Shown here: one piece after another, positions 1-64,000 of the stretch | Position numbering within the stretch: the first letter of the stretch is position 1 | Layout: each line of letters opens with the position of its first letter | Source: Candidatus Latescibacterota bacterium | GTDB taxonomy: Bacteria > Latescibacterota > UBA2968 > GCA-2709665 | DNA length: 64,000 nt | Direction of reading: 5' to 3' | Assembly: GCA_965248435.1 (NCBI GenBank) | Contig: OZ252100.1 | Span: forward strand, 3,648,001-3,712,000 | Made by a program: the position numbers and the translations under genes | Notes under the pieces: generated by a model | What the model was told of the DNA's origin: nothing | The model's database searches: none | What the model saw: only the letters and a program-made list of their open reading frames with translations

Positions 1-831
1 TGTCAACGCCTCGCGACGTTCCCAGACAAAGTCGGCAAGTTTCTGGACTTCCGTTTCAGCCCTTTCTGCATCCTGATCCGCAACGACAAGGGCCGTGGGC
101 CCTATCTCGGCGACGTCTGCATAGATGTAGCCCGGCGCGAAGGAGGCGGAGAGGATTCCGGGAAGACGTGAGATGCGGTCCACCTCAGCCATAATCTCCG
201 CCATGGGGCCGGATTCAGTGACCTGCTTCAGGATGTGAGGGAGAAGAGGGGGTTTTCGCATGGCCTGCACGGGACGGACCTCTCCGCGGACCGTTCGGGC
301 GATGAGTTCGGCGGCCTCCAGGCCCCGATCCCGCTGACGGACGTGCGGGCATGTTCGATAAAAGATCGTGGCTGTGGAATTCTCCACCATTCGCGGCGAG
401 ACGTTGGTGTGCAGGTCGAGCGTGAGCACGATAGGGAAGCCGGGTCCGAGCAGGGTGCGGATACGCTCCATCGTCTCTCCATCCGCATCCGGGTAGGCCT
501 CGCAAACCATGGCGCCGTGGAGGGCGAGGAGCAGACCGTCCAGCGCTCCGGCGCTCTTGAGTCCTCGCGTGATGTCGCCGACGATCTTCTCGAAGGCCTC
601 CTCTGTGACTGGGCCGGAGGGGGTGGCCCAACCCATCAGGATGGGGACAGGATCGAAGCCCTGTGCCTCCGCGCCGGCAATAAACCCCCCCATTTCGTGG
701 TGCGCATCCTCCCAAACAGAGATGACCTCTTCGCCGTAATGAAGGTTCGCCTCCTGGAAGTGCCGGAGGGCGGTTGGCGTTTCCGCAAAGGTGTTGGATT
801 CGTGCATGAATCCGGCCAGGGCGATTCGCAT
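1..831 (-). CDS. M81 family metallopeptidase (MlrC-like), 3' end truncated by the window edge
   Basis: Absent from the ORF track. My translation from ATG at 831 (GGAGG upstream) gives MRIALAGFMHESNTF...LHGAM...TLDLHTN...YRTCPHV...GYIYADV, typical MlrC motifs. The frame is open to base 1. Confidence 0.88.
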   Translation of the reverse strand, partial: MRIALAGFMHESNTFAETPTALRHFQEANLHYGEEVISVWEDAHHEMGGFIAGAEAQGFDPVPILMGWATPSGPVTEEAFEKIVGDITRGLKSAGALDGLLLALHGAMVCEAYPDADGETMERIRTLLGPGFPIVLTLDLHTNVSPRMVENSTATIFYRTCPHVRQRDRGLEAAELIARTVRGEVRPVQAMRKPPLLPHILKQVTESGPMAEIMAEVDRISRLPGILSASFAPGYIYADVAEIGPTALVVADQDAERAETEVQKLADFVWERREALT

Positions 832-979
832 TTTCTCTTCTCCTCCAGACAGTTACAGTCTGGGTGCGAGTGGGTAGGCGAAGGGGTTCCAATACCCTTT
901 ACAACGGGGGGTTCATTTTGTAAGGTAGACCGGATCTTAAGGCTCTGCAACGCCAAATTTGGCGCGATGGGGTGTCGAA

Positions 980-2077
980 ATGAGGAAATACCGCGGCGGC
1001 GTGATCGGACTGGGATGGATGGGCATGCTTGGGGACCTGGAGGGCAAGCGGGCCTGGGACCGATACGATGTGGATGACGTCGACCGCCCCACGCCAGAGC
1101 TGAATGTGCACCGCGAATTCCATTTTCACGACGGCCCGGGTGAAGCGCACGTTCCGCATACCTGGGCCGAAGCCATGTGGGACCGGCCGGAAGTGGACCT
1201 GGTGGCCGGATCTGAACGCGATCCGAAGCGGTTAAAGGCGTTCACAGAGCGCTACGGTGTCAATGCGGTCTATACGGACGCGGAAGAGATGCTGCGAAAG
1301 GAGCGGCTCGACATCGTGGCGATTGCCACGAACGTGAAGGGGCGGGCGGACCTGACCTGCCTGGCCGTGGAATGCGGGGTGAAGGGGATCGCAACCGAGA
1401 AACCGATGGCGCACACGCTCGACGAGGCCGACCGGATGGTGAAGACCTGCGCGGACGCCGGCGTACCGCTCTCCTGCGGGGCCATTCCGGTCAACCATCC
1501 CTCCTACGCAAAGGCCAAAGAGCTGATCAATGGAGGGGCCATCGGGGAGATCGTCTCGATCCAGGCCGAGGCACCCCACGCGCAGAAGCAGAACTGGTCT
1601 TACTTCGTAGACAGCGCGCCGGCCTGGGTGGTGGGCAGCGGGGAGGATCAAGCCAGGCGAGAGTCAGAGAGCAACGAGTTCGTCGGTCAGGGGATGATGG
1701 TGACGACCGACGGAGGATTCGTCTTTTTCAGAAGGGGTGCAGGTCTCCTTCGCGTAACCGGTAGCGCCGGCGAGATTGCGCTGGACCGGGGATGGCGGAT
1801 CTGGCAGGATCTGGACACGCCGATCGGAAAGCAACGCGTGGAGCTGCAGTGGCCGGGCCCGAGGTTGGCGGGCGGCTACAACGCCGTTTACGGACTGGCA
1901 GATATTATCGATTGTTTGGAAGGTCGAATGGATGAGCCGAAGAACTCCGGGAGGCGGATCGCCGTAGCGTTGGAAGTAGAGGTCGCCCTGAAGATGTCAT
2001 CGGCTCAGGGGGGCGCTCACGTGGATCTGCCCCTGAAGGACCGCAGCCACGGCCTTCAATACACCTGGTTCAGGTAG
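980..2077 (+). CDS. Gfo/Idh/MocA family oxidoreductase
   Basis: Rossmann VIGLGWMG, LDIVAIAT and ATEKPMA motifs. ATG at 980 chosen over the upstream TTG. Confidence 0.9.
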   Translation: MRKYRGGVIGLGWMGMLGDLEGKRAWDRYDVDDVDRPTPELNVHREFHFHDGPGEAHVPHTWAEAMWDRPEVDLVAGSERDPKRLKAFTERYGVNAVYTDAEEMLRKERLDIVAIATNVKGRADLTCLAVECGVKGIATEKPMAHTLDEADRMVKTCADAGVPLSCGAIPVNHPSYAKAKELINGGAIGEIVSIQAEAPHAQKQNWSYFVDSAPAWVVGSGEDQARRESESNEFVGQGMMVTTDGGFVFFRRGAGLLRVTGSAGEIALDRGWRIWQDLDTPIGKQRVELQWPGPRLAGGYNAVYGLADIIDCLEGRMDEPKNSGRRIAVALEVEVALKMSSAQGGAHVDLPLKDRSHGLQYTWFR

Positions 2078-2084
2078 GCCCGGT

Positions 2085-3794
2085 GTGAACAGCTCCACAG
2101 CGTTCAGGATCTCCAAGGAAGAGGCGCGCGCCTCCAGGGCGATGGTCGCCACGAAGCACGAACAGGCGACCCGGGCAGGGCTGGAAGTCCTGGAACTCGG
2201 CGGGAATGCGATCGACGCTGCGATCGCGGCCTGTTTCGCTACCGGTGTCGTCGAGCCGAACGCGGCGACGATCGGGGGTGGCGGGTATATCGTCTATCAG
2301 ATGGGCGATCGGTGCGGCGTCATCGGCGGGCACATGTGCGCGCCGTTGGAGGCGAGACCTGACATGTTTCGCCTGACCGGCAATCCGGGCACTGGAACGT
2401 TCGGATGGGCGGAAGTGGAAGACAACGCCAATCTAGAAGGCCATCTTTCGATCGGCACGCCAGGTGTCGTGGCCGCGATGTGCGAGGCGCATCGCCTGTT
2501 CGGCCGTGTCCGGCTGGAGGATGTGATCGCTCCAGCCGTCCGGCTTGCGCGGAACGGGTTCACGCCGCACTGGCACAACCTCTACGCCTTCGGCCTCCTT
2601 GCCGGCAACCTGTTCCAACACGAGGAACTCCGCCGGATCTTCATGCCTGGCGGAGCCATGCCGAAGGGCGACTTCTTTCATCCGGGATGCCTGCGCCAGC
2701 CGGAGCTGGCCGATGTGATGGAGGCGATCGGGCGAGAGGGTCCGGATGTCTTCTACAAGGGTGAGGTCGCGGGGAGGATCGCGGAAGATATTCAGGCGAA
2801 CGGCGGGATCCTGTCGCGGAAGGACTTCGATAGTTATACGCCGTTCGTGTGGGACGGGGGTCTTCAGGTCAGCTACCGCGGCCACACGGTGATCCTTCCT
2901 CCCCACGCGACGGCCGGCATCACGACGGCGATGACCCTGAAGTTGATGGATCGGTTCGATTTCGTGGGGATGGGTCACAACCGTGAGGAAACCCTTCACG
3001 CTTTCATCTGTTCGACGCGGCTCGCCTATGCGGACCGCTATGCGTATCTCGCGGATCCCGAGACCGTGGACGTCCCGTGGAGAGGGCTCTTGTCGGATGC
3101 CTACGCCGACAGGCGCCGGGCGCAGATCGGCGATCGCGTGCCCGATGAATGGAAGGCCGGGGACCCGTGGGTAGAGGAGGGGCGTCGTCCGGAAGTCGTG
3201 CACGAGCCGAGCGCTCCGCTGCTGAACGACGGCACGACGCACCTCTGTGCGGTGGACGGCGATGGCAACGCGGTGTCGTTCACGAACACGATCGGTTTCG
3301 GCTTCGGCTCGGGCGTGGTGCCAAAAGGCACCGGAATCGTGATGAACAACGCGATGGCCTGGTTCGACCCGGTGCCGGGGCGGATCAACTCGATTCTGCC
3401 TGGACGCTGGCCGTTGAACAACGCGACTCCGGCGATCGTTCGGACGAAGGACGGGGGGCTGATGCCGCTAGGCGCATCTGGGGGGCGCCGGATTACGAAC
3501 GCGGTCTCCCAAATGATCGCGAACATCGTCGATTTCGGTATGGGACCCCAGGCGGCGATCGACACGCCGCGGGTGGACTGTTCGACGCCGCGGACGAGCG
3601 TCCCTGAGGCGCTGGACGCGACGGTGCGTAGCGGCCTGGAGGCGCGGGGCCATCAACTGAAGGTTGTGGGGTCGGAGTACCCGGCAGGCTGGATCACGAA
3701 CTTTGCGAGCCCGACTGCGATTGTGCGGGACTCCGAGGGAAATCTTACTGCAGGTGTCGATACCTTTCACTCCGCACACGCGGAAGGTCTGTAG
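2085..3794 (+). CDS. ggt: Gamma-glutamyltransferase (Ntn hydrolase)
   Basis: GGNAIDAAIA, autoprocessing site GTTHLCAVDGDGNAVSFTNT, GIVMNNAM, GASGGRRI. GTG start. Confidence 0.93.
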   Translation: MNSSTAFRISKEEARASRAMVATKHEQATRAGLEVLELGGNAIDAAIAACFATGVVEPNAATIGGGGYIVYQMGDRCGVIGGHMCAPLEARPDMFRLTGNPGTGTFGWAEVEDNANLEGHLSIGTPGVVAAMCEAHRLFGRVRLEDVIAPAVRLARNGFTPHWHNLYAFGLLAGNLFQHEELRRIFMPGGAMPKGDFFHPGCLRQPELADVMEAIGREGPDVFYKGEVAGRIAEDIQANGGILSRKDFDSYTPFVWDGGLQVSYRGHTVILPPHATAGITTAMTLKLMDRFDFVGMGHNREETLHAFICSTRLAYADRYAYLADPETVDVPWRGLLSDAYADRRRAQIGDRVPDEWKAGDPWVEEGRRPEVVHEPSAPLLNDGTTHLCAVDGDGNAVSFTNTIGFGFGSGVVPKGTGIVMNNAMAWFDPVPGRINSILPGRWPLNNATPAIVRTKDGGLMPLGASGGRRITNAVSQMIANIVDFGMGPQAAIDTPRVDCSTPRTSVPEALDATVRSGLEARGHQLKVVGSEYPAGWITNFASPTAIVRDSEGNLTAGVDTFHSAHAEGL

Positions 3795-3857
3795 ACGTAC
3801 GAAACGTAACGACGATCCATAGATCGCAAGTGGAATTCAATCAAGGGAGATCCCTAC

Positions 3858-4622
3858 ATGAATACCAACAAGCGACCCTCATCCGAAGTGATCGAAGCCC
3901 TGTATGAGCTGGGGGTAGATGCCGTCACGACGACGATGGACGGACTCGGCGTGCGCCGGACGTTCATGCAGGGTCCGCAAATCCGTATCCCGGGAAGCAA
4001 GATCGTCGGTCCTGCGATCACGCTTCGCTTTGTGCCAAATCGGGAGGATAAGATAAAGGGGTTCAAGCTGCCCGGGGCGGACGGAGAGGGAATCGCCGAA
4101 GAAGAGGAGGCCGAGAAGAAGTCGGCCCTGTGGGAGATCATGTATCACGTGCAGCCGGGGGACGTCCTCGTTGCGGAACAGCGAGGGGACATCGCGACCG
4201 GTGTGGTTGGGGAGATGCTGGCGACCTATTTCAAGGCCCGCGGAGGGATCGGGATTGTGACTGACGGCTGCGTGAGGGACTCGAAGATGATCTTCGAGGA
4301 GGTAGGCCTGCCGTGCTGGACGACCAGTCTTACCACGGGCGGTGCGAGCCACATGAATCTGTTTCCTCTGGATTTCAACCTCCCGATCGGGTGCGGCAAG
4401 GTCCTTGTCGAGCCCGGAGACATCATCATGGCGGACAACGGGGGCGCGATCGTGGTGCCGCCTGTACTCCTGCCTGCGATTCTGGAGAAGGCAGGCGCAA
4501 AAGAGGAGCGGGAGATCTTCATCCGGATGAAACTGCGGGAAGGGGGAGAGATGAAGAAGTACTACCCACTGAACGAAGAAGGACAGAAGGAGTTTGAGGA
4601 GTGGCTCGCGGCTAGGAAGTGA
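3858..4622 (+). CDS. RraA/HMG (4-hydroxy-4-methyl-2-oxoglutarate) aldolase family protein
   Basis: GPAITLRF, PGDVLV, VGEML, GIVTDGCVRD, PGDIIMADNGG motifs. Confidence 0.88.
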   Translation: MNTNKRPSSEVIEALYELGVDAVTTTMDGLGVRRTFMQGPQIRIPGSKIVGPAITLRFVPNREDKIKGFKLPGADGEGIAEEEEAEKKSALWEIMYHVQPGDVLVAEQRGDIATGVVGEMLATYFKARGGIGIVTDGCVRDSKMIFEEVGLPCWTTSLTTGGASHMNLFPLDFNLPIGCGKVLVEPGDIIMADNGGAIVVPPVLLPAILEKAGAKEEREIFIRMKLREGGEMKKYYPLNEEGQKEFEEWLAARK

Positions 4623-4627
4623 GGACA

Positions 4628-4714
4628 GGGTACCGGGAAATCAAAACACGGGTACAGGGCACCGTAAGACTGGGCATCATCGTGGGCCGGTAGGGGCGAA
4701 CCTTGTGTTCGCCC
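4628..4714 (+). repeat. Composite repeat copy 1: 37-nt GGGTACC-heptamer block plus GTAG-foot REP hairpin
   Basis: 4628-4664 matches 40732-40768 with 3 mismatches. GTAGGGGCGAACCTTGTGTTCGCCC at 4690-4714 is identical to 40790-40814. Confidence 0.85.
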
Positions 4715-4777
4715 ACACGTGCATCACCTCGTGACATATGATTGTAGGCCCGGAAAACAAATAACGGAGGAAACAGG

Positions 4778-5611
4778 ATGCTGAGAATCGGCTGTGCGAC
4801 GTTCAGTTTCGGGGACTTGACGCTGGAGGAATCGGCCGAAGTGGTGAAAGGCCTGGGCTTCAACCTGGTGGATGTGGGGGCGGGATGGAGCAAGTATCAG
4901 CAGGTCCATCCCGCGGAGGCGGCAGAGGACCCCCAGGAGCACGCGGATATTATCAAAAAATGGATGGAGAAGCACGGCCTTGCGATCTCCGAGCTGTTCG
5001 TGATGCAGTTCGAGGATCCGCCGAATCACCCGGACCCGGAGTCGAGGGCGCGGACCCAAAAGCGGTTCGAGGGGCTCGCGACGTTTTGCCAGAAGGCGGG
5101 GTTCGAGAGCATCATGATGCTACCGGGCGGGGTCAACGAGGGACAGACGGAAGAGGAGGCCTTCGACACGTCGGTGGCCGAGCTTCAGAAGATGGTGGCG
5201 GTGGCGCAGGAAAAGGGCATCCAATGCAACGTCGAGCCGAATGGAGGCTCTGTTGCGGGAAAGCCGGATGACGGGGCGCGGCTCTGCGAGGCTGTTCCGG
5301 GGCTGGGGCTCACGCTCGACTATCACCATCAACTGCAGCTGGGCTTTAATGTCGATCAAATCGAACCGATGCATAAGTACGCGAAACACTTCCACGCCAA
5401 GCAGTCGGCACCGGGATCGGGTATGGCGAAGGCGGATGAAGGTGCGATTGATTTCAGGCGGTTGGTCCGAACACTGAAGGCCGAAAACTACGAGGGCGTC
5501 GTCTGCGTAGAATTCGTGACACGCCAGGAATTGATCGATCAGGGCTGGGACTTCAAGGTAGAGACGGGCAGACTCAAGGAAATCCTCGAAGAGGCCCTCT
5601 ACGAGAATTAG
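4778..5611 (+). CDS. Sugar phosphate isomerase/epimerase (xylose isomerase-like TIM barrel)
   Basis: Metal-ligand pattern NVEP...TLDYHH...HFHAKQ...DEGAIDF...CVEF. GGAGG RBS. Confidence 0.88.
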   Translation: MLRIGCATFSFGDLTLEESAEVVKGLGFNLVDVGAGWSKYQQVHPAEAAEDPQEHADIIKKWMEKHGLAISELFVMQFEDPPNHPDPESRARTQKRFEGLATFCQKAGFESIMMLPGGVNEGQTEEEAFDTSVAELQKMVAVAQEKGIQCNVEPNGGSVAGKPDDGARLCEAVPGLGLTLDYHHQLQLGFNVDQIEPMHKYAKHFHAKQSAPGSGMAKADEGAIDFRRLVRTLKAENYEGVVCVEFVTRQELIDQGWDFKVETGRLKEILEEALYEN

Positions 5612-5701
5612 AGAACCTGGGTTCGAAGTTGGATTCATCCTTCACCGATCAGTGACGCGAGAGTCCTCCACTGGAGGACTCTTTGACTGTAAAGGCGATT
5701 G

Positions 5702-6847
5702 ATGGCAGAGAAGACATACGGCGTTCTGCTCGCGAGTTTCAGCAAACACAGCCATCAGAATTTCTTCATCCCATCCTATCTGGGCCACCCCAGGATTCGC
5801 ATTGTTGCGGTTACGGATGAGTCGGATGTCGAGCCGGAGCTGAAAAGCCAGAACGAGAAGCGGGCACGGGAGCTGAACATCCCCTATGTCGAAGGATTCG
5901 ATCGGGCCCTGGAGCTGGACGGCGTGGATATCGTCAGTATCGGACACGAGATCGAGCGACGTGCCGATCTGGCGATTCGTGCCGCGGCGGCTGGCAAGCA
6001 TCTCTGGATCGACAAGTATATCGGTGCGACGATCGAGGAATGCGATGAAGTAGTGAAGCGGGTAGAGGCTGCCGGTGTAAAGTCGATCATTCCCAGCTAC
6101 GTTTATGGCGAGCTCGTGGGCAGGAGCCGAGCCGTTATCGACTCTGGAGTACTCGGTGAGCTTCTGGGCGTGCATGCGGACGCCATGTTCGGCAAGAATT
6201 TGCCTCAGGAGATTGCCGAACAGGATCGGAAAACCCCCTTTCTTCCGCCGGGACGCTGGAAGTTTCCAGACATCAAGCGGGAGCTGCTCACGGTAGGCGC
6301 CTATGCCGCTGCCCTTGTGCAGGGCTGCCTCGGCCGCATTTCACACGTCTGCGGGTTCGCCGACGCCTATTTCTTTCCGGAGCACGCTGCCCACGGAGCC
6401 GACGATTTCGGGACCCTCACGATGACGGACAGCGAGGGTCGAGTCGCGACACTGTGCGGCGGACGCGTCGGAATGGCCGTACACACCTACGGAGGCCTGT
6501 CTCGGGCGTGGCTGATCGGTACGAAGGGGAGTGTGCTCGTGGATGCCAATCGCCCGGCACTGGACGTCTTCGTGCGCGAGGATATCATCAACGCAGACTA
6601 CTCGATCCCCAGCCACGATCCGATGCAGTGGCATTCTCACGCCCCTTCCATGGGGACTTCCCTGGCGGAGGATCAAGGGGGGCTGTCGAATGGTCTGGAA
6701 GATCTGGTCCAGGCCCTGGACGAGGACCGCATGCCCGGCTTTACGGTGAGGGAGGCCAGGGACCATATGGAGATCCTCATCGCCGGCTATACCGCTGTTG
6801 TCAACGGAGAGACTGTGGACCTTCCCCTGAAACGCCAGGCAAACTGA
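5702..6847 (+). CDS. Gfo/Idh/MocA family oxidoreductase, atypical subfamily
   Basis: VDIVSIG, AAAAGKHLWIDKY (DKY in place of EKP), SGVLGEL, LIGTKG. Confidence 0.82.
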   Translation: MAEKTYGVLLASFSKHSHQNFFIPSYLGHPRIRIVAVTDESDVEPELKSQNEKRARELNIPYVEGFDRALELDGVDIVSIGHEIERRADLAIRAAAAGKHLWIDKYIGATIEECDEVVKRVEAAGVKSIIPSYVYGELVGRSRAVIDSGVLGELLGVHADAMFGKNLPQEIAEQDRKTPFLPPGRWKFPDIKRELLTVGAYAAALVQGCLGRISHVCGFADAYFFPEHAAHGADDFGTLTMTDSEGRVATLCGGRVGMAVHTYGGLSRAWLIGTKGSVLVDANRPALDVFVREDIINADYSIPSHDPMQWHSHAPSMGTSLAEDQGGLSNGLEDLVQALDEDRMPGFTVREARDHMEILIAGYTAVVNGETVDLPLKRQAN

Positions 6848-7752
6848 TGTCAGACAGACGCGTGGCTCTGGTCGCAGATCCTTCTCATTTTGAAATCGTC
6901 CGGGCCATCTGTTCCCGCTTTGAAAATGTGGGCGTCTTCAATCCGACCCGCTCGCGCTTCGGCGAACTCTCTTCTCCAATATTCACAGACCTCGAATCTC
7001 TGCTCCGACAGTTCGATCCCGCCCTCTGCTGTTTCCTGAGCCCTTACACTCGCATGAAGCAAGACCTTCCCACGTGCATCGATCGGCGGGTCCACGTTCT
7101 GTCCGCCGGGCCGTTTTCCCTGAATCGAAAAGAATTCGAGTTGGTGTCCCAGGAAGCGAGAGACAATCGAATTCACGTTCAGAGCAACGGTCGGCATCTG
7201 TTCTCTCGATTGCACGACACGGTTTCAGAACGATCCGGCGGTTCTGCATTCGGGCATCCCGTTTACTTACGTCTTTTGACCGGCGGGGGAGACGGGATTC
7301 TTTCGGCCTGGTGGGCAGCGTGCGAAGCACTGGCGCAGGCAGAGTCTCTCCTGAGATCGGGGGTCACAGATCTTCGCGTCACGGCGATCAAGAAGGGCAG
7401 GAAGCATCACGTTACGCTGACGGGTCAGATGGGCGACCGCGCGCTGGCGCAGCTCGTGATCGCCCCTGTTCATATGCCGCTGGGCTGCGACATGACCCTT
7501 CTGGGTACCGGCGGGTTGCTGTTGAACGAAAGTATCCATAACGCGACAACGGTGATCAAAGAGGGGGGGGTCGAGCTCCATTCGCACGATGCGTTCTGCC
7601 CCGATCCAGACTGGTTGAGGGACTTTGTGGAGAAGATCGATCGCTCCGACCCCGAGCTTCCGGATTGGAAGACGCTTTCGTTTCAGGGCCGGGTATTGCG
7701 ATCTATTCGTCAGGCCGTGCGTGAGGGTCGACCCGTGCGCGTAAAAGTGTGA
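6847..7752 (+). CDS. Degenerate Gfo/Idh/MocA-like protein
   Basis: ATG overlaps the upstream TGA (TGATG). IFTDLESLL, RVHVLSAGPF (EKP position), FGHPVYL, LLGTGGLL and the C-terminal IRQAVREGRPV resemble the Gfo layout. Confidence 0.65.
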   Translation: MSDRRVALVADPSHFEIVRAICSRFENVGVFNPTRSRFGELSSPIFTDLESLLRQFDPALCCFLSPYTRMKQDLPTCIDRRVHVLSAGPFSLNRKEFELVSQEARDNRIHVQSNGRHLFSRLHDTVSERSGGSAFGHPVYLRLLTGGGDGILSAWWAACEALAQAESLLRSGVTDLRVTAIKKGRKHHVTLTGQMGDRALAQLVIAPVHMPLGCDMTLLGTGGLLLNESIHNATTVIKEGGVELHSHDAFCPDPDWLRDFVEKIDRSDPELPDWKTLSFQGRVLRSIRQAVREGRPVRVKV

Positions 7753-7784
7753 TCCGCATCATATGAATACCGCGATTCATTTCG

Positions 7785-7913
7785 TCGCCATCAGGAGTTG
7801 GCTCCTACCGGATACAGTTCGCCATCACCCGGTAGGAGCCGTCTCCCGACGGCGAACAATTTGATCGCGGTGTCTGTCTCGGACAACCGTATGTGCCGTC
7901 GCCAGACGGCGAA
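7785..7913. repeat. Cluster of three REP-like hairpins (GTAGGA-stem-TCCN-stem-GAA family)
   Basis: Minus 7785-7808 GTAGGAGCCAACTCCTGATGGCGA. Plus 7832-7856 GTAGGAGCCGTCTCCCGACGGCGAA. Plus 7889-7913 GTATGTGCCGTCGCCAGACGGCGAA. Confidence 0.75.
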
Positions 7914-7939
7914 GATTTTGACCATAAGGAGATAAGACA

Positions 7940-8938
7940 ATGAGCGAAACCGCCAACGTGGGCCAGGCTCGGGACGAAGACAGGGAGTTCTTCGAGCGCG
8001 AACTGGCCTCTTTCGTGCCGGACCGGGTGTTCGATGCCCACTGTCACGCGTATCACGAAGACAACTGCACGCTTCCGGAGATCTTCTCAGAGATTCGAAC
8101 CGTGGGGTATCCTGAATACATGAGCGTCATGGAGGACCTTCATCCAGGGAGGCACATGGGGGCCCTGCTCATCCCGTCGACGCACGAACCTGAGAGGCTG
8201 CCTCACGCCAACGAGTGGGCGGCCAAGGCCGCTTCGGCCAACCCCGATTTTCGGAGCTCGTTCTTCGTGAAGCCAGACGATGATCCGGAGTGGGTCCGGG
8301 ATGAGGTGAAGCGGCTCGGGGCCTGCGGTCTCAAGTGCTACCATACGTACTCGGACGTAGACCCGACCTGGGAAGCCCAGATTCCGGACTACCTTCCTGA
8401 GAAGTTCATCAAGGTCGCGGACGAGGAGGGATGGATGATCACGCTCCACATGGTGAGATCCCGCGCGGTGGCCGACCCCGGGAACATCAAGTGGATCCGT
8501 CACTACTGTGAAACGTATCCGAACATGATCCTGGTCCTGGCGCATTCGGCGAGGGCGTTTCAGCCTGCGCACGCCATGGAGGGGCTCCCGCAGCTGACGG
8601 GGCTGGACAACCTCTACTGTGACTCGAGCGCAAACTGCGAACAGATGGCGCATCAGGCGATCATCCGGATCCTCGGGCACGAGAAGCTGCTATACGGATC
8701 AGACTTTATGGCGAGCCACGATCGGGGGCGATCGGTCGGTGCCGCGGACACCTTCCTCTGGCTCTACAACGACACGCCCGTATGGGTCGAGAAACATCTG
8801 ACGATCAAACCGGTGCTGGTCGGGCTGGAGCACCTGCGATCCATGAAATGGGCGTGCTGGTCCGAACGTCTGAGCGACAGCGCCGTTGAAGACATCTTCT
8901 GGAATAACTCGGCAAAGCTGTTCGGCATCGATTCTTGA
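7940..8938 (+). CDS. Amidohydrolase family protein (Amidohydro_2)
   Basis: FDAHCH, GLKCYH, ITLH, VLAH, LLYGSD metal-binding motifs. Confidence 0.9.
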   Translation: MSETANVGQARDEDREFFERELASFVPDRVFDAHCHAYHEDNCTLPEIFSEIRTVGYPEYMSVMEDLHPGRHMGALLIPSTHEPERLPHANEWAAKAASANPDFRSSFFVKPDDDPEWVRDEVKRLGACGLKCYHTYSDVDPTWEAQIPDYLPEKFIKVADEEGWMITLHMVRSRAVADPGNIKWIRHYCETYPNMILVLAHSARAFQPAHAMEGLPQLTGLDNLYCDSSANCEQMAHQAIIRILGHEKLLYGSDFMASHDRGRSVGAADTFLWLYNDTPVWVEKHLTIKPVLVGLEHLRSMKWACWSERLSDSAVEDIFWNNSAKLFGIDS

Positions 8939-8965
8939 TCGCACCCGGAGGGCGATAGAAAGGAC

Positions 8966-9952
8966 ATGGAAAGACCCCAGGTAGGCATCCTGGCTCGTCG
9001 GTCTCTTCGCGAGAAGATCCTGAGAGAAGAAGACCTTCAGCGCCTCAAAGGCTTCGCGGAAGTCAGTATGAATCCGGAAGATCGAGATCTCACGGAAGAG
9101 GAGGCGGCCCGGTTTCTGAGCGGGATGGACGCGGCCATGTCCTCGTGGGGAAGTTCGCGGCTGACGTCCGCGGTTCTGGAAGCGGCAACGGGGCTGAAGA
9201 TCTGGGTGCACGCCGCAGGTTCCGTGAAGACGAAGATGTGCCCGGAGGCGTGGGAGAAGGGGATTATCCTGACGAGCGCCGCGGCTGCGATCGCGGGGGA
9301 TGTAGCCGAGCTGACGATCGGGTTCATCACGATCGGGCTGAGGCGGATCATCCCCTACATGCGCGAGATGGCAGCGAACGAACCACCCGACAAAGCGGCG
9401 TCCCGTTCGCTCTACCGAAAGACCGTGGGGGTCATCTCGGCGAGCCACGTCGGCCGGCAGGTGATGGAGCTCCTGCAGCCCTACAACGTGAGGATCCTGC
9501 TGTATGATCCGTACGTGGACTCAGACCAGGCGAAGACCTTCGGGGCCGAGTTGGTGGACCTGGATACGATGGCGCGCGCGAGCGATGTGGTGAGCTGTCA
9601 CGCGCCGGCGCTGGAAGCGACCTACCACATGTTTAACGGGACCCACTTCAAGCTGATGAAGGACGATGCCATCTTCGTGAATACCTCCAGGGGGAACAAC
9701 ATCGACGAGGCGGCGCTGATCGAGGAGCTGGAGAAGGGGCGGCTGTTCGCGCTCCTGGATGTGTCGAGTCCGGAACCCGCGATGCCCGACAGCCCGCTAC
9801 GTCGGCTGCCGAACGTGGTTCTGACCCCTCACGTGGCGGGGCGGCCGTCCTTCCGCCTGGGTGAAATGGCGGTGGAGGAGCTTCGCCGCTTTTATGCGGG
9901 AGAGCCCCAGATGCATCAGGTGACGAGAGACATGTTGGACCGGATTGCGTGA
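8966..9952 (+). CDS. D-2-hydroxyacid dehydrogenase family, copy 1
   Basis: HAAGSVK, YDPY, VNTSRG (Arg), DVSSPEP (Glu), TPHVAG (His). Confidence 0.92.
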   Translation: MERPQVGILARRSLREKILREEDLQRLKGFAEVSMNPEDRDLTEEEAARFLSGMDAAMSSWGSSRLTSAVLEAATGLKIWVHAAGSVKTKMCPEAWEKGIILTSAAAAIAGDVAELTIGFITIGLRRIIPYMREMAANEPPDKAASRSLYRKTVGVISASHVGRQVMELLQPYNVRILLYDPYVDSDQAKTFGAELVDLDTMARASDVVSCHAPALEATYHMFNGTHFKLMKDDAIFVNTSRGNNIDEAALIEELEKGRLFALLDVSSPEPAMPDSPLRRLPNVVLTPHVAGRPSFRLGEMAVEELRRFYAGEPQMHQVTRDMLDRIA

Positions 9953-9963
9953 CGGGATGACTT

Positions 9964-10959
9964 ATGAGTAAACCTCGAGTCGGCATCCTGGTGCGCCGCT
10001 CGCTTCGCGAGATGATTCTCCCGGCCGAGGCGCTTCAAGAATTGGAGCGCTTCGCCGAAGTGATCTTGAATCCCGAGGACCGGGACTTCGCGGAGGAAGA
10101 GGCGGCGGTGTTCCTGAGAGATGCGGATGGGGCGATGTCGAGCTGGGGAACCCCGAGCCTCACCTCTGCGATTCTGGAAGCGGCGCCCGGGTTGAAGGTC
10201 TGGGCGCACGCCGCCGGGTCGGCAAAGCGGCGGATGTGCCCCGAGGCCTGGGAGAAGGGGGTCGTGCTCACGAGCGCCGCGGCCGCGATCGCGGTGGATG
10301 TTGCGGAGCTGACGATCGGGTTCATGACGATCGGGCTGAGACGAGTCATCCCTTACATGCGAGAGATGGCGGCGAACGCGGCGATTGATATGGACGCCTC
10401 CCACTCGCTCTACCGAAAGACCGTGGGGATCATCGGCGCCGGACACGTGGGCCGGCGGGTGATGGAGCTCCTCAAACCTTACAAGGCCCGGATCCTGCTC
10501 TACGACCCCTACCTGGATGCAGAGCAGGCGGAGACGCTCGGGGCCGAGCTTGTGGACCTGGAGAAGATGGCGCGAGAGAGCGATGTGGTGACCTGTCACG
10601 CGCCGCGCCTGGATGGGACCCACCACATGGTGAATGGGACGCACTTCAAGCTGATGAAGGACGACGCCATCTTCATAAACAACGCGGTCGGGGATAACGT
10701 CGATGAGGCCGCCCTGATCGAGGAGCTGGAGAAGGGCCGCCTGTTCGCCTTCCTGGATGCGTCCAGTCCTCAGCCACCTGAGCCGGACAGTCCCCTGCGC
10801 CGATTGCCGAACGTGGTCCTGACGCCGGGTCACGCCGCACTCGCCGGCCAAAGGCCCTCCGTGATCGGCGAGATGGCAGTGGAGGAGCTGCGGCGCTTCT
10901 TCGCGGGTGAACCCCAGATGCATCAGCTGACTCGGGAAATGCTGGATCGCATTGCATGA
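9964..10959 (+). CDS. D-2-hydroxyacid dehydrogenase family, copy 2 (catalytic Arg and Glu substituted)
   Basis: Close tandem paralog of 8966..9952. GAGHVG is intact, but the catalytic regions read INNAVG, DASSPQP and TPGHAA. Confidence 0.88.
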   Translation: MSKPRVGILVRRSLREMILPAEALQELERFAEVILNPEDRDFAEEEAAVFLRDADGAMSSWGTPSLTSAILEAAPGLKVWAHAAGSAKRRMCPEAWEKGVVLTSAAAAIAVDVAELTIGFMTIGLRRVIPYMREMAANAAIDMDASHSLYRKTVGIIGAGHVGRRVMELLKPYKARILLYDPYLDAEQAETLGAELVDLEKMARESDVVTCHAPRLDGTHHMVNGTHFKLMKDDAIFINNAVGDNVDEAALIEELEKGRLFAFLDASSPQPPEPDSPLRRLPNVVLTPGHAALAGQRPSVIGEMAVEELRRFFAGEPQMHQLTREMLDRIA

Positions 10960-10968
10960 GAAAAGTCG

Positions 10969-11007
10969 ACCTAACCCCCTAGCCCCCTTCCCTAAAGGGA
11001 AGGGGGA
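10969..11007 (+). repeat. C/G-rich hairpin repeat family A, copy 1 (possible terminator or RNA stabiliser)
   Basis: ACCTAACCCCCTAGCCCCCTTCCC-TAAA-GGGAAGGGGGA. Also at 46152 and, interrupted, at 47780. Confidence 0.8.
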
Positions 11008-11039
11008 ATAATTCTCTGGAGTGATCGTCAGGAGCATCG

Positions 11040-12593
11040 ATGTCCACAACCCATGGCGAAATTCCGTTTCTGATCGGCCAAGACTTCGTCAAACGGCGTA
11101 ACGTCGCCTGGCGGGTCGAGCTGGGCGAGCCGGACCCTGAGAATCCCCTGCTCGAACCGGAGATGCCGTGGGACACCGACCATCCGTTTTTGCACGGGAC
11201 CGTGCTTCGCGATCCGATCGACGGGCTCTGGAAGGCGTGGGGGGCGGCGTCTGCGCACGACCCCTACCAACATCAGGCACGGCGCCTCGCCTACCTGGAG
11301 AGCGAAGATGGGGTTAGCTGGCGTCGTCCGGAGCTCGAACTCTGCCCGTATGGAGAACATAAACGGACCAACATCCTGCTGGATGTGACTTCCGGCGGCG
11401 ACCTCTCTCAGGCCAGTGTGATGGTCAGTCCTGATGCGGACGAGGCTCGGCGTTATGAGATGTTCGTCCTTCGCCGACCGGGATGGCCGGCGGAGCTGCC
11501 CGGGACAGATGTGGCGAAAGGGTTTGAGACGCCTGAAGGTGGTGAGGCCAGGGAACGGGGAATCTACCACTATACATCCAGCGACGGGTTAAACTGGAAT
11601 GCAGATGTGGGCCCGGTCCTCAAGGAGAACAACCACCCGCTTCGCCAGGATGCCACGGCCGACAGCTGCTACATCTTCGGACAGGATGACGGAACTTATG
11701 TCTCCTATCACAAGAAGTCGATTCGGGGTTTTCCAGGTAGCATTATGCCTTACGAACTCGGCCCGGGGGGATGTCGCATCCTGGTGCAGCGGAGGAGTGA
11801 AGACGGCATACACTGGGACCCGCTGGAGTTGTGCATGCTTCCGGACTGGCGAGACACGACCGATACCCAGTTCATGGAGATGGCAGTCTCGCCCGTGACG
11901 GGCGGGTATCTTGGCGTGGTGACCGTTTACAGGACCGGAAGCCAGACCCTGGAGTTTCAGTTTGCGGCGTCGAGGGACGGTCGCTACTGGTGGCGCCCGG
12001 ACCGGCGTGCGTGTGTATCGCTGCCTCCGCTCGGAGAATACGGCGGCGGGATGATGTGGGGGACCCACAACCTGATCGATGACGGGGACCGGCTCCATTA
12101 CTACTACACGGGACTTCAGGGAATTCACGGAGACATCTTCAGTACGGAAGAGGCCGATCTGGCCGAGGCGGAGGGCCGGCCTTACAAGCGGCTCTCACCC
12201 TTGCACGGTGAGGTCCTGGCGCGCGTGCCCAGCCTGATCTTCTTTCACGGCGCCCTCTGTCGGGCGTCCTGGAAGAAGGGGAGACTCTGGGCGCTGACGA
12301 CGGCCTCGGGGGGGAAACTGGAGGGCGAGGCAACGACGCAGGCGAGCATGCGTCAGGGTGAAGTGCTGAACCTGAGCACGGCGACGTTCAGGGATGGCGA
12401 GCTTCGGGCCGAGCTTGTGGGCGAGGATGGTCGGGCAGCGGAGGGATTCGATCGCGACGCGTGTGACCGGTTTTCGGGCGACACGATGCGGACGAGGATG
12501 ACGTGGAACGGGAAAGCGGCCGCGCCTGCTGACGGCCTCCAGGTCAGATTCATACTCAGAAACGCGCGGCTGTATGGGTTTGATTTTACATAG
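11040..12593 (+). CDS. Five-bladed beta-propeller glycoside-hydrolase-like protein, copy 1
   Basis: NPLLEPEMPWD, GTVLRDP.DG.WKAW, repeated SEDGxxW boxes, ASRDGRYW, C-terminal beta-sandwich ending ARLYGF. No signal peptide. Confidence 0.7.
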   Translation: MSTTHGEIPFLIGQDFVKRRNVAWRVELGEPDPENPLLEPEMPWDTDHPFLHGTVLRDPIDGLWKAWGAASAHDPYQHQARRLAYLESEDGVSWRRPELELCPYGEHKRTNILLDVTSGGDLSQASVMVSPDADEARRYEMFVLRRPGWPAELPGTDVAKGFETPEGGEARERGIYHYTSSDGLNWNADVGPVLKENNHPLRQDATADSCYIFGQDDGTYVSYHKKSIRGFPGSIMPYELGPGGCRILVQRRSEDGIHWDPLELCMLPDWRDTTDTQFMEMAVSPVTGGYLGVVTVYRTGSQTLEFQFAASRDGRYWWRPDRRACVSLPPLGEYGGGMMWGTHNLIDDGDRLHYYYTGLQGIHGDIFSTEEADLAEAEGRPYKRLSPLHGEVLARVPSLIFFHGALCRASWKKGRLWALTTASGGKLEGEATTQASMRQGEVLNLSTATFRDGELRAELVGEDGRAAEGFDRDACDRFSGDTMRTRMTWNGKAAAPADGLQVRFILRNARLYGFDFT

Positions 12594-12600
12594 AGGAAAC

Positions 12601-12646
12601 AAATCCCCCCTACCCCCCTTTTCCAAAGGGGGATTAAGGGGGATTT
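12601..12646. repeat. C/G-rich palindromic repeat family B (collapsed doublet)
   Basis: AAATCCCCCCTACCCCCCTTTTCCAAAGGGGGATTAAGGGGGATTT. The same arms flank the ISL3 at 56756 and 58162-58194. Confidence 0.8.
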
Positions 12647-12681
12647 AAGAATCATCACATCTCACCTCAAAGAGTTGATTC

Positions 12682-14244
12682 ATGTCCACGACTGACCGAG
12701 GGATTCCGTTTCTGATCGGCGATGACTTCGTCAAGCGCCGAAACGTCGCCTGGCGGGTCGAGCTGGGCGAGCCGGACCCTGAGAATCCGCTGCTCGAACC
12801 GGAGATGCCGTGGGACAACGATCATCCGTTTTTGCACGGGACCGTACTTCGCGATCCGATCGACGGGCTATGGAAGGCGTGGGGTACAGCGGCGGCACAC
12901 GACCCCTACCGATATCACGCCCGCCGCCTCGCCTACCTGGAGAGCGAAGACGGGGTTCACTGGCGTCGCCCGGAGCTTGAACTCTGTCCGTATGGCCAAC
13001 ACGAACGGACGAACATCCTGCTGGACGTGGATTCTGGCGGCAACCTCTCTTGTATGAGCGTGATCGTCAATCCGGATGCGGACGAGTCTCGGCGTTATGA
13101 GATGTTCGTCCTTCGCCGACCGGGATGGCTGGTGGAGGTCCCCGGGACTGAGGTCGCGAAGGGATTTCGGACTCCCGAGGGTTGTGAGGCCAGGGAACGG
13201 GGGATCTACCACTACACGTCCAGTGACGGCATAAAATGGAACGCGGACGTCGGTCCGGTCCTGCTGGAGAACAACGATCCACTTCGTCAAGACGCCACCT
13301 CGGACAACAGTTACTTCTTCCGACAGGAAGATGGGACCTACGTCTCCTATCACAAGAAGTCGATTCGTGGGTTCCCCGGCAACATCATCCCGTATGAACT
13401 CGGCCCGGGAGGATGCCGCATCCTGGTACAGAGGCGAAGCGAGGACGGCATCCACTGGGACCCGCTGGAGCTATGCATGCTGCCGGACTGGAGAGACCCG
13501 AATGATACCCAGTTCATGGAGATGGGGGTCTCGCCCGTGTCCGGCGGCTACCTGGGGATCGTGACCGTTTACAGGACGGGGAACCAGACCCTGGAGCTCC
13601 AGTTCGCGGCGTCCAGGGATGGCCGCTATTGGTGGCGCCCCGACCGGCGTGCTTGTGTGTCGATGCCTCCACTCGGAGACTACGGCGGGGGGATGATGTG
13701 GGGGTCGCACAACCCGATCGAAGAGGGGGACCGGCTCCACGTCTACTACACGGGAGCTCAGGGTCTCCACGGAGACATCTTCAGCACGGAGGAGGCCGAT
13801 CTGGCGGAGGCGGAGGGCCGGCCGTATAAGCCGCTTAAGCCCCTGCACGGTGAGGTCCTGGCCCGCGTGCCCAGCCTTATCTTTCATCACGGCGCGTTCT
13901 GTCGGGCGTCTTGGAAGCGAGGGAGGCTCTGGGCGCTGACAACGGCCTCGGGTGGAAACCTGGAAGGCGAGGCGACCACGCGCGCGAGCATCGGCCATGG
14001 TGAAACGCTGGACGTCAGCGCCGCCACGTTCCGGAATGGCGAGCTTCGGGCGGAGCTTGTGGGCGAGGATGGTCGAGCGGCGGAGGGATTTGACCGCGAT
14101 GCGTGTGAGGGGATTTCGGGCGATACGATGCGGACGACGGTCACGTGGAATGGAAAAGCAGCCGTGCCCACAGATGGATTGCAAATCAGGTTCGTCCTCA
14201 GAAACGCGCGGCTGTATGGCTTTGAATTCGCGCAGCCAAATTAA
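12682..14244 (+). CDS. Five-bladed beta-propeller GH-like protein, copy 2
   Basis: Collinear and highly similar to 11040..12593. Confidence 0.7.
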   Translation: MSTTDRGIPFLIGDDFVKRRNVAWRVELGEPDPENPLLEPEMPWDNDHPFLHGTVLRDPIDGLWKAWGTAAAHDPYRYHARRLAYLESEDGVHWRRPELELCPYGQHERTNILLDVDSGGNLSCMSVIVNPDADESRRYEMFVLRRPGWLVEVPGTEVAKGFRTPEGCEARERGIYHYTSSDGIKWNADVGPVLLENNDPLRQDATSDNSYFFRQEDGTYVSYHKKSIRGFPGNIIPYELGPGGCRILVQRRSEDGIHWDPLELCMLPDWRDPNDTQFMEMGVSPVSGGYLGIVTVYRTGNQTLELQFAASRDGRYWWRPDRRACVSMPPLGDYGGGMMWGSHNPIEEGDRLHVYYTGAQGLHGDIFSTEEADLAEAEGRPYKPLKPLHGEVLARVPSLIFHHGAFCRASWKRGRLWALTTASGGNLEGEATTRASIGHGETLDVSAATFRNGELRAELVGEDGRAAEGFDRDACEGISGDTMRTTVTWNGKAAVPTDGLQIRFVLRNARLYGFEFAQPN

Positions 14245-14316
14245 TGTGTTCCGGGTCGCCCTTTTCGTCGTTCACAGAAATCCGGCGCGCCGGTTGACTA
14301 CTTCGGGAGTAGATCG

Positions 14317-15879
14317 ATGTCCAAAACCGAGAGCGAGATCCCTTTTCTGATCGGCGAGGACTTTGTTCGGCGCCGCAATGTTGCCTGGAGGGTTGAGATC
14401 GGCAGGACACCGGACAACCCGCTGCTCGAACCGGAGATGCCCTGGGATGACGGTCATCCGTTCCTGCACGGCACGGTCCTTCTGGATCCGACCGACGGGA
14501 TCTGGAAGGCGTGGGGGGCGGCAGGGCAGAACGATACCAAGTACCGTAGACAGGCCCGTCGCCTGGCCTATCTGGAGAGTGAGGACGGGATCGACTGGCG
14601 CCGACCCGAGCTGGACCTCTACCCGTTCGGGGATCACGCGAGAACGAACATCGTGATGGACCTGGACTCGGGCGGAAACGCGATCTACGCAAACGTGTTT
14701 GTCCAACCCGAAGCGCCGGAAGCTCAGCGGTACCGGATGTTCGTTCTACGCAGGTTCGGTCTTCCCTCCCGGGACCTCGGGGTAAAGACCATCCGGGGGT
14801 TCACCGGGCCCGACGGAAAGGAATCGCGATCTGTCGGGGTCTATTGCTACAACTCTCCTGACGGACTCCACTGGGAACCGGATGTGGGCCCCGTGCTTGT
14901 CGAAAGTGCCGACCTCCTGAGCGCGAGTGCCACGACGGACGGCATCTTCATCTATCCTGAGCCGGACGGGAGCTTCTCGGCCTATCACAAAGTGGTGATC
15001 CGAGGATTCCCCGGCTCCATTCTACCTTATGAAAGCGGGCCGGGGGCGACCCGGGTGCTGGTGAGACGCACGAGCGAGGACGGGATTCACTGGGGAATGC
15101 ACGAACCCTGTATCCAGCCGGACTGGCGGGACCCGAACGATACGGAGTTCATGGAGATGGCGGTCACTCCCGTGGCAGGAGGTTACGTCGGGGTGCTGAC
15201 GCTCTACCGAACGAGCAATCAGACCCTGGAGCTTCAGTTCGCCGCTTCCCGCGACGGCCGCTACTGGTGGCGACCGGACCGGCGGGCATGCGTGGAGCAG
15301 CCTCCGCTCGGCGATTACGGCGGCGGGATGATGTGGGGGTCTCACCATATGATCGGCGACGGCGATGACATCCATTTCTACTACAGCGGGCTTCAGGGGA
15401 TTCACGGGGACATGCTGGGCACCCAGGATGCCGATCAGGCCGCCCTGGAGGGACGAGATTACGCGGGCCTTCCTCCGCTTCACGGAGAGGTTTACTCTCG
15501 CTCGGCGGACATCCTCTACTTCCACGGTGCGCTGTGCAGAGCGACATGGAGGCGAGGGAGGCTCTGGGGGCTGGCGACCGCCTCCGGGGGCCACATGGAG
15601 GGCACAGCCGTTACCTCCGCGGAGATGGACAAGGGACAGTCGCTGGACATCAATGCCAGCACCGTGAAGGATGGCGAGATCCTCGCCGAGCTGCTGGACG
15701 GAGAAGGTCGCGTTGCCCAGGGCTTTGATCGCGATGCGTGTGACCCGTTTTCGGGTGATGCACCGCTGCACAGGATCACGTGGAAGGGTAAAGCCGCTGC
15801 CCCAGCCGATGGGCTACAGGCGAGGTTCATTCTGCGTCGCGCGGTGCTTTACGGGTTTGAGTTCAGCAATGAAAAGTAG
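14317..15879 (+). CDS. Five-bladed beta-propeller GH-like protein, copy 3
   Basis: Same motifs (NPLLEPEMPWD, PDWRDPNDTEFMEM, GGGMMWG). More diverged. Confidence 0.7.
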   Translation: MSKTESEIPFLIGEDFVRRRNVAWRVEIGRTPDNPLLEPEMPWDDGHPFLHGTVLLDPTDGIWKAWGAAGQNDTKYRRQARRLAYLESEDGIDWRRPELDLYPFGDHARTNIVMDLDSGGNAIYANVFVQPEAPEAQRYRMFVLRRFGLPSRDLGVKTIRGFTGPDGKESRSVGVYCYNSPDGLHWEPDVGPVLVESADLLSASATTDGIFIYPEPDGSFSAYHKVVIRGFPGSILPYESGPGATRVLVRRTSEDGIHWGMHEPCIQPDWRDPNDTEFMEMAVTPVAGGYVGVLTLYRTSNQTLELQFAASRDGRYWWRPDRRACVEQPPLGDYGGGMMWGSHHMIGDGDDIHFYYSGLQGIHGDMLGTQDADQAALEGRDYAGLPPLHGEVYSRSADILYFHGALCRATWRRGRLWGLATASGGHMEGTAVTSAEMDKGQSLDINASTVKDGEILAELLDGEGRVAQGFDRDACDPFSGDAPLHRITWKGKAAAPADGLQARFILRRAVLYGFEFSNEK

Positions 15880-15890
15880 CGGTGATCAAG

Positions 15891-15976
15891 GACCGCAGAC
15901 GACAGACCGCAGACGGCGAGATGAATAACGTGATCCCTGAGGTTTTGAGCCGTCCGTGGTCCGCGGTCCGTCGTCG
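15891..15976. repeat. Inverted pair of heptamer tandem arrays
   Basis: GACCGCA-GACGACA-GACCGCA-GACGGCG (15891-15918) and CGTCCGT-GGTCCGC-GGTCCGT-CGTCG (15951-15976), roughly reverse-complementary. Confidence 0.65.
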
Positions 15977-16003
15977 TGCATAGCGGGTTTTAGGAGAGGT
16001 CAA

Positions 16004-17320
16004 CTGAGCAACGTACCAATGACGCGTCCCGAAGAAGCGCTGGCGATTCACGAAACGGACACCTATCGTGCTTCGACCTTCGCCCGGCTGGAAGACGGAC
16101 GCATCCTGCAGTTGGCCGGTACGACCTTCACGATCTCCGACGACGGGGGGCTTACCTGGTCGGAGCCGTTCGAGCGCCGAGACCCTAACGGGAATCTGGT
16201 CGGTGGCCTGTGGATGTCGCTGGTCAGGTTGTCTGGGAACGGGGTGGGTGTGTCCACAGGGGGGACCGGTTTCGGACTGGATTCCCCTCACGATTTGCCG
16301 GGAAACCACTTCCAGTTCCAGGTGTTCTGGCGTTCGGAGGATGGCGGGGAGACGTGGGAAGCGCCGGTACGCATCAGCGTTCCCGGGATCGATGCCTGCC
16401 AGTATCACGACGTGCTGATTCGCACTTCGTCGGGCAGGATCGTTATGCCGGTGTACACCAGGTTCGGTCAAAAGTTGGGGCCCGGTGGCGTCGAGCCGCC
16501 CCATTCCGGGAAGCTGGTGCACGGCCAGTGGGCCTCCTCCCGCACCCATTTCTGGGATCCAGGCTTCCGGGGCTCCCTGGTGTATTACTCGGACGACGAC
16601 GGGCGGACGTGGCAGAGAAACCGGGACGGGGAGCTCATCATCCTGCTGGACTGGAACGCGAATTTCAACTACACGAACGAGCCCTCAGTAACGGAGGTAG
16701 AGCCGGGTAGACTGCTGATGCTCCTGCGCACGGCCCTCGGACGCCTCTTCCAGGCCTGGTCTACCGACAACGGAGAGACGTGGACCCGGCCCGCGCCGAC
16801 CCCGCTCGCCTCTTCCATCGCGCCGGGCCAGATCCGAACGCTGCCGAACGGTCACCTGCTGGCGGTGTGGAACCAGCACAGTGAAGATGAGATCAAGCAG
16901 GGGTACGTGCGCACACGGATCTCTTCAGCGGTCAGTCGCAACGGGGGCAGCATCTGGGAATTCTTCCAGAACGTGGAATCGATGCACGAAGAGACGCGAG
17001 TGGAGCCGGGTCCGATCCGACCCGTGCGTCCCGAAGAGTACCATTTCAGGCCGGGTGTGCCTGCACCAGAACGGGAGGGACGTTACCTCACGCCGACCGA
17101 GACCTACGGATGGTGGACCTATCCCTCGGTGTTCGTGATGGAAGACCGGGTGCTCATCGGTCACCGCTACCGGGCCTATCGGGAACACCCGACCCAGGCA
17201 ACACTCCTCACGAGCAGTGAAGCGGAAGGGAGCGGCGGCTTCATTCACAAGCTTAAGGTCCTGCCAATCACCTGGTTTTACGGGGGTAAAGAGCCGGCTG
17301 AGAGCGTCTGGATTGCTTAG
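16004..17320 (+). CDS. BNR/Asp-box sialidase-fold protein 1 (subgroup A)
   Basis: Five Asp boxes (SDDGGLTW, SEDGGETW, SDDDGRTW, STDNGETW, SRNGGSIW), NEPSV, TYPS. CTG at 16004 aligns with the paralog starts (xSNVPMTRPEE) downstream of GGAGAGG. Alternative ATG at 16019. Confidence 0.82.
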   Translation: MSNVPMTRPEEALAIHETDTYRASTFARLEDGRILQLAGTTFTISDDGGLTWSEPFERRDPNGNLVGGLWMSLVRLSGNGVGVSTGGTGFGLDSPHDLPGNHFQFQVFWRSEDGGETWEAPVRISVPGIDACQYHDVLIRTSSGRIVMPVYTRFGQKLGPGGVEPPHSGKLVHGQWASSRTHFWDPGFRGSLVYYSDDDGRTWQRNRDGELIILLDWNANFNYTNEPSVTEVEPGRLLMLLRTALGRLFQAWSTDNGETWTRPAPTPLASSIAPGQIRTLPNGHLLAVWNQHSEDEIKQGYVRTRISSAVSRNGGSIWEFFQNVESMHEETRVEPGPIRPVRPEEYHFRPGVPAPEREGRYLTPTETYGWWTYPSVFVMEDRVLIGHRYRAYREHPTQATLLTSSEAEGSGGFIHKLKVLPITWFYGGKEPAESVWIA

Positions 17321-17374
17321 GATGATCTACCGTTATTCCAAAGTCGTTGCTGAGCGTACACGACGAGGGATTAC

Positions 17375-18703
17375 GTGAGCAACGTACCGATGACGCGCCC
17401 CGAAGAGGCGCTTGCGATTCACGAGACGGACGCCGTCCGCGCTTCCACCTTCACTCAGCTGGAAGACGGGCGCATCCTGCAGTTGGCTGGAAGGACGTTC
17501 ACGACATCCAACGACGGGGGCCTCACCTGGTCCGAGCCGTTCGAGCGCCGTGACCCGAACGGAAACTTGATCGGGGCCGGAGGGCGTTCGCTCGTCAGGC
17601 TCTCCGGAAACGGGATCGGGGTTGCCGGCTATGGGCGAGGTATGGGACTGGACTCGCCCTACGATCTTCCCGAGAGCCATCACCAGGTGTTCTGGCGTTC
17701 GGAGGATGCCGGGGAGACGTGGGAGGCGCCGGTACGCATCAGCATTCCCGGAATCGACACCTGCCAGTTCCAGGACGTGCTGATTCGTACCTCTTCGGGC
17801 AGGATCGTTCTGCCGGTGTTTACCCGAATGGGTCAACGCACGGGGCCCGGAGGCGTCGAACCGCCTGTTTCCGGGAAGCTGCTGAAAGGACAATGGGCAT
17901 CCTCGCATACTCACTTTTTCGATCCGGGCTTTCGGGGATCCCTTGTCTACTACTCAGACGACGACGGGCGGACGTGGCAGCGAAATCGAGACAGCGAGCT
18001 GTTCATCCTGCTGGACTGGAACGCGAATTTCAACTACACGAACGAGCCCTCAGTAACGGAGGTCGAGCCGGGTAGACTGCTGATGTTCCTGCGCACGGCC
18101 CTCGGGCGCCTCTTCCATTCCTGGTCTGCCGATAACGGGGAGACGTGGACCCGGCCCGCGCCGACCGCGCTGGCCTCGTCCATCGCGCCGGGTCAGATCC
18201 GGACGCTGCCGAACGGCCATCTGCTCGCGGTGTGGAACCAGCACAGTCAGGAGGAGATCAGGCAGGGGTTCGTACGAACACGGATCTCTTCGGCGGTCAG
18301 TCGCAACGGGGGCAGTATCTGGGAATTCTTTCAGAACGTGGAATCGATACACGAAGAGACGAAGGTGGAGCCGGGCCCGATTCGGCCGGTCCGTCCTGAG
18401 GAATTCCATTTCAGACCGGGTGTGTCTGCCCCGGAGCGGGAGGGACGTTACCTCACGCCGGCTGAGGCCTATGGCTGGTGGACTTATCCGTCAGTGCTGG
18501 TGATGGAAGACCGGGTGCTCATCGGGCACCGTTACCGGACGTATCGGGAACACCCTACCCAGGCAAGGCTCCTTATGAGCAGTGAAGTAGAGGGGAGTGG
18601 CGGCTTCATTCTCAAGCTGAAGGTGCTGCCGCTTTCTTGGTTCTACGGGGGCAAGCAACCGGCTGAGAGCGTCTGGATCGCCCAGAAGGATATACCAGTA
18701 TAA
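17375..18703 (+). CDS. BNR/Asp-box sialidase-fold protein 2 (subgroup A)
   Basis: Close paralog of copy 1. GTG start. Confidence 0.85.
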   Translation: MSNVPMTRPEEALAIHETDAVRASTFTQLEDGRILQLAGRTFTTSNDGGLTWSEPFERRDPNGNLIGAGGRSLVRLSGNGIGVAGYGRGMGLDSPYDLPESHHQVFWRSEDAGETWEAPVRISIPGIDTCQFQDVLIRTSSGRIVLPVFTRMGQRTGPGGVEPPVSGKLLKGQWASSHTHFFDPGFRGSLVYYSDDDGRTWQRNRDSELFILLDWNANFNYTNEPSVTEVEPGRLLMFLRTALGRLFHSWSADNGETWTRPAPTALASSIAPGQIRTLPNGHLLAVWNQHSQEEIRQGFVRTRISSAVSRNGGSIWEFFQNVESIHEETKVEPGPIRPVRPEEFHFRPGVSAPEREGRYLTPAEAYGWWTYPSVLVMEDRVLIGHRYRTYREHPTQARLLMSSEVEGSGGFILKLKVLPLSWFYGGKQPAESVWIAQKDIPV

Positions 18704-18705
18704 GT

Positions 18706-18763
18706 GTATCTCGTATTTCGTATCTCGCGGCTCTTCACTTCTCATATACGATAGTTGATTTCA
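18706..18763 (+). repeat. GTATCTC heptamer leader plus GATAGYTGATT motif upstream of BNR gene 3
   Basis: GTATCTC-GTATTTC-GTATCTC at 18706-18726. GATAGTTGATTTCA at 18750-18763. Related leaders at 20083 and 25504. Confidence 0.65.
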
Positions 18764-18797
18764 AACTCTACTATTAACGAAAGAAGGAGAAGGTCAC

Positions 18798-20078
18798 ATG
18801 AGTAACGTTCCGATGACACGACCGGAAGAGGCGCTGGCCATGTATGACCTTCCCTACTGGCACCACACCGCCTTCGTCGAAAGGAGGGACGGCAGCGTCC
18901 TTCAGGTCTGCGGCGCCAAGTTTCTGACGTCGGAAAACGGGGGAATTAGCTGGTCGGAGCCCTACGAGTGTCACGACCCGGACGGAGATCAGGTGATGGC
19001 CCGGTCTCTCGTGAGACTCGAGGGGGATGCGATCGGGATGTCTTACGTCGCTCATGACGAAAAATCGTATATGACATTCAGGCGCTCGGAGGATGGCGGA
19101 AAGACGTGGGGGCTCCCACTTCGCGTTTCCCCGGAGGGGTTTTCCGTATCCGACTATCACGACACGATGATTCGGACCTTTTCGGGACGTCTGATCATGC
19201 CGGTCTACGTGGGACTGGGACAGGGATCTGCCTCGAACGACATCCCGGGGCCCTGGCCGGGCAAACTGGTGAGGGGGCAGTGGGTCTCCACGAACGCCCA
19301 CTTTTTCGACATGGGGTTCTCCTGTTCGTTCGTCTACTACTCGGATGACGGAGGGGCGACCTGGCAGACGAACAGGGGCGGGAAGCTGCTGGTCAACCTG
19401 GACTACAGCGCCGTGTGCAGCTACTTGAACGAGCCCTCCGTGACCGAGGTGGAGCCCGGTGTCCTTCTGCTGTTCCTGCGCTCCGGACTTGGACGTTTGT
19501 TTCAGGCCTGGTCGCACGACAACGGGGAGACATGGACCCGCCCGGAGCCAACGTCGCTGGCGACGTCGACGGCGCCGGGGCAGATCCGGACGCTGCCGAA
19601 CGGCCATTTGCTGGCGGTCTGGAATCAGCTGGGGCCGGAGGAGATCCGGCGCGGCTACCATCGATCGCGGATCTCGACGGCGATCAGCCGGAACGGGGGG
19701 AGTGTGTGGGAGTTCTTCCAGAACGTGACCTCCCTTCACGAGGAGACGCGGGTCGAGCCGGGTCCGATCGAGCCGGTGCGTCCGGAGGAGTATCACTACA
19801 ACCCTGACATGCCGGCGCCGGAGCGTGAAACAGAGTATGTGACCCCGGCGGATGAGTACGGCGTGTGGACCTACCCTTCCGTACTGGTGCTGAAGGACCG
19901 GGTGATTATCTCGCACCGCTACTACATGTACGGAGAGCACGAGACGGCCGCACAGCTTGTGAAGACCGGTCCCACCGAAGATATCCACGGCTTCATCCAG
20001 AAGCAGAAGGTGCTGCCACTGTCCTGGCTGTATGGCGGCAAGGAACCGGCGGACAGTCCACACATAGCTGGATCGTAG
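18798..20078 (+). CDS. BNR/Asp-box sialidase-fold protein 3 (subgroup B)
   Basis: MSNVPMTRPEEALA start, Asp boxes, NEPSV, WTYPS. Confidence 0.85.
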   Translation: MSNVPMTRPEEALAMYDLPYWHHTAFVERRDGSVLQVCGAKFLTSENGGISWSEPYECHDPDGDQVMARSLVRLEGDAIGMSYVAHDEKSYMTFRRSEDGGKTWGLPLRVSPEGFSVSDYHDTMIRTFSGRLIMPVYVGLGQGSASNDIPGPWPGKLVRGQWVSTNAHFFDMGFSCSFVYYSDDGGATWQTNRGGKLLVNLDYSAVCSYLNEPSVTEVEPGVLLLFLRSGLGRLFQAWSHDNGETWTRPEPTSLATSTAPGQIRTLPNGHLLAVWNQLGPEEIRRGYHRSRISTAISRNGGSVWEFFQNVTSLHEETRVEPGPIEPVRPEEYHYNPDMPAPERETEYVTPADEYGVWTYPSVLVLKDRVIISHRYYMYGEHETAAQLVKTGPTEDIHGFIQKQKVLPLSWLYGGKEPADSPHIAGS

Positions 20079-20082
20079 ACGC

Positions 20083-20151
20083 GTATCTCGTATCTCGAGG
20101 CGTCACGCTTCGCTCACTGGATAGCTGATTCTCATTAGATAGCTGATTTCA
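20083..20151 (+). repeat. GTATCTC heptamer leader plus GATAGCTGATT direct repeat upstream of BNR gene 4
   Basis: (GTATCTC)x2 at 20083-20096. GATAGCTGATT at 20120 and 20138. Confidence 0.65.
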
Positions 20152-20186
20152 GAGTTTCTACATTGCCTCAACCCTGAAGGAATGAG

Positions 20187-21485
20187 ATGAGCAACGTACC
20201 GATGACGCGGCCTGAAGAGGCGCTGGCCATGCACGATTTTACCTACTATCACGCCTGCGCCTTCGTGGAAAGAAGGGACGGAAGTATCCTCCAGATCGCG
20301 GGCACGAAATTCACCACATCCGAGGATGGGGGGTTGAGTTGGTCGGAGCCCTATGAATGTCGCGACCCTGATGGAGAGCTGGTGCAAGGCAGGTCTCTGG
20401 TCAGGCTGGGTGGAGATGCGATCGGGATGTCCAACTGCCCTCAAACCGAATCGGATGGACCACGACCCAAATCATGTGAGACGTTCAGGCGTTCGGAGGA
20501 CGGGGGCAGGACGTGGGGGCTCCCGCTTCGTGTCTCTCCGGAAGGGTTTTCTGTATCTGACTATCACGACACGATGATTCGGACGTCCTCGGGCCGTTTG
20601 GTCATTCCGGTCCACATGCTTCTGGGACAGGTATCCGCCTCGAACGACATCCCGGGACCCTGGCCGGGCAAGCTTGTAAAAGGGCAGTGGGTCTCGACGA
20701 ACGCCCACTTCTTCGACATGGGGTTTACCTGTTCGTTCGTCTACGTCTCCGACGACGACGGGGCGACCTGGCAGACGAACAAAGACGGAAAACTGCTGGT
20801 CAACCTGGACTGCAACGCCGTGAGCAGCTACCTGGTCGAGCCATCCGTGACCGAAGTGGAGCCCGGAAGGCTTCTGATGTTTCTGCGCTCCGGTCTCGGG
20901 CGTCTGTTTCAGGCCTGGTCGCACGACAACGGGGAGACATGGACGCGCCCCGAGCCTACGTCGCTTGCCACATCGACGGCCCCGGGTCAGATCCGGACGC
21001 TGCCGAACGGGCACCTGCTCGCGGTCTGGAATCAGCAGGGGCCGGAGGAGATCCGTCACGGCTACCACCGGTCTCGGATGTCGACGGCGATCAGCCGGAA
21101 TGGAGGAAGCGTGTGGGAGTTCTTCCAGAATGTGATGTCGCTGCACGAGGAGACGCGCGTGGAGCCGGGTCCGATCGAGCCGGTACGTCCGGAGGAGTAC
21201 CATTACAACCCGGACATGCCGGCGCCGGAGCGCGAAGCTGAATATGTGACACCGGCGGATGAGTACGGCGTGTGGACCTACCCGTCTGTCCTGGTGCTGA
21301 AGGATCGGGTGATCATCTCGCATCGTTACTACATGTACGGTGAGCACGAGACGGCCGCACAGTTGGTGAAGACCGATCCGAGCGAAGATCTCCACGGTTT
21401 CATCCAGAAGCAGAAGGTGCTGCCACTGTCCTGGCTGTATGGCGGCAAGGAGCCGGCGGATCATCCAGCGATCGCTGGGTCGTAA
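20187..21485 (+). CDS. BNR/Asp-box sialidase-fold protein 4 (subgroup B)
   Basis: Paralog of gene 3 with a C-x12-C loop. Confidence 0.85.
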   Translation: MSNVPMTRPEEALAMHDFTYYHACAFVERRDGSILQIAGTKFTTSEDGGLSWSEPYECRDPDGELVQGRSLVRLGGDAIGMSNCPQTESDGPRPKSCETFRRSEDGGRTWGLPLRVSPEGFSVSDYHDTMIRTSSGRLVIPVHMLLGQVSASNDIPGPWPGKLVKGQWVSTNAHFFDMGFTCSFVYVSDDDGATWQTNKDGKLLVNLDCNAVSSYLVEPSVTEVEPGRLLMFLRSGLGRLFQAWSHDNGETWTRPEPTSLATSTAPGQIRTLPNGHLLAVWNQQGPEEIRHGYHRSRMSTAISRNGGSVWEFFQNVMSLHEETRVEPGPIEPVRPEEYHYNPDMPAPEREAEYVTPADEYGVWTYPSVLVLKDRVIISHRYYMYGEHETAAQLVKTDPSEDLHGFIQKQKVLPLSWLYGGKEPADHPAIAGS

Positions 21486-21521
21486 ACGTAGGGTAAAAGG
21501 CAGGAAAGGAATGGACGTCCG

Positions 21522-23510
21522 TTGAGACCACAGCCAAAATGGCTCCGGGAGGGGCTGATCTTCGTCGGGAACTGGGAGACGCTGGTCGCGCGGACTCGCC
21601 ATGGCGGCCTCGCCGAGAACATGCGAGAGCTCTACAAGGCGGAACACAGTGAAGAAGTCGTGCGCCGGCTGAAGGACGTCGGCGTCAACATGATCCTGAT
21701 GCACTACTTCAAGACGGGGCTTCGGGTCGAGGAGGAGGAGCGGGCATACGCAGAGCAGCTCGCGGGGTTCTGCCGTAAGTACGGGATGCGGGTCGGCGCC
21801 TACATCGGCGGGACGATCTACTACGAGACGCTTGCGCAGGATGATGAAGACTGCGTCAACTGGGCCGCGCGCGACGAGGATGGCCGGCCGATACGCCGGT
21901 CCCTTTCCTCCGGGCTGTGCCGATACAAGCCCTGCTACAATCAACCGGGCTATCGCGCCTTCATCCGGCGCGTCGTCGAGATGGCCGTGAAGGAGCTCGG
22001 GACGGACCTCGTCCACTTCGACAACTTCGGGGACAGCGCGGAGCCGGCCTGCCACTGCGGGGAGTGCGTCAGAAAATTCTCAAAGTTCCTGGAGACGAAA
22101 TACCGGGACGCGTCGATCCGGCTCGAGCGATACGGATTCACAGACCTCTCTCGTATCCGGCCGCCGATCTTTCCGAAGACGGTTCCTCCGGAGAAGTATC
22201 CCCTGGTCCGCGATCCTTCCGTACAGGACTGGATGGAGTTTGGCAGCGAGTGCCTCACCGATTTCTACAGGGAGATGAGTGATCTGATCCTGGAGCTCAA
22301 TCCCGAGGTGGCCGTCGAGTGCAATCCGGGCGGTATCCGTCCCGGCAACTGGCGCTACTACTGCGGCGTCGACCTGCCGCGGCTGGTGGTGCACGGGGAT
22401 GTGTTCTGGACCGAGGAGAACGCCGAGCCGCGACTGGAGGACGGGCGGCTCATTTCGAGGATCCGGACCTTCAAGGCAGCGCAGTCTCTGGGGAACGTGC
22501 TCTTTTCCTACGCACTCGGACCTCACACGACCCGGTTCCGAAGGTTCAGCAAGGACGCCAGGCTGCCGGTCCTTGAACCGATGGTCCTGGGGGGCCCAAC
22601 GATCGGATGCGTGGGCATGATGTGGGAGGGCGGAGAGGTGGAAGAGATCGAGAAAAATCTCCGCTCGCCGGACTTCGCCTTCTTTCTGAAGCATCGATCT
22701 CGGTTCGTAGATACCGAGCCCGTGACTGACGTGGCGGTCGTTCGCAGCTTCAGTTCCATGGCCTTCAATGCAGTCGATCCTCACCGGGATGTCTGGTTTT
22801 TCGAGCAGGCGCTCATTCAATCCGCCGTGACCTTCACACTCGCGTTCGACCGCGACCTGAACGAAGGCTGCCCCTACCGGGTGCTCGTGCTGGCCGGTCA
22901 GGAATGCATCAGCGAGGATCAGGTCCGGTTCCTCGAGGCGTTTCTTCAGGCCGGGGGTGGGGTCGTGCTGGTAGAGAATTCGGGAACGCACGATGCGTGG
23001 CACCGCGTCAGAACCGAGACCCTGACGAACGTTCTCAGGGCGCTCGCCGACGAGGTGGAAACACTGGAGAACGGCGTGACTCAAGCGCGAATCGGCCGGG
23101 GGCGGGCGGCCATCGCTCCCTCCATCGTGGCCACTGCAGATGACCCTTTAGGACCCTTCGACTGGAGACGTCCGGAGAACTGGAAGGATCTGTTGGAGGC
23201 AGTCAGATGGGCGGCAGGCGGGCGCCTGTCGGTCGAGGTCGAAGCACCCCCCTCGTTCATCGTGGAGGTCCGCCGGCAGACCGAACCGGATCGGCTGCTG
23301 ATCCACCTGCTCAATTTCGAATCCGTAAGTCCCGGGCCCGACCTGCGCGTTTCTGTTGCCATCCCCGAGTTCGCGAGGCCCGCTCGATGTATAGAGTTGA
23401 GCCCGGAGGAACCCGAAGGTCGCGAGGTCCACTTCGAGTCTGATGATGATGGGATCGCGTTTGAGGTTTCCGGCGTGGAGAAGTACAGACTGGTCGTCAT
23501 AGATGGTTGA
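21522..23510 (+). CDS. Putative glycoside hydrolase (GHL6/GH42-like TIM barrel plus beta-galactosidase trimerisation-like domain)
   Basis: PCYNQPGY, DLVHFDNF, CHCGEC metal motif, C-terminal YRVLVLAGQECISEDQ...FLQAGGGVV and LIHLLNF. TTG start. Confidence 0.65.
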   Translation: MRPQPKWLREGLIFVGNWETLVARTRHGGLAENMRELYKAEHSEEVVRRLKDVGVNMILMHYFKTGLRVEEEERAYAEQLAGFCRKYGMRVGAYIGGTIYYETLAQDDEDCVNWAARDEDGRPIRRSLSSGLCRYKPCYNQPGYRAFIRRVVEMAVKELGTDLVHFDNFGDSAEPACHCGECVRKFSKFLETKYRDASIRLERYGFTDLSRIRPPIFPKTVPPEKYPLVRDPSVQDWMEFGSECLTDFYREMSDLILELNPEVAVECNPGGIRPGNWRYYCGVDLPRLVVHGDVFWTEENAEPRLEDGRLISRIRTFKAAQSLGNVLFSYALGPHTTRFRRFSKDARLPVLEPMVLGGPTIGCVGMMWEGGEVEEIEKNLRSPDFAFFLKHRSRFVDTEPVTDVAVVRSFSSMAFNAVDPHRDVWFFEQALIQSAVTFTLAFDRDLNEGCPYRVLVLAGQECISEDQVRFLEAFLQAGGGVVLVENSGTHDAWHRVRTETLTNVLRALADEVETLENGVTQARIGRGRAAIAPSIVATADDPLGPFDWRRPENWKDLLEAVRWAAGGRLSVEVEAPPSFIVEVRRQTEPDRLLIHLLNFESVSPGPDLRVSVAIPEFARPARCIELSPEEPEGREVHFESDDDGIAFEVSGVEKYRLVVIDG

Positions 23511-23541
23511 GGGGCCCGGAATTTAGAACAGGAGCGCGGAT

Positions 23542-25497
23542 TTGAATCTGAAAGAGACCCAGAAATCGATCGAGGTTCTGGTCAAATACGAGAAAAAGAT
23601 CGGGCACAAAGGACCGGCCAGCGCCGATCTCCAGGCGGCGGTTGGCGATGGTGGAAGGGATGGGGTCTGGCGGCGCTATCTGTTGAACGGGTCGCATCTT
23701 GCCGACGTGGCGGGCTGGGTTGTGTTGCGTTCTGAAGATGGCGTGGCAACGCCATCCCTGGCCCTCACGGAAATTCGAAGGCTGGTCGAATCCGCCCACA
23801 AAAGTCCTCCCCGGTCCGCAGACGGGTTTCTCGGAAAATATCTGAATGAGCGGTCGAGTTTGCCGGCCTCTTTCAGGGAGAGACTCGACCGCCTCGCGAA
23901 GAAGGGCGAGAGGGAGATCCCGCTCTGTGCCGCGGGATTCGCTCGTGAGCTTGCGCGCCTCGGAAGGATCGGTGCCGAAGGTGCTGAGGCAGAGGTCCAT
24001 GCCCATTGGTATGCAGAGATTCTGGAGGGGCGTGTCCGGCTTCCAGAGGCACGAAGGGTCCCTGCGAAGATCACCAAGGCGGCGAAGCGCCTTACGGATC
24101 ATCTTCGATCCGTAGAGAGGGACAAAAGGATCGGGGAACGCACGGCATATGAGAGGTACGCGGGCGTCCTCAAGTCTCACGAGATGACCGATGTGACGGA
24201 CATCCTGATTCGGATGCACGGATCGAGGCCGGTGCTGGGCGTCGTCCAGATCGAGCCGTTCCTGAAACACTATTCAAAGGCGGAGACGCTGAATCGGCTG
24301 AGGCGGCTCATCGAGTGGTTTTCAGGGATCAACACGTGGAACAACGAAGGGGTTTCGCTCACCCCTAGGCTGATGGTATATCTCTCCCAAAAGAACGACT
24401 TCGAGTCCCTGCTTAAGCGAATGGATTTTCTGAGGGCGGCCCGGGATAGCGGGAAGTTTCACATCGACGATCCGCTCGCACGCGAGCTGGAGTTCCTGCG
24501 GTTCTCGGTCTACAACCGATTTACGCGTCATCCCAAGACGGATGAAGAGCTATATGAAATGTTCCAGGACCTCAAGCCGCTCCCTCCTCAGAAGGAGGTG
24601 CCGATTCGTCTCGACATGGATGAGATGCGCCAGGTGAAACGGACGGCTTATGAAGCATTCCTGTTTCTGGAGTTTTTGAAGGCGTTCAAGGCCCGCACGG
24701 AACGACACGTCGTGGTGATTGGAAACGATCGATACGGGCGACAGTGGGTGGTGGAGCCGATCGCGGAGCAACTCAAGGATGGGTTTTCCCTTCGTTACGA
24801 TCGCGTAGAATCGGGTCACGCATACCGTTTGAAGACGCCTCCGGTCTTTCCTGAGACGTTCGTGAGAGAGCTGAGCGACGGGATGCCTCACGTGGTGATC
24901 GTAGACGGCGCGAAGCCATTTCGGAAGCTGGAGAGAAAGATGCGGTTCTCGCGCTCGATGCGGGCCTACGCCAACTGGTTCTCGGTGTTCAACGACCTGC
25001 GTTCGGAAGGTGACGTGTCGAGTTTCGAAGCGGAGAGCGGCCTTCCGCCCTATCACGTGCGGGAACTGAAGCGGTGGCACGAGTTCACACGACTCCGTCG
25101 GCAGATGCGGGACTGGGTCACACCTGGAGAGACCTACAGCGTGAGAGTCTGGGCGCCGGAGTGGTACAGGCAGGTTCAACTCGGAGATGTTGAAATCGAG
25201 TACCAGCCGATCGACACGAAGGAAGACCGGCCGATGGTGGTGATGGCGAACTCGAACGTGTCAGGGGAGGATTGGAAGGGATTTCCGGCCGAGCTTCGGG
25301 GGACCCGGACCTATTATTTCGACGGCCCGGAGGACCTGGTGAAGGAGGAACTGGTGTTCGGGTTCGGCGATTACGGGGTGGAGACGCGCACTGTGGGACC
25401 GACGACGGTGGCGTTTATCGCCGAAGTCCGGAAGCAGATCGCGGCCGAGGTCGGTCGGCTGGTCGCAAGTGGGTGCGCACCGAAGGTCAGGATCTAG
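23542..25497 (+). CDS. Hypothetical protein (651 aa), possible divergent PRTase-like C-terminal domain
   Basis: Long ORF with a TTG start after AGGAG. No family recognised. VVVIGNDRYG...HVVIVDG weakly resembles a type I PRTase. Confidence 0.7.
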   Translation: MNLKETQKSIEVLVKYEKKIGHKGPASADLQAAVGDGGRDGVWRRYLLNGSHLADVAGWVVLRSEDGVATPSLALTEIRRLVESAHKSPPRSADGFLGKYLNERSSLPASFRERLDRLAKKGEREIPLCAAGFARELARLGRIGAEGAEAEVHAHWYAEILEGRVRLPEARRVPAKITKAAKRLTDHLRSVERDKRIGERTAYERYAGVLKSHEMTDVTDILIRMHGSRPVLGVVQIEPFLKHYSKAETLNRLRRLIEWFSGINTWNNEGVSLTPRLMVYLSQKNDFESLLKRMDFLRAARDSGKFHIDDPLARELEFLRFSVYNRFTRHPKTDEELYEMFQDLKPLPPQKEVPIRLDMDEMRQVKRTAYEAFLFLEFLKAFKARTERHVVVIGNDRYGRQWVVEPIAEQLKDGFSLRYDRVESGHAYRLKTPPVFPETFVRELSDGMPHVVIVDGAKPFRKLERKMRFSRSMRAYANWFSVFNDLRSEGDVSSFEAESGLPPYHVRELKRWHEFTRLRRQMRDWVTPGETYSVRVWAPEWYRQVQLGDVEIEYQPIDTKEDRPMVVMANSNVSGEDWKGFPAELRGTRTYYFDGPEDLVKEELVFGFGDYGVETRTVGPTTVAFIAEVRKQIAAEVGRLVASGCAPKVRI

Positions 25498-25555
25498 ACA
25501 TACGTATCTCGTATCTCGGGGCTTTTCGCTTTCACTCAAACTTGACGGGGATGAG

Positions 25556-26839
25556 ATGAGCAACGTACCGATGACGCGCCCGGAAGAGGCGCTCGCGATG
25601 CACGACATCACGCATCACTACGCGTGCGGCTATGTCGAACGGGCCGATGGCAGCATTCTCAAGATCTCTGGCACGAAGTTCACGACTTCAGACGACGGGG
25701 GAATCACCTGGTCGGACTACTATGAGTGTCACGATCCTGATGGCGAGCTGGTGCAGGGCCGATCTCTGGCGAGGTTGGAGGGGAACGCGATCGGGATCTC
25801 CAACGTAGTTAGCTCATCGGATTCGGATGTGTATAACTACATGTCATTCAGGCGCTCGGAAGACGGAGGCAAGACGTGGGGCCTCCCGCTTCGCGTTTCA
25901 CCGGAAGAGTTTTCCGTAGATGACTATCACGACACGATGATTCGGACCTCCTCGGGGCGTTTGATTATGCCGGTCTACACTTCACTGGGGCAGCGATCTG
26001 CCTCCAACGACATTCCAGGGCCCTGGCCGGGCAAGCTGGTGAAGGGGCAGTGGGTCTCGACGAACGCCCACTTCTTCGACATAGGGTTCTCCTGTTCATT
26101 CGTCTACTATTCAGATGACGACGGGGCGACCTGGCAGGCGAACAAGGACGGGAAGTTGCTGGTTAACCTGGACTACAGTGCCGTGTGCAGCTACTTGAAC
26201 GAGCCATCCGTCACTGAAGTAGAGCCGGGTACGCTTTTGCTGTTCCTGCGCTCCGGACTGGGTCGTCTGTTTCAGGCCTGGTCGTTTGACAATGGGGAGA
26301 CCTGGACGCGCCCCGAGCCGACGTCGCTTGCCACGTCGACGGCTCCGGGTCAGATCCGGACGCTGCCGAACGGACACCTGCTCGCGGTCTGGAACCAGCA
26401 GAGTCCGAAGGAGATCCGCCATGGCTATCACCGCTCACGGATCTCGACGGCAATCAGCCGGAACGGGGGGAGCGTGTGGGAGTTCTTCCAGAATGTGACG
26501 TCCCTCCACGAGGAGACGCGCGTGGAGCCGGGACCGATCGAGCCGGTCCGTCCCGAGGAGTATCATTACAACCCGGACATGCCTTCACCGGAACGTGAAG
26601 CGGAATATGTAACGCCGACGGATGAATATGGTGTGTGGACCTACCCGTCTGCGCTCGTGCTGAAGGACCGGGTGATCATTTCGCATCGCTACTACTACTA
26701 CAGCGAACACGAGACACGCGCGGAGCTGCTGAAGAACGGCGAACGCGATGGGTGGATTGAAAAGGTGAAGGTGCTGCCAATGTCCTGGCTCTATGGCGGC
26801 AAGGAGCCGGCTGATAGTCCACGCATCGCTGGGTCGTAA
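25556..26839 (+). CDS. BNR/Asp-box sialidase-fold protein 5 (subgroup B)
   Basis: ATG at 25556 matches the paralog start. Preceded by (GTATCTC)x2 at 25504-25517. Confidence 0.85.
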   Translation: MSNVPMTRPEEALAMHDITHHYACGYVERADGSILKISGTKFTTSDDGGITWSDYYECHDPDGELVQGRSLARLEGNAIGISNVVSSSDSDVYNYMSFRRSEDGGKTWGLPLRVSPEEFSVDDYHDTMIRTSSGRLIMPVYTSLGQRSASNDIPGPWPGKLVKGQWVSTNAHFFDIGFSCSFVYYSDDDGATWQANKDGKLLVNLDYSAVCSYLNEPSVTEVEPGTLLLFLRSGLGRLFQAWSFDNGETWTRPEPTSLATSTAPGQIRTLPNGHLLAVWNQQSPKEIRHGYHRSRISTAISRNGGSVWEFFQNVTSLHEETRVEPGPIEPVRPEEYHYNPDMPSPEREAEYVTPTDEYGVWTYPSALVLKDRVIISHRYYYYSEHETRAELLKNGERDGWIEKVKVLPMSWLYGGKEPADSPRIAGS

Positions 26840-26887
26840 ACTCCAAGTCTGGATTAAATTCTAACGCTAAAACTCGAGAGGGATGAG

Positions 26888-28186
26888 ATGAGCAACGTAC
26901 CGATGACGCGCCCGGAAGAAGCGCTCGCGATGCACGACATCACGCATCACTACGCGTGCGGCTATGTCGAACGGGCCGATGGCAGCATTCTCAAGATCTC
27001 TGGCACGAAGTTCACGACTTCAGACGACGGGGGAATCACCTGGTCGGACTACTATGAGTGTCACGATCCTGATGGCGAGCTGGTGCAGGGCCGATCTCTG
27101 GCGAGGTTGGAGGGGAACGCGATCGGGATCTCCAACGTGGTTAGCGCACCGCAGGATCCGGATGTGTATAACTACATGTCATTCAGGCGCTCGGAAGACG
27201 GAGGCAAGACGTGGGGCCTTCCGCTTCGCGTTTCACCAGATGTCTATTCGGTCTCGGACTACCACGACACGATGATTCGCACTTCCTCGGGCCGTCTGAT
27301 CATGCCGGTCTACTGTGGGATGGGACAGCGGACGGCTCCGAACGATATCCCCGGACCGTGGGGCGGCAAGCTGGTGAAGGGGCAGTGGGTCTCGGTAGGT
27401 GCCCACATTTTTGACATGGGGTTCTACTGTTCGTTCGTCTACTATTCCGACGACGACGGGGCGACCTGGGAAAAGAGCAAGAACGAGGAACTGCTCGTCT
27501 ACCTCGACTACGGCACGGTCGTCAGCTACGCGAACGAGCCGTCCGTGACGGAGGTGGAACCGGGAACGCTGCTGATGTTCCTGCGCACCGGTGTCGGGCG
27601 TCTGTTTCAAGCCTGGTCGTATGACAACGGGGAGACCTGGACGCGTCCCGAACCGACGTCGCTTGCCACGTCGACGGCGCCAGGTCAGATCCGGACACTG
27701 CCGAACGGCCATCTGTTGGCGGTCTGGAATCAGCAGAGTCCAGAGGAGGTCCGGCGTGGCTACATTCGGTCGCGTATCTCAACGGCGATCAGCCGGAACG
27801 GAGGGAGCGTGTGGGAGTTCTTCCAGAATGTGACGTCGCTGCACGAGGAGACACGCGTGGAGCCGGGGCCGATCGAACCGGTTCGTCAGGAAGAGTACCA
27901 CTACAGGCCGGACATGCCGGCGCCTGAGCGTAGGGCGGAGTATGTGACACCTGCCGATGAATACGGGGTGTGGACCTATCCGTCCGTGCTGGTTCTGAAG
28001 GACCGGGTGATCATTTCGCATCGCTACTACCTCTATACCGAGCACGAAACGCGCGCGGAGCTGCTCAAGAATGGGGAGCGAAACGACTGGATCGAAAAGG
28101 TGAAGGTGCTTCCGTTGTCGTGGCTGTATGGCGGCAAGGATCCGGCAGACAATCCGAACAATAAGATTTCCTGGTCGGGATTCTAG
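26888..28186 (+). CDS. BNR/Asp-box sialidase-fold protein 6 (subgroup B)
   Basis: The 5' ~350 nt are nearly identical to gene 5. Confidence 0.85.
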   Translation: MSNVPMTRPEEALAMHDITHHYACGYVERADGSILKISGTKFTTSDDGGITWSDYYECHDPDGELVQGRSLARLEGNAIGISNVVSAPQDPDVYNYMSFRRSEDGGKTWGLPLRVSPDVYSVSDYHDTMIRTSSGRLIMPVYCGMGQRTAPNDIPGPWGGKLVKGQWVSVGAHIFDMGFYCSFVYYSDDDGATWEKSKNEELLVYLDYGTVVSYANEPSVTEVEPGTLLMFLRTGVGRLFQAWSYDNGETWTRPEPTSLATSTAPGQIRTLPNGHLLAVWNQQSPEEVRRGYIRSRISTAISRNGGSVWEFFQNVTSLHEETRVEPGPIEPVRQEEYHYRPDMPAPERRAEYVTPADEYGVWTYPSVLVLKDRVIISHRYYLYTEHETRAELLKNGERNDWIEKVKVLPLSWLYGGKDPADNPNNKISWSGF

Positions 28187-28226
28187 GCTGATGCTTCGCA
28201 GGTTTATTTAACGTGAGAGGGTAAAA

Positions 28227-29525
28227 ATGAGCAACGTACCGATGACACGTCCTGAAGAGGCGCTCGCGATGCACGATATCTCGTATCACTTCGCGTGCGG
28301 CTACGTCGAACGTGCCGATGGCAGCGTTCTGAAGATCTCGGGCACGAAGTTCTCGACGTCGGACGACGGGGGGATCACCTGGTCGGAGCCCTATGAATGT
28401 AGAGATTCTAATGGAGAGCTGGTGCAGGGCCGGTCCTTGGCGAGGCTGGAGGGGAACGCGATTGGGATGACCAACTGCGATCAACTCCCATCGGAGGGAC
28501 AAGGAGCAAAAGTTTGTGAGACGTTCCGGCGATCTGAGGATGGGGGAAAGACGTGGGGGCTTCCGCTTCGCCTATCACCTGATTTCATTACGGTCGCAGA
28601 CTACCACGACACGATGATTCGGACCTCCTCGGGACGCCTGGTCGTACCGGTCTACTGCTCGCTAGGACAGGGGTCCGCCGCGAACGATATTCCCGGTCCC
28701 TGGCCGGGAAAGCTGGTAAGAGGGCAGTGGGTTTCCACGAACGCCCACTTTTTTGATATGGGGTTCTCCTGTTCGTTCGTCTACCTTTCAGACGATGACG
28801 GGGCGACCTGGCAGACGAACAAGGATGGGGAACTCCTCGTCTATCTCGACTACGGCACCGTCGTCAGCTACCTGAACGAGCCGTCCGTCACCGAAGTGGA
28901 GCCAGGAGTCCTTCTGATGTTCCTGCGCTCCGGTGTCGGACGTCTGTTTCAGGCCTGGTCGTTTGACAACGGAGATACGTGGACGCGCCCCGAGCCGACC
29001 TCTCTCGCGACGTCGACGGCCCCGGGTCAGATCCGGACGCTGCCGAACGGTCACCTGCTTGCGGTCTGGAACCAGCAGGGCCCAGACGAGATCCGGCGCG
29101 GCTATCACCGGTCTCGGATCTCGACCGCGATCAGCAGGAACGGGGGGAGCGTGTGGGAGTTCTTCCAGAATGTGACGTCGTTGCACGAAGAAACGCGCGT
29201 CGAGCCCGGCCCGATCGAGCCGGTGCGTCCAGAGGAGCATCATTACGATCCGGACATCCCTGCGCCGGAGCGCGAAGCGGAGTATGTGACCCCTACGGAC
29301 GAATATGGCGTGTGGACCTATCCCTCTGCTCTGGTGCTGAAGGACCGGGTGATCATTTCCCATCGCTATTACCTCTACAGCGAGCACGAGACCCGCGCGC
29401 AGCTGATCAAGACGAATCCAAACGAGGATTTTCACGGGTTTATCGAGAAGGTGAAAGTATTGCCGATGTCGTGGCTCTATGGCGGCAAAGAGCCGGCTGA
29501 CCATCCCCGCATCATGGGAAGCTAG
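28227..29525 (+). CDS. BNR/Asp-box sialidase-fold protein 7 (subgroup B)
   Basis: Same scaffold. C-x12-C loop as in gene 4. Confidence 0.85.
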   Translation: MSNVPMTRPEEALAMHDISYHFACGYVERADGSVLKISGTKFSTSDDGGITWSEPYECRDSNGELVQGRSLARLEGNAIGMTNCDQLPSEGQGAKVCETFRRSEDGGKTWGLPLRLSPDFITVADYHDTMIRTSSGRLVVPVYCSLGQGSAANDIPGPWPGKLVRGQWVSTNAHFFDMGFSCSFVYLSDDDGATWQTNKDGELLVYLDYGTVVSYLNEPSVTEVEPGVLLMFLRSGVGRLFQAWSFDNGDTWTRPEPTSLATSTAPGQIRTLPNGHLLAVWNQQGPDEIRRGYHRSRISTAISRNGGSVWEFFQNVTSLHEETRVEPGPIEPVRPEEHHYDPDIPAPEREAEYVTPTDEYGVWTYPSALVLKDRVIISHRYYLYSEHETRAQLIKTNPNEDFHGFIEKVKVLPMSWLYGGKEPADHPRIMGS

Positions 29526-29536
29526 GGACGTCCTAG

Positions 29537-30478
29537 ATGACCGAAGTTCTCACCGAATCCATCAAAGATAAACGCGCCTGGACGGCGAAAACCGCCGACC
29601 CACAGGAAGCTTGGACCACAGTTCTGTCCGAAGCGTGTTTTGAGGAGCTGGTGAGAACCGCGCAGGGGGTGGAGGGACCGACGACGGAGATCCGCGTCCG
29701 ACAGGAGGACCTTTCCCTAAGTAGATCCGCTCTCGCTCCGGTCTCGGAGGCGATCGAATCAGGCCGGGGATTCGCGGTGATCGACAGGGTACCGCTGGAG
29801 AACCGCTCGACAGAGGAGGTCGTGCGGATCTACTGGCTGATCGGTCAGATCCTGGGGGACCCGTTCGACCAGGACATCAAGGGGACGCTGCTTTACGATG
29901 TGACGGACACCGGCCAAAACGTTGCAGAAGGGGCCCGGTTCTCCGTCACCAACGCGGAGAGCACCTTCCATACCGACGGGGCGTTCAACCCGCACGTGCC
30001 CGACATTGTCGGACTGCTGTGTCTTCAGACGGCCAAGTCGGGTGGCGAAAGCCAGCTCGTGAGCGCGGTTGCGGTTCACAACGCGCTGCTCGAAAATCAC
30101 AAGGAGGTTCTGGAGAGGCTGTATGACGTCTTCTGCTTCGACCGCAGGGGCCAGTTCCGCGAGGGGGAGGACCCGTTTACGGAGACGCCGATCTATCGCT
30201 GGGACGGGTCGGAGCTGATCCACCGTTACATGAATTTGTACGTTGAGGTGGGCCATCGGCTTGCTGAGAGACCGCTGACTGCGGATCGGGAGGCGGCGCT
30301 TGAGATGATGGAGAGATTGGTGCAGCGAGAGGACTTGAGGGTCGAGTTCAGCCTGGAGCGAGGGCAGATGCTCTTCACGAACAACCGATGGATTCTGCAC
30401 AACCGCACGGCCTTCGAGGATCATCCTGAGCCTGAGAAGCGGCGGTACTATGTCAGGCTGTGGCTGAGCAGGAAGTGA
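29537..30478 (+). CDS. TauD/TfdA family Fe(II)/2-oxoglutarate dioxygenase
   Basis: FHTDG (HxD), GLLCL..AKSGGES, NNRWILHNRTAFED, RYYVRLWL. Confidence 0.92.
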   Translation: MTEVLTESIKDKRAWTAKTADPQEAWTTVLSEACFEELVRTAQGVEGPTTEIRVRQEDLSLSRSALAPVSEAIESGRGFAVIDRVPLENRSTEEVVRIYWLIGQILGDPFDQDIKGTLLYDVTDTGQNVAEGARFSVTNAESTFHTDGAFNPHVPDIVGLLCLQTAKSGGESQLVSAVAVHNALLENHKEVLERLYDVFCFDRRGQFREGEDPFTETPIYRWDGSELIHRYMNLYVEVGHRLAERPLTADREAALEMMERLVQREDLRVEFSLERGQMLFTNNRWILHNRTAFEDHPEPEKRRYYVRLWLSRK

Positions 30479-30495
30479 AACCAGGGGAGAAACCG

Positions 30496-31977
30496 ATGTA
30501 CGACTATGAGAAGTATCCTCCGATCATCTATGCGGACGATTTCGCAGATCGCCAGAACATCAGCTGGCGGGTCGAGCCGGCCAGGAAGCACGAAACCAAT
30601 CCGCTGCTCGAGCCGAAATTTCCGTGGGACAGCGCCAGCCCCTGCGGCGGTCACGGAACGATCCTGAAAGACCCGATCGACGGTGTCTTCAAGGCGTGGG
30701 TCGTCGGCATCGAGGAAGATTTGTCTTACGATGGAAGCGGGCCGCTGGGCTACCGGCTCGTCCACCTTCGGTCCGAAGACGGGGTCGATTGGGAACGCCC
30801 GGAGCTGGACGTCTGTCCGGTCGAGGGCCACTCGAGGACAAACATCCTCCTGGATTACGACACCGGCGGACGGACGACCTACGCTTCGGTGTTCGTCGAT
30901 CCGGAGGCGAATCCGGATGAGCCATACGAGATGTTCTGCTTTCGCGACGCCGCCCTGAACTGCCCTGCCGGTCTCGTGGCCGGGTTCGGTCCGGACGCGG
31001 TACCGGGCCGCCAGTCGTATCGCTACCGTTCCGTGGACGGGATCCACTGGCGCCCGGACCAGGGCCCGGTTCCGATCTCGAGCGCGGATACGCTCTACGT
31101 TCACAAGGCGTCGGACGGGACGTACGTCTGCCATCACAAGTACTCGATCCCGATGTACCCGGGCGGCAGGGCCGCGTTCGATGTCGCCGGGAGCAAATGC
31201 CGGATCGGGTGGCAGGCAAGGAGTGAGGATGGCTACAACTGGTCGGAGTCGATCCCGATGATGGTCCCGGATTCGCTCGACGCGCAGGGTGACCAGATCA
31301 TGGAGGTGGGCCGCTATCCGTACAACGACGGTTACATCGGCCTGACGGCGATTTTCAACGGCATCCACCAGGAGATGCATCTTCAGCTTGCGGTTTCTCC
31401 TACCGGCCTTCCGATCAAGACCTACCCGCCCTACTCAGACAGCGGCTGGTGGCGGCCGTCCCGCCGCCCCGCGCTCGGATTGGAGCCGCTCGGCGATTAC
31501 GGCGGGGGACAGATCTGGCCCACGCGAACACTCGTCGAGGATGGGGACGAACTCGTGATTTTTTACGGCGCCCTGGAGGGTGTCCACGGAGACCTGTATT
31601 CGAGAGAGCCGGGCATGCTGCACTTCTATGGGGCCCTGTGCCGGGCCTCGTGGGAGAAGGGACGCATGTGGGCAGCAGTTCCGGCCTCGGGCGGACACAG
31701 AGAAGCGATGCTCGAGACGCAACCGATGGAGGACACTGAGGGAAAGAAGCTGATTGTGAACGCGGTCACTCGGCCCGACGGGTTCGTGATGGCAGAACTG
31801 GTAGACGCGCGCGGCGAAGTAATTCCAGGGTTCGGTCGGGATGATTGCCAGGGACTGAGCGGCGATCACAAGTGCGCGGTTCTCTCGTGGAAAGGCGGCG
31901 AGGCCTGCCCTTCGAGCGGTCACCAGCTACGCATCTTTCTGATGCGCGCGAGGCTTTACGGGTTCGCGTGGCAGTAG
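30496..31977 (+). CDS. Five-bladed beta-propeller GH-like protein, copy 4 (distant)
   Basis: NPLLEPKFPWD, GTILKDPIDG, SEDGVDWERPEL, LGDYGGG, ARLYGF. ATG at 30496 after GGGGAG. Confidence 0.7.
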   Translation: MYDYEKYPPIIYADDFADRQNISWRVEPARKHETNPLLEPKFPWDSASPCGGHGTILKDPIDGVFKAWVVGIEEDLSYDGSGPLGYRLVHLRSEDGVDWERPELDVCPVEGHSRTNILLDYDTGGRTTYASVFVDPEANPDEPYEMFCFRDAALNCPAGLVAGFGPDAVPGRQSYRYRSVDGIHWRPDQGPVPISSADTLYVHKASDGTYVCHHKYSIPMYPGGRAAFDVAGSKCRIGWQARSEDGYNWSESIPMMVPDSLDAQGDQIMEVGRYPYNDGYIGLTAIFNGIHQEMHLQLAVSPTGLPIKTYPPYSDSGWWRPSRRPALGLEPLGDYGGGQIWPTRTLVEDGDELVIFYGALEGVHGDLYSREPGMLHFYGALCRASWEKGRMWAAVPASGGHREAMLETQPMEDTEGKKLIVNAVTRPDGFVMAELVDARGEVIPGFGRDDCQGLSGDHKCAVLSWKGGEACPSSGHQLRIFLMRARLYGFAWQ

Positions 31978-32016
31978 GTTGTTCGAATTTCCAAACACAT
32001 TCGAGGAGGGCGTCCC

Positions 32017-32964
32017 TTGAAATATTTTTCGCTGGAGACCCAACGCCAGTCCATTCCCGAGCGGTGGGAGGACGAGGCGACCCGACTCATGAAGGTGAGC
32101 TGGAAGGAACGGATGATCACCGGCCTGAATCAGGCGGCCTACCGCTCTTACATCTACCCCGTGCTATCTCCGGCCGGCGTGCCCGTCACGACCGAGCGGT
32201 CGATCAGAGACCACCCATGGCACCAATCGGTGACGATCGGAACGGACCAGTTTTACGTCTACCAGTCCTCTCCAGAGGGAAGGGTGGAGGAACCGGCACG
32301 TAATTTCTACTGGGATTGGCCCTTCCAGGGACGTGATGCGGGCAGGATCATTTCACAGGCGGAGAACGAGGCCACGGAACTGGCCGACGACCACCTCCAG
32401 ATCACGCAGAGGCTCAACTGGGAGGGTCCCGAGGAGTGGGGCGTGCCGCCTCACCGACGGATTATGGCCACGGAGGCGCGAACGATCGACGTGCGGCCGG
32501 GCGAAACCGCCAACATCGTCGACGTGAGGTCTCAGGTGCGGCCGACCGACTGGGACCTTCGGATCGGTCCGTGCCGCCACTCTTATTTCACGGTCCGCGT
32601 GGCCGACCATCTCCGTGTCTCGGAGCCCGATGGGACAAAGCTTACCGGGATGCTCGTCGACTCGCAGGGTCGGGTTGGTGCCGAGGAAATCTGTTGGCAA
32701 CACGCGGACTGGGTCGACTTCTACGGACCGGATGCGGAAGGCCGGACCGCCGGGATCGCCCTGTTCCAATTCCCCTCCCTGGGTGTTCCCTGGTACCTGG
32801 TGGACTACGGATCGATTCGCATCAATCCGTTCAGGCTGGACGCGAGAACCGTGAACCGCGGAGACCTGGTGGATGTGGCGATTCGCGTCGTGGCCCACGA
32901 CGGCACGCCGGAAGAGGCGGGAATCGCAGAGCTATACGCGTCCTTCAAGGAGGAAGTCGGGTAG
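32017..32964 (+). CDS. PmoA-like (PF14100/DUF6807-type) beta-sandwich protein, copy 1
   Basis: YIYPVLSPAGVPVT, DHPWHQS, ADWVDFYG, GIALF, VVAHDG. TTG start after GGAGG. Confidence 0.72.
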   Translation: MKYFSLETQRQSIPERWEDEATRLMKVSWKERMITGLNQAAYRSYIYPVLSPAGVPVTTERSIRDHPWHQSVTIGTDQFYVYQSSPEGRVEEPARNFYWDWPFQGRDAGRIISQAENEATELADDHLQITQRLNWEGPEEWGVPPHRRIMATEARTIDVRPGETANIVDVRSQVRPTDWDLRIGPCRHSYFTVRVADHLRVSEPDGTKLTGMLVDSQGRVGAEEICWQHADWVDFYGPDAEGRTAGIALFQFPSLGVPWYLVDYGSIRINPFRLDARTVNRGDLVDVAIRVVAHDGTPEEAGIAELYASFKEEVG

Positions 32965-32985
32965 GTAGAGGCCAGAGTCAAAAGA

Positions 32986-33013
32986 GAATATCGAATATCG
33001 ATTGTCGAATGTC
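32986..33013 (+). repeat. Heptamer tandem repeat (GAATATC family)
   Basis: GAATATC-GAATATC-GATTGTC-GAATGTC. Confidence 0.7.
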
Positions 33014-33045
33014 GAAGGATATAGGCCAACTTGCGAGGAGTTAGG

Positions 33046-33762
33046 ATGAAGGTCAACAATATCCGAAAGAAGATGGACGCCGGGGAAATGGCATATGGCT
33101 GCACATTCCAGTACTCCTATCCGACGCACATAGAATGGGCAGGATTGGCAGGGTTCGACTTCGTGCTATTCGACTGCTGTCACAGCGCGATCAACTCGGA
33201 GACACTCCTGGATTGCATCCATGCTGCCGAGATGTATGGGATGACGCCCGTCGCCCGGACGGGCGGCGTGGACGAGTACGAAATCCTGACCCTCTTGGAT
33301 ATCGGTATACTGGGCATCCACGCATCAGATGTCAGGACCGCGAAGGAAGCTAAGACGCTGTCCGAAATCTGCAAGTTCTATCCTGACGGTGGACGGGGTC
33401 TTGCCGGATCGCGATCGATGTGGACATGGGGCGCAGCCTCTACACGCGAGTATATGGAAGAATCGAACTCCCAGATCACGACCGGGTTTCAGCTCGAGCA
33501 CGTCGATGTGCTGAAGGAGCTGGACGCGATTCTGGACGTTGAGGGTATCGACTACTATATGAGTGGGCACAAGGACCTCGCTCAGTCCCTGGGGCATTAT
33601 GGTGACAGCAGTCAGCCCGAGGTAATAGCGACCCAACAGAAGATCACCGACGCCATTCACGCCCGAGGAAAAAAGATGCATGGTGAGGTGGCCAAGACGA
33701 TCGGGTGCATGGAGCTGTTTCAGGATACTGCCAGGGACTGGCTGAAGGCGCAAAATGCATAG
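33046..33762 (+). CDS. HpcH/HpaI aldolase/citrate lyase family, copy 1
   Basis: AGFDFVLFDCCH, PVAR, LLDIG, KFYPDGGRG, QLEH, GIDYY..GHKDL. ATG start. Confidence 0.85.
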   Translation: MKVNNIRKKMDAGEMAYGCTFQYSYPTHIEWAGLAGFDFVLFDCCHSAINSETLLDCIHAAEMYGMTPVARTGGVDEYEILTLLDIGILGIHASDVRTAKEAKTLSEICKFYPDGGRGLAGSRSMWTWGAASTREYMEESNSQITTGFQLEHVDVLKELDAILDVEGIDYYMSGHKDLAQSLGHYGDSSQPEVIATQQKITDAIHARGKKMHGEVAKTIGCMELFQDTARDWLKAQNA

Positions 33763-33775
33763 GTGAATAACTCGT

Positions 33776-33803
33776 GTAGAGACGCCCTGGTGGGGCGTCT
33801 CTA
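33776..33803 (+). repeat. GTAG-foot REP hairpin family C, copy 1
   Basis: GTAGAGACGCCCTGGTGGGGCGTCTCTA. Also at 34565, 35371 and 50642. Confidence 0.85.
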
Positions 33804-33820
33804 AGGCCTAAAGACATTAC

Positions 33821-34552
33821 GTGAAGATCAACAATATTCGCAAAAAGATGGACGCCGGAGAGATGGCCTACGGCTGCGGCATCCAGTACTCCTCGCCAAC
33901 ACACGTGGAGTGGGTGGGGATGGCCGGGTTTGACTTCGTGGAGTTCTCCTGCTGTCACGTCGCGGTCAACCCGGAGACACTCCTGGATTGCCTGCGCGCT
34001 GCAGAGTTCCACGGGGTTACATCCGTCGCTCGGGTGGGCAGCGTGGATCCTCACGAGATCCTGAACCTCTTGGATATCGGGGTCATGGGCATCCACGCGT
34101 CTGACGTGAGGACCGCGGAGGAAGCTCGGACACTGGCCGAGATTTGCAAGTTCTATCCTGAAGGAGGGCGGGGACTTGCCGGATCGCGATCGATGTGGAG
34201 CTGGGGCGCATCGTCTACGCGGGAGTATATGGAAGAAGCGAACTCCCAGATTACCACCGGCTTCCAGCTCGAGCACGTGGATATGCTGAAGGAGCTGGAC
34301 GCGATCCTTGATGTTGACGGTATCGACTATTACCTGTCAGGACGCAGAGACATCTCTCAGTCTCTGGGCCTCTATGGCGACACCGATCATCCTGAAGTTA
34401 TGGCGTTCGAACAAAAGGTCGCCGATGCAGTCCACGCACACGGGAAGAAGATGTATACTGAGTGCGCCACGACGACCGATTGCCTGGACCTGTTTTTGAA
34501 CTCGGCAAAGGATTGGCTCAAGGAACAAAAGTCAGCGAATCGTGGATCGTAA
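33821..34552 (+). CDS. HpcH/HpaI aldolase family, copy 2
   Basis: Tandem paralog. GTG start. FSCCH and GRRD variants. Confidence 0.85.
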   Translation: MKINNIRKKMDAGEMAYGCGIQYSSPTHVEWVGMAGFDFVEFSCCHVAVNPETLLDCLRAAEFHGVTSVARVGSVDPHEILNLLDIGVMGIHASDVRTAEEARTLAEICKFYPEGGRGLAGSRSMWSWGASSTREYMEEANSQITTGFQLEHVDMLKELDAILDVDGIDYYLSGRRDISQSLGLYGDTDHPEVMAFEQKVADAVHAHGKKMYTECATTTDCLDLFLNSAKDWLKEQKSANRGS

Positions 34553-34590
34553 ATCGTTGGTCGTGTAGAGACGTCCCGATGGGGCGTCTC
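34538..34590 (+). repeat. Heptamer array overlapping the stop codon, plus REP family C copy 2
   Basis: AATCGTG-GATCGTA-AATCGTT-GGTCGTG, then GTAGAGACGTCCCGATGGGGCGTCTC (34565-34590). Confidence 0.78.
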
Positions 34591-34618
34591 CAAGACGAAC
34601 GGCTCGAAAGGAGAGGCC

Positions 34619-35341
34619 TTGAAAATCAACAATATCAAAAAAAAGATGAATGCCGGGGAGCGTGCCTACGGCTGTACATTCGAGCACTCCGCTCCGATAT
34701 ACGTGGAATGGGCGGGGATGGCTGGCTTCGACTTTGTACAGCTCCACTGTTTCGGTGATACGAACCCGGAGAAACTCGTGGATTGCGTGCGTGTTGCCGA
34801 GATGTACGGTGTGACACCCATCGCCCGGGTGGGCAGCGTGAACCCGGACGAGATCTCGAACATGCTTAATGTCGGATGTCTGGGCATCCACGCGTCCGAC
34901 GTGAGGACCGCGGAGGAGGCCCGGACGCTGGCCAGCATCTGCAAGTTCTATCCCGAGGGTGGTCGGGGCCTCTCTGGTTCGCGATCGATGTGGTCCTGGG
35001 GCACGTCGTCAACCCGTGAATATATGGAAGAAGCGAACTCACAGATCACGACCGGCTTCCAGCTGGAACACGTGGATGTGCTGAACGAGCTGGATGCGAT
35101 CCTGGACGTCGACGGTATCGACTACTACCTGTCGGGTCCCAAAGACATCGCCCAGTCCCTGGGCCTCTATGGGGATCGCGATCATCCAGAAGTAAAGGCA
35201 TTCCAGCAGAAGATCACGGATGCCGTCCACGCACGTGGCAAGAAATCGTATAGCGAGGTCGCCTCGGTGATCAGTTGTATGGAGCTGATTTTGAACCCGG
35301 CCAAAGAGTGGCTGAAAGAACAAAGGGAAAAAACCGGTTGA
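34619..35341 (+). CDS. HpcH/HpaI aldolase family, copy 3
   Basis: Tandem paralog. TTG start after AAGGAGAGG. QLHCF and GPKD variants. Confidence 0.85.
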   Translation: MKINNIKKKMNAGERAYGCTFEHSAPIYVEWAGMAGFDFVQLHCFGDTNPEKLVDCVRVAEMYGVTPIARVGSVNPDEISNMLNVGCLGIHASDVRTAEEARTLASICKFYPEGGRGLSGSRSMWSWGTSSTREYMEEANSQITTGFQLEHVDVLNELDAILDVDGIDYYLSGPKDIAQSLGLYGDRDHPEVKAFQQKITDAVHARGKKSYSEVASVISCMELILNPAKEWLKEQREKTG

Positions 35342-35370
35342 TCGTTGATCGTCGTTAGCAATTCGTGGTT

Positions 35371-35405
35371 CGTGAAGAGACGCCCCGGTGGGGCGTCTCT
35401 TCACG
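35371..35405. repeat. REP family C copy 3 (16-bp perfect stem)
   Basis: CGTGAAGAGACGCCCC-GGT-GGGGCGTCTCTTCACG, preceded by GATCGTT/TTCGTG-type microrepeats. Confidence 0.85.
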
Positions 35406-35444
35406 GCTGAGGCACACACGCTTTAAGGAAATGGGAGGAACTGA

Positions 35445-36401
35445 ATGGCCCGATATGATCTGTTCGATCCGGAACAAGCACCGCGAGGGGTCTCGACGCT
35501 CATCAAGACGCCGCTGCTGGAGGGGGGTCGTGTCGATTATGAATCCTACGCGCGCCAGGTCGAACACGTCGTGGATGTGGGGACCTGTCTTGCCGTTCCT
35601 GGTATGCGAGGGTGTGAAACCTGGACACTGAGCGAAGAGGAGCGCGTTCGCTGCCTGGAGATCACGCTGGAGGTCTGCAAGGACCGAACGCCGGTCTGCG
35701 CGACCGTTGCCGGGATCTCCATCCCCGATCTTATTGCGGCGGCCCGACGGGCCGAGGATATGGGCGCGGATATGATCGCGATCGTCGTACCGCCCTGGAT
35801 CCGCCACGTGGAAGATATCCTCACCTGTGTCAAGGCGGCGGCCGAATCCGTGTCTCTACCCAACCTGGTACACTCCGTGGGTGGGATGGGTGACATGGTC
35901 GTACCGACCGAGCGGCTTGCAAGACTTCCCAAGGAGAGCCCGAACATCCGCTACATGAAGGAAGAGGCACCCCTCGATGCCGTTCGCCGAGTCTCCCAGC
36001 TTCTGAAGACGTCGGGAGGCGAGGACTATCTGAATATCATGGTGGGTTCCCCACTCGTGCTGGGCTACCTGGCGGGCGCGCGGATGTTCATGTCTTCCGC
36101 GGATGTGATCGAGCCGTTCATGGCGGTGATCGATGCCATGGAGGCCGGAAACGAAGAGGAGGCGAGGCGCATCGATCGAGATGTTGACGTGCTCCAGTTT
36201 GTCAGGGGGTACATCAAGGGTCAGTACAACAACAAGCTGATCATGGAACGGCGGGGGATCTTCGCGTCGGCCAGGTTGGCTTCACCGAAGTCGGAACTTG
36301 GATTCGTCGATCTCACGCCGGCGGAAGAGGACGAGCTCACTGAGGCGCTTCGGCCGCTGATGCCTTACTACAAAAAATTTCCACCGAGCCCACCCGCATA
36401 G
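35445..36401 (+). CDS. Dihydrodipicolinate synthase (DapA/NAL) family class I aldolase
   Basis: TPL..GRVDYE, GCETWTLSEEER, AEDMGAD...PP, PNIRYMKEE (Schiff-base Lys). Confidence 0.88.
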   Translation: MARYDLFDPEQAPRGVSTLIKTPLLEGGRVDYESYARQVEHVVDVGTCLAVPGMRGCETWTLSEEERVRCLEITLEVCKDRTPVCATVAGISIPDLIAAARRAEDMGADMIAIVVPPWIRHVEDILTCVKAAAESVSLPNLVHSVGGMGDMVVPTERLARLPKESPNIRYMKEEAPLDAVRRVSQLLKTSGGEDYLNIMVGSPLVLGYLAGARMFMSSADVIEPFMAVIDAMEAGNEEEARRIDRDVDVLQFVRGYIKGQYNNKLIMERRGIFASARLASPKSELGFVDLTPAEEDELTEALRPLMPYYKKFPPSPPA

Positions 36402-36435
36402 GAAGAAACTCCTCTGAGAGAAAGGTGAACCGTCG

Positions 36436-37431
36436 ATGGCAGAATTGAAGGTAGGCGTGATCGGATGCGGAGCACACGCGCAAGGTCACTTCGCGATGAT
36501 CGCGTCGGAACCACGGATGGCGCTGATGGCAGTCTCGGAGGTCGATGATGAACGGCTGGAAGCAGCGAAAGCGAAACACCATCCGGAACTGGGCTTCAGC
36601 GACTACCGCGAGATGCTGGACAAGGCGGAGCTGGACGTGGTCTACGTCGAAACTCGGACCTGGCACCAGACACCGATCGTACTGGAGTGCCTGGGACGCG
36701 ACCTGCATACGTCGGTCGAGAAACCGCCTGGAATGAACGTGGGAGAGACGGTAGAGATGCGCGATGCCACGCGCAAGAGCAAGGGCAAAGCGATCGTCTC
36801 GTTCAACCGGCGCTACCGGCCGGAGGTCCTCGCGGTGCGACGCCTTTTGCAGGAGCGTGGCGGGGCGACACACGTCGCCGCCGATTATCACAAGCCAGTC
36901 TCCGGGCTTGCCGTCCCTGGCGTCAAAGAGTTTCATCCTCCGGAGATCGTGTGTGACGCGATACACCACGTGGACCTGCTTCGATGGCTCGCGGGGAGCT
37001 CAGGTACTGAGACGGCGAGGGCCGTGGAGGTGTTCGCACACGCCTGGCACGGGGATCAGGAAGGCACGCCGAGATACAACGCAATCATCCACTTCGACAA
37101 TGACTGTCACGGGACGATGATCAGTCAGTACGGGGTCGGTGCCCGGGTTCAGACCGCGGAGGCTCACAGTGAGAATATTTCGGCTTACGTGGACCTCACC
37201 TCTTCGGCCGATGCAAAGGTCACGCTTTATGTGGATCAGCAGCGTGTCGACGAGCCCCTCGATCTGGATGCGGTCGGTGGGGCAGACTTCAACGAAACGC
37301 GACACTTCGCGGACTGCATCCTGAACGATACGACACCCTGGAGTTCGCTGGACGACGCCGTAAAGTCGGAGGAACTTTCAGAGGCCATTCTTGAGGAACA
37401 CCGCGGGGACCTTGAGACCCGCGCAGACTAG
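36436..37431 (+). CDS. Gfo/Idh/MocA family oxidoreductase
   Basis: VIGCGAHA, VEKPPG, FNRRY, DAIHHVDLLRW. Confidence 0.92.
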   Translation: MAELKVGVIGCGAHAQGHFAMIASEPRMALMAVSEVDDERLEAAKAKHHPELGFSDYREMLDKAELDVVYVETRTWHQTPIVLECLGRDLHTSVEKPPGMNVGETVEMRDATRKSKGKAIVSFNRRYRPEVLAVRRLLQERGGATHVAADYHKPVSGLAVPGVKEFHPPEIVCDAIHHVDLLRWLAGSSGTETARAVEVFAHAWHGDQEGTPRYNAIIHFDNDCHGTMISQYGVGARVQTAEAHSENISAYVDLTSSADAKVTLYVDQQRVDEPLDLDAVGGADFNETRHFADCILNDTTPWSSLDDAVKSEELSEAILEEHRGDLETRAD

Positions 37432-37452
37432 AGGTAGAGAGGTCATTCGTGG

Positions 37453-37633
37453 CTGGCCGACGTGGCTGTGCCACAGTAGTGAAGCACCGGCTTTCTGATC
37501 CGGCCCCATCAAAAAGAGCTTAGGGGCCGGTTCTCGGTCTGGAGACCGGTCCCACAGTGATTGCCGGCTGAGAGAGTGTGTCACAGAGCACCAAGGGCAC
37601 CATTTGCTGTGGGACCCGACTCCAGTCGGGGAA
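37453..37633. repeat. GTGG-foot REP-like hairpins (inverted pair plus a degenerate third)
   Basis: Minus 37531-37557 CTGTGGGACCGGTCTCCAGACCGAGAA. Plus 37607-37633 CTGTGGGACCCGACTCCAGTCGGGGAA. Minus ~37453-37476 CTGTGGCACAGCCACGTCGGCCAG. Confidence 0.7.
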
Positions 37634-37933
37634 TGGGCTTCTAGCCTTTTCAACGGAGCCCGTGACTAGAGGTGCTTCATTCCTAAAAAGGCAGGTTGTT
37701 AGTGGCAAGAAAGTTTCACGAGGCATCACTACGCAAGGGTCGATTTTCTGAATCCGGGTCATTTTATGCGGTTACCAAGTGCATTCTTAACCGAGAGAAG
37801 TTGCTGATCTCAAATCCGAGCAGTCCAGTCGATTCTTCCAATATTTCAGACATTGTTGTGAGCTGTATCCTGACTGGTATCAGTTAAGTTCCGTGCCTGA
37901 AGGCAGCTGCGATCCTGGAGGGATGAAATCCTG

Positions 37934-38659
37934 ATGACATGCACCGACTATGCAAGATCGTTCGTCTGCTCGAACGGGACAGGAGCCAGGAACGCACCTC
38001 AGTTCTGGCTCGAGTCCCGGTGTACGCTGATAGATGACCGAGAGCAGACAAAAGACGAGTTCTATCAGTGTGCCTCCTGTAAGAGCGAGCACACCTTCGC
38101 CGAAAAGGATCTGTTCCAGGACCCCAACTACGACTTCCTTCCGGTCTTCAGCGAGGCGGACGTCGCGATCTTCCGGAGGCACGCGTTCTTAAACGAGAAT
38201 TACCTGGAGTACCGCGAGGCAAAGGCGGTCTGGGGAGGTCCCAGATTCGTGATCCGGGAGGCGGAGCCGGTTAAAGAGCTGGACGATGCGGGGATCATCC
38301 GGGTCGCGCTGAAAGGTCTTCCGTTCGTGAGCCAGACAGAGATCTGGGATGAGGAGACCGAGATGCGCGCGATCATCGAGTGTCCTGTCAAAACCATGAA
38401 TGCGGATCCGGACAGGGGAGTCTACCAGGTAGACACTGGGCCGGTGCTGTATCCGGACTTGAGTCAGCGCTACGCGCGAAAGATCGAGGCGCTTCGTCTG
38501 GCGTTCGTGGCCTTCAACGCCCCCGGCTTCGCTGACTTCGTGATCGAACAGCCGACAGAGATCGAGGAAGAGGGAAAAGTGATCTGCAAGGCTCACCACT
38601 ACTCCGGCATCGTAAGCCGACCGGCGAAGAATTCAGTCTGGGTTGTCGGAGAAAATTGA
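37934..38659 (+). CDS. Hypothetical protein (241 aa) with a CxxC motif
   Basis: GGAGG RBS. FWLESRC, QCASCKSEHTF, IECPVKTMN, YQVDTGPV. No family recognised. Confidence 0.75.
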   Translation: MTCTDYARSFVCSNGTGARNAPQFWLESRCTLIDDREQTKDEFYQCASCKSEHTFAEKDLFQDPNYDFLPVFSEADVAIFRRHAFLNENYLEYREAKAVWGGPRFVIREAEPVKELDDAGIIRVALKGLPFVSQTEIWDEETEMRAIIECPVKTMNADPDRGVYQVDTGPVLYPDLSQRYARKIEALRLAFVAFNAPGFADFVIEQPTEIEEEGKVICKAHHYSGIVSRPAKNSVWVVGEN

Positions 38660-38677
38660 AGACTGGAGGGTTGATAC

Positions 38678-39769
38678 ATGGCATATCGTGCCGCGGTCAT
38701 CGGATTGGGCCGCATGGGGAGTACCTTTGATGATGAGATGAAGCCTGGCAGCACGGTCTTCATCCCTTACTGTCACGGACCCACCTATGTGGCATCGCCG
38801 CTGACCGAACTCTCAGCGGGAGCGGATCCGCACGACGAGCAGCGCGGGATATTCGGTGAGCGATGGGGGCTGTCCTCCGATCATCTCTACAGTGATTACA
38901 AAGAGATGCTGGCGAATGAAAAGCTGGATATCGTTAGCGTCTGCACAACGGCCAAGATCCGGGCCGGCATCGTAGAGGATGCGGCGCGCGCCGGCGTGAA
39001 GGCGATATGGGCGGAGAAGCCGATCGCGATCAGTCTCGAGGAGGCTGACGCCATGGTGAACGTTTGCCGCGAGAATGGTGTCACACTCGCAGTCAACTGC
39101 TCGAGACGCTGGCACCCGTTCTACTCCCAAGCCAGGCGGTTGATCGATGAGGGAGAGCTGGGTCAAATCCTTCAAGTCACCGGCTACTGCAGGTGCGGAC
39201 TTTCCCACAATGGCAGCCACCTGATCGATGCGGTTCGATTCTTGGCGGTGGGTGACGTGGAATGGGTCTTTGGAGAGATGGAGTCGGATGAAGCGGCTGC
39301 CGGTGATAAGGATCTGATGGGGAATGGATACCTGGCCTTTGACAACGGGGTGCGTTCCTACATTCGGAGCACGCCGACCGGGGCAGCCCGTTGGGAGATC
39401 CACGTGATCGGCGAAAAGGGGATGATACGATTCAAGTCCAATGGCCAGGGACAGGAACTGGTACTTCTGAGGGGGGATCAGCCTGCCGAGGTCCCCTTCC
39501 CCTGGCCTGTAAGGATGCAGGGTATGGGACTGACGATTCTCGAGGACATCGTCCATTCGATCGAGACGGGTCAACCGCCCAAGTGTTCCGGTGATGACGG
39601 CCGCGCAGCCCTGGAGGTCGCCGTGGCCCTCCGCGAGTCGCACCGCCGCGGGTGTGTGAAGGTTACGCTTCCGGTGGAGGATCGCAGTCTTGCGATTCAC
39701 TCTCTGGAAACGCTGCAGGGTGATCTGCCGGCGAGGATCCGGAGGCAGGGGAACGCGCCTTCAAGGTAA
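38678..39769 (+). CDS. Gfo/Idh/MocA family oxidoreductase (relative of 980..2077)
   Basis: VIGLGRMG, WAEKPIA, NGSHLID, RAALEVAVAL...LPVEDRS. Confidence 0.92.
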   Translation: MAYRAAVIGLGRMGSTFDDEMKPGSTVFIPYCHGPTYVASPLTELSAGADPHDEQRGIFGERWGLSSDHLYSDYKEMLANEKLDIVSVCTTAKIRAGIVEDAARAGVKAIWAEKPIAISLEEADAMVNVCRENGVTLAVNCSRRWHPFYSQARRLIDEGELGQILQVTGYCRCGLSHNGSHLIDAVRFLAVGDVEWVFGEMESDEAAAGDKDLMGNGYLAFDNGVRSYIRSTPTGAARWEIHVIGEKGMIRFKSNGQGQELVLLRGDQPAEVPFPWPVRMQGMGLTILEDIVHSIETGQPPKCSGDDGRAALEVAVALRESHRRGCVKVTLPVEDRSLAIHSLETLQGDLPARIRRQGNAPSR

Positions 39770-39784
39770 AAGGAGAACAATGCC

Positions 39785-40726
39785 ATGAAATGGTTTTCAG
39801 TAGAGAGCGCAGGCCTGTCCGTTCCAAAGGACTGGAAGGATGATCCGACCCGGGTCGTGAAGGTCGGCTGGAAGGGGAAACCGGTCACCGGCTTCAACCA
39901 GTCTTCACGGCGGTGTTACGTCTACCCGGTTCTGACGCCTTCGGGGGTCGGGGTCACGAACGAGCGGTCGACGAATGACCATCCCTTTCATCAATCGATT
40001 ACGGTCGGCAACGACTATTTTTTTACGTATCAGACCTCCGCGGCCGGACGGTTCGAAGACCCGCCGATGTGCTTTTATTCGAATGAAGTGGATATGCGGG
40101 GGAGGGGAGAGGGGCGCATCATCTGCACTGCGCAGAATGAGTGCACGGAGTTGAGCGAAGACCACCTCGAGATGATTATGAGGATGCAGTGGCAGGGGCC
40201 CGAGGAGGGATACAGCCCGAAGTACCGCCGGGTCGTCGCGGAGGAGATGCGTACGATCAGCGTTTTTCCCGGCGATGTAGCAAACATCATCGACGTTCGG
40301 TCGCAGCTCCGGCCTACCATGTGGGACCTCCGTCTGGGACCGTCGCGACACGGCTACTTTACGATCCGTATGGCGGACTTCCTGAGGCCCAACGCCAACG
40401 CCGGGGCCAACCTGGTGGACTCGGAGGGTCGGGAGGGTGAGGATGTGATCTGGCAGCATTCGGACTGGGTGGACTACTACGGAAAGGATCCGGAGGGGAG
40501 AACGGTCGGGATCGCCGTCTTTCAGTTCCCGTCTATGGGGAATGTGGCGTGGTACGCCGCCACGTATGGATCGATTCGCGTGAATCCGTTTCGTAAAGGC
40601 GGGACCTTCATCTGCCGCGGGGAAGAAGTGGACGTGGCGGTTCGGGTGGTGGCCCACGATGGGGATCCTTTCGAAGCGAAGATTTCCGAGTTGTACGACG
40701 TGTTCAAAGAAGAGACAACCCTTTAG
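39785..40726 (+). CDS. PmoA-like (PF14100/DUF6807-type) protein, copy 2
   Basis: Paralog of 32017..32964 (YVYPVLTPSG, DHPFHQS, SDWVDYYG). Confidence 0.72.
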   Translation: MKWFSVESAGLSVPKDWKDDPTRVVKVGWKGKPVTGFNQSSRRCYVYPVLTPSGVGVTNERSTNDHPFHQSITVGNDYFFTYQTSAAGRFEDPPMCFYSNEVDMRGRGEGRIICTAQNECTELSEDHLEMIMRMQWQGPEEGYSPKYRRVVAEEMRTISVFPGDVANIIDVRSQLRPTMWDLRLGPSRHGYFTIRMADFLRPNANAGANLVDSEGREGEDVIWQHSDWVDYYGKDPEGRTVGIAVFQFPSMGNVAWYAATYGSIRVNPFRKGGTFICRGEEVDVAVRVVAHDGDPFEAKISELYDVFKEETTL

Positions 40727-40731
40727 GAACC

Positions 40732-40814
40732 GGGTACCGGGAAATCGAAACACGGGTACCGGGTACCGCAGAATCGTTTTTCGTCGCTCGTAGGGGCGAA
40801 CCTTGTGTTCGCCC
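40732..40814 (+). repeat. Composite repeat copy 2 (heptamer block plus GTAG REP)
   Basis: Matches 4628-4714 with a different 21-nt spacer. Confidence 0.85.
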
Positions 40815-40876
40815 GTGTAAATTCATCCGCCGATCAGCGTGGGAATAGATTCGCCGGATCTAGGATCGGGAACACC

Positions 40877-40904
40877 GTAGGGGCACGGCGCGCCGTGCCC
40901 CTAC
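40877..40904. repeat. Perfect 28-bp palindromic GTAG REP
   Basis: GTAGGGGCACGGCG|CGCCGTGCCCCTAC. Confidence 0.85.
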
Positions 40905-40930
40905 GACTATGCAGGTGACAAGGGGCAGGA

Positions 40931-42916
40931 TTGGCTGAACCGCAAGCCGTAACTCACTTGAGTCCTGAGCCTGAGGCAGTCCAGGAACAGGGCATCACGG
41001 TCAGATCGGTCACCCTCGGAATCGCGACCGTCGTCGCGGGCAACCTCTGGGTGACTTATGCCGAGACGATCGTGCGTTCCACGCGGCTCAATCTGAGCAC
41101 GTTTCAGTTGACCCTCCTCGCGATTTTCATCCTCCTGGTCGCCGTCGTGAATCCGCTGCTCAAACTCTTCCGGCAGCAATTCGCGCTGTCCTCTTCCGAG
41201 CTATTAGTGATTGTGGCGATCGGGATCGTAGGATCGGTCGTTCCGACGGCGGGGATCACCGGTTTCTTCCTCAGCATCATCTCCGCCCCCTTCTATTTCG
41301 ATTCACCCGAAAACCAGTGGGACGAGTTCTACCACCCCTACTTGAACTCATGGACGGTCACAACTGATCAGGAGGCGATGCGTGCCTTTTACGAAGGCCT
41401 CCCACCTGGTATGGAGGCGCCCTGGGGGGCCTGGGTGATTCCCCTGCTCTGGTGGGCCAGCCTGATCACCGCAGTGTTCGTCGCGTCCGCCTGCGTGATG
41501 GTCATCCTCAGAAAGCAGTGGGCCGAGAACGAAAAGCTGGCCTATCCGTTGGCCGAAGTGCCGCTGGAAATGTCCAGCGATGCCCGATCCTCCCGTCTGT
41601 TCCCCGAATTCATGCGAGGGTGGCTGTTCTGGATCGCTGCAACGGCGGCGTTTTCGCTGTTGTTCTGGAAATCGCTTTCGTGGTTCTCTCCCGCCGTTCC
41701 GGATATCCGGTCGATTCCGAACGGGGGGCTCTTTCGCTTCACTCGCTATTCTCCGTTCGTGATCATAAAGCCGTTCCAGTTCTTCACGATGGGATTTGCC
41801 TACTTCGCGAATCTACAGGTGCTGTTCAGCGTCTGGTTCTTCTTCCTGGTACACGTCGTGGAGGGAGGGATCAAGAACCGACTGGGCTATCGGATCGGAT
41901 GGGGTACGGACTCCTTCGGCGCTGACCCGCCGACCGAAGCGTGGCAGTGCCACGGTGCCCTGGCATTCTTCGTGATCTGGCGCCTGTGGGTCGCGCGACA
42001 TCACTTGAGAGACGTGCTGATGAAGGCCATCCGTCCGGACTACCCTGCGGACGACAGCCAGGAGATGCTGTCTTACAGGACGTGTGTCCTGGGACTCATC
42101 CTGAGTCTGTCCTACGCGATGTTCTGGCTGAACCGCATCGGCATGGACATGACGACCGTGCTAATGTTCATGTTCGCGACGAGCATCATCTACATCGGCA
42201 TGGCGAGGATCGCCTCGGAGGCGGGGGTCCCGTATGCCCAGTCGACTGTCTCGGCTCAGGCATTTGTGATGGATCTGCGAGGGACCGACGTGCTGTCCAG
42301 GGCAACGATGACCGGGATGCTGCTTTCCTACTCACTGATCGATTACATGAGGGGGCTGTTCACTCCAGGCCTTGCCCACGTCGCGAAATGGGGCGACACG
42401 GTCCACGGGAATCGCCGTCAACTGCTCCTGTTCGTGGGCCTGGGCGTGCTGGCCGGTCTCATGACCTCAGTCATTGCCACGATTCACTTCGGCCACATCT
42501 ACGGCGGCTACCATTTCAGATGGTTTGGCGGGAATCCGAAAGGGGTCTTCTCGTCGACCCTTGGACTGATGAAGTCACCAAGACCGCCCGACACGGTCCG
42601 GCTGCTCTTCTACGGGATCGGAGCCTGCCTCATGGCCCTGCTCACGTTTCTGCGCTATCGGTTTTCGTGGTGGCCCTTTCACCCGATCGGACTGGCTTTT
42701 GCCGCGGCAGACAACAACGCGGCGCTGGTCATGCCGGTCTTCTTCACCTGGGTGATCAAGACGATCCTGATGCGCATCGGTGGTGTGAATCTCTACCGGC
42801 GCGCGAAGCCGGTCTTTTTGGGCCTCCTTGTCGGGCACACGGCTGGTGTTGTGTGGTGCTTCATCCTGGATGCGATCTGGTTTCCGGGCCATGGGCATCA
42901 GGTACATGAATGGTGA
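40931..42916 (+). CDS. Polytopic membrane protein, DUF6785/DUF6784 putative transporter
   Basis: Many hydrophobic segments. RKQWAENEKLAYPL, RIASEAG, WWPFHPIG, GGVNLYRRAKPVFLGL. Confidence 0.78.
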   Translation: MAEPQAVTHLSPEPEAVQEQGITVRSVTLGIATVVAGNLWVTYAETIVRSTRLNLSTFQLTLLAIFILLVAVVNPLLKLFRQQFALSSSELLVIVAIGIVGSVVPTAGITGFFLSIISAPFYFDSPENQWDEFYHPYLNSWTVTTDQEAMRAFYEGLPPGMEAPWGAWVIPLLWWASLITAVFVASACVMVILRKQWAENEKLAYPLAEVPLEMSSDARSSRLFPEFMRGWLFWIAATAAFSLLFWKSLSWFSPAVPDIRSIPNGGLFRFTRYSPFVIIKPFQFFTMGFAYFANLQVLFSVWFFFLVHVVEGGIKNRLGYRIGWGTDSFGADPPTEAWQCHGALAFFVIWRLWVARHHLRDVLMKAIRPDYPADDSQEMLSYRTCVLGLILSLSYAMFWLNRIGMDMTTVLMFMFATSIIYIGMARIASEAGVPYAQSTVSAQAFVMDLRGTDVLSRATMTGMLLSYSLIDYMRGLFTPGLAHVAKWGDTVHGNRRQLLLFVGLGVLAGLMTSVIATIHFGHIYGGYHFRWFGGNPKGVFSSTLGLMKSPRPPDTVRLLFYGIGACLMALLTFLRYRFSWWPFHPIGLAFAAADNNAALVMPVFFTWVIKTILMRIGGVNLYRRAKPVFLGLLVGHTAGVVWCFILDAIWFPGHGHQVHEW

Positions 42917-42953
42917 GGTAAATTGCGGATTGCGGAGGTTAGATAAAAACCGT

Positions 42954-44522
42954 ATGGCTCAGCCACCTCGGATGTTTTACAACAACGACGCGAGCTTTTT
43001 GCACTACTCGTCACCTCCGATGACGACCGACGACTTTGTCTACGAGACGGTCGGACGATTTGCCGGTACCCAGGTGGATGCCCTGGTCTGCCATATGTTC
43101 GGGTTCGGCACTGCGACCCCGCTCTACCCGACAGAGGTTCCGGAGGCAGCGGGGATCGACTTTGAACAGGTTGACTATGTCGAAGTATGGCGGCAGCAGG
43201 AGATTTTGAAAGGGTTCTGGACGAAAGGGCAGGACCCCTGGAAGCAGGCTGTTGAAGCGGCCCATTCCGCAGGCATGGAATACTGGTCCGGAATGCGGTT
43301 CAACGACCTTCACGGTCCGATTTTCGCGTGGTCAAACGAATTTTCCCTGAACCATCCTGAATACAAGCTTGGCGAAAAGTGTGGGTCAGGACTGCATCGC
43401 CCCGGCGAGTCGTGCCGCGGTCTCGATTTCACGATACCGGAAGTCCGCGCCCACCGCCTGGCTTTGATAGAGGAGGTTTGCACGCGCTACGATGTGGACG
43501 GTTTTGAATGGGACTTTCTTCGAGAGCCCGGCCACCACGTTCCGGACATCGAATCAGGGCGTTCGGTGCTTACCGATTACGTGCGCGAGGCACGGAAGGT
43601 AATACAGCGTATCGGTGAACAACGAGGCCGGCCGCTCGGTTTCGGCATCCGCGTCCCTGGAACGCCGGAAAAATGTCACGAAATCGGGCTGGAGATGGAA
43701 ACCTGGATCAAGGATGGACTGGTGGATATTGTGTCGCCTGCGCCCTACTGGGATACGGCGACCGACCTCCCGTTCGATGCCTTTGTCGCCATGGCGCAGG
43801 ATACAGACTGCCGCATCTACGCGTGTACATCCGAACAAGTGGGCCCCGGTCCCTACAGGCCGGCACCCCCGGAGACATTACGCGCGGGAGCGCTGAATGC
43901 GTGGCGTCAGGGCGTAGACGGCATCTACATCTTCAACTTCCATCACACCACGATGACCAACATCGATGATTCGGTGCTGCTGTCCCAGCTGGGAGACCTC
44001 GAAACCCTGGCGACTAGAAACAAACAGTATATGGTTGCGGGTGGCCACGCGGCGGTGAAACAGTACCCTCACGGAAGTTTCATGTTTGAAGCCTTCGAAC
44101 ATCAGCTGCCTTCGGTGTTTAAGGAGCGGTCTACAGGACCTGGGCATACGGTACGGTTCACGGTGGGCGACGATCTGAAGATGGCCGCGAACAGAGGCAT
44201 CCTGGATGCCGTGATCCTGGAACTGACCGTCGTGGATTTCACGGCAGAAGACCAGTTTGAATTCAGGCTGAACGGGAAGCGATTGCCCGAAGGACCACAA
44301 CTGGAATTGCATCCTCACCACTATCGCGCGGGGTATGGCCACACTGCATCGAACGGTCACTATGTTCTGCGATACGACCTTCGAATTGGAGACTGGATCC
44401 GGCAGGGCGCGAACGAACTGGACCTCGTGCTTCGGCGGCGGAATCCAAAAGTCAGGATTGAATTCGGAGTACACGATTTGAGATTAGAAATCAACTATCG
44501 AACTCTGCCGATGCGGGGCTGA
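42954..44522 (+). CDS. GHL10-like glycoside hydrolase TIM barrel, copy 1
   Basis: YNND, GMRFNDLH, NHPEY, LDFTIPEVR, YDVDGFEWDF, GVDGIYIFNF. ATG at 42954, preceded by the AATTGCG-GATTGCG heptamers. Confidence 0.7.
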   Translation: MAQPPRMFYNNDASFLHYSSPPMTTDDFVYETVGRFAGTQVDALVCHMFGFGTATPLYPTEVPEAAGIDFEQVDYVEVWRQQEILKGFWTKGQDPWKQAVEAAHSAGMEYWSGMRFNDLHGPIFAWSNEFSLNHPEYKLGEKCGSGLHRPGESCRGLDFTIPEVRAHRLALIEEVCTRYDVDGFEWDFLREPGHHVPDIESGRSVLTDYVREARKVIQRIGEQRGRPLGFGIRVPGTPEKCHEIGLEMETWIKDGLVDIVSPAPYWDTATDLPFDAFVAMAQDTDCRIYACTSEQVGPGPYRPAPPETLRAGALNAWRQGVDGIYIFNFHHTTMTNIDDSVLLSQLGDLETLATRNKQYMVAGGHAAVKQYPHGSFMFEAFEHQLPSVFKERSTGPGHTVRFTVGDDLKMAANRGILDAVILELTVVDFTAEDQFEFRLNGKRLPEGPQLELHPHHYRAGYGHTASNGHYVLRYDLRIGDWIRQGANELDLVLRRRNPKVRIEFGVHDLRLEINYRTLPMRG

Positions 44523-44525
44523 CTC

Positions 44526-44553
44526 GATTGTGGATTTCAGAATTCGGATTGCG
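44526..44553 (+). repeat. Heptamer tandem repeat (GATTGCG family)
   Basis: GATTGTG-GATTTCA-GAATTCG-GATTGCG. Same family at 42921-42934. Confidence 0.6.
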
Positions 44554-44588
44554 GAATCAGAAACAAACACCTATTGAAGGGAGAGCGC

Positions 44589-46151
44589 ATGGCTTCGCAA
44601 CCACGCTTCTTCAGCAACAACGATGGGAGTTTTCTGCTTTACTGCTCACCTCCGATGACGGTGGATGACTTCGTCTACGAAGCTGTCGGCCGATACCTTG
44701 GTACCCAGGTGGATGCAATCGTCTGCCACATGTTCGGGTTCGGGTGCGCGACGCCGCTCTTCCCGACGGAGGTCCCGGAGGCGAGCGGCCTGGATTTCGA
44801 TCAGGTCGATCACGTGAGCCAGTGGCGGATGCAGCAGATCCTGAAGGGGCTCTGGGCGGAGGGGCAGGATCCGTGGAAACAGGCGGTGGAGGCCGTTCAC
44901 GCCGCCGGAATACAGTACTGGGCCGGGATGCGGTTCAACGACCTGCACGGGGGGAGCTTTGAGTGGGAAAACGAGTTCTCGGTGAACCACACCGACTACA
45001 AGCTGGGTGACCAGTGCGCCTCGGGAAAGCACCCCCCGGGCGTTCCCTGTAAAGGGCTCAATTTCGCGATTCCAGAGGTTCGTGCCCACCGGTTGGCTCT
45101 GGTGGCGGAGGTCTGCTCCCGCTACGATGTGGATGGGTTCGAGTGGGATTTCACGCGGCACGACGGGCATCACTTCCCCGATATCGAAGCGGGGCGTACT
45201 GTCCTGACCGATTACATGCGTGAGGCGCGGAAAGTTCTGCAGGAGATCGGCGAGAAACGGGGCCGACCCGTGGAGTTCTGTATCCGGGTACCTGGCACAC
45301 CGGAGAGATGTCGAGAAGTCGGGCTGGAGCTGGAGACCTGGGTTCGAGAGGGCCTGATAGACATCATTTCGCCTGCCCCCATCTGGGATACGGCGACCGA
45401 CCTTCCGTTCGAAGCCTTCGTGGCCATCGCCAAGGACTCAGACTGCCGCACCTATGGCTGTATCACGGAGGAGGTTGGCCCCGGTGCCGACCGGCCGTCG
45501 CCTGCAGATGCGCTACGGGCCGGCGCGCTTAATGCGTGGCGTCAGGGGGTAGACGGCGTCTACCTGTTCAACTTCCATCATCCGACGATGTATGCAATCG
45601 ACGATTCAGAAGTCCTGTCTCAGCTCGGAGATCCAGCCACGCTGATGTTCAAGGACAAACAGTACGCGGTGACGGGTGGCCACGCCCAAGCGGTACAGGA
45701 TCCGCGGGAAAGGACGGCGTCGGGTGAGGGACAACTTCCGGTAATTCTGGAGCCCCAGCCCGAGGGACCCGGCCACACCGTTCGCTTCTCGGTGGGCGAT
45801 GACCTGAAGACCGCTGAGAGCAGGGGCATTCTTGATGCCGTGACCCTGCGGCTGAGTGTGTTCGGTTTGACCTCTGAAGATCTGTTCGAGTTCAAGCTGA
45901 ACGAGAGGACCTTGCCGGAGACGCCTCACCTCAAGCTGCATCCGCGACACTACCGGGCCGCACACGGGCACGGCTCCTTCCAGGGCCACTATATGCTGCA
46001 ATACGACTTGCGTACCGGAGACTGGATCCACCAGGGATGGAACGAAGTCGAGATCGTGCTTCGACGCAGAAACCCGATGGTGAGGGCTGAATTTGGCGTC
46101 CACGACCTGAGGCTGGATATCAAGTATCGAATTTTGCCTATGAGAGGCTAG
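44589..46151 (+). CDS. GHL10-like glycoside hydrolase, copy 2
   Basis: Tandem paralog. ATG at 44589 after AAGGGAG. Confidence 0.7.
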   Translation: MASQPRFFSNNDGSFLLYCSPPMTVDDFVYEAVGRYLGTQVDAIVCHMFGFGCATPLFPTEVPEASGLDFDQVDHVSQWRMQQILKGLWAEGQDPWKQAVEAVHAAGIQYWAGMRFNDLHGGSFEWENEFSVNHTDYKLGDQCASGKHPPGVPCKGLNFAIPEVRAHRLALVAEVCSRYDVDGFEWDFTRHDGHHFPDIEAGRTVLTDYMREARKVLQEIGEKRGRPVEFCIRVPGTPERCREVGLELETWVREGLIDIISPAPIWDTATDLPFEAFVAIAKDSDCRTYGCITEEVGPGADRPSPADALRAGALNAWRQGVDGVYLFNFHHPTMYAIDDSEVLSQLGDPATLMFKDKQYAVTGGHAQAVQDPRERTASGEGQLPVILEPQPEGPGHTVRFSVGDDLKTAESRGILDAVTLRLSVFGLTSEDLFEFKLNERTLPETPHLKLHPRHYRAAHGHGSFQGHYMLQYDLRTGDWIHQGWNEVEIVLRRRNPMVRAEFGVHDLRLDIKYRILPMRG

Positions 46152-46190
46152 ACCTAACCCCCCGACCCCCTTCCCTAAAGGGAAGGGGGA
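46152..46190 (+). repeat. Hairpin repeat family A, copy 2
   Basis: ACCTAACCCCCCGACCCCCTTCCC-TAAA-GGGAAGGGGGA, immediately after the stop codon. Confidence 0.8.
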
Positions 46191-46228
46191 GCCACGTTGA
46201 CAGCAGCAGTTCGAGACAAGGCGAAAGC

Positions 46229-47779
46229 ATGACTAAGCAACCGCGCTTTTTTTACAATAACGACGGCACCTTTCTGTTCCGTAATTCTCCCCCTCTGTCT
46301 TCCGAAGATTTCGTCTACGAGGCCGTAGGGCGTCTCATAGGCACCCAAGTGGATGCCGTTGTCTGCCATATGTTCGGGTACGGCCCTGCGACCCCGCTCT
46401 ACCCGACGGAGGTTCCAGAGGCCAGAGGGATTGATTGTGAGCAGGTTGACTTTGTCAGCGTATGGCGGCAGCAAGAGATTATGAAAGGGCTGTGGGCGAA
46501 AGGGCAAGATCCCTGGAAGCAGGCTGTGGAGGCTGCCCATTCCGCAGGCATGGAATACTGGGCTGGAATGCGATTCAACGACGTGCACGGAGAGCGTTTC
46601 GGATGGCCAAACGTGTTTTCTACGAACCATCCCGAGTATGAGCTCGGGGAGCGGCGCAGCTCACCCGAAGGTCGTCTAGGTAAAACCTATGAAGGTCTAG
46701 ACTTTGCGATTCCTGAGGTACGTGCTCACCGTGTGGCGCTGGCGGAAGAGGTCTGCGTGCGCTACGACGTGGACGGTTTTGAATGGGACTTTCTTCGAGA
46801 GCCCGGCCACCACTTTTCGGACATCGAAACCGGTCGTTCCATTCTTACCGATTACGTGCGCGAGGCGAGAAACGTGCTACAGCGGGCCGGCGAAAGTCGG
46901 GGCCGGCCGCTGGGATTCGGCATCAGAGTTCCTGGGACCTTGGAAAAGTGCCATCAAATCGGCCTGGAGGTGGAAACCTGGATTCGAGAAGGGTTGGTGG
47001 ATTTTGTCTCGCCCAGCCCCTACTGGGACACGGCCACCGAACTGCCCTTCGAATCCTTCCTGGATATGGCGGAGGGCACAGACTGCCGTGTCTACGCCTG
47101 TACTTCGGAGGGGGTAGGCCCTGGAAACCATTCGCTTCCGCCAGCATCGGCCTTGCGCGCGGGCATTGCCAATGCCTGGCGTCAGGGAGTGGACGGAATC
47201 TACGTTTTCAACTTTCATCACTATGCAAGGGAAAACATCGACGAATCCACCCTGCTGCATCAACTCGGGAGTGCCACGACTTTAGAATTTCAAGACAAGC
47301 TATTCGTGATATCTGGAGGCTATAGAAGGCAGGAAATGCCGGCTTTTGACGGGTTTGAGCATCAACTGCCGCTGTTACTGAAAGAGCAGCCTGCGGGTCC
47401 GGGGAATACCTTGCGTTTTTTGGTGAGCGACGACCTGGAGACCGGTGTTGAACGGGGCATCCTGGATGCGGTCACCCTGGAGTTGATCGTCGTGGGACTG
47501 ACGCCGGAGGACGTATTCGAAACCAAGCTAAACGGAAGGGCTCTGTCAGGGACCTCAAATTTAGAGCTTCTTCCCTACAGGGTATGGCCTGGTCCGAACG
47601 CAAATCAGGGCAACTACACCCGGCGATACGACCTGCGTTCTGGCGGTTGGATTAAGCAGGGATGGAACGAAGTGGAGTTTGCGCTTCGGCACCGAAACCC
47701 GAAACTTCGGACGTGTGATTTCGTCGTCCACGACCTGAGTCTGGAGATTAGGTATCGAACACTGCCGATGAGAGGGTAA
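46229..47779 (+). CDS. GHL10-like glycoside hydrolase, copy 3
   Basis: Tandem paralog ending YRTLPMRG. Confidence 0.7.
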   Translation: MTKQPRFFYNNDGTFLFRNSPPLSSEDFVYEAVGRLIGTQVDAVVCHMFGYGPATPLYPTEVPEARGIDCEQVDFVSVWRQQEIMKGLWAKGQDPWKQAVEAAHSAGMEYWAGMRFNDVHGERFGWPNVFSTNHPEYELGERRSSPEGRLGKTYEGLDFAIPEVRAHRVALAEEVCVRYDVDGFEWDFLREPGHHFSDIETGRSILTDYVREARNVLQRAGESRGRPLGFGIRVPGTLEKCHQIGLEVETWIREGLVDFVSPSPYWDTATELPFESFLDMAEGTDCRVYACTSEGVGPGNHSLPPASALRAGIANAWRQGVDGIYVFNFHHYARENIDESTLLHQLGSATTLEFQDKLFVISGGYRRQEMPAFDGFEHQLPLLLKEQPAGPGNTLRFLVSDDLETGVERGILDAVTLELIVVGLTPEDVFETKLNGRALSGTSNLELLPYRVWPGPNANQGNYTRRYDLRSGGWIKQGWNEVEFALRHRNPKLRTCDFVVHDLSLEIRYRTLPMRG

Positions 47780-47882
47780 ACCTAACCCCCCCGGCCCCCT
47801 CCCTCGGCTTACTCACCTCGATACGGCCCCGGTGGGCCTACTCGGTGCAGGCGGGACAGGCTTCCCTAAAGGGAAGGGGGGA
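47780..47882. repeat. Hairpin repeat family A copy 3, interrupted by two nested CCTG-foot mini-elements
   Basis: Deleting 47800-47860 restores the perfect hairpin CCCCCCTTCCC-TAAA-GGGAAGGGGGG. Confidence 0.75.
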
Positions 47883-47931
47883 ACGAGGTCGACGAACGCG
47901 AACCGAATCATAATATCCGAGGAGGGTGCTG

Positions 47932-50637
47932 GTGGCAGGTGTATGGGTCACGCGAGGATTTGAGGAATTCAGCAAGGGCCAGTGCGGAAATGCCGGCCAA
48001 AATCTGTATGTGTCGAGGGCGGGCATCCTGCAGCGCATCCACCAGTATGACTTCAACAAAGACGGATATGTGGACCTGGTTTTCTGTAACGCACAGGACC
48101 ATCAGGAACGGATCCCGGTCTATGTCTATCAGGATCCAGTAGGAAAATGCATACGGACCGACCTGCCTTCAGACGGGGCAGCGGGTGGCGTCGTTGCGGA
48201 TTTGAACGGCGATGGGTATGACGACCTCGTGCTGGGTATGAACTATGACGGGAGTAGCACGACGGATCTGAATGCGATCATCTACTCCGGTGGTGCCGAA
48301 GGATGGAGCGAGCGCCGGCTACGAAAGATCCCGGCGCCTTTTTGCACCGCTGTAGCCGTCGGTGATTTCAACGGCGACGGTCGGCCCGACCTGGCGTTTC
48401 TCTGCCACGGGAAGGTCCGGATTTTTTATCAGACCGAGCTGGGCTTCGAGTCTGCACGTTTTTCGGACCTGGAGATCGAAGGGACACAGCTCGGAGCAGA
48501 CGACCTGGACGGGGACGGCTTTGCCGAGCTGCTCATTCGTTCCAGGGAAGGGGACGTCAAAATCTATTGGGGCGGCCGGAACGGCATAGATGTGGAGGAG
48601 ATGACAAACGTTCCAGTCGAGGCTTCGCAGGCCGCAGGGCCAGAGGAGCCACTTTCCCCTGCTTTCGAGGAAGACGCCCGGGCCGCAGACGCAAAGCCAC
48701 TGGTGAAGGTCGTCCGACTGGATGGCGTCCCCTTTCTGTTTGTGGCTCGCGAAGAGGTGACATTACTGATACCGGTCGGGAGGGACCGGACCTTTGGAGC
48801 CGCGCTGGTGCTGAAGTGCGCTCAGGCCATGTCGATCGAAATCGGTGACGTGAATGGGGACGGACATTCCGATCTGGTCGTGGCCTGCCGTGAGCCCTGG
48901 GAGGAAGGCGAATGTTCCTGGGTCTACTGGGGGAACGAGGATGGATTCAGCGACGACCGTAGGACGCGCCTGGAGAGCTTGCGCGCGTGCGACGTGGCCG
49001 TCGGGGACCTGGATGGAGATGGCTGTGAGGAGGTGGTCCTCTGTCAGAACCAGACCCGGGAATCCTTCGCGAGCGAGTCACCGATCTACCGTGGATCTGG
49101 AGACCTCACTGTGACGGAAGTGGCTCGCCTGTCCAGCGAGGACGCCAGGCGGGTCTTTATCGCCCACCCGTCCCCCGATGCGACGCCTCATCTTGTTTTC
49201 GTGAACCATTACGGAGGAGGACGAAAGGGCAAGGTGAACGTCGGCATCTTTATGGGTGGAGCGGATGGGTTTTCGCCCGAGTTTCGTCAGGAGGTGCCTG
49301 GAAGGTGCGCCGTAGAGGCAATCTGTTGTGACTTCAACGATGACGGCTGGGTGGACCTTGCATTGGCCAACTGCTCGGAGATGTCACAGGATGAGGACCC
49401 GGGGTCGTCCATCTATCTGAATGGACCCGAGGGGCCCTCGAAAACCCCGAGTTGGTCGCTTGGGACGAAACGCGCCCACGGGGGCTGTTGCGCGGACCTG
49501 GATCGGGATGGGTACCTGGACCTGGTGTTCGGCGGGTTCAACAACTCCGAGATCTCCATCTTTAGGGGTTCTGCCAACGGGTTTGAACATCCCGAGCGCA
49601 TCCGACTGGAGCACGATGGGGTCGTTTATAACCATACACTCTGGCTCTACCTGGCGGATCTGAACAACGATGGCTGGCTCGATCTGGTGGTGCCTGAATA
49701 CGGGTTCGATCGAAGCTTCATCCTCTGGGGCGGCCCGAACGGGTTCAGCATGCGGAACGCACAGTCCCTTTCTGTCCTGAACGGCTCGTGTGTGCAGGCC
49801 GCGGACCTGACCGGCAACGGCACCCTGGACCTGATCATCGGAGGACACAAGGCTCCTCCAACCGGACCGCCGACCTCCTTTCTCCACATCTACTGGAACG
49901 GTCCGGAGGGCCTGCGCGAGGATAACCGGAGCCTGCTTCCGACGCAGGGGAGCCACGGCATGGCCGTGGCCGACTTTAACAACGACGGCCTCCTGGACAT
50001 CTTCGTCAGTTCCTACGACAACGGCAGGGGAAACCGGGACATCGATTCCTATATCTACTGGAACCGGCCCGATCGCGGATTTACCGCCGCAGACCGTACC
50101 CGATTGTTCACGAATTCGGCCGCGGGGTGTCTTGCCGCAGACTTCAACGAGGACGGCTGGATCGACCTGGCCGTCGCGAATCACAAGATCTACGGGCTCC
50201 ACGAGGGAAATTCGGCGGTCTGGTGGAACGGCCCCGATGGGTTCGACGAAAAGCATCAAACCCTCCTGCCCACGATGGGTCCACACGGCATGAGCACCGT
50301 GAATCCCGGGAATGTCGTGGATCGGGGACCGGAAGAGCACTACGTATCTCGCCCGTTCCAAATCCCTACGGGATCCAGGGTGCAGGATATTTCGTGGAAG
50401 GCTGAGATCCCTTCAAAGACCTGGGTGAAGGCACAGATTCGGTGTTCGGAGTGCGAAGAAGGATTGAATGAAGCAGACTGGTTCGGTCCAAACGGCCCGG
50501 AGAGCGGGTTCGAGAATCATCAAAAAATCCATAGTGATTCGTTCGACGGGGAGTGGATTCAGTATCGGCTGGCAATGGGTGCACGCAACAGCGGGAGTAC
50601 TCCGCGTGTCTCTGAGGTTGCCGTTCGGTATTCATAG
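47932..50637 (+). CDS. FG-GAP/VCBS repeat protein, copy 1
   Basis: Many DxNxDGxxDL Ca-binding repeats. GTG at 47932 matches the paralog start and the RBS spacing. No signal peptide. Confidence 0.85.
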   Translation: MAGVWVTRGFEEFSKGQCGNAGQNLYVSRAGILQRIHQYDFNKDGYVDLVFCNAQDHQERIPVYVYQDPVGKCIRTDLPSDGAAGGVVADLNGDGYDDLVLGMNYDGSSTTDLNAIIYSGGAEGWSERRLRKIPAPFCTAVAVGDFNGDGRPDLAFLCHGKVRIFYQTELGFESARFSDLEIEGTQLGADDLDGDGFAELLIRSREGDVKIYWGGRNGIDVEEMTNVPVEASQAAGPEEPLSPAFEEDARAADAKPLVKVVRLDGVPFLFVAREEVTLLIPVGRDRTFGAALVLKCAQAMSIEIGDVNGDGHSDLVVACREPWEEGECSWVYWGNEDGFSDDRRTRLESLRACDVAVGDLDGDGCEEVVLCQNQTRESFASESPIYRGSGDLTVTEVARLSSEDARRVFIAHPSPDATPHLVFVNHYGGGRKGKVNVGIFMGGADGFSPEFRQEVPGRCAVEAICCDFNDDGWVDLALANCSEMSQDEDPGSSIYLNGPEGPSKTPSWSLGTKRAHGGCCADLDRDGYLDLVFGGFNNSEISIFRGSANGFEHPERIRLEHDGVVYNHTLWLYLADLNNDGWLDLVVPEYGFDRSFILWGGPNGFSMRNAQSLSVLNGSCVQAADLTGNGTLDLIIGGHKAPPTGPPTSFLHIYWNGPEGLREDNRSLLPTQGSHGMAVADFNNDGLLDIFVSSYDNGRGNRDIDSYIYWNRPDRGFTAADRTRLFTNSAAGCLAADFNEDGWIDLAVANHKIYGLHEGNSAVWWNGPDGFDEKHQTLLPTMGPHGMSTVNPGNVVDRGPEEHYVSRPFQIPTGSRVQDISWKAEIPSKTWVKAQIRCSECEEGLNEADWFGPNGPESGFENHQKIHSDSFDGEWIQYRLAMGARNSGSTPRVSEVAVRYS

Positions 50638-50641
50638 GCCA

Positions 50642-50670
50642 GTAGAGACGCCCCGGTGGGGCGTCTCTAC
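50642..50670. repeat. REP family C copy 4
   Basis: GTAGAGACGCCCC-GGT-GGGGCGTCTCTAC. Confidence 0.88.
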
Positions 50671-50700
50671 AATAATATTGGCTAATCAAAGGAGGCCGAT

Positions 50701-53424
50701 TTGGCAGGAGGTGTTTGGGTCACGCGAGGACATGAGGCGTTCAGCAAAGGCACGTGCGGGAACGCCGGTCAGAATCTGTATGTGTCGAAGGCCGGCGTCC
50801 TTCAGCGCATCCACCAGCTGGATTTCAATCGCGATGGGTACCTGGATCTGGTCTTTTGCAACTCGCAGGACCACCGCGAGCGGATTCCCTCCTATGTCTA
50901 CCGGGATCCGCTCGGTGAGGCCACTCGCAGCGAGCTTCCTGGCGACGGGACGATGGCGGCCGTGGTGACCGACCTCAACGAGGACGGCTTCGACGACCTT
51001 GTCCTGGGGATGGTGTATGACGGGAGCACGACGACCGACCTGAACGCGATCATCTATTACGGCGGCCCCGGAGGGTGGAGCGAGCGCAGACTGCAAAAGA
51101 TTCCTGCCCCGTTCTGTACCGCCGTCGCCGCGGGGGACTTCAACGGAAACGGCAAGCCGGACCTGGCCTTCCTCTGTCACGGCAAACTCAGGCTGTTCTA
51201 CCAGACGGAGCTCGGATTCGAACCCCGGCGGTTCGTGGAGCTGGAGATCGAAGGGCAACGACTGGATGCCGGCGACCTGGACGGAGACGGGACGGCCGAG
51301 CTGGTCGTGAGAAACAAGGAGGGGGAGGTCGACGTCTACTGGGGCGGCGAGGAGGGGATTGCGACGAATCGCGTGAGTCGGGTTCCCGTGACCTCTCTGG
51401 AGACTGAGGAGGAGGAACATGCGCCAGCGTCATTCGAGGAAGATGCCAGGGCCGCCGATGCGGGGCCGCTGATCAAGGTGATCACGTTGAATGACGCACC
51501 CCACATTTTTGTTCCAGAGGCGCGATTCGCATCGCTCGTACCGGTGCGGGAGGATCGAGGTTTCGGAGAGGCGATCGTTCTCGGGTGCGCGAGCGCGATG
51601 TCGATCGACGTTGGAGACGTGAACGGCAACGGCCAGTCCGATCTGGTCGTTGCCTGCCGCGAGCCGTTCGAAGCGGAGGAGTGTTCGTGGGTCTACTGGG
51701 GGAATGAGGACGGGTACGACGAAGATCGGCGCACGCGTCTCGCCTGTTTCCGGGCGTGCGACGTGGCGGTGGGTGACCTGGACGGAGACGGCCTGGACGA
51801 CATTGTGCTCTGCCAGAACCAGACGGTGGACGATTTCACGCGCGAGTCTTTGATTTACCGCGGGAGTCGGGACGAAAGACTGGAGGACCCGACCTCAATT
51901 CTCGCCCACGATCCCCGCCGCGTTTTCATTCCCAACGCCTCGGATGACCCGACTCCTCACGTCGTGTTCGTGAACCACTTTGCGGGCGGGCGAAACGGGG
52001 ACGTGAACGTCTATATCTACCACGGGGGACCGGACGGCTTCTCACCCGATCGGCGCCAGGAGCTCCCGGGCTGGTCGGCTGTTGAGGCGATCGGTGCAGA
52101 TCTGAATGATGACGGGTGGCCTGACCTGCTGTTGGCCAACTGTTCGGAAATGACTTCGCACAGGAGAAACATAGACCCGGGGTCTTTCGTCTACCTGAAC
52201 GGTCCCGGGGGCTTCCCCGATCGGCCGACGCAGACGCTTCCGACCGTGCGTGCGCACGGGGCGTGCTGCGCGGACCTGAATCGAGATGGTTATCTGGATG
52301 TGGTGTTCGGAGGCTTCCACAACCCCGACCTGCTGATCTATTACGGATCGGCAAACGGGTTCGATCCCAAAGCGTGTGATCGGATCCGGCTCGAGCACGA
52401 CGGCGTTGTCTACGATGAGTGCCGGTGGATCTGTCTGGCCGATCTGAACAACAACGGGTGGCTGGATCTCGTCGTGCCGCAGATCTTTCACGATCGGAGT
52501 CTTATCCTGTGGGGAGGACCCGAGGGGTTCAGCATGGAACGCGTGCAGCCTCTTTCGGTACTGAGGGCCTCGACAGTGCAGGCGGCCGATCTGACCGGGA
52601 ATGGATACCTGGACCTGGTGATCGGGAGCTTCAAGAACGAACCGACGGGACCTCCTGTCTCCTTCGTCCACATCTACTGGAACGGACCCGAGGGGATTCG
52701 TGAGTTCGATCACACGCAGCTCCAGGCGAACGCCTCCAATTGCATATCGATCGCGGACTTCAACAACGACGGCACGCTGGATATCTTTACCGGCTCCTAC
52801 GACGACGGGCGAGGAGAGCGAGACATCGATTCCTACATTTACTGGAACCGGCCCGGGAAGGGGTTCAGCCAGGCCGACCGGACACGGCTGTTCACGCACT
52901 CTGCCTGTGGCTGCCTGGCGGCTGATTTTAACGAAGATGGATGGGTGGACCTGGCGGTCGCAAATCACAAGATCTGGGGGGACCACCTCGGCCACTCTGC
53001 GGTCTGGTGGAACGGACCGGACGGGTTCGACGAAAAACGGCAAACGCTGCTGCCCACGGTCGGTCCTCACGGAATTCGGGCCGTGGATCCCGGTAACATC
53101 ATGGATCGGGGACCGGACGAGTACTACGTTTCGGAGGCATTCAAGCTTCCGGAGGGCTGTGCAGTTACGGAGGTGTCGTGGGAGGCCGAGCTGCCACCCA
53201 AAACCTGGGTGAAGGCCCAGCTGCGGTTCGCGGATTCGGAGGCAGGGTTGGCGCTTGCGGAATGGACGGGACCTGAGGTGTCGGATAGCTGGTTCGAGAA
53301 TGCGCAGAAGGTCGACGCAGCCAGGTTTCGCGGAAAATGGGTCCAGCATAGACTGGCTCTGGGTGCCGTGAACGGAGGCGGCACACCGAGGGTCTCAGAG
53401 GTCTCGATAACCTATTCCGGATGA
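50701..53424 (+). CDS. FG-GAP/VCBS repeat protein, copy 2
   Basis: Collinear paralog. TTG start after AAGGAGG. Confidence 0.85.
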   Translation: MAGGVWVTRGHEAFSKGTCGNAGQNLYVSKAGVLQRIHQLDFNRDGYLDLVFCNSQDHRERIPSYVYRDPLGEATRSELPGDGTMAAVVTDLNEDGFDDLVLGMVYDGSTTTDLNAIIYYGGPGGWSERRLQKIPAPFCTAVAAGDFNGNGKPDLAFLCHGKLRLFYQTELGFEPRRFVELEIEGQRLDAGDLDGDGTAELVVRNKEGEVDVYWGGEEGIATNRVSRVPVTSLETEEEEHAPASFEEDARAADAGPLIKVITLNDAPHIFVPEARFASLVPVREDRGFGEAIVLGCASAMSIDVGDVNGNGQSDLVVACREPFEAEECSWVYWGNEDGYDEDRRTRLACFRACDVAVGDLDGDGLDDIVLCQNQTVDDFTRESLIYRGSRDERLEDPTSILAHDPRRVFIPNASDDPTPHVVFVNHFAGGRNGDVNVYIYHGGPDGFSPDRRQELPGWSAVEAIGADLNDDGWPDLLLANCSEMTSHRRNIDPGSFVYLNGPGGFPDRPTQTLPTVRAHGACCADLNRDGYLDVVFGGFHNPDLLIYYGSANGFDPKACDRIRLEHDGVVYDECRWICLADLNNNGWLDLVVPQIFHDRSLILWGGPEGFSMERVQPLSVLRASTVQAADLTGNGYLDLVIGSFKNEPTGPPVSFVHIYWNGPEGIREFDHTQLQANASNCISIADFNNDGTLDIFTGSYDDGRGERDIDSYIYWNRPGKGFSQADRTRLFTHSACGCLAADFNEDGWVDLAVANHKIWGDHLGHSAVWWNGPDGFDEKRQTLLPTVGPHGIRAVDPGNIMDRGPDEYYVSEAFKLPEGCAVTEVSWEAELPPKTWVKAQLRFADSEAGLALAEWTGPEVSDSWFENAQKVDAARFRGKWVQHRLALGAVNGGGTPRVSEVSITYSG

Positions 53425-53435
53425 CGGGGAGGCGC

Positions 53436-54611
53436 TCAGGTCTCCTCGAGGATCTTCGCCATAATCTCCGGATGCGGGACACCCGCTGTCCGTAACTCGT
53501 CGTAGGCGCGACGGTGCTTCCAGTCCTGCCGCTGGTGCGATCGAATGTCGTATTCCTCCGCATACCGCACAGGCAGCTTCCCTTCATCGAGCATCATCGA
53601 CATCGGGTAATCCTCCACCGCCAGCGGCATCCGGACAACCTCGTGATCTCGCGCCGACTGGTAGATCGCCATCATGATCTCCATAGTCTGACGCGCTTGA
53701 AGGCCGTCGCAGCGGTAGTCGGTCTCTCCGTCGAGCCAGGCCTTGAGCCCCAATGCCTGAGCGACCCAGACCTCCTTGCCCTCCAGTCCGGCCTCCCTGG
53801 CCGAAGCCAGGATCTCGTTGCTCCAGGGCATATGACGAGTCTCCGGGGTAACCGTGTCGTTGTTTATCATCTGAACTTCATTTGGACCTGCGGTCAGCAT
53901 CCCCTCTGTCCCCTGCACAGTCAGTCGTTCAACGTCCCTTCTCGACGTGAGATCCACCTGGAGGAGGCCCTGGGTCCCGCCCGCGAACTGCATCAACCCC
54001 AAGCAGCAGTCCTCGATCGGGACGGATCGCTCCCATCGGTTCGTCTTGCGCTCGAGCGCGCCCATCACCCATTCGGTCGTCGGATCCCCGAGCAGGTAGC
54101 GCGTCGCGTCGATCACGTGACTGCCGCAGTTGAGCAAACCGTCCCACACCTCACAGGTCGCGAGCACGGGGCGACCGATCGCCCCTTCGCTGATCAGCCG
54201 GCGCGCCTCCGTCCAACCCGGATAAAACCGACGCTGATGCGCGATCGCGAGCTTTGTACCGTCTTTTGAACAAACGTCGAGCATCTGGTCCGCCTCGGAC
54301 AGACGGTCAGCCATCGGTTTTTCACACAGCACTGCCTTGACACCGTGCTCCGTCGCCAGGACCGTCTGAGGGGCGTGCAGGAGATGCCAGGTGCAGATGC
54401 TGACGACATCCAACGACTCCTTCTGGAGCATTTCTTCTGCGTCCAAATACATTGCCGGCACGGAGAATGTCTTCTTGAATTCCTGTGAGATTTCTTCCCG
54501 GACCTCAGCAGCTGCCACAATCTCCATCCCCGGCACGCTCAGATAGCCGTTTGCGTGATGCTTAGCGATGACGCCGCATCCGATGATGCCCACTCGATAC
54601 CTGCTCGACAT
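53436..54611 (-). CDS. Gfo/Idh/MocA family oxidoreductase
   Basis: IIGCGVIA, LCEKPMA, HQRRF, GSHVID. Confidence 0.92.
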   Translation of the reverse strand: MSSRYRVGIIGCGVIAKHHANGYLSVPGMEIVAAAEVREEISQEFKKTFSVPAMYLDAEEMLQKESLDVVSICTWHLLHAPQTVLATEHGVKAVLCEKPMADRLSEADQMLDVCSKDGTKLAIAHQRRFYPGWTEARRLISEGAIGRPVLATCEVWDGLLNCGSHVIDATRYLLGDPTTEWVMGALERKTNRWERSVPIEDCCLGLMQFAGGTQGLLQVDLTSRRDVERLTVQGTEGMLTAGPNEVQMINNDTVTPETRHMPWSNEILASAREAGLEGKEVWVAQALGLKAWLDGETDYRCDGLQARQTMEIMMAIYQSARDHEVVRMPLAVEDYPMSMMLDEGKLPVRYAEEYDIRSHQRQDWKHRRAYDELRTAGVPHPEIMAKILEET

Positions 54612-54759
54612 TCAGTCACCCTCCTTGATGGACCTCGGAGCACGGGGGGAGTAGACGCTCGAGGCCTCCTGGCTTCGATCCTGTTTTACATAATATGGAC
54701 GCCCGTTGGATGGCGCGCACGGAAAAAATAGGCCCTGCAGCAGCATCCGGATATAGCGC

Positions 54760-54788
54760 TTGACAGCCTCCGAATGGGCGACCATGTT
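54760..54788 (+). promoter_or_regulatory. Candidate sigma70 promoter for the dipeptidase
   Basis: TTGACA (54760-54765), 17-nt spacer, then CATGTT (weak -10), in a divergent intergenic region. Confidence 0.3.
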
Positions 54789-54828
54789 TGTCGCCGGTAT
54801 GTCCATCCAATCCGGCGCTTGCGACGTC

Positions 54829-55791
54829 ATGACAACCAACCAACAGAGGATTCACCGAGAGGCCATAGTGGTGGTGGCCCACGATCACCGCCCGATCGGA
54901 CCGGACCTGACGCTGATGCGGGCGGGCGGTGTGGATGCGAAGGTCTACCAGGTTGCACTGGATGTGGACCCCGAGCAGGGCAGGGAAGGCTCGCGGAATC
55001 TGGCAGAGGGGTGGTTGAATCGGGCGACGCAGGGGATGGAAACGGCTCTGCGCGACATCGAGGCCCACGCGGAACAGTGTATTCTGGCGAAGAATGTCGA
55101 GGATATCGAGCGCGCCAAAGAAGCGGGGCGGATTGCCATCCTTCTGGGTATTGAAGGAGCGCGCTGGCTGGAGGGTAGCCTAGAGCCGCTGCACTCTTTT
55201 TATGATCTGGGCCTCCGAGAACTTCAGCTGAAATGGTCCTTCCAAAATCAGTTGGTGCCCCAGCAACACCTGAGCGATTTCGGCCGGGAGGTGGTGTCCG
55301 AATGCGAGCGGCTCGGGATCTTGGTGGACCTGACCCATCTCCCGCCGGAAGCCTTCTACGACGTTATCGAGGTCGCGCGGAATCCGGTGATCGTCTCTCA
55401 CGGGTCGGCGAAGGCGTTGACGGCGGACCTGGACGACGATCGGATTCGGGCACTGGCTTCGACGGGTGGGGTGCTGGGGATTCATTTCTACACGACCTAT
55501 CTGGGCGCGTCGCCCGGTCCCGAAGACATGGTGAAGCAGGTTGCTTATGTCTCCGAGCTTGTCGGGATCGATCATGTCGCCCTCGGGGTGGACTTCTTTC
55601 CGACGGAGGGCGCCTGGCGGAAGCTACAGGAGGAATGCGGTACGACGGAGCTGGAGTGGGCGGTCGAGGATATGCGCGGGATGCCGGAGATCACCCACCA
55701 CCTGATCGATCACGGGTTTTCGGAAGCGGAAGTGCGCAAGGTACTTGGACTAAACTTTCTTCGGGTCTGCAGGAAAGTTTTCGACACATAG
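54829..55791 (+). CDS. Membrane dipeptidase family (peptidase M19)
   Basis: LGIEGA, LGLRELQL, LSDFGREVV..ERLGILVDLTH, VSHG, GIDHVALGVDF, LGLNFLRV. Confidence 0.9.
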   Translation: MTTNQQRIHREAIVVVAHDHRPIGPDLTLMRAGGVDAKVYQVALDVDPEQGREGSRNLAEGWLNRATQGMETALRDIEAHAEQCILAKNVEDIERAKEAGRIAILLGIEGARWLEGSLEPLHSFYDLGLRELQLKWSFQNQLVPQQHLSDFGREVVSECERLGILVDLTHLPPEAFYDVIEVARNPVIVSHGSAKALTADLDDDRIRALASTGGVLGIHFYTTYLGASPGPEDMVKQVAYVSELVGIDHVALGVDFFPTEGAWRKLQEECGTTELEWAVEDMRGMPEITHHLIDHGFSEAEVRKVLGLNFLRVCRKVFDT

Positions 55792-55803
55792 AGGTTCAGA
55801 CAG

Positions 55804-56739
55804 ATGATGATCGACAGCCACATCCACGTTTTTAACCGCAGCGTGGGCGGCGCGGAGGAGAACTTTCCGCTATGGCCAAAGTCGCGCTGGGGCGCTGGCG
55901 AGGAAGATCTGCTGAGACAGATGGACGAGGCCGGGATCGACAAGGCCTTTCTGATCAGTTACACCCCTGTGGACGTGATGGCCCATTATGCGCCTGAAAA
56001 GCGGGACCACATGCTGGCGGTATTTCAGCACTACCTCTCGAAGGACCACGCCATCCGCGTCTGGTCGGAGCATCGGGATCGGTTTTTCTGGTTTTCCGAT
56101 TCGATCGATCCTCGCGTGCCGGGGTATGTTGAGCGAGCCGAGCAGGACCTGGACCGGGGCGCGAGCGGCCTGAAGCTGCTGCCTCTTTTCGTGCACACGG
56201 AGATGGGCGACCCTCGCTGGCGCCCGATCTTCGAGCTGCTTCAGAGAAAAAACAAACCGTGTATCATCGATCTGTCCTGGTGGTATACCAATCGGCCGTG
56301 GTTTTCACCGAGTACGAACGAAAAATACGACTCCTATACAGACTATGTTCATGGGCTCGGCGAGCTGGCCGCGGACTTTCGTGACGTTAAGGTCCAGCTT
56401 GCCCATTTCGGTACGCCCAAGGGGAGGGGTGAGGACGAATCCGCCATGGACGAAGTCATCGGTTTCGTCCAGGCCCACCCCAATCTCTCTTGCGACCTGG
56501 CTGCCTACCAGCAGTCGATCCCGGAGGGTGAGCCGTATCCGTATTGGACCGCTTTGAGGGTCGTGGAGAAACTGGTGGAGGGATTGGGGGCCGAGCGGAT
56601 CTGCTGGGGGACGGACTGGCCCTACCTGGGTGTGCAGCCATACGGGGAGATCGTTCGAGCCATTCGGGAAGCCCCGTTTTTGGACGCGAAACAGGTAGAG
56701 AAGATTCTGGGGTTGAATGCGTTGCAGTTTGTTACGTGA
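55804..56739 (+). CDS. Amidohydrolase family protein (Amidohydro_2)
   Basis: IDSHIH, MDEAGID, GLKL, LAHFG, WGTDWP. Confidence 0.9.
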   Translation: MMIDSHIHVFNRSVGGAEENFPLWPKSRWGAGEEDLLRQMDEAGIDKAFLISYTPVDVMAHYAPEKRDHMLAVFQHYLSKDHAIRVWSEHRDRFFWFSDSIDPRVPGYVERAEQDLDRGASGLKLLPLFVHTEMGDPRWRPIFELLQRKNKPCIIDLSWWYTNRPWFSPSTNEKYDSYTDYVHGLGELAADFRDVKVQLAHFGTPKGRGEDESAMDEVIGFVQAHPNLSCDLAAYQQSIPEGEPYPYWTALRVVEKLVEGLGAERICWGTDWPYLGVQPYGEIVRAIREAPFLDAKQVEKILGLNALQFVT

Positions 56740-56755
56740 TGCCCTTCGAGATGGA

Positions 56756-56781
56756 AAATCCCCCCTGCCCCCCTTTACAAA
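56756..56781. repeat. Family B repeat, left part (ISL3 target hairpin)
   Basis: AAATCCCCCCTGCCCCCC-TTTACAAA. Continues as GGGGGG beyond the IS. Confidence 0.8.
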
Positions 56782-58103
56782 GGTTCATCACCGATTTCCG
56801 GGGAAGGCGTGGCGGATTCTAAGAAAGAAATAATTATCATCCCTGAAGCCATATGCCATCCGCTTGATGACCTTGATTTTGTTGTTAATTCCCTCAATCA
56901 GGCTTGTCCCGATGGGATAGTCACAGTGAGCTAGGATTCCTGGCATATACGTCTTCAGATTGCGTGCGAATTTCTTGAGTGGCTCGATCTTGCTGTAGAT
57001 GGCGCGTCGATACCACTGATTCCAGAATCTGTTGGCCGCAGCTCTGGATCGATAAGACCAGAGATGATTGAGATCCTCTTTGAGGAGGTATACCGTGTAG
57101 AGGCGTTTGTTTGCAGAAAGCAATTCTCTTAGCGACACTCTGTCTTCTTTGCTCGTGACATTTGCTTTGCTGCGCAGGAGCAACCACCGTTGGTTCTGAG
57201 TCACTTTGCGATCGGGTCGGCCACCGCGCACCCGACCCAGTTCGTCGATGCGTACTCGCTCGACGACGTCGCGGTTGTACTTGGCTTTAACGTGATACAG
57301 GTCATAGATGATGTCCACATCCGGACAATGGGATCGCACCTCCTCTTCGTAGGCACCGTTCATGTCCATCGCCACGGCCTCAAGTTGCTTGCAGCCTTCT
57401 TCTCCAAGGAGGTGGAAAAACGGGCGGATGTCCTCTCGACTTCGGCCGCGACCCACCCATAGGACACGCTTGGTCTCCATGTCAACAATCACTGTGGCGT
57501 AGCGATGGCCCTTTTGGATCGCAAATTCGTCCATGCCGATCACCGTGACCCTGGCAAAATCCGGCGGTTCCAGCTCTTGCTGGAGATGGGTCTTGTGAAT
57601 GCGCTTCACGGTATTCCAGCTCATCCCATAGTGCTGTGCCACGTGCTGGATGGGCAGGACTTCGCACAATCGAACAACACTTTCAGCCAGGCGTTGAGTG
57701 ACCCGTGAATACCGATCCAGCCAGTCAATCTGCTCCGTCCGGCAGCCACATCGGGGACATAGGACGCGCCGGGAGTGCACGATCAGCCTGGTTCGAGACC
57801 CCCAGATCGGCAAATCCTGAGCAAATCGCACTGCCCAATCATGAACCCGGTACGCCTTCTTCCCGCAACCACCACACCGAGGAAGGCGGCCTGTCTTGGG
57901 ACGTAACTCGACTCCAACAACGTCTGCTTCCTGACGTTGAATGCCAACTACCACAAACCCTTGCCACCTACCCAGTAAGGATATACTTTGCACCTGAGAC
58001 AACGCGCTCTCCTTTCTACCTTCAGGTTTATAGAGGATACTCTGAAGATAGGTCGGATGCCGTTGTCTCGTCTATTTTCTACCCCAACATTTGACGAAGA
58101 ACC
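56782..58103 (-). mobile_element. ISL3 family insertion sequence, 1322 bp
   Basis: Imperfect IRs GGTTCATCACCGATTTCCGGGGAAG and GGTTCTTCGTCAAATGTTGGGGTAG. 8-bp direct repeat TTTACAAA at 56774-56781 and 58104-58111. Confidence 0.93.
56788..58002 (-). CDS. ISL3 family transposase
   Basis: Zn finger CGGC...CPRC, GMDEFA..KGHRYAT, AMDM, DLYHV, EGINNKIKVIKRMAYGFR. TTG start. The stop codon lies in the IR. Confidence 0.96.
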   Translation of the reverse strand: MSQVQSISLLGRWQGFVVVGIQRQEADVVGVELRPKTGRLPRCGGCGKKAYRVHDWAVRFAQDLPIWGSRTRLIVHSRRVLCPRCGCRTEQIDWLDRYSRVTQRLAESVVRLCEVLPIQHVAQHYGMSWNTVKRIHKTHLQQELEPPDFARVTVIGMDEFAIQKGHRYATVIVDMETKRVLWVGRGRSREDIRPFFHLLGEEGCKQLEAVAMDMNGAYEEEVRSHCPDVDIIYDLYHVKAKYNRDVVERVRIDELGRVRGGRPDRKVTQNQRWLLLRSKANVTSKEDRVSLRELLSANKRLYTVYLLKEDLNHLWSYRSRAAANRFWNQWYRRAIYSKIEPLKKFARNLKTYMPGILAHCDYPIGTSLIEGINNKIKVIKRMAYGFRDDNYFFLRIRHAFPGNR

Positions 58104-58161
58104 TTTACAAAGGGGGGAGAGTGCTCTTGCTGAAAGAGTACCCATCAAGGAATGGATGCTT

Positions 58162-58194
58162 CCCCCTTTGGAAAAGGGGGATTGAGGGGGATTT
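58162..58194. repeat. Family B repeat, inverted right unit
   Basis: CCCCCTTTGGAAAAGGGGGATTGAGGGGGATTT, between convergent genes. Confidence 0.78.
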
Positions 58195-58215
58195 CGTAAC
58201 AGCAAACGCAATCTT

Positions 58216-59982
58216 TCACCTACCTTGCGACCCCTGTCTACCGGCGTGCATCTCCGCGCGCAGATGGTCGGTCTGATCCCTGTCCAGGACCGGCGGATCC
58301 CCTTCAAGAATGACCACGCCGTATTCCTTCCTTGCGTGATTTCTGGTCACTCTTTCTTCCAGAACATCCTTCAACACGTGCTCGGGGTCCCGCTCCAACG
58401 GGTCGCCGTTTCCGCCGCCTCCGGGGAGGAGGTGGCTGAATAGGTCACCCTTCACAAGCGTGACGGGATCGGTGATCAGGACGGGCAGCATCCGGTTTTC
58501 CGTGTCGGGATTGACGATGCTCCAGGTCGGCGCCCCCGGCTTTCCGCCGTTCAGTCCGTGCGGGGGGTAGCGCCGCTTGTCGGTCCGGACGGTGAGCACG
58601 GCTTCGTCGGCCAGGACGCGGACGTCGCGGACGGTGGAGAGCCCGCCTCTGAACTTGCCCGGGCCCCCGGTGTCCGGGAGATAGCTGTAGCGCTCGACGC
58701 GGAGGGGCTGTTCCGCTTCGATCATCTCGATCGGGACGTTGGACTGGTTGGCGCCCATGTGGGGTACGCCCTCCTGGCCGTCGTGGGTGGTGGCTCCTCC
58801 CCAGGTTCCCCAGATGGTCTCGACGTAGACGAACGGCTTGCCGTCCTGGTAGCCCCCATACCCGACGAGGGTGGATCCGCCGTTGCCGTCCGCCGTTACC
58901 CTGTCGGGCACGGCCTGGGCCAGCGCGCCGAAGATGCAGTCGATCATGCGAAACCCGGAGATGCCGCGGGCCCCACACGGGAAGGGGTGCTGCGGGTTGA
59001 CCACCGTGCCTTCCGGAGCGATGACCGTGATCGGACGATTGAAGCCGTGGCTGTTAGGGATGTCGGAGGCCATCACGCACTTGATTGCCGTGTAGGCGGC
59101 GGCTTTGGTAAACGGAACCGGGGAATTGATACCGCCCTTCACGGCAGGGGACGTCCCGGTCCAGTCGACGATGATCTCCTCGCCCTCGACAGTGAGTTTC
59201 AGCTTGAAGATGATGGGCTCGGTGTCTGACCCGAGGCCGTCCAGGTGGTCCGTGAATTCGTAGGTGCCATCCGGGATACCGGCGATCTCTGCGCGCGCGA
59301 TGCGCTCTGCGTAGTTGTGGATCTCCTCGATGTAGAGGGCCATAGTCTCGGGACCGTAGCGATTGAAGAGATCCGTGAATTTGCGCTCGGCGCCGTGGCA
59401 GGCCGAGATCTGTGCGCCCAGATCGCCCAGCACCTTTTCAGGAAGGCGAACGTTCTGGCGGATGATGTCCCAGATCGACTGGTTGGCCTTGCCGCGATCG
59501 TAGAGTTTGAGGATCGGGATGCGAAGTCCTTCCTGGTAGATCTCTGTCGCTCCGATGGAATTGCTCCCGGGTACGATGCCCCCGACGTCGACGTGATGCG
59601 CGATCGTGGTGGCCCAGCTCCACAGTTCTCCCTCAATGAAGATCGGTTTGATGATGTAGATGTCGGGGAGGTGCTGGCCGCTGGCGCTGTAGGGGTCGTT
59701 GAAGATGTAGATGTCGTCGGGATGGATCCGGCCCTCGTACTGCTCGATCAGGGCTCGCATCGCGTCGTAGAAGCTTCCGAGGTGCAGCGGGGTCGTCAGA
59801 CCCTGGGCGAGGGTCTGACCCTTCGCGTCGCAGAGTGCGGTCGAGTAGTCCATCGCATCCCGAACGATCTCTGAGTAGCCGGTGCGCATGATGATCAGGG
59901 CCATCTCGTCTGCGATCGTGTCGAACGCGTTCTTGATGACTTCCAGGAGGATCGGATTGATTTCAGACGGTGCTGTGCTCAT
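58216..59982 (-). CDS. Hydantoinase B/oxoprolinase family protein
   Basis: NDPYS..QHLPD, AHHVDVGG..PGS, YQEGLRIP, GGPGKFRGG, PGGGGNGDPLERD. Confidence 0.94.
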   Translation of the reverse strand: MSTAPSEINPILLEVIKNAFDTIADEMALIIMRTGYSEIVRDAMDYSTALCDAKGQTLAQGLTTPLHLGSFYDAMRALIEQYEGRIHPDDIYIFNDPYSASGQHLPDIYIIKPIFIEGELWSWATTIAHHVDVGGIVPGSNSIGATEIYQEGLRIPILKLYDRGKANQSIWDIIRQNVRLPEKVLGDLGAQISACHGAERKFTDLFNRYGPETMALYIEEIHNYAERIARAEIAGIPDGTYEFTDHLDGLGSDTEPIIFKLKLTVEGEEIIVDWTGTSPAVKGGINSPVPFTKAAAYTAIKCVMASDIPNSHGFNRPITVIAPEGTVVNPQHPFPCGARGISGFRMIDCIFGALAQAVPDRVTADGNGGSTLVGYGGYQDGKPFVYVETIWGTWGGATTHDGQEGVPHMGANQSNVPIEMIEAEQPLRVERYSYLPDTGGPGKFRGGLSTVRDVRVLADEAVLTVRTDKRRYPPHGLNGGKPGAPTWSIVNPDTENRMLPVLITDPVTLVKGDLFSHLLPGGGGNGDPLERDPEHVLKDVLEERVTRNHARKEYGVVILEGDPPVLDRDQTDHLRAEMHAGRQGSQGR

Positions 59983-62060
59983 TTCTTCGCCTCGATGATG
60001 ACCTGACCCATAGGATCGGTGGATGCGGTCCAGTCCGGCGGTACGACCGCGGTGGCGTCATACTCCTCGAGAATGAGTGGACCCTCCTGTGGGGTCGTCG
60101 AGAGATCGCCGCGTGTGACGATGAGCGTTTCGATCGTTCCGATCTCCGGACCGAAGTAGGCTGCCCGTTTCAGTGAGTCTCCTTCACCCTCATCGGACGG
60201 CATTTGAAAAGCGTGGGGACGTTCCGTCAGGACCTTACCTGTGACCCCTACGCTTACGGTCTCGATCGGTTTGTCTCCAGAGAGTCTGTGGCCGTAGGTC
60301 TTTTCGTGTTCTTCCTCGAAAAGCTGTTCCATGTCGCGGACCTTGCCGTCGCCCAGCGGCCCGTTCGGAACCGGTAGAGAGAGCTCGAATGCCTGACCGA
60401 CGTAACGAAGGTCTGCCGATCGCCGCAGCGTCACCTGCTGTGGATCGTAGCCCATGTGTTGGAGGACTTCCTGTTCAAGCGCCACGTAGTGGGCGGTGAG
60501 CTCCTCGGGCGAAATCTGCGAGGTTTTGGAGAGAAACGCCCTGGACAGGGAGTGCTCGATATCAGAAAAGAGGAGTCCGAGCGCGCTGAATACGCCCGCC
60601 GCGGGTGGAATGACGACACGCTCGATCTCCATTTCGCGCGCCAGGCTGACGGCGTGCACGCCGCCGCTCCCGCCGAAAGCGAAGAGGGTGAAGTCCCGGG
60701 GGTCTCGACCCCGGTAGGTGGTCACCGCCTTGACCGCGCGCATCATGTTGGCGTTCGCGATCGTGTGGATGCCGTAGGCCGCTTCGAGCAGATCGCGGCC
60801 GAGCGGTGTGGCGATCTCCTGCTCAATGACGGCCCGCGCTTTGTCCGCGTTCAGACTCACGGATCCCCCCGCGAGCGCCTTCGGATTCAGGTATCCGAGG
60901 ACGAGGTTGGCATCCGTCACCGTGGGCTGTTCTCCTCCGGTGTCGTAGCAGACCGGTCCCGGCGCGGCACCCGCGCTCAGGGGGCCGACCTTGAGGGAAC
61001 CTGCCTTGTCCATCCAGACGATGCTGCCTCCTCCAGCGCCGACTTCGGAGATGTCGATCACCGGCAGCTTCAGGGCGTATCCCCCGCCCTTGACCAGCTG
61101 ATTGCTCAGCGAGATCCCACCTCCGACTTCGTACTCGTCGGTCCGCACGAGCTGACCGTTCTCGATAAGCGAGGCCTTGGCCGTCGTCCCGCCCATGTCC
61201 AGCGTGATGAGGTCCCGATCCCCCGTGACGGTGGCCATGTGGGCTGCGCCGATCACACCGGCCGCGGGACCGCACTCCACGATCTGGGCCGGTCTGTCCA
61301 GGATCAGCTCAGCGTCCAGGACGCCGCCGCTGGACTGCATGACGAGGAGGCGCCCGCCCCATCCCCTTTCGTGAAGTTGATCGATCAGCGATTCGAGATA
61401 GTCCCTCACCGGAGGTCCGACGTAGCTGTTGATCACCGTCGTGCTCGTGCGTTCGTATTCCCGGATCTGCGGAAGGATTTCGATCGAGAGGCTGACGAAG
61501 GCATCCGGAAGTTCGGTGCGGAGCAGATCGCCCACTATCCGTTCGTGATCCGGGTTCGCGTAGGAGTGCAGGAAGCACACCGCAACCGCATCGACACCGG
61601 CCGACTTGATTTTCTGGATGGCTCGGTCCAGGTCCGCCCGATCGAGCGGCTCGATCACTTCTCCGTCAGGGCCGACGCGTTCGGTGACCTCGAGGCGGAG
61701 CTGGCGGGGCACGAGCGGTTGGGGCTTGACATACAGAGGTTCGTAGAGGCGAGGAATCCTGATCCTGCGGAGTTCCAGGATGTCACGAAACCCTCTCGTC
61801 GTGATCAGGGCCGTTTTCGCGCCCTTATTCTCCAGGATCGCGTTCGTGGCGACGGTACATCCGTGAAGCAATTCGCTTACCGAGTCGAGGGACATGTTCG
61901 TTTCCGACGCCAATTCTTCCAGCCCCCTGATGACGCCCTTCGCGTAATCTTCGGGCGTAGAGGGGACCTTCCGGGAGGCAATGCCGCCGTCGGGCGTCAG
62001 AAACGCGATGTCAGTGAAGGTGCCGCCGATGTCGGCGGCGATTCGGTGCGTGGTGGGCAT
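59979..62060 (-). CDS. Hydantoinase A/oxoprolinase family protein (ATP-binding)
   Basis: DIGGTFTD, HGCTVATNA, REYERTSTT, DMGGTT, GAGGGS, FGGSGGVHA. ATGA overlap with subunit B. Confidence 0.94.
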   Translation of the reverse strand: MPTTHRIAADIGGTFTDIAFLTPDGGIASRKVPSTPEDYAKGVIRGLEELASETNMSLDSVSELLHGCTVATNAILENKGAKTALITTRGFRDILELRRIRIPRLYEPLYVKPQPLVPRQLRLEVTERVGPDGEVIEPLDRADLDRAIQKIKSAGVDAVAVCFLHSYANPDHERIVGDLLRTELPDAFVSLSIEILPQIREYERTSTTVINSYVGPPVRDYLESLIDQLHERGWGGRLLVMQSSGGVLDAELILDRPAQIVECGPAAGVIGAAHMATVTGDRDLITLDMGGTTAKASLIENGQLVRTDEYEVGGGISLSNQLVKGGGYALKLPVIDISEVGAGGGSIVWMDKAGSLKVGPLSAGAAPGPVCYDTGGEQPTVTDANLVLGYLNPKALAGGSVSLNADKARAVIEQEIATPLGRDLLEAAYGIHTIANANMMRAVKAVTTYRGRDPRDFTLFAFGGSGGVHAVSLAREMEIERVVIPPAAGVFSALGLLFSDIEHSLSRAFLSKTSQISPEELTAHYVALEQEVLQHMGYDPQQVTLRRSADLRYVGQAFELSLPVPNGPLGDGKVRDMEQLFEEEHEKTYGHRLSGDKPIETVSVGVTGKVLTERPHAFQMPSDEGEGDSLKRAAYFGPEIGTIETLIVTRGDLSTTPQEGPLILEEYDATAVVPPDWTASTDPMGQVIIEAKK

Positions 62061-62235
62061 CGGCGATCGTGTGATATTGAGTCTCTGTAGAATGAAAAGC
62101 GATGGAGTAAAGCCTCAATATAATGTATACTGTTGAATCACGAAAGCGCACGAAAATCCACAAAAAGCACGAAGTAGCCCGCTATCCGTCTGTCAAATTG
62201 CATCACGGTAACTGTCGGGAAGAGGAAGAGGCGCT

Positions 62236-64000
62236 ATGAGTCATTCGCGGCTGAGGCTGAAACTTGAGTACAGAGACTACTTCAAGCAGGCCCTGACGTT
62301 CGGCTGGCCCGCGGGACTTAAATCGAAGTCCGCTGACGCGAGTGTTATCGTCACGCAGCCCTACGGGTTCGAACAGAAACTGACCGGGAAAGCGAAACGG
62401 GTTGGCGATCGGGGCGAAGTCGTGATCACCTATCCGCTGGTGGACGAGGGCCGGTTTGCTCCGGTTATGTCAAGCGCGACAGATCCGGAGGGTGCCAAGC
62501 GTTGGGGGATGCGTGCCTATCGATTCCAGCTCACACTCAAGGCTGGAAGGAAGACCGTGGGCTCGGGAATCTTGAGGCTGGACCCGAACGACTTCTTCGG
62601 GGAGATCGGGGGCATGAAGCTGGCTCAGGTGGATTCACTTCGGCAGTTCATCGAGTGCTGCCCTGAGCGGCCCGCGTTTATCGACACGACGGAGGCGGGC
62701 TTTACGATTCGTACGATTCCTGGCCGGGTGAAGACCTGTTCGGTGAAGGTCGAGGTTGTGGACCCGAAAAGCCATAAGCGACTCGCCGGTCCTCTCAACT
62801 TGAAATTGAACGGGAAGGTGAAGCGGTGCAGCTTTGACGGAACGAAGTGGGGGCGCGGCGAGTTCTGGCTTCGTGTCAGGATTTATCAGGGGAGCAAGGC
62901 GGTCGGTCCTTATCTGGTGCGTCAGATCTTCATGGAGACCCCCTACACGCCGAAGCGATCTCTGAATCCGCTTCGCGTCGGACATTCGCCGCAGTACATG
63001 GTAGACGGCTGGATCTTCGGTTCTTCCTCCGGGCTGCAGCACGCGCCGGATCAACTTGAGGTCGTGTCGGACGGACCGATTGCGGAGATCGACCGCCCCT
63101 GGGAGCAGGGTCCCGACCACTTGGGCATGAACTCATTCACCTATGACAAAGAAGCAGGCCAGTTTCGGGCCACCTATTACGCCGGTCCACTCACCGAGGA
63201 CGAGCGGCTGTGGAAGATGGGCGTGCGGTCGACGATCACCGCCCATTCCACAAGATATCTGTGTCTGACAGTTTCGAATGACGGAGTGAAATGGGAAAAA
63301 CCGGATCTGGGCCTCGTAGAATACAAGGGATCCAGGAAGAACAATATCCTGAGAGACAAGTCGGGCGAAGATTTCCTGATGTCAGGAGAGTTCGACAGTT
63401 TTCCGGCGCCTGTGAAGGAGCGCCCGCTTCCAAGGAAGTATCGTTACCGGTTCTACGATCCGAAGAAGGACGGTCCGGTGGACATGGACAACTTCGTGTT
63501 CCGGGTGTTCCTTAACCAGAGCATGGAGCCTGCTGACCAGTTCAAAGGGGGGTTCCGACCGAAGCACCGGGAGTTCTGGGGATTCGAGCGGCGCGGGGAC
63601 ACTTTTCTGGCGCTGACACACCGGCCTATGCTCACTGGTGGGCGGGGCCTGCATTTAACGCATACGGGTGAGCGGGCGTCCACGTATCCGTTCGCTGGAG
63701 AACCGTTCTGCCTCGGCTACCCAGGGGGTGGGTCTACGGCCACGTTCTACCATCGGCAGAGCAAAACGTTTTTATACTATTACCGACCGGACTATCCGGC
63801 CTATCCTCCTCACGGGCTTCCCTACTACCTCTGGCATCGTGAGGCGGCCATCCGCACGCGCGCGGTGATGTGGACGCGGGACGGTTTCCACTGGGATCGG
63901 CGTCAACAGGTTGTGCCCGACGAACACGACCCGCCAGGTACGACGCTCTACGGGTTCGGGTTTATCAGGCCGGCGGGCAAAGCGGTGAGCGATACGGACG
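62236..64000 (+). CDS. Five-bladed propeller GH-like protein with a long N-terminal extension, truncated by the window edge
   Basis: Absent from the ORF track. My translation from ATG 62236 is open to the end: MSHSRLRLKLEY...IDRPWE...SNDGVKWEKPDLGLVEYKGSRKNNIL...TRDGFHW...PDEHDPPGTTLYG. Confidence 0.75.
   Translation, partial: MSHSRLRLKLEYRDYFKQALTFGWPAGLKSKSADASVIVTQPYGFEQKLTGKAKRVGDRGEVVITYPLVDEGRFAPVMSSATDPEGAKRWGMRAYRFQLTLKAGRKTVGSGILRLDPNDFFGEIGGMKLAQVDSLRQFIECCPERPAFIDTTEAGFTIRTIPGRVKTCSVKVEVVDPKSHKRLAGPLNLKLNGKVKRCSFDGTKWGRGEFWLRVRIYQGSKAVGPYLVRQIFMETPYTPKRSLNPLRVGHSPQYMVDGWIFGSSSGLQHAPDQLEVVSDGPIAEIDRPWEQGPDHLGMNSFTYDKEAGQFRATYYAGPLTEDERLWKMGVRSTITAHSTRYLCLTVSNDGVKWEKPDLGLVEYKGSRKNNILRDKSGEDFLMSGEFDSFPAPVKERPLPRKYRYRFYDPKKDGPVDMDNFVFRVFLNQSMEPADQFKGGFRPKHREFWGFERRGDTFLALTHRPMLTGGRGLHLTHTGERASTYPFAGEPFCLGYPGGGSTATFYHRQSKTFLYYYRPDYPAYPPHGLPYYLWHREAAIRTRAVMWTRDGFHWDRRQQVVPDEHDPPGTTLYGFGFIRPAGKAVSDTD

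Follow-up and report, generated by a model that had tools for sequence, protein, structure and literature searches.

Bacteroidota polysaccharide utilisation loci (PULs) combine SusC/SusD with secreted or periplasmic CAZymes, and canonical nan clusters encode NanA, NanK and NanE together with a sialic-acid transporter. GH130 phosphorylases are cytoplasmic, and OPT-family transporters have peptides and metal chelates as their known substrates rather than sugars. The accessible text of PMC6811678 describes EnvSia156, a member of the CAZy family GH156 recovered from a hot-spring metagenome, as an exo-sialidase with an inverting mechanism. Poribacteria, Latescibacterota and Chloroflexota that live with sponges have been reported as rich in GH33 and GH156, with both enrichment and lateral transfer of GH33 and with transcripts of GH33/GH156 (PMC8163846, PMC13200403); the closest homologues of the BNR proteins described below come from these same phyla. 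Those two papers, in the text accessible, give CAZy family counts per genome, and a cytoplasmic location, tandem arrays, a DUF6785 transporter and an aldolase block are not described there.

The window analyzed here is a stretch of 64,000 nucleotides from an uncultured marine-type bacterium of the Latescibacterota. From its 109 ORFs that encode 150 aa or more we chose 38 consecutive genes, all on the + strand, which fill positions 959–53424 (~52 kb; Table 1). We give about an even chance to the reading that this cluster serves first to import ulosonic-acid (sialic-acid-like) glycoconjugates and then to break them down inside the cell. The original prediction had noted more than 30 consecutive + strand genes, one putative transporter and no recognisable regulator; as a set of observations it was confirmed, the Pfam search revealing no regulator family among the 38 genes, and its interpretation was partly supported. 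Of the families said to be multiplied, mostly in tandem, this applied to the BNR, prop5, HpcH, GHL10-like, FG-GAP and 2-hydroxyacid dehydrogenase genes, but not to the four to five Gfo genes, which are non-tandem and only 27–36% identical. The cluster is 94.5% coding with a median intergenic gap of 63 bp, and five gaps of at least 140 bp allow for several transcription units, so the idea of one pathway or one transcription unit was not supported. Twenty-eight of the 38 proteins exceeded the curated Pfam cut-off (the GHL10 match of g34–g36 lies below it), seven had no family at E ≤ 0.01, and the Rfam search gave no match in the cluster.

Table 1. Genes of the cluster, with positions in the window.
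Gene	Positions	Strand	Assignment	Basis
g01	959..2077	+	Gfo/Idh/MocA oxidoreductase	PF01408, 52 bits; congener orthologue 89%
g02	2085..3794	+	gamma-glutamyltranspeptidase (GGT)-family Ntn hydrolase, no signal peptide	PF01019, E 5.5e-122
g03	3858..4622	+	RraA-like aldolase/decarboxylase	PF03737, E 1.7e-26
g04	4778..5611	+	xylose-isomerase-like TIM barrel	PF01261, E 1.2e-27
g05	5699..6847	+	Gfo/Idh/MocA oxidoreductase	PF01408 + PF22725
g06	6847..7752	+	no known family	no Pfam/NCBIfam match; congener orthologue 66%
g07	7940..8938	+	Amidohydro_2, lactonase/decarboxylase-type amidohydrolase	PF04909
g08, g09	8966..10959	+	tandem D-2-hydroxyacid dehydrogenases	PF02826; 74% identity; each with 1:1 orthologue in congener
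g10, g11, g12	11040..15879	+	tandem prop5 (five-bladed beta-propeller + beta-sandwich), predicted GH130/GH43-like fold	paralogy, model
g13–g16	15956..21485	+	four tandem BNR_2 proteins, GH33-like six-bladed propeller	PF13088, alignment, NanI match
g17	21522..23510	+	GH42-like TIM barrel + DUF4350-like domain	PF02449, 32.7 bits
g18	23542..25497	+	651-aa protein, no family	no Pfam, NCBIfam, PDB match
g19–g21	25469..29525	+	three further tandem BNR_2 proteins	Pfam, paralogy, alignment
g22	29537..30478	+	TauD/TfdA-family Fe(II)/2-oxoglutarate dioxygenase	PF02668, E 3.8e-37
g23	30460..31977	+	fourth prop5 paralogue	39–40% to g10–g12, alignment row
g24	32017..32964	+	DUF6807	PF14100, E 1.5e-32
g25–g27	33031..35341	+	three tandem HpcH/HpaI class II aldolases	PF03328; PDB 4tv5 alignment
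g28	35445..36401	+	DHDPS/NanA-superfamily class I aldolase or dehydratase	PF00701
g29	36436..37431	+	Gfo/Idh/MocA oxidoreductase	Pfam
g30	37934..38659	+	241-aa protein, no family found	Pfam, NCBIfam searches
g31	38678..39769	+	Gfo/Idh/MocA oxidoreductase	Pfam
g32	39785..40726	+	DUF6807, 57% to g24	Pfam, paralogy
g33	40931..42916	+	DUF6785+DUF6784 membrane protein, predicted OPT/Yellow-Stripe-like fold	Pfam E 1.1e-112, model pLDDT 88.1
g34–g36	42828..47779	+	three tandem probable GH156-like (beta/alpha)8 sialidase relatives	PDB 6rzd, E 2.7e-30; residue mapping
g37, g38	47926..53424	+	two tandem ~900-aa FG-GAP/VCBS repeat proteins, no signal peptide	PF13517, PF01839

According to our analysis, the genes previously called GHL10-like are probably relatives of GH156-type sialidases in which the catalytic His and the residues binding the carboxylate are conserved, a kinship that is new here. 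The three proteins (61–68% aa identity; probable start of g34 at 42954) align with EnvSia156 over ~270 residues at E 1e-26 to 1e-30. Arg129, His134, Arg202, Arg246, Trp279 and Asn346 of EnvSia156 are retained in all three and Asp132 also in g36, in which Phe203 is replaced by Glu and Phe278 by Tyr; the residue roles used for this mapping follow the accessible text of PMC6811678. The first ~100 residues lie outside the HMMER alignment, and the equivalent of the N-terminal Asp14 is assigned from a column of the MAFFT alignment of the paralogues. Among 28 GH156-like paralogues of the genome, Arg129 and Arg202 are kept in 28/28 and Asn346 in 27/28, but the catalytic His is lost in 12, ten of which form one ten-gene tandem array. 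The retained carboxylate-binding residues lend support to the sugar-acid substrate class that had been proposed.

The seven BNR_2 paralogues (57–88% aa identity; probable starts of g13 and g19 at 16019 and 25556) share with GH33 sialidases such as C. perfringens NanI (PDB 2bf6/2vk5) the BNR_2 domain and 4–5 Asp-boxes. The match to NanI is a local alignment of only ~80–100 residues (E 1e-7 to 1e-11), in which the catalytic Glu and one triad arginine of NanI align with residues invariant in 7/7 paralogues. Three further positions of the GH33 site, its first Arg, its Tyr and its acid/base Asp, could not be placed confidently. The BNR proteins also differ from GH33 sialidases in having neither a signal peptide nor a CBM, and their ‘RIP’ arginine is not conserved across the family.

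No Pfam family matched the prop5 proteins (62–85% identity among g10–g12) even at E 5; the prop5-type family, with 9409 cluster representatives at E ≤ 0.001, is unnamed. The model of g10 (pLDDT 89.9) nevertheless superposes on GH130 mannoside phosphorylases/hydrolases (VIA Z 26, rmsd 2.7–3.2 Å, 277–283 residues) and on GH43, GH62 and GH32 enzymes (Z 21–24), which points to a GH130/GH43-like fold, also new here; the identity is 13–16%, and prop5 adds a C-terminal beta-sandwich.

The HpcH aldolases (69–74% aa identity) matched 2-keto-3-deoxy sugar-acid aldolases in the PDB (E 1e-27 to 1e-18) and carry the motifs DCCH, SCCH and H-CFG where D-x-E-H is expected, variants that are preserved in the orthologues of a congener (G001). 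As judged from the alignments, a change of an active-site motif, also a new result, is clear only in this trio. The original prediction of conserved scaffolds with differing catalytic positions thus stands for HpcH and possibly for the acid/base loop of the BNR proteins, but not for the GH156-like trio, in which residue mapping revealed no catalytic-position differences, nor for the family-invariant residues of prop5; general active-site diversification was not borne out. The PDB matches do not single out g28 as NanA, the best being DHDPS and L-KDA dehydratase. Neither an MR/MLE nor an IlvD-type dehydratase was found by Pfam among the 38 genes, which, together with the aldolases, would suit substrates that enter the pathway as 2-keto-3-deoxy acids. 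The presence of hydrolase-like arrays and, after them, of oxidoreductases and pyruvate aldolases agrees with the earlier proposal of hydrolysis and then oxidation and aldol cleavage.

Among the remaining genes, the PDB matches of g31 include aldose-aldose oxidoreductase, inositol dehydrogenases, DgpA and sugar 3-ketoreductase. Although the reading frame of g06 extends back to 6454, the ~131 codons at its beginning overlap g05 and have a non-coding appearance, and translation probably starts at the ATG at 6847. A 90% identical copy of g17 lies at C1:3027130; g18 stands beside g17 in the congener too, and g30 has four distant paralogues elsewhere in the genome. The FG-GAP pair is 66% identical, and the ‘PmoA’ of the prediction is the former Pfam name of DUF6807, a family with two members in the cluster.

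The sole transporter of the cluster, g33, has at least nine hydrophobic segments. In a Foldseek search its model significantly matched only the barley transporter HvYS1 (7wst/7wsr, E 2.6e-8, TM 0.64/0.70; next match E 0.03), a whole-chain likeness at only 10–11% identity that suggests an OPT/Yellow-Stripe fold, again newly recognized. A search of 31 genomes of the order gave at least 19 DUF6785 matches in every one, counts near 34 being lower bounds, and 14 control genomes gave none; in this genome, DUF6785 genes have a GH-like family within 5 ORFs more frequently than randomly drawn ORFs have.

An N-terminal hydrophobicity heuristic detected signal-peptide-like N-termini in 0/37 non-membrane proteins of the cluster and, genome-wide, in 0/38 prop5, 0/14 BNR and 0/29 GH156-like proteins, versus 14% of all ORFs, which supports the predicted intracellular location. 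Pfam detected neither a TonB-dependent receptor nor SusD nor any sensor/regulator family in the cluster or its neighbourhood, and the expected difference from secreted PUL-type systems was thus found, with neither a SusC/D-type nor a secreted architecture. The cluster shares with Bacteroidota PULs a co-localised transporter, several glycosidase-like genes and downstream sugar catabolism; however, PULs have export and draw their breadth from many CAZy families, whereas the cluster enzymes are without export signals and their breadth comes from massive tandem paralogy. A DHDPS/NanA-superfamily gene near the BNR genes is shared with canonical nan clusters, but the transporter here is of the OPT fold, not SSS, TRAP or ABC, and NanE had 0 matches in this genome (97.5% complete), so that the canonical sialic-acid route is missing. 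Like the incompletely mapped GH33 site, the PDB matches of g28 and the known substrates of OPT transporters, this counts against the ulosonic-acid reading.

The gene run could also have been joined by chance from several small, mutually independent catabolic operons that follow one another head-to-tail on the leading strand of a region rich in paralogues and form neither one pathway nor an ‘island’, an explanation that we regard as possible but rather doubtful. The segment at 3.54–4.02 Mb (~480 kb, 8.5% of the genome) concentrates 19/24 DUF6785, 22/38 prop5, 9/11 g45-family and 12/29 GH156-like genes; the cluster is a slice of this + strand region, and the discrete island once proposed is not supported. 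A shared direction says little by itself, since in a crude length-and-GC3 pick the + strand carries 86–89% of the ORFs at 3.6–4.0 Mb; further + runs, one of 40 and one of 64 ORFs, appeared in the same pick, which broke the cluster's own run. Besides the five longer gaps, this explanation is favored by a search of 31 genomes with the BNR protein g16, in which the congener alone had the full arrangement, and by neighbours of BNR homologues that vary in other phyla and beyond this genus are mostly unrelated (prop5 in 8, Gfo in 14 and HpcH in 3 of 79 loci). On the other hand, 33/38 genes are collinear in the congener (66–94% aa identity) across a species split with dS ~0.3–0.8, and sub-modules recur: DUF6785, HpcH, BNR and GH156-like genes lie within 9 kb in another Latescibacterota genus (L042), 2–4 tandem BNR genes adjoin 1–3 prop5 genes in Dehalococcoidia, and 2/10 representatives sampled are natural BNR_2–prop5 fusions. 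The enzyme classes also fit one chemical theme. The same collinearity makes it extremely improbable that misassembly produced the tandem arrays, even if genes 57–88% identical could mislead assemblers: the genome lies in two contigs (5.66 Mb and 17 kb), the paralogues are at least 12% apart in protein with pS 0.33–0.6 in every window, and independent contigs from the runs of one sample (two of four aligned) covered 30/30 bins at even depth, and a run from another study covered 28/30.

An unlikely alternative is that peptides or glycopeptides enter through an OPT-type oligopeptide importer, are deglycosylated by the glycosidase-like proteins and are finished by peptidases. The fold of g33, PF03169 OPT in 11% of the members of a related Atlas cluster, the GGT gene g02 and the flanking M81 peptidase, M19 dipeptidase and hydantoinase/oxoprolinase A/B would fit this; yet only 1/38 genes is of the amidase type, the Pfam OPT model does not match g33 even at E 5, and most genes encode sugar or sugar-acid enzymes. 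Through glycopeptides, this explanation overlaps the ulosonic-acid reading and does not replace it. That the BNR, FG-GAP and prop5 propellers serve in binding or host interaction, or are duplicates in decay, and are not catabolic enzymes, seems very improbable. In the PDB the FG-GAP proteins show similarity to integrin repeats alone, and in the BNR proteins the loops of the N-terminal third have diverged more quickly (pN/pS up to 0.47); but export signals are absent, catalytic-type residues are invariant, the genes sit among metabolic enzymes, and every copy, free of internal stops and under purifying selection (dN/dS 0.06–0.26 in all 41 pairs), looks functional. Positive selection, for which a test on the loops had been suggested, was not found, no 25-codon window having a pN/pS above 0.47.

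In the ulosonic-acid reading that we favor, g33 would act as a proton-coupled secondary transporter through which small glycoconjugates or oligosaccharides enter the cytoplasm, where exo-glycosidase-like arrays (7 BNR, 3 GH156-like and 4 prop5 proteins, the latter as hydrolases or phosphorylases, the GH42-like barrel and 2 FG-GAP propellers) would trim them. Because the GH156-like and BNR proteins keep sialidase residues for the C1 carboxylate, the favored targets would be 2-keto-3-deoxy ‘ulosonic’ acids, namely sugars akin to sialic acid, KDN or Kdo that carry different decorations. The keto-deoxy acids released may be split into pyruvate and an aldose by the three class II aldolases and the class I (DHDPS-family) aldolase, and the aldoses and substituents may then pass to the Gfo oxidoreductases, the 2-hydroxyacid dehydrogenases, the lactonase-type amidohydrolase, the TIM-barrel isomerase, the TauD dioxygenase, the GGT-type amidase and RraA. 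The tandem paralogues would provide this bacterium with distinct linkage or decoration specificities.

According to our analysis, the window contains 109 ORFs with a length of 150 aa or more, and 38 of these (g01-g38; see the table) follow one another on the + strand in unbroken succession, with a coding share of 94.5%, and intergenic distances whose median is 63 bp, five of them reaching 140 bp or more. The curated Pfam cut-off was passed by 28 of the 38 genes; g34-36 matched GHL10 with scores under the cut-off, and seven genes (g06, g10-12, g18, g23, and g30) had no Pfam family. Together with all-against-all BLASTP of the 38 proteins, these assignments confirm the families, their number and their layout as described in the original prediction. 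The NCBIfam search returned no family for any of the 10 unexplained proteins, and lowering the Pfam threshold to E ≤ 5 produced no matches for g06, g10, g18, g30, and g45 (a family that begins downstream of the cluster). For g18, no PDB sequence match was found and the top Atlas score (0.83) was uninformative; g37 matched only integrin repeats among PDB sequences, and the Rfam search gave no hits. The second copy of g17 lies ~640 kb away and is 90% identical, and tblastn of the genome revealed no second copy of its neighbor g18. The literature touches on DUF6807 (PF14100) only in passing, either by number or as the “methane oxygenase-like” neighbor of a metagenomic beta-galactosidase, with no function given.

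Features of the gene cluster, its flanks and related loci (unprefixed coordinates are window positions; C1 is the contig carrying the window)
Feature	Genes	Coordinates	Strand	Remark
Gene cluster	g01-g38	959-53424	+	38 consecutive ORFs
Gfo/Idh/MocA	g01, g05, g29, g31		+	Pfam above cut-off
Gamma-glutamyltranspeptidase (GGT)	g02		+	Pfam above cut-off
RraA-like	g03		+	Pfam above cut-off
Xylose-isomerase-like TIM barrel	g04		+	Pfam above cut-off
Amidohydro_2	g07		+	Pfam above cut-off
2-Hacid_dh	g08, g09		+	Pfam above cut-off
BNR_2	g13-16, g19-21		+	Pfam above cut-off
GH42	g17	21522-23510	+	Pfam above cut-off
TauD	g22		+	Pfam above cut-off
DUF6807	g24, g32		+	Pfam above cut-off
HpcH	g25-27		+	Pfam above cut-off
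DHDPS	g28		+	Pfam above cut-off
DUF6785+DUF6784	g33		+	Pfam above cut-off
FG-GAP	g37, g38		+	Pfam above cut-off
Largest intergenic gap of the cluster		37432-37933		502 bp
Flank		1-831	-	
Flank		53436-62060		
ISL3-family transposase		56788-58002	-	
g45-family copies	g45 on	62236-63999 on; C1:3710236-3722908	+	four tandem genes
Second copy of g17		C1:3027130-3029115		
DUF6785 genes		C1:3611357-3617421		three or four, one apparently split
DUF6785 genes		C1:3992990-4005456		six, nearly head to tail; outside the window
GH156-like tandem array		C1:4150639-4166000	-	ten genes; outside the window

The genome under study consists of two contigs (5.66 Mb and 17 kb). In a same-genus genome (the congener, one 4.08-Mb contig), 33 of the 38 genes are collinear with 66-94% amino acid identity, and only g11, g14, g16, g19, and g20 are absent. 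Contigs from two runs of one sample cover all 30 bins of window positions 11001-31000 at even depth, and the long pieces listed are identical; run X5, from another study, covers 28 of the 30 bins at ~1% divergence and leaves 19005-21005 uncovered. Given the collinearity and this independent contig cover, the arrays are not assembly chimeras, a doubt that the original prediction had itself raised. The uncovered stretch in X5 affects the 3'-terminal part of g15 and the bulk of g16, and may reflect strain variation in copy number or a contig gap. Runs with small shares carry marine or seawater labels; one of them, X6, contributed only pieces of 38-261 bp (95-99% identity) in 17 of the 30 bins, which supports no habitat assignment for this genome. 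The runs listed for window positions 33001-43000 included none of RNA.

The idea of a discrete island did not hold. Based on blastp labeling of a crude ORF set, the genome encodes 39 Gfo proteins, 38 members of prop5 (the five-bladed propeller family without Pfam assignment, g10-12 and g23), 29 GH156-like proteins (relatives of g34-36), 24 DUF6785, 17 2-Hacid_dh, 16 HpcH, 14 BNR, and 11 g45-family proteins; the corresponding Pfam counts were 24 for DUF6785 and 31 for BNR_2. The stretch at 3.54-4.02 Mb, 8.5% of the genome, holds 19/24 of the DUF6785 genes, 22/38 of prop5, 9/11 of the g45 family, 12/29 of the GH156-like and 9/14 of the BNR genes, and 86-89% of its ORFs lie on the + strand (crude length-and-GC3 pick). 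A new cluster begins within the window itself, where the g45-family genes are followed by another DUF6785. This density and strand bias thus make the “island” one slice of a large paralogue-rich catabolic region. The GC content of the island (0.601) is in modest excess of the genome mean (0.566; SD of 100-kb bins, 0.023). The g45 copies (>588 aa, 84-87% identical) are partly and distantly similar to prop5 and open a + strand run of 40 ORFs (crude pick). The ISL3-family transposase is present in 10 copies with 99.75-100% amino acid identity, six of them at 3.54-4.02 Mb, where recent transposition may contribute to rearrangement.

Within the cluster, all-against-all BLASTP gave identities of 57-88% for the BNR array (n = 7), 62-85% among g10-12 (39-40% between these and g23), 69-74% for the HpcH trio, 61-68% for g34-36, and 66, 74, and 57% for the FG-GAP, 2-Hacid_dh, and DUF6807 pairs, respectively; the Gfo genes (27-36%) are old paralogues, none of them in tandem. 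Orthologues in the two genomes show dS of 0.30-0.82 (Nei-Gojobori), the close paralogues g10/g11, g13/g14, g15/g16, and g19/g20 show 0.57-0.61, and older pairs approach or have reached saturation. The dN/dS ratio was 0.06-0.26 across all 41 usable pairs, and dN in the copies without an orthologue in the congener was about double that of their sister genes. No evidence of positive selection was obtained: in Nei-Gojobori windows of 25 codons along 10 BNR genes, pN/pS stayed below 0.5 throughout, and its peaks (0.33-0.47) fell in the N-terminal third. The even pS along these windows (0.33-0.6) argues against gene conversion.

In a quick IQ-TREE phylogeny of the BNR proteins (95 rows, SH-aLRT supports), the genes of the genus split into clade A (g13, g14) and clade B (g15, g16, g19-21), which nest in a clade (support 98) that also holds 10 sequences from Chloroflexota. 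Seven of these 10 are the sister group of clade B (support 94), and three other Latescibacterota sequences are placed elsewhere. This topology fits the lateral transfer of GH33 reported in PMC8163846. Recent duplication specific to the larger genome was considered for the five extra genes and rejected, given the branching of g14, g16, and g19+g20 outside the orthologue pairs (SH-aLRT 89-98) and dS values at or above those of the orthologues. These duplications are therefore as old as the species split or older, and the smaller 4.1-Mb congener has probably lost copies, loss being at least as likely.

The close BNR subfamily (52-65% identity) was found at 79 loci in MAGs labeled as Chloroflexota/Dehalococcoidia, Poribacteria, Latescibacterota, Gemmatimonadota, and Acidobacteria. 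Other families of the cluster are uncommon within ±10 kb: Gfo was present at 14 of the loci, 2-Hacid_dh at 11, prop5 at 8, DUF6785 at 4, and HpcH at 3. A conserved BNR neighborhood in other phyla was rejected, since the 120 neighboring ORFs examined, which came from 30 of these loci, were heterogeneous (most commonly FakA-like, 8; Gfo, 7; PhyH, 7; DegV, 6; ThuA, 5). One locus from a different Latescibacterota genus combines DUF6785, HpcH, BNR, and GH156-like genes inside 9 kb, and three Dehalococcoidia loci have two to four tandem BNR genes adjoining one to three prop5 genes.

The BNR proteins match PF13088 with 76-88 bits, together with PF02012 repeats, and carry five Asp-box-like S-x-D-x-G-x-x-W motifs; judged by sequence, they would be of the six-bladed GH33 type. 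A profile of the seven proteins aligned locally with GH33 sialidases (E = 6e-11). Their “NEPSV...FLRS” segment, invariant in the seven paralogues and 30 diverse homologues, aligns with “TECQV...FMRN” of NanI, which in NanI holds the catalytic Glu and the second triad Arg. An Arg at RIP spacing is not conserved family-wide, an invariant Tyr (“YPS”) aligns with no known sialidase, and the Asp that lines up with the acid/base of NanI belongs to the loop that varies most between paralogues.

The GH156-like proteins are related to EnvSia156 (6rzd), with E-values of 2.7e-30 for g34 and 8.4e-26 for g36 over chain residues 105-382, the (beta/alpha)8 core. EnvSia156 is a structurally solved inverting sialidase of GH156, in which, according to PMC6811678, His134 is the acid and Arg129, Arg202, and Asn346 hold the carboxylate. 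In the HMMER alignment to 6rzd, g36 retains Arg129, Asp132, His134, Arg202, Arg246, Trp279, and Asn346, with Phe203 and Phe278 replaced; the paralogue alignment places His134 and the three carboxylate-binding residues in all of g34-36. Among 28 paralogues in the genome, Arg129 and Arg202 are present in 28/28, Asn346 in 27/28, Arg246 in 26/28, and His134 in 16/28, g34-36 included. An N-terminal “NNDG” Asp (28/28), outside the alignment to 6rzd, may equal the general base Asp14. The g34-36 proteins appear to be GH156 relatives that have kept residues for sialidase-type chemistry. In the ten-gene GH156-like array, His134 is replaced by Gln (Lys in one gene) and Asp132 by Met, with the Arg/Arg/Asn triad intact; the genes of this array may form a subfamily whose chemistry differs.

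The model of g10 (42 sequences, pLDDT 89.9) consists of a five-bladed propeller and a beta-sandwich. Its closest structures are GH130 mannoside phosphorylases (Z = 26.3 for 9fj8 and 26.1 for 7fip; rmsd 2.7-3.2 Å over 277-283 residues), followed by GalNAc deacetylase, BT_0996, GH159, GH43, GH62, and GH32. By sequence, no relation to GH130 (Glyco_hydro_130/DUF377) was found in Pfam at E ≤ 5 or in PDB at E ≤ 1, and the family has no NCBIfam match either. The modeled structure suggests that prop5 is a nameless family of the GH130 fold. It counts 9409 cluster representatives at E ≤ 1e-3, 4129 at E ≤ 1e-10, and 767 at E ≤ 1e-30; among 10 of them, picked partly by length, two carry BNR_2 in the same chain, one an alginate lyase domain and one a weak GH32 match. 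P0503 and P0430 are natural BNR_2-prop5-like fusions, the former additionally with Laminin_G_3, and the relative with the alginate lyase domain is P0423.

The HpcH trio (PF03328, 54-65 bits) matches 2-keto-3-deoxy sugar-acid aldolases (E = 1e-27 to 1e-18). Aligned with 4tv5, it retains the substrate Arg and the two acidic metal ligands (Glu/Asp) at its “VAR,” “LEHV,” and “KDL/RDI” positions. The D-x-E-H motif is replaced by DCCH in g25, SCCH in g26, and H-CFG in g27, the last lacking His at this site, and the congener's orthologue of each gene carries the same variant. On this basis, g25-27 are assigned to HpcH/HpaI class II with an altered motif. The claim that catalytic positions differ between paralogues therefore stands for the HpcH motif, the one family in which active-site change was shown. 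The g28 protein is a generic DHDPS-family member (top PDB matches, DHDPS and L-KDA dehydratase), and g31 resembles sugar C2/C3 oxidoreductases. No sugar-acid dehydratase family appeared in the Pfam results for the cluster, and PF04131 (NanE) had no match in the genome (97.5% complete), the control search being positive in 7 of 14 genomes; one weak GlcNAc-2-epimerase-like match lies elsewhere in the genome.

None of the 37 non-membrane cluster proteins has a hydrophobic N-terminus. A simple export heuristic, which tolerates wrong starts and differs from SignalP, flagged 14% of all ORFs in the genome and no member of prop5 (0/38), the g45 family (0/11), BNR (0/14), or the GH156-like family (0/29). 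A cytoplasmic location of the enzymes is therefore most likely, in line with the original prediction. By Pfam and this N-terminus heuristic, the cluster has neither the SusC/SusD pair nor the exported enzymes of Bacteroidota-type PULs.

The predicted importer g33 was modeled with pLDDT 88.1 and matches barley Yellow-Stripe 1 (7wst and 7wsr; E = 2.6e-8 and 3.1e-7; TM 0.64/0.70), the sole matches at E ≤ 0.001, with the rest at E ≥ 0.03. The Pfam OPT model PF03169 gave nothing for g33 at E ≤ 5, and in a related Atlas cluster 11% of members belong to the OPT family. DUF6785 had at least 19 matches in each of the 31 genomes of the order searched and none in 14 control genomes. In the genome under study, a member of any of six GH-like families lies no more than five ORFs away from 10 of the 24 DUF6785 genes (7 of 15 loci), as against 2.4±1.5 (maximum 8) in 2000 draws of random ORFs.

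The function of the cluster, which we infer throughout, would be that of a glycan or sugar-acid utilization gene cluster. In the proposed scheme, the OPT-fold transporter would import small glycoconjugates, which the paralogue arrays would exo-trim in the cytoplasm; the 2-keto-3-deoxy “ulosonic” acids set free would be cleaved by the HpcH- and DHDPS-type aldolases to pyruvate and an aldose, followed by oxidoreductive work-up of the products. Speculatively, TauD, GGT, and Amidohydro_2 could strip substituents. Ulosonic acids were chosen because the GH156-like and BNR proteins keep carboxylate-binding residues and because four pyruvate-type aldolases occur with no sugar-acid dehydratase family found. 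The canonical nan cluster includes the NanE epimerase and the NanA lyase. PF04131 has no match in this genome, and g28, a protein of the DHDPS/NanA superfamily, has DHDPS and L-KDA dehydratase as its top PDB matches; the missing NanE and the single weak epimerase-like match speak against the textbook Neu5Ac route and in favor of another. The original interpretation is supported in part, and it gains detail from the sialidase-type chemistry, the OPT fold of the importer and the unknown family with a GH130 fold.

Two main rivals to this sugar-acid scheme have to be weighed. The uptake of peptides or glycopeptides would agree with the OPT fold of g33, with the GGT in the cluster, and with the M81 peptidase, M19 dipeptidase, and hydantoinase genes in the flanks; these flanking peptide/amide catabolism genes, which also include a second Amidohydro_2 and the hydantoinase/oxoprolinase A and B genes, are collinear in the congener. 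Alternatively, the run may consist of independent operons with nothing but the strand in common. Scans of window positions 34001-54000 were uninformative for both promoters (7 sites against 5.7±2.4 in shuffles) and terminators (21 against 15.1±3.8), and their consensus may not suit the phylum; the largest intergenic gap has no convincing ORF, no Rfam match and no conserved counterpart in the congener.

[quoted passage not shown] An early in-silico study of Latescibacteria proposed extracellular polymer degradation with uptake by ABC, PTS, and symporters (PMC4454575). No literature mention of DUF6785 was found, and the partial texts retrieved for DUF6785, GH156, DUF6807/PF14100, and Latescibacter sialidases contain no cytoplasmic arrays, OPT-fold transporter or aldolase block. 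We tentatively, and with considerable doubt, propose that DUF6785/DUF6784 is an unrecognized OPT/Yellow-Stripe branch that imports glycoconjugates, and that with cytoplasmic GH33-like, GH156-like, and GH130-fold arrays it forms a third glycan-locus architecture, neither SusC/D nor ABC, used across this Latescibacterota order and partly in Poribacteria and Dehalococcoidia for ulosonic-acid-capped glycans via a NanE-free aldolase route.

In conclusion, the three GH156 relatives, the seven GH33-like proteins and the nameless propeller family (~9400 cluster representatives) are candidates for assay, and the HpcH trio offers a natural series with altered catalytic motifs. CAZy “sialidase” counts in such genomes may not equal extracellular attack on host glycans. 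If the proposal is true, some abundant uncultured marine lineages would degrade sialic-acid-like glycans intracellularly, after uptake by an uncharacterized transporter family.

Follow-up and report, generated by a model that had tools for sequence, protein, structure and literature searches.

Three nested hairpin units in a Latescibacterota intergenic spacer and a candidate GIY-YIG nuclease partner

Three small palindromic elements lie one inside the other between two genes of an uncultured marine bacterium, Candidatus Latescibacterota, raising the question of whether each layer is a separate, precisely inserted unit and, if so, which enzyme moved it. The window that was analyzed is a stretch of 64,000 nucleotides (C1:3648001-3712000) of the source genome, G000, which comprises 5.67 Mb on two contigs with 56.6% G+C, an estimated completeness of 97.5%, and a contamination of 7%. 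The three-layer stack occupies a co-directional intergenic spacer about 146 to 159 nt long, and its parts are as follows (window coordinates).

46229..47779, plus strand: upstream gene, GHL10-like by a weak Pfam match, with its stop 1 nt ahead of the element
47780..47799, minus strand: distal part of the family A host hairpin, made up of GGGGG, the final 5 nt of the 3' arm, and a G-rich tail, CCGGGGGGGTTAGGT
47800..47813, minus strand: 3' part of the middle unit, AGTAAGC-CGA-GGGA, which joined with 47852-47860 makes a 23-nt unit
47814..47851 (C1:3695814-3695851), minus strand: inner unit of 38 nt, type T2, CCTG-CACC-GAGTA-GGCCCaccgGGGCC-GTAT-CGA-GGTG
47852..47860, minus strand: 5' part of the middle unit, with foot CCTG, stem TCCC, and the G of GAG
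47861..47881, minus strand: proximal part of the family A host, with the 5' arm CCCCCCTTCCC, the loop TTTA, and the initial 6 nt of the 3' arm (GGGAAG)
47926..50637, plus strand: downstream gene, FG-GAP repeat protein

Read layer by layer on the minus strand, the element is CCCCCCTTCCC-TTTA-GGGAAG / CCTGTCCCG / CCTGCACCGAGTAGGCCCACCGGGGCCGTATCGAGGTG / AGTAAGCCGAGGGA / GGGGGCCGGGGGGGTTAGGT. A finer parse resolves the first half into CCCCCCTTCCC-TTTA-GGGAAG / CCTG-TCCC-G / CCTG-CACC-GAGTAGGCCCaccgGGGCCGTAT-CGA-GGTG, the last block being the inner unit, and the second half into AGTAAGC-CGA-GGGA / GGGGG-CCGGGGGGGTTAGGT. The middle and inner units together form a 61-nt insert (47800-47860) that starts directly after the GGGAAG of the family A 3' arm; both inserts have one common orientation, and each is preceded by a G. 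A preliminary description of the locus had placed a 38-nt unit (47814-47851) inside a 23-nt unit of the same CCTG foot, stem, GAG, and CGA build, and the sequence is as it stated. Both units belong to a bracket superfamily defined by a short foot, a 4-bp stem, GAG...CGA with opposed G.A/A.G, and the complementary stem.

The host layer, family A, is a REP-like hairpin with a G-rich tail, about 45 nt in all. Deletion of 47800-47860 leaves a perfect family A hairpin with the junction GGGAAG/GGGGGCCGGGGGGGTTAGGT of the uninterrupted copies, so that the split by 61 nt given in the preliminary description is exact to the base and agrees with the empty paralogues. BLAST searches with the region, combined with a scan for the left arm, retrieved about 29 family A loci. 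The uninterrupted hairpin is present in 19 copies in the source genome, in 15 copies in one genome of another genus, and in a single copy each in two further relatives, with none in the other 27 relatives searched. Uninterrupted copies, such as those at C1:1466945 and C1:4116779, carry the same letters as the distal part of the stack (47780..47799). Two empty copies lie within the window, and both align to the stack with a single gap.

About 46157-46190, minus strand: empty family A copy in the preceding intergenic spacer, in the orientation of the stack
10984..11005, minus strand: second empty family A hairpin of the window

An alternative MAFFT alignment sets the gap 7 nt leftward, an ambiguity due to the likeness of AGGGA, at the 3' end of the unit, to AGGGAAG in the host arm; the boundaries of the preliminary description alone restore the host perfectly. 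Four further family A copies hold a 23-nt unit only, arranged as GGGAAG/unit/GGGGG (C1:2600763, 3811277, 826312, and 4157490), and one more retains a 14-nt remnant at the insertion point.

The stack is not an artefact of assembly, because two short-read contigs from the source sample, X1 (47712-48300) and X4 (47705-48300), agree with the stack region without a single difference. No filled/empty polymorphism at the locus was seen in the source-sample contigs, which hide rare variants, and the joints 47799/47861 and 47803/47851 derive from paralogous copies. A seawater relative of about 88% nucleotide identity, present in two metagenomes from separate studies, has the same two genes adjacent to each other, with 73 different letters where the stack-bearing spacer stands. 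With other letters in that place, the composite is not conserved at the orthologous site in this relative; its spacer was not recovered with 29-mers from the gene end in two metagenome scans. The orthologous site in a same-genus MAG (L006) proved uninformative, as a different gene lies downstream there. The protein of the neighboring gene is 86% identical to that of a Candidatus Latescibacterota bacterium MAG.

The inner unit recurs elsewhere in the source genome. The 37/38-nt unit has four near-identical further copies (2419582, 2369291, 3787993, and 3789811), all following TGTCCCG within a 31-nt unit that is itself lodged in family C, and this 31-nt unit also occurs without the inner unit (3514992, 3599041, and 4978041), so precise empty sites exist for the four sister copies. 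About five more copies are diverged or free-standing (4998874, 2610875, 2364875, 5003785, and 1096959), that at 4998874 being apparently free-standing. The 38-nt unit is almost restricted to this genome, where the pattern N4-GAGT[AG]...GTATCGA-N4' has 17 matches, all of the T2 family: 12 long hairpins and 5 of the short CACC form, the inner unit of the stack included. Middle-type (T3) units likewise occur without an inner unit, and the middle unit shares its build with 23-nt units such as CATGTCCCGAGCTTGCCGAGGGA, which possess precise empty sites. The exact 23-nt variant of the stack (loop GAGTAAGCCGA) and the 61-nt composite occur once in the genome, at this locus. The inner unit is thus found in other hosts and the middle type on its own, and the 61 nt are not one fixed block. 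The GC hairpin within the 38-nt unit was considered as a possible fourth layer and rejected, as there is no empty GAGT..GTATCGA bracket with paired flanks. Within the window, CCTGNNNNGAGTA matches once against 0.28 expected, a number unimpressive by chance, and it is the evidence at genome level that carries weight.

At genome level, 1,285 candidates of the form NNTG-N4-G[AC]G...CG[AC]-N4' were collected, and for each the two 13-nt flanks were joined and sought elsewhere in the genome with at most three mismatches. A precise empty paralogue was found for 36 of the 1,285, with 1 to 20 empty paralogues apiece, whereas 4 matches altogether were obtained with both boundaries displaced by 2 or 4 nt. 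The hosts represent at least 14 distinct contexts, among them families A, B, C1, C2, C reversed, D, and f, as well as REPs of the GGTAGGAGC type, other units, and short tandem repeats. A G directly precedes the unit in 35 of the 36 cases, mostly after purines (AAG, AGG, GAG, and ACG); positions -2 to -5 are purine-rich only, and the right flanks are diverse (GGGGG, TAGGCC, GACCGA, GCAGAC, ACGATC, ACGGCT, and others). When 15 representative empty paralogues were folded, the junction fell within the 3' arm of the predicted host hairpin in 11, the remainder lying in the 5' arm, at a loop edge, or in weak structure. Insertion is exact and strand-specific and leaves no target duplication. The preliminary description had proposed 23- to 38-nt mobile units that target hairpins, follow a G, and duplicate nothing, and these counts bear it out. 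An ISL3-type insertion sequence was also considered at the insertion site of the units and ruled out; it sits in a hairpin loop with an 8-bp duplication. The last six bases of the units (GAGGGA, GAAGGG, GAGGGG, and GAGGTG) resemble those of their targets (GGGAAG, GAAAAG, GGGAGG, and CTGGAG), a hint that one rule may cut both donor end and target.

The layers of the stack are very probably precisely inserted mobile modules. A contrary reading would have the units immobile, as modules of a conserved structured RNA or as binding sites for a protein, with the empty copies arising by secondary deletion. It would account for a 21-nt motif that is conserved across the phylum, the tolerance of G.T on one strand only, and the placement between co-directional genes. 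Nevertheless, no Rfam family reaches its gathering score anywhere in the window, units occupy at least 14 unrelated contexts and also one another, their boundaries lack direct repeats that could drive precise deletion, and the seawater relative carries other letters in place of the spacer. This contrary reading is very unlikely.

Another alternative dispenses with a dedicated enzyme: at stalled forks, template switching or gene conversion would spread units between repeats, guided by microhomology at hairpins. Most units do sit in multicopy host repeats that offer homology, the AAG/GGGGG junction is common to families A and C, and at the stack the unit 3' end AGGGA repeats an AGGGA of the host. 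However, the hosts number at least 14 and differ in their right flanks while the purine-G left flank is constant, a combination that fits one-sided target recognition and not two-sided homology. Furthermore, conservation of the motif across families of the phylum would need ongoing propagation or selection. Template switching as the sole source of the units is accordingly judged improbable.

The pairing of the bracket stems was assessed by comparison of copies. A search with the loop GAGCYTGYCGA alone gave 80 matches, 25 of which have flanks with four of four Watson-Crick pairs, against 0 of 69 for six permuted loops. The stems CCCT/AGGG and TCCC/GGGA are two compensating changes apart, and about 7 of the 12 cases with three of four pairs are family members with T.G on this strand, which is C.A on the opposite one. 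In the copy at C1:826335, the opposed GA/GA are replaced by GC/GC pairs. Shuffled sequences fold with energies as favorable as that of the 102-nt composite (z of -0.40 and +0.41 for the two strands), so the evidence for the stems is comparative and not energetic. On this comparative footing, the bracket stems are real and strand-specific.

Brackets extend well beyond the source genome. A scan of 168 genomes of the phylum found the 21-nt core TGYCCYGAGCYNGNCGARGGR in 40 of them, with a total of 2 matches over the same 168 genomes when the core is read backwards. By taxonomic family, it occurs in 19 of 21 genomes of f1, 6 of 31 of f2, 3 of 3 of f3, and 9 of 76 of f4. Among the 31 nearest relatives scanned, G007 carries 21 core units, G010 carries 18, and G004 carries 1.

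Which enzyme moves such units? The preliminary description favored a Y1/HUH transposase, RAYT or TnpA of the IS200/IS605 type, encoded elsewhere and acting on single-stranded hairpins. A foot with a hairpin, insertion 3' of a motif, lack of duplication, and strand specificity are hallmarks of IS200/IS605 elements and REPs, as set out in the accessible part of PMC3733652. The source genome has five PF01797 matches: two IS200-like, one RAYT-like with GGTAGGAGC REPs, one truncated RAYT-like (L004), and one more. Each of these genes is flanked by its own, differing hairpins, and those of the intact genes are unrelated to the units. Among 35 Y1 loci taken from five genomes, L004 alone has a unit with a foot within 1.5 kb, about 250 nt upstream. 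Brackets are not enriched at these 35 loci, with 7 in 26,600 bp near the genes against 22 in 80,500 bp farther away, nor is their density near the genes above that of the mirror control. In addition, no PF01797 match was found in the unit-rich genomes G007 and G010, while G004 shows the reverse, with 32 Y1 matches and a single unit. The search for motif-flanked RAYT or TnpA-Y1 genes that the preliminary description called for thus returned the one truncated gene, and a Y1 enzyme as the mover of the units is quite improbable.

The same description had also pointed to GIY-YIG genes flanked by the motifs, and here the outcome was positive. The source genome has two small genes of this kind, 7 kb apart, both encoding a GIY-YIG domain and each flanked by brackets.

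C1:344046-344261: GIY-YIG gene L063
C1:350741-351067: GIY-YIG gene L064, encoding a 109-residue protein that matches the UPF0213 structures 1zg2 and 1ywl

NCBIfam has no named family for either protein. On either side of L064, on opposite strands, lie hairpins of the form cgaatCCCC-GAGTG...TGTAT-CGA-GGGGtcgg, the downstream one itself nested; these are 2 of the 17 T2-pattern matches, and a third bracket is nested inside one of the two. Upstream of L063, T1 hairpins (tgtcaTTCC-GAG...CGA-GGAAtctc) form an inverted doublet, and their family numbers about 17 copies in the genome. The GAGT[AG]...GTATCGA signature of the stack's inner unit is common to the hairpins that flank L064/L082 in the source genome and L090 in the relative G081. 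In the last case, an L064-like gene is preceded, at a distance of about 170 nt, by gcctgCCCT-GAGTAG-GAGCgcaGCTC-CGTAT-CGA-AGGG, and this hairpin (GCCTG foot, GAGTAG, GC hairpin, CGTATCGA) has the build of the inner unit.

Relatives of the L064 protein are present in 55 of 132 genomes. Across 30 loci of small UPF0213-type GIY-YIG genes, the 22,480 bp that extend no farther than 350 nt from the gene hold 71 brackets (at 20 of these loci), and the 66,412 bp farther out hold 19, an enrichment of about 11-fold that is inflated because near windows are more intergenic than far ones, for which the Y1 control corrects partly. The mirror control at these loci gave 10 near and 32 far. No bracket lies near the gene at the other 10 loci, among which is a whole 9-member clade. 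In a tree of 32 nucleases, hairpin type follows clade: labels change 7 times, where shuffling gives a mean of 17.9 and none of 200 shuffles goes as low; the labels were assigned by eye and related genomes share them, so the pattern is one of clustering and not proof of coevolution. Type T2, together with one T4 and some hairpinless genes, groups with the L064-like clade, and T1 groups with the L063-like clade in four taxonomic families. Type T3, the kind of the middle unit, groups with clade II in three taxonomic families, and its GAGCYTGYCGA loop flanks clade II genes in G014, G017, G007, G021, and G117. Both unit types of the stack therefore match gene-flanking types, and the class is proposed here as UPF0213 GIY-YIG-associated bracket hairpins.

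Gene neighborhoods of this kind establish an association between nuclease and hairpin, not a mechanism. The source genome has no gene of clade II, although T3 units are its commonest type. Five other unit-bearing genomes (G010, G011, G015, G012, and G003, with 6 to 18 units each) gave no match to the L064 or the clade II query, and in G010, a single contig with 18 units, a search for the GIY-YIG family found a UvrC-sized match alone and no small gene. Because of these genomes, the nuclease link is offered as a hypothesis. Persistence of hairpins without the nuclease is not fatal to it, since REPs outlive RAYT genes: in the accessible part of PMC3733652, REPs are described as persisting where the RAYT gene is missing.

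Under a further alternative, the units are mobile and the GIY-YIG genes are not their engine; these would be selfish homing genes settled in hairpin-rich spots, with another enzyme or a host pathway acting on the units. Besides the hairpins in genomes where no small GIY-YIG match was found, the in-frame stop in 11 of the 62 GIY-YIG matches among those listed and the near-identical proteins across taxonomic families, typical of selfish genes, speak for this reading, and units enter so many kinds of hairpin that hairpin-flanked genes could be mere good targets. Yet within each nuclease clade the hairpin type is retained from one family to the next, which is hard to obtain by passive landing, and Y1 genes, likewise mobile and hairpin-flanked, attract no brackets. 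Such bystander genes are on balance unlikely, and a role of the GIY-YIG nuclease in moving the units, suggested by the gene neighborhoods, is given somewhat less than an even chance.

Nested mobile hairpins with a GIY-YIG nuclease as their likeliest partner make the best explanation of the locus as a whole, and one that we hold with about even confidence. By this account, a family A hairpin of about 45 nt would have received a 23-nt bracket, which would then have received a 38-nt bracket of a second type, all of these modules being tiny, nonautonomous, and hairpin-shaped. A single structure-specific enzyme would cut folded single-stranded DNA after purine-rich 3'-arm segments, in donor and target alike, and the segment between two such cuts would be copied into the target. 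By analogy with RAYT and REPs, the most likely partner would be one of the small GIY-YIG nucleases of UPF0213 type, whose genes lie amid hairpins built in the same way. GIY-YIG enzymes cut DNA, and we know of no joining activity among them, so the insertion step would need host repair or replication. The inner unit (T2) would have its cognate nuclease gene in the source genome, at C1:350741-351067, whereas the clade expected for the middle unit (T3) is missing there. The middle unit may thus be the older layer, which fits the absence of the T3 nuclease clade and the presence of the T2 clade, and may now be a relic or be moved by a noncognate nuclease. More tentatively, clade-specific UPF0213-type nucleases might each keep and spread their own 20- to 60-nt bracket family by cutting folded single-stranded DNA at purine-rich 3' arms, independently of Y1 enzymes and in parallel to the REP-RAYT system. 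The stack would then record two waves, the older from a nuclease clade since lost and the younger from the clade whose gene persists at C1:350741-351067.

Bacterial genomes commonly contain dispersed repeats of very small size. The closest counterparts are the SDR1-8 repeats of Nostocaceae (Elhai et al. 2008, Genome Res 18:1484), which are reportedly 21 to 27 nt long, some of them hairpin-forming, nesting by precise insertion, and without a known enzyme. The units of the stack resemble them in being dispersed, in their precise filled and empty sites, and in their nesting; they differ in their Latescibacterota host, in their size of 23 to 38 nt (the inner unit, at 37 to 38 nt, is the longer), in the GAG...CGA bracket, and in having a candidate nuclease partner. 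Because their host belongs to the Latescibacterota and not to the Nostocaceae, they are at most an analogue of SDRs. The SDR paper is cited in PMC3116915, and SDRs are also touched on in PMC5861425, as far as the accessible parts of these articles go.

Short, tagged, extragenic hairpins, palindromes of fitting size, and a partner nuclease gene flanked by its own hairpins recall the REP/REPIN-RAYT system. Inverted doublets occur for T1 and long T2 hairpins of the source genome (343803/343897, 687241/687327, 2259886/2259957, and 4143543/4143684), while the stack's own units are nested singletons of the same orientation. The tags differ from the GTAG or CGTC of REPs, being CCTG/CATG in the units, TGTCA in T1, and CGAAT in long T2; the associated gene encodes a GIY-YIG and not a Y1 protein; and the units insert inside hairpins and nest. 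None of the matches listed linked GIY-YIG, UPF0213, or YhbQ to REP-like repeats, RAYT, or REPIN. CGTC-tagged REPs and the Rickettsia palindromic elements are tagged palindromes for which no dedicated transposase is known, according to the accessible part of Di Nocera et al. 2013 (PMC3733652). The bracket units differ from them in tag and structure and in having a candidate enzyme family.

IS200/IS605 elements are alike in outline, in that the bracket units are hairpins on one strand that insert 3' of a short motif without duplication. The units, however, have one hairpin in place of two subterminal ones, a loose purine-G in place of a fixed tetra- or pentanucleotide target, and no association with Y1 genes. 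GIY-YIG homing endonucleases such as I-TevI and the Seg/Mob enzymes achieve exact, duplication-free insertion, and Slx1 is structure-specific. The genes flanked by brackets share the GIY-YIG domain with these enzymes, and insertion is exact and duplication-free in both; the moving piece here differs in being a hairpin of 23 to 60 nt that carries no gene.

To our knowledge, an engine has been identified for GTAG-type REPs only, namely RAYT, and for neither SDRs nor CGTC-type REPs; likewise, we know of no function assigned to the UPF0213 proteins (PDB 1zg2 and 1ywl). If the nuclease link is true, it would name an enzyme for a class of orphan repeats, give UPF0213/YhbQ-like proteins a role, and explain SDR-like tiny nested repeats. 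It would also define a compact system of a 109-residue protein and a 38-nt hairpin for structure-specific recognition of single-stranded DNA. Should the link fail, the stack would remain a thoroughly documented example of nested, SDR-like mobile hairpins from outside the cyanobacteria, and an unusually clean natural record of three layers, each with paralogous empty sites.

Orientation with respect to replication was also considered. By GC skew, replication of the source genome starts near 2.95 Mb and terminates near 0.2 Mb; the units show no clear pattern across the replichores, which leaves a lagging-strand rule unsupported, and T1 hairpins lie 13 times on the plus and 3 times on the minus strand, spanning both replichores. 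Nesting itself recurs in another genus, where G007 carries onion-like stacks, such as CCCTGAGCC[GYTG-TCCT-GAGCCTGC-CGA-AGGR]TTGTCGAAGGG, within a family-C-like hairpin.

The 159-nt spacer that carries the three nested hairpins (window 47779-47937) is replaced by 73 unrelated letters in a seawater population of approximately 88% nucleotide identity, detected in metagenomes of two studies (runs X5 and X7), and the genes that flank the spacer are still adjacent in this population. The nesting itself is a theme shared with another genus of the phylum: in genome G007 (loci L044-L062), CCCTGAGC...TCGAAGGG brackets are stacked onion-like, up to three or four deep, and the hairpin that hosts them, CTCCCCCCTTGAGGGGGAG, bears a TGGGGGGATT tail.

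The 4-nt foot of the bracket units is not invariant, because eight copies on the main contig of the source genome (C1:3777890-3991648 and others) present a TTTA foot in place of YYTG, in the form TTTA-TCCT-GAGCCTGC-CGA-AGGG. These units come after CGCGGAG, within another repeat family. The same contig contains roughly 17 hairpins of the form tgtcaTTCC-GAG..CGA-GGAAtctc, and these show a bias toward the plus strand, with 13 there against 3 on the minus strand, in both replichores.

The host hairpins are themselves repeats. Family D has a stem of 10 to 15 bp, CTTTTCTTGTG-GCGAG-ACAAGAAAAG, followed by TAGGCCGCCGGAGGC; approximately 28 uninterrupted copies are present on C1 (e.g., at 2779731 and 4972210), with two left-flank subtypes, and in 11 copies CATGCCCTGAGCYTGCCGAAGGG stands directly after AAAAG. 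Another host is a GGTAGGAGC-type REP at C1:2558100, whose loop is interrupted by a bracket unit of 33 nt and for which five empty paralogues exist. REPs of this type also lie on both sides of the RAYT-like Y1 gene at C1:3752748-3753285 (locus L003).

A family C hairpin in the window also holds a larger element, as follows:

Window 56780-58110, insertion sequence (IS)
Window 56788-58002, minus strand, transposase open reading frame of this IS, 404 residues

The IS, which is probably ISL3-like, has terminal inverted repeats of roughly 22 bp (GGTTCTTCGTCAAATGTTGGGG / GGTTCATCACCGATTTCCGGGG). It interrupts the hairpin at its loop, with an 8-bp duplication, TTTGTAAA, on both sides. Genome-wide, at least eight copies with the same end occur in similar hairpin loops.

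Near-identical small GIY-YIG proteins of the UPF0213 type (loci L082-L111) are found across taxonomic families, for example in G022, G086, and G025 of family f2 and in G136, G145, and G138 of family f4, and 11 of the 62 matches listed contain an in-frame stop; together, these two features suggest horizontal spread and decay of the genes.

Family A and family B hairpins on C1 are often about 70 nt apart, with a conserved spacer between them (…GGTCACAGTGAA…GAAGTTGATTTC…), as in these examples:

C1:2244094-2244260, family A/family B pair
C1:4982562, family A/family B pair
C1:3638685, family A/family B pair
C1:1466942, family A/family B pair

The composite of family A, spacer, and family B, approximately 170 nt long, looks like a MITE.
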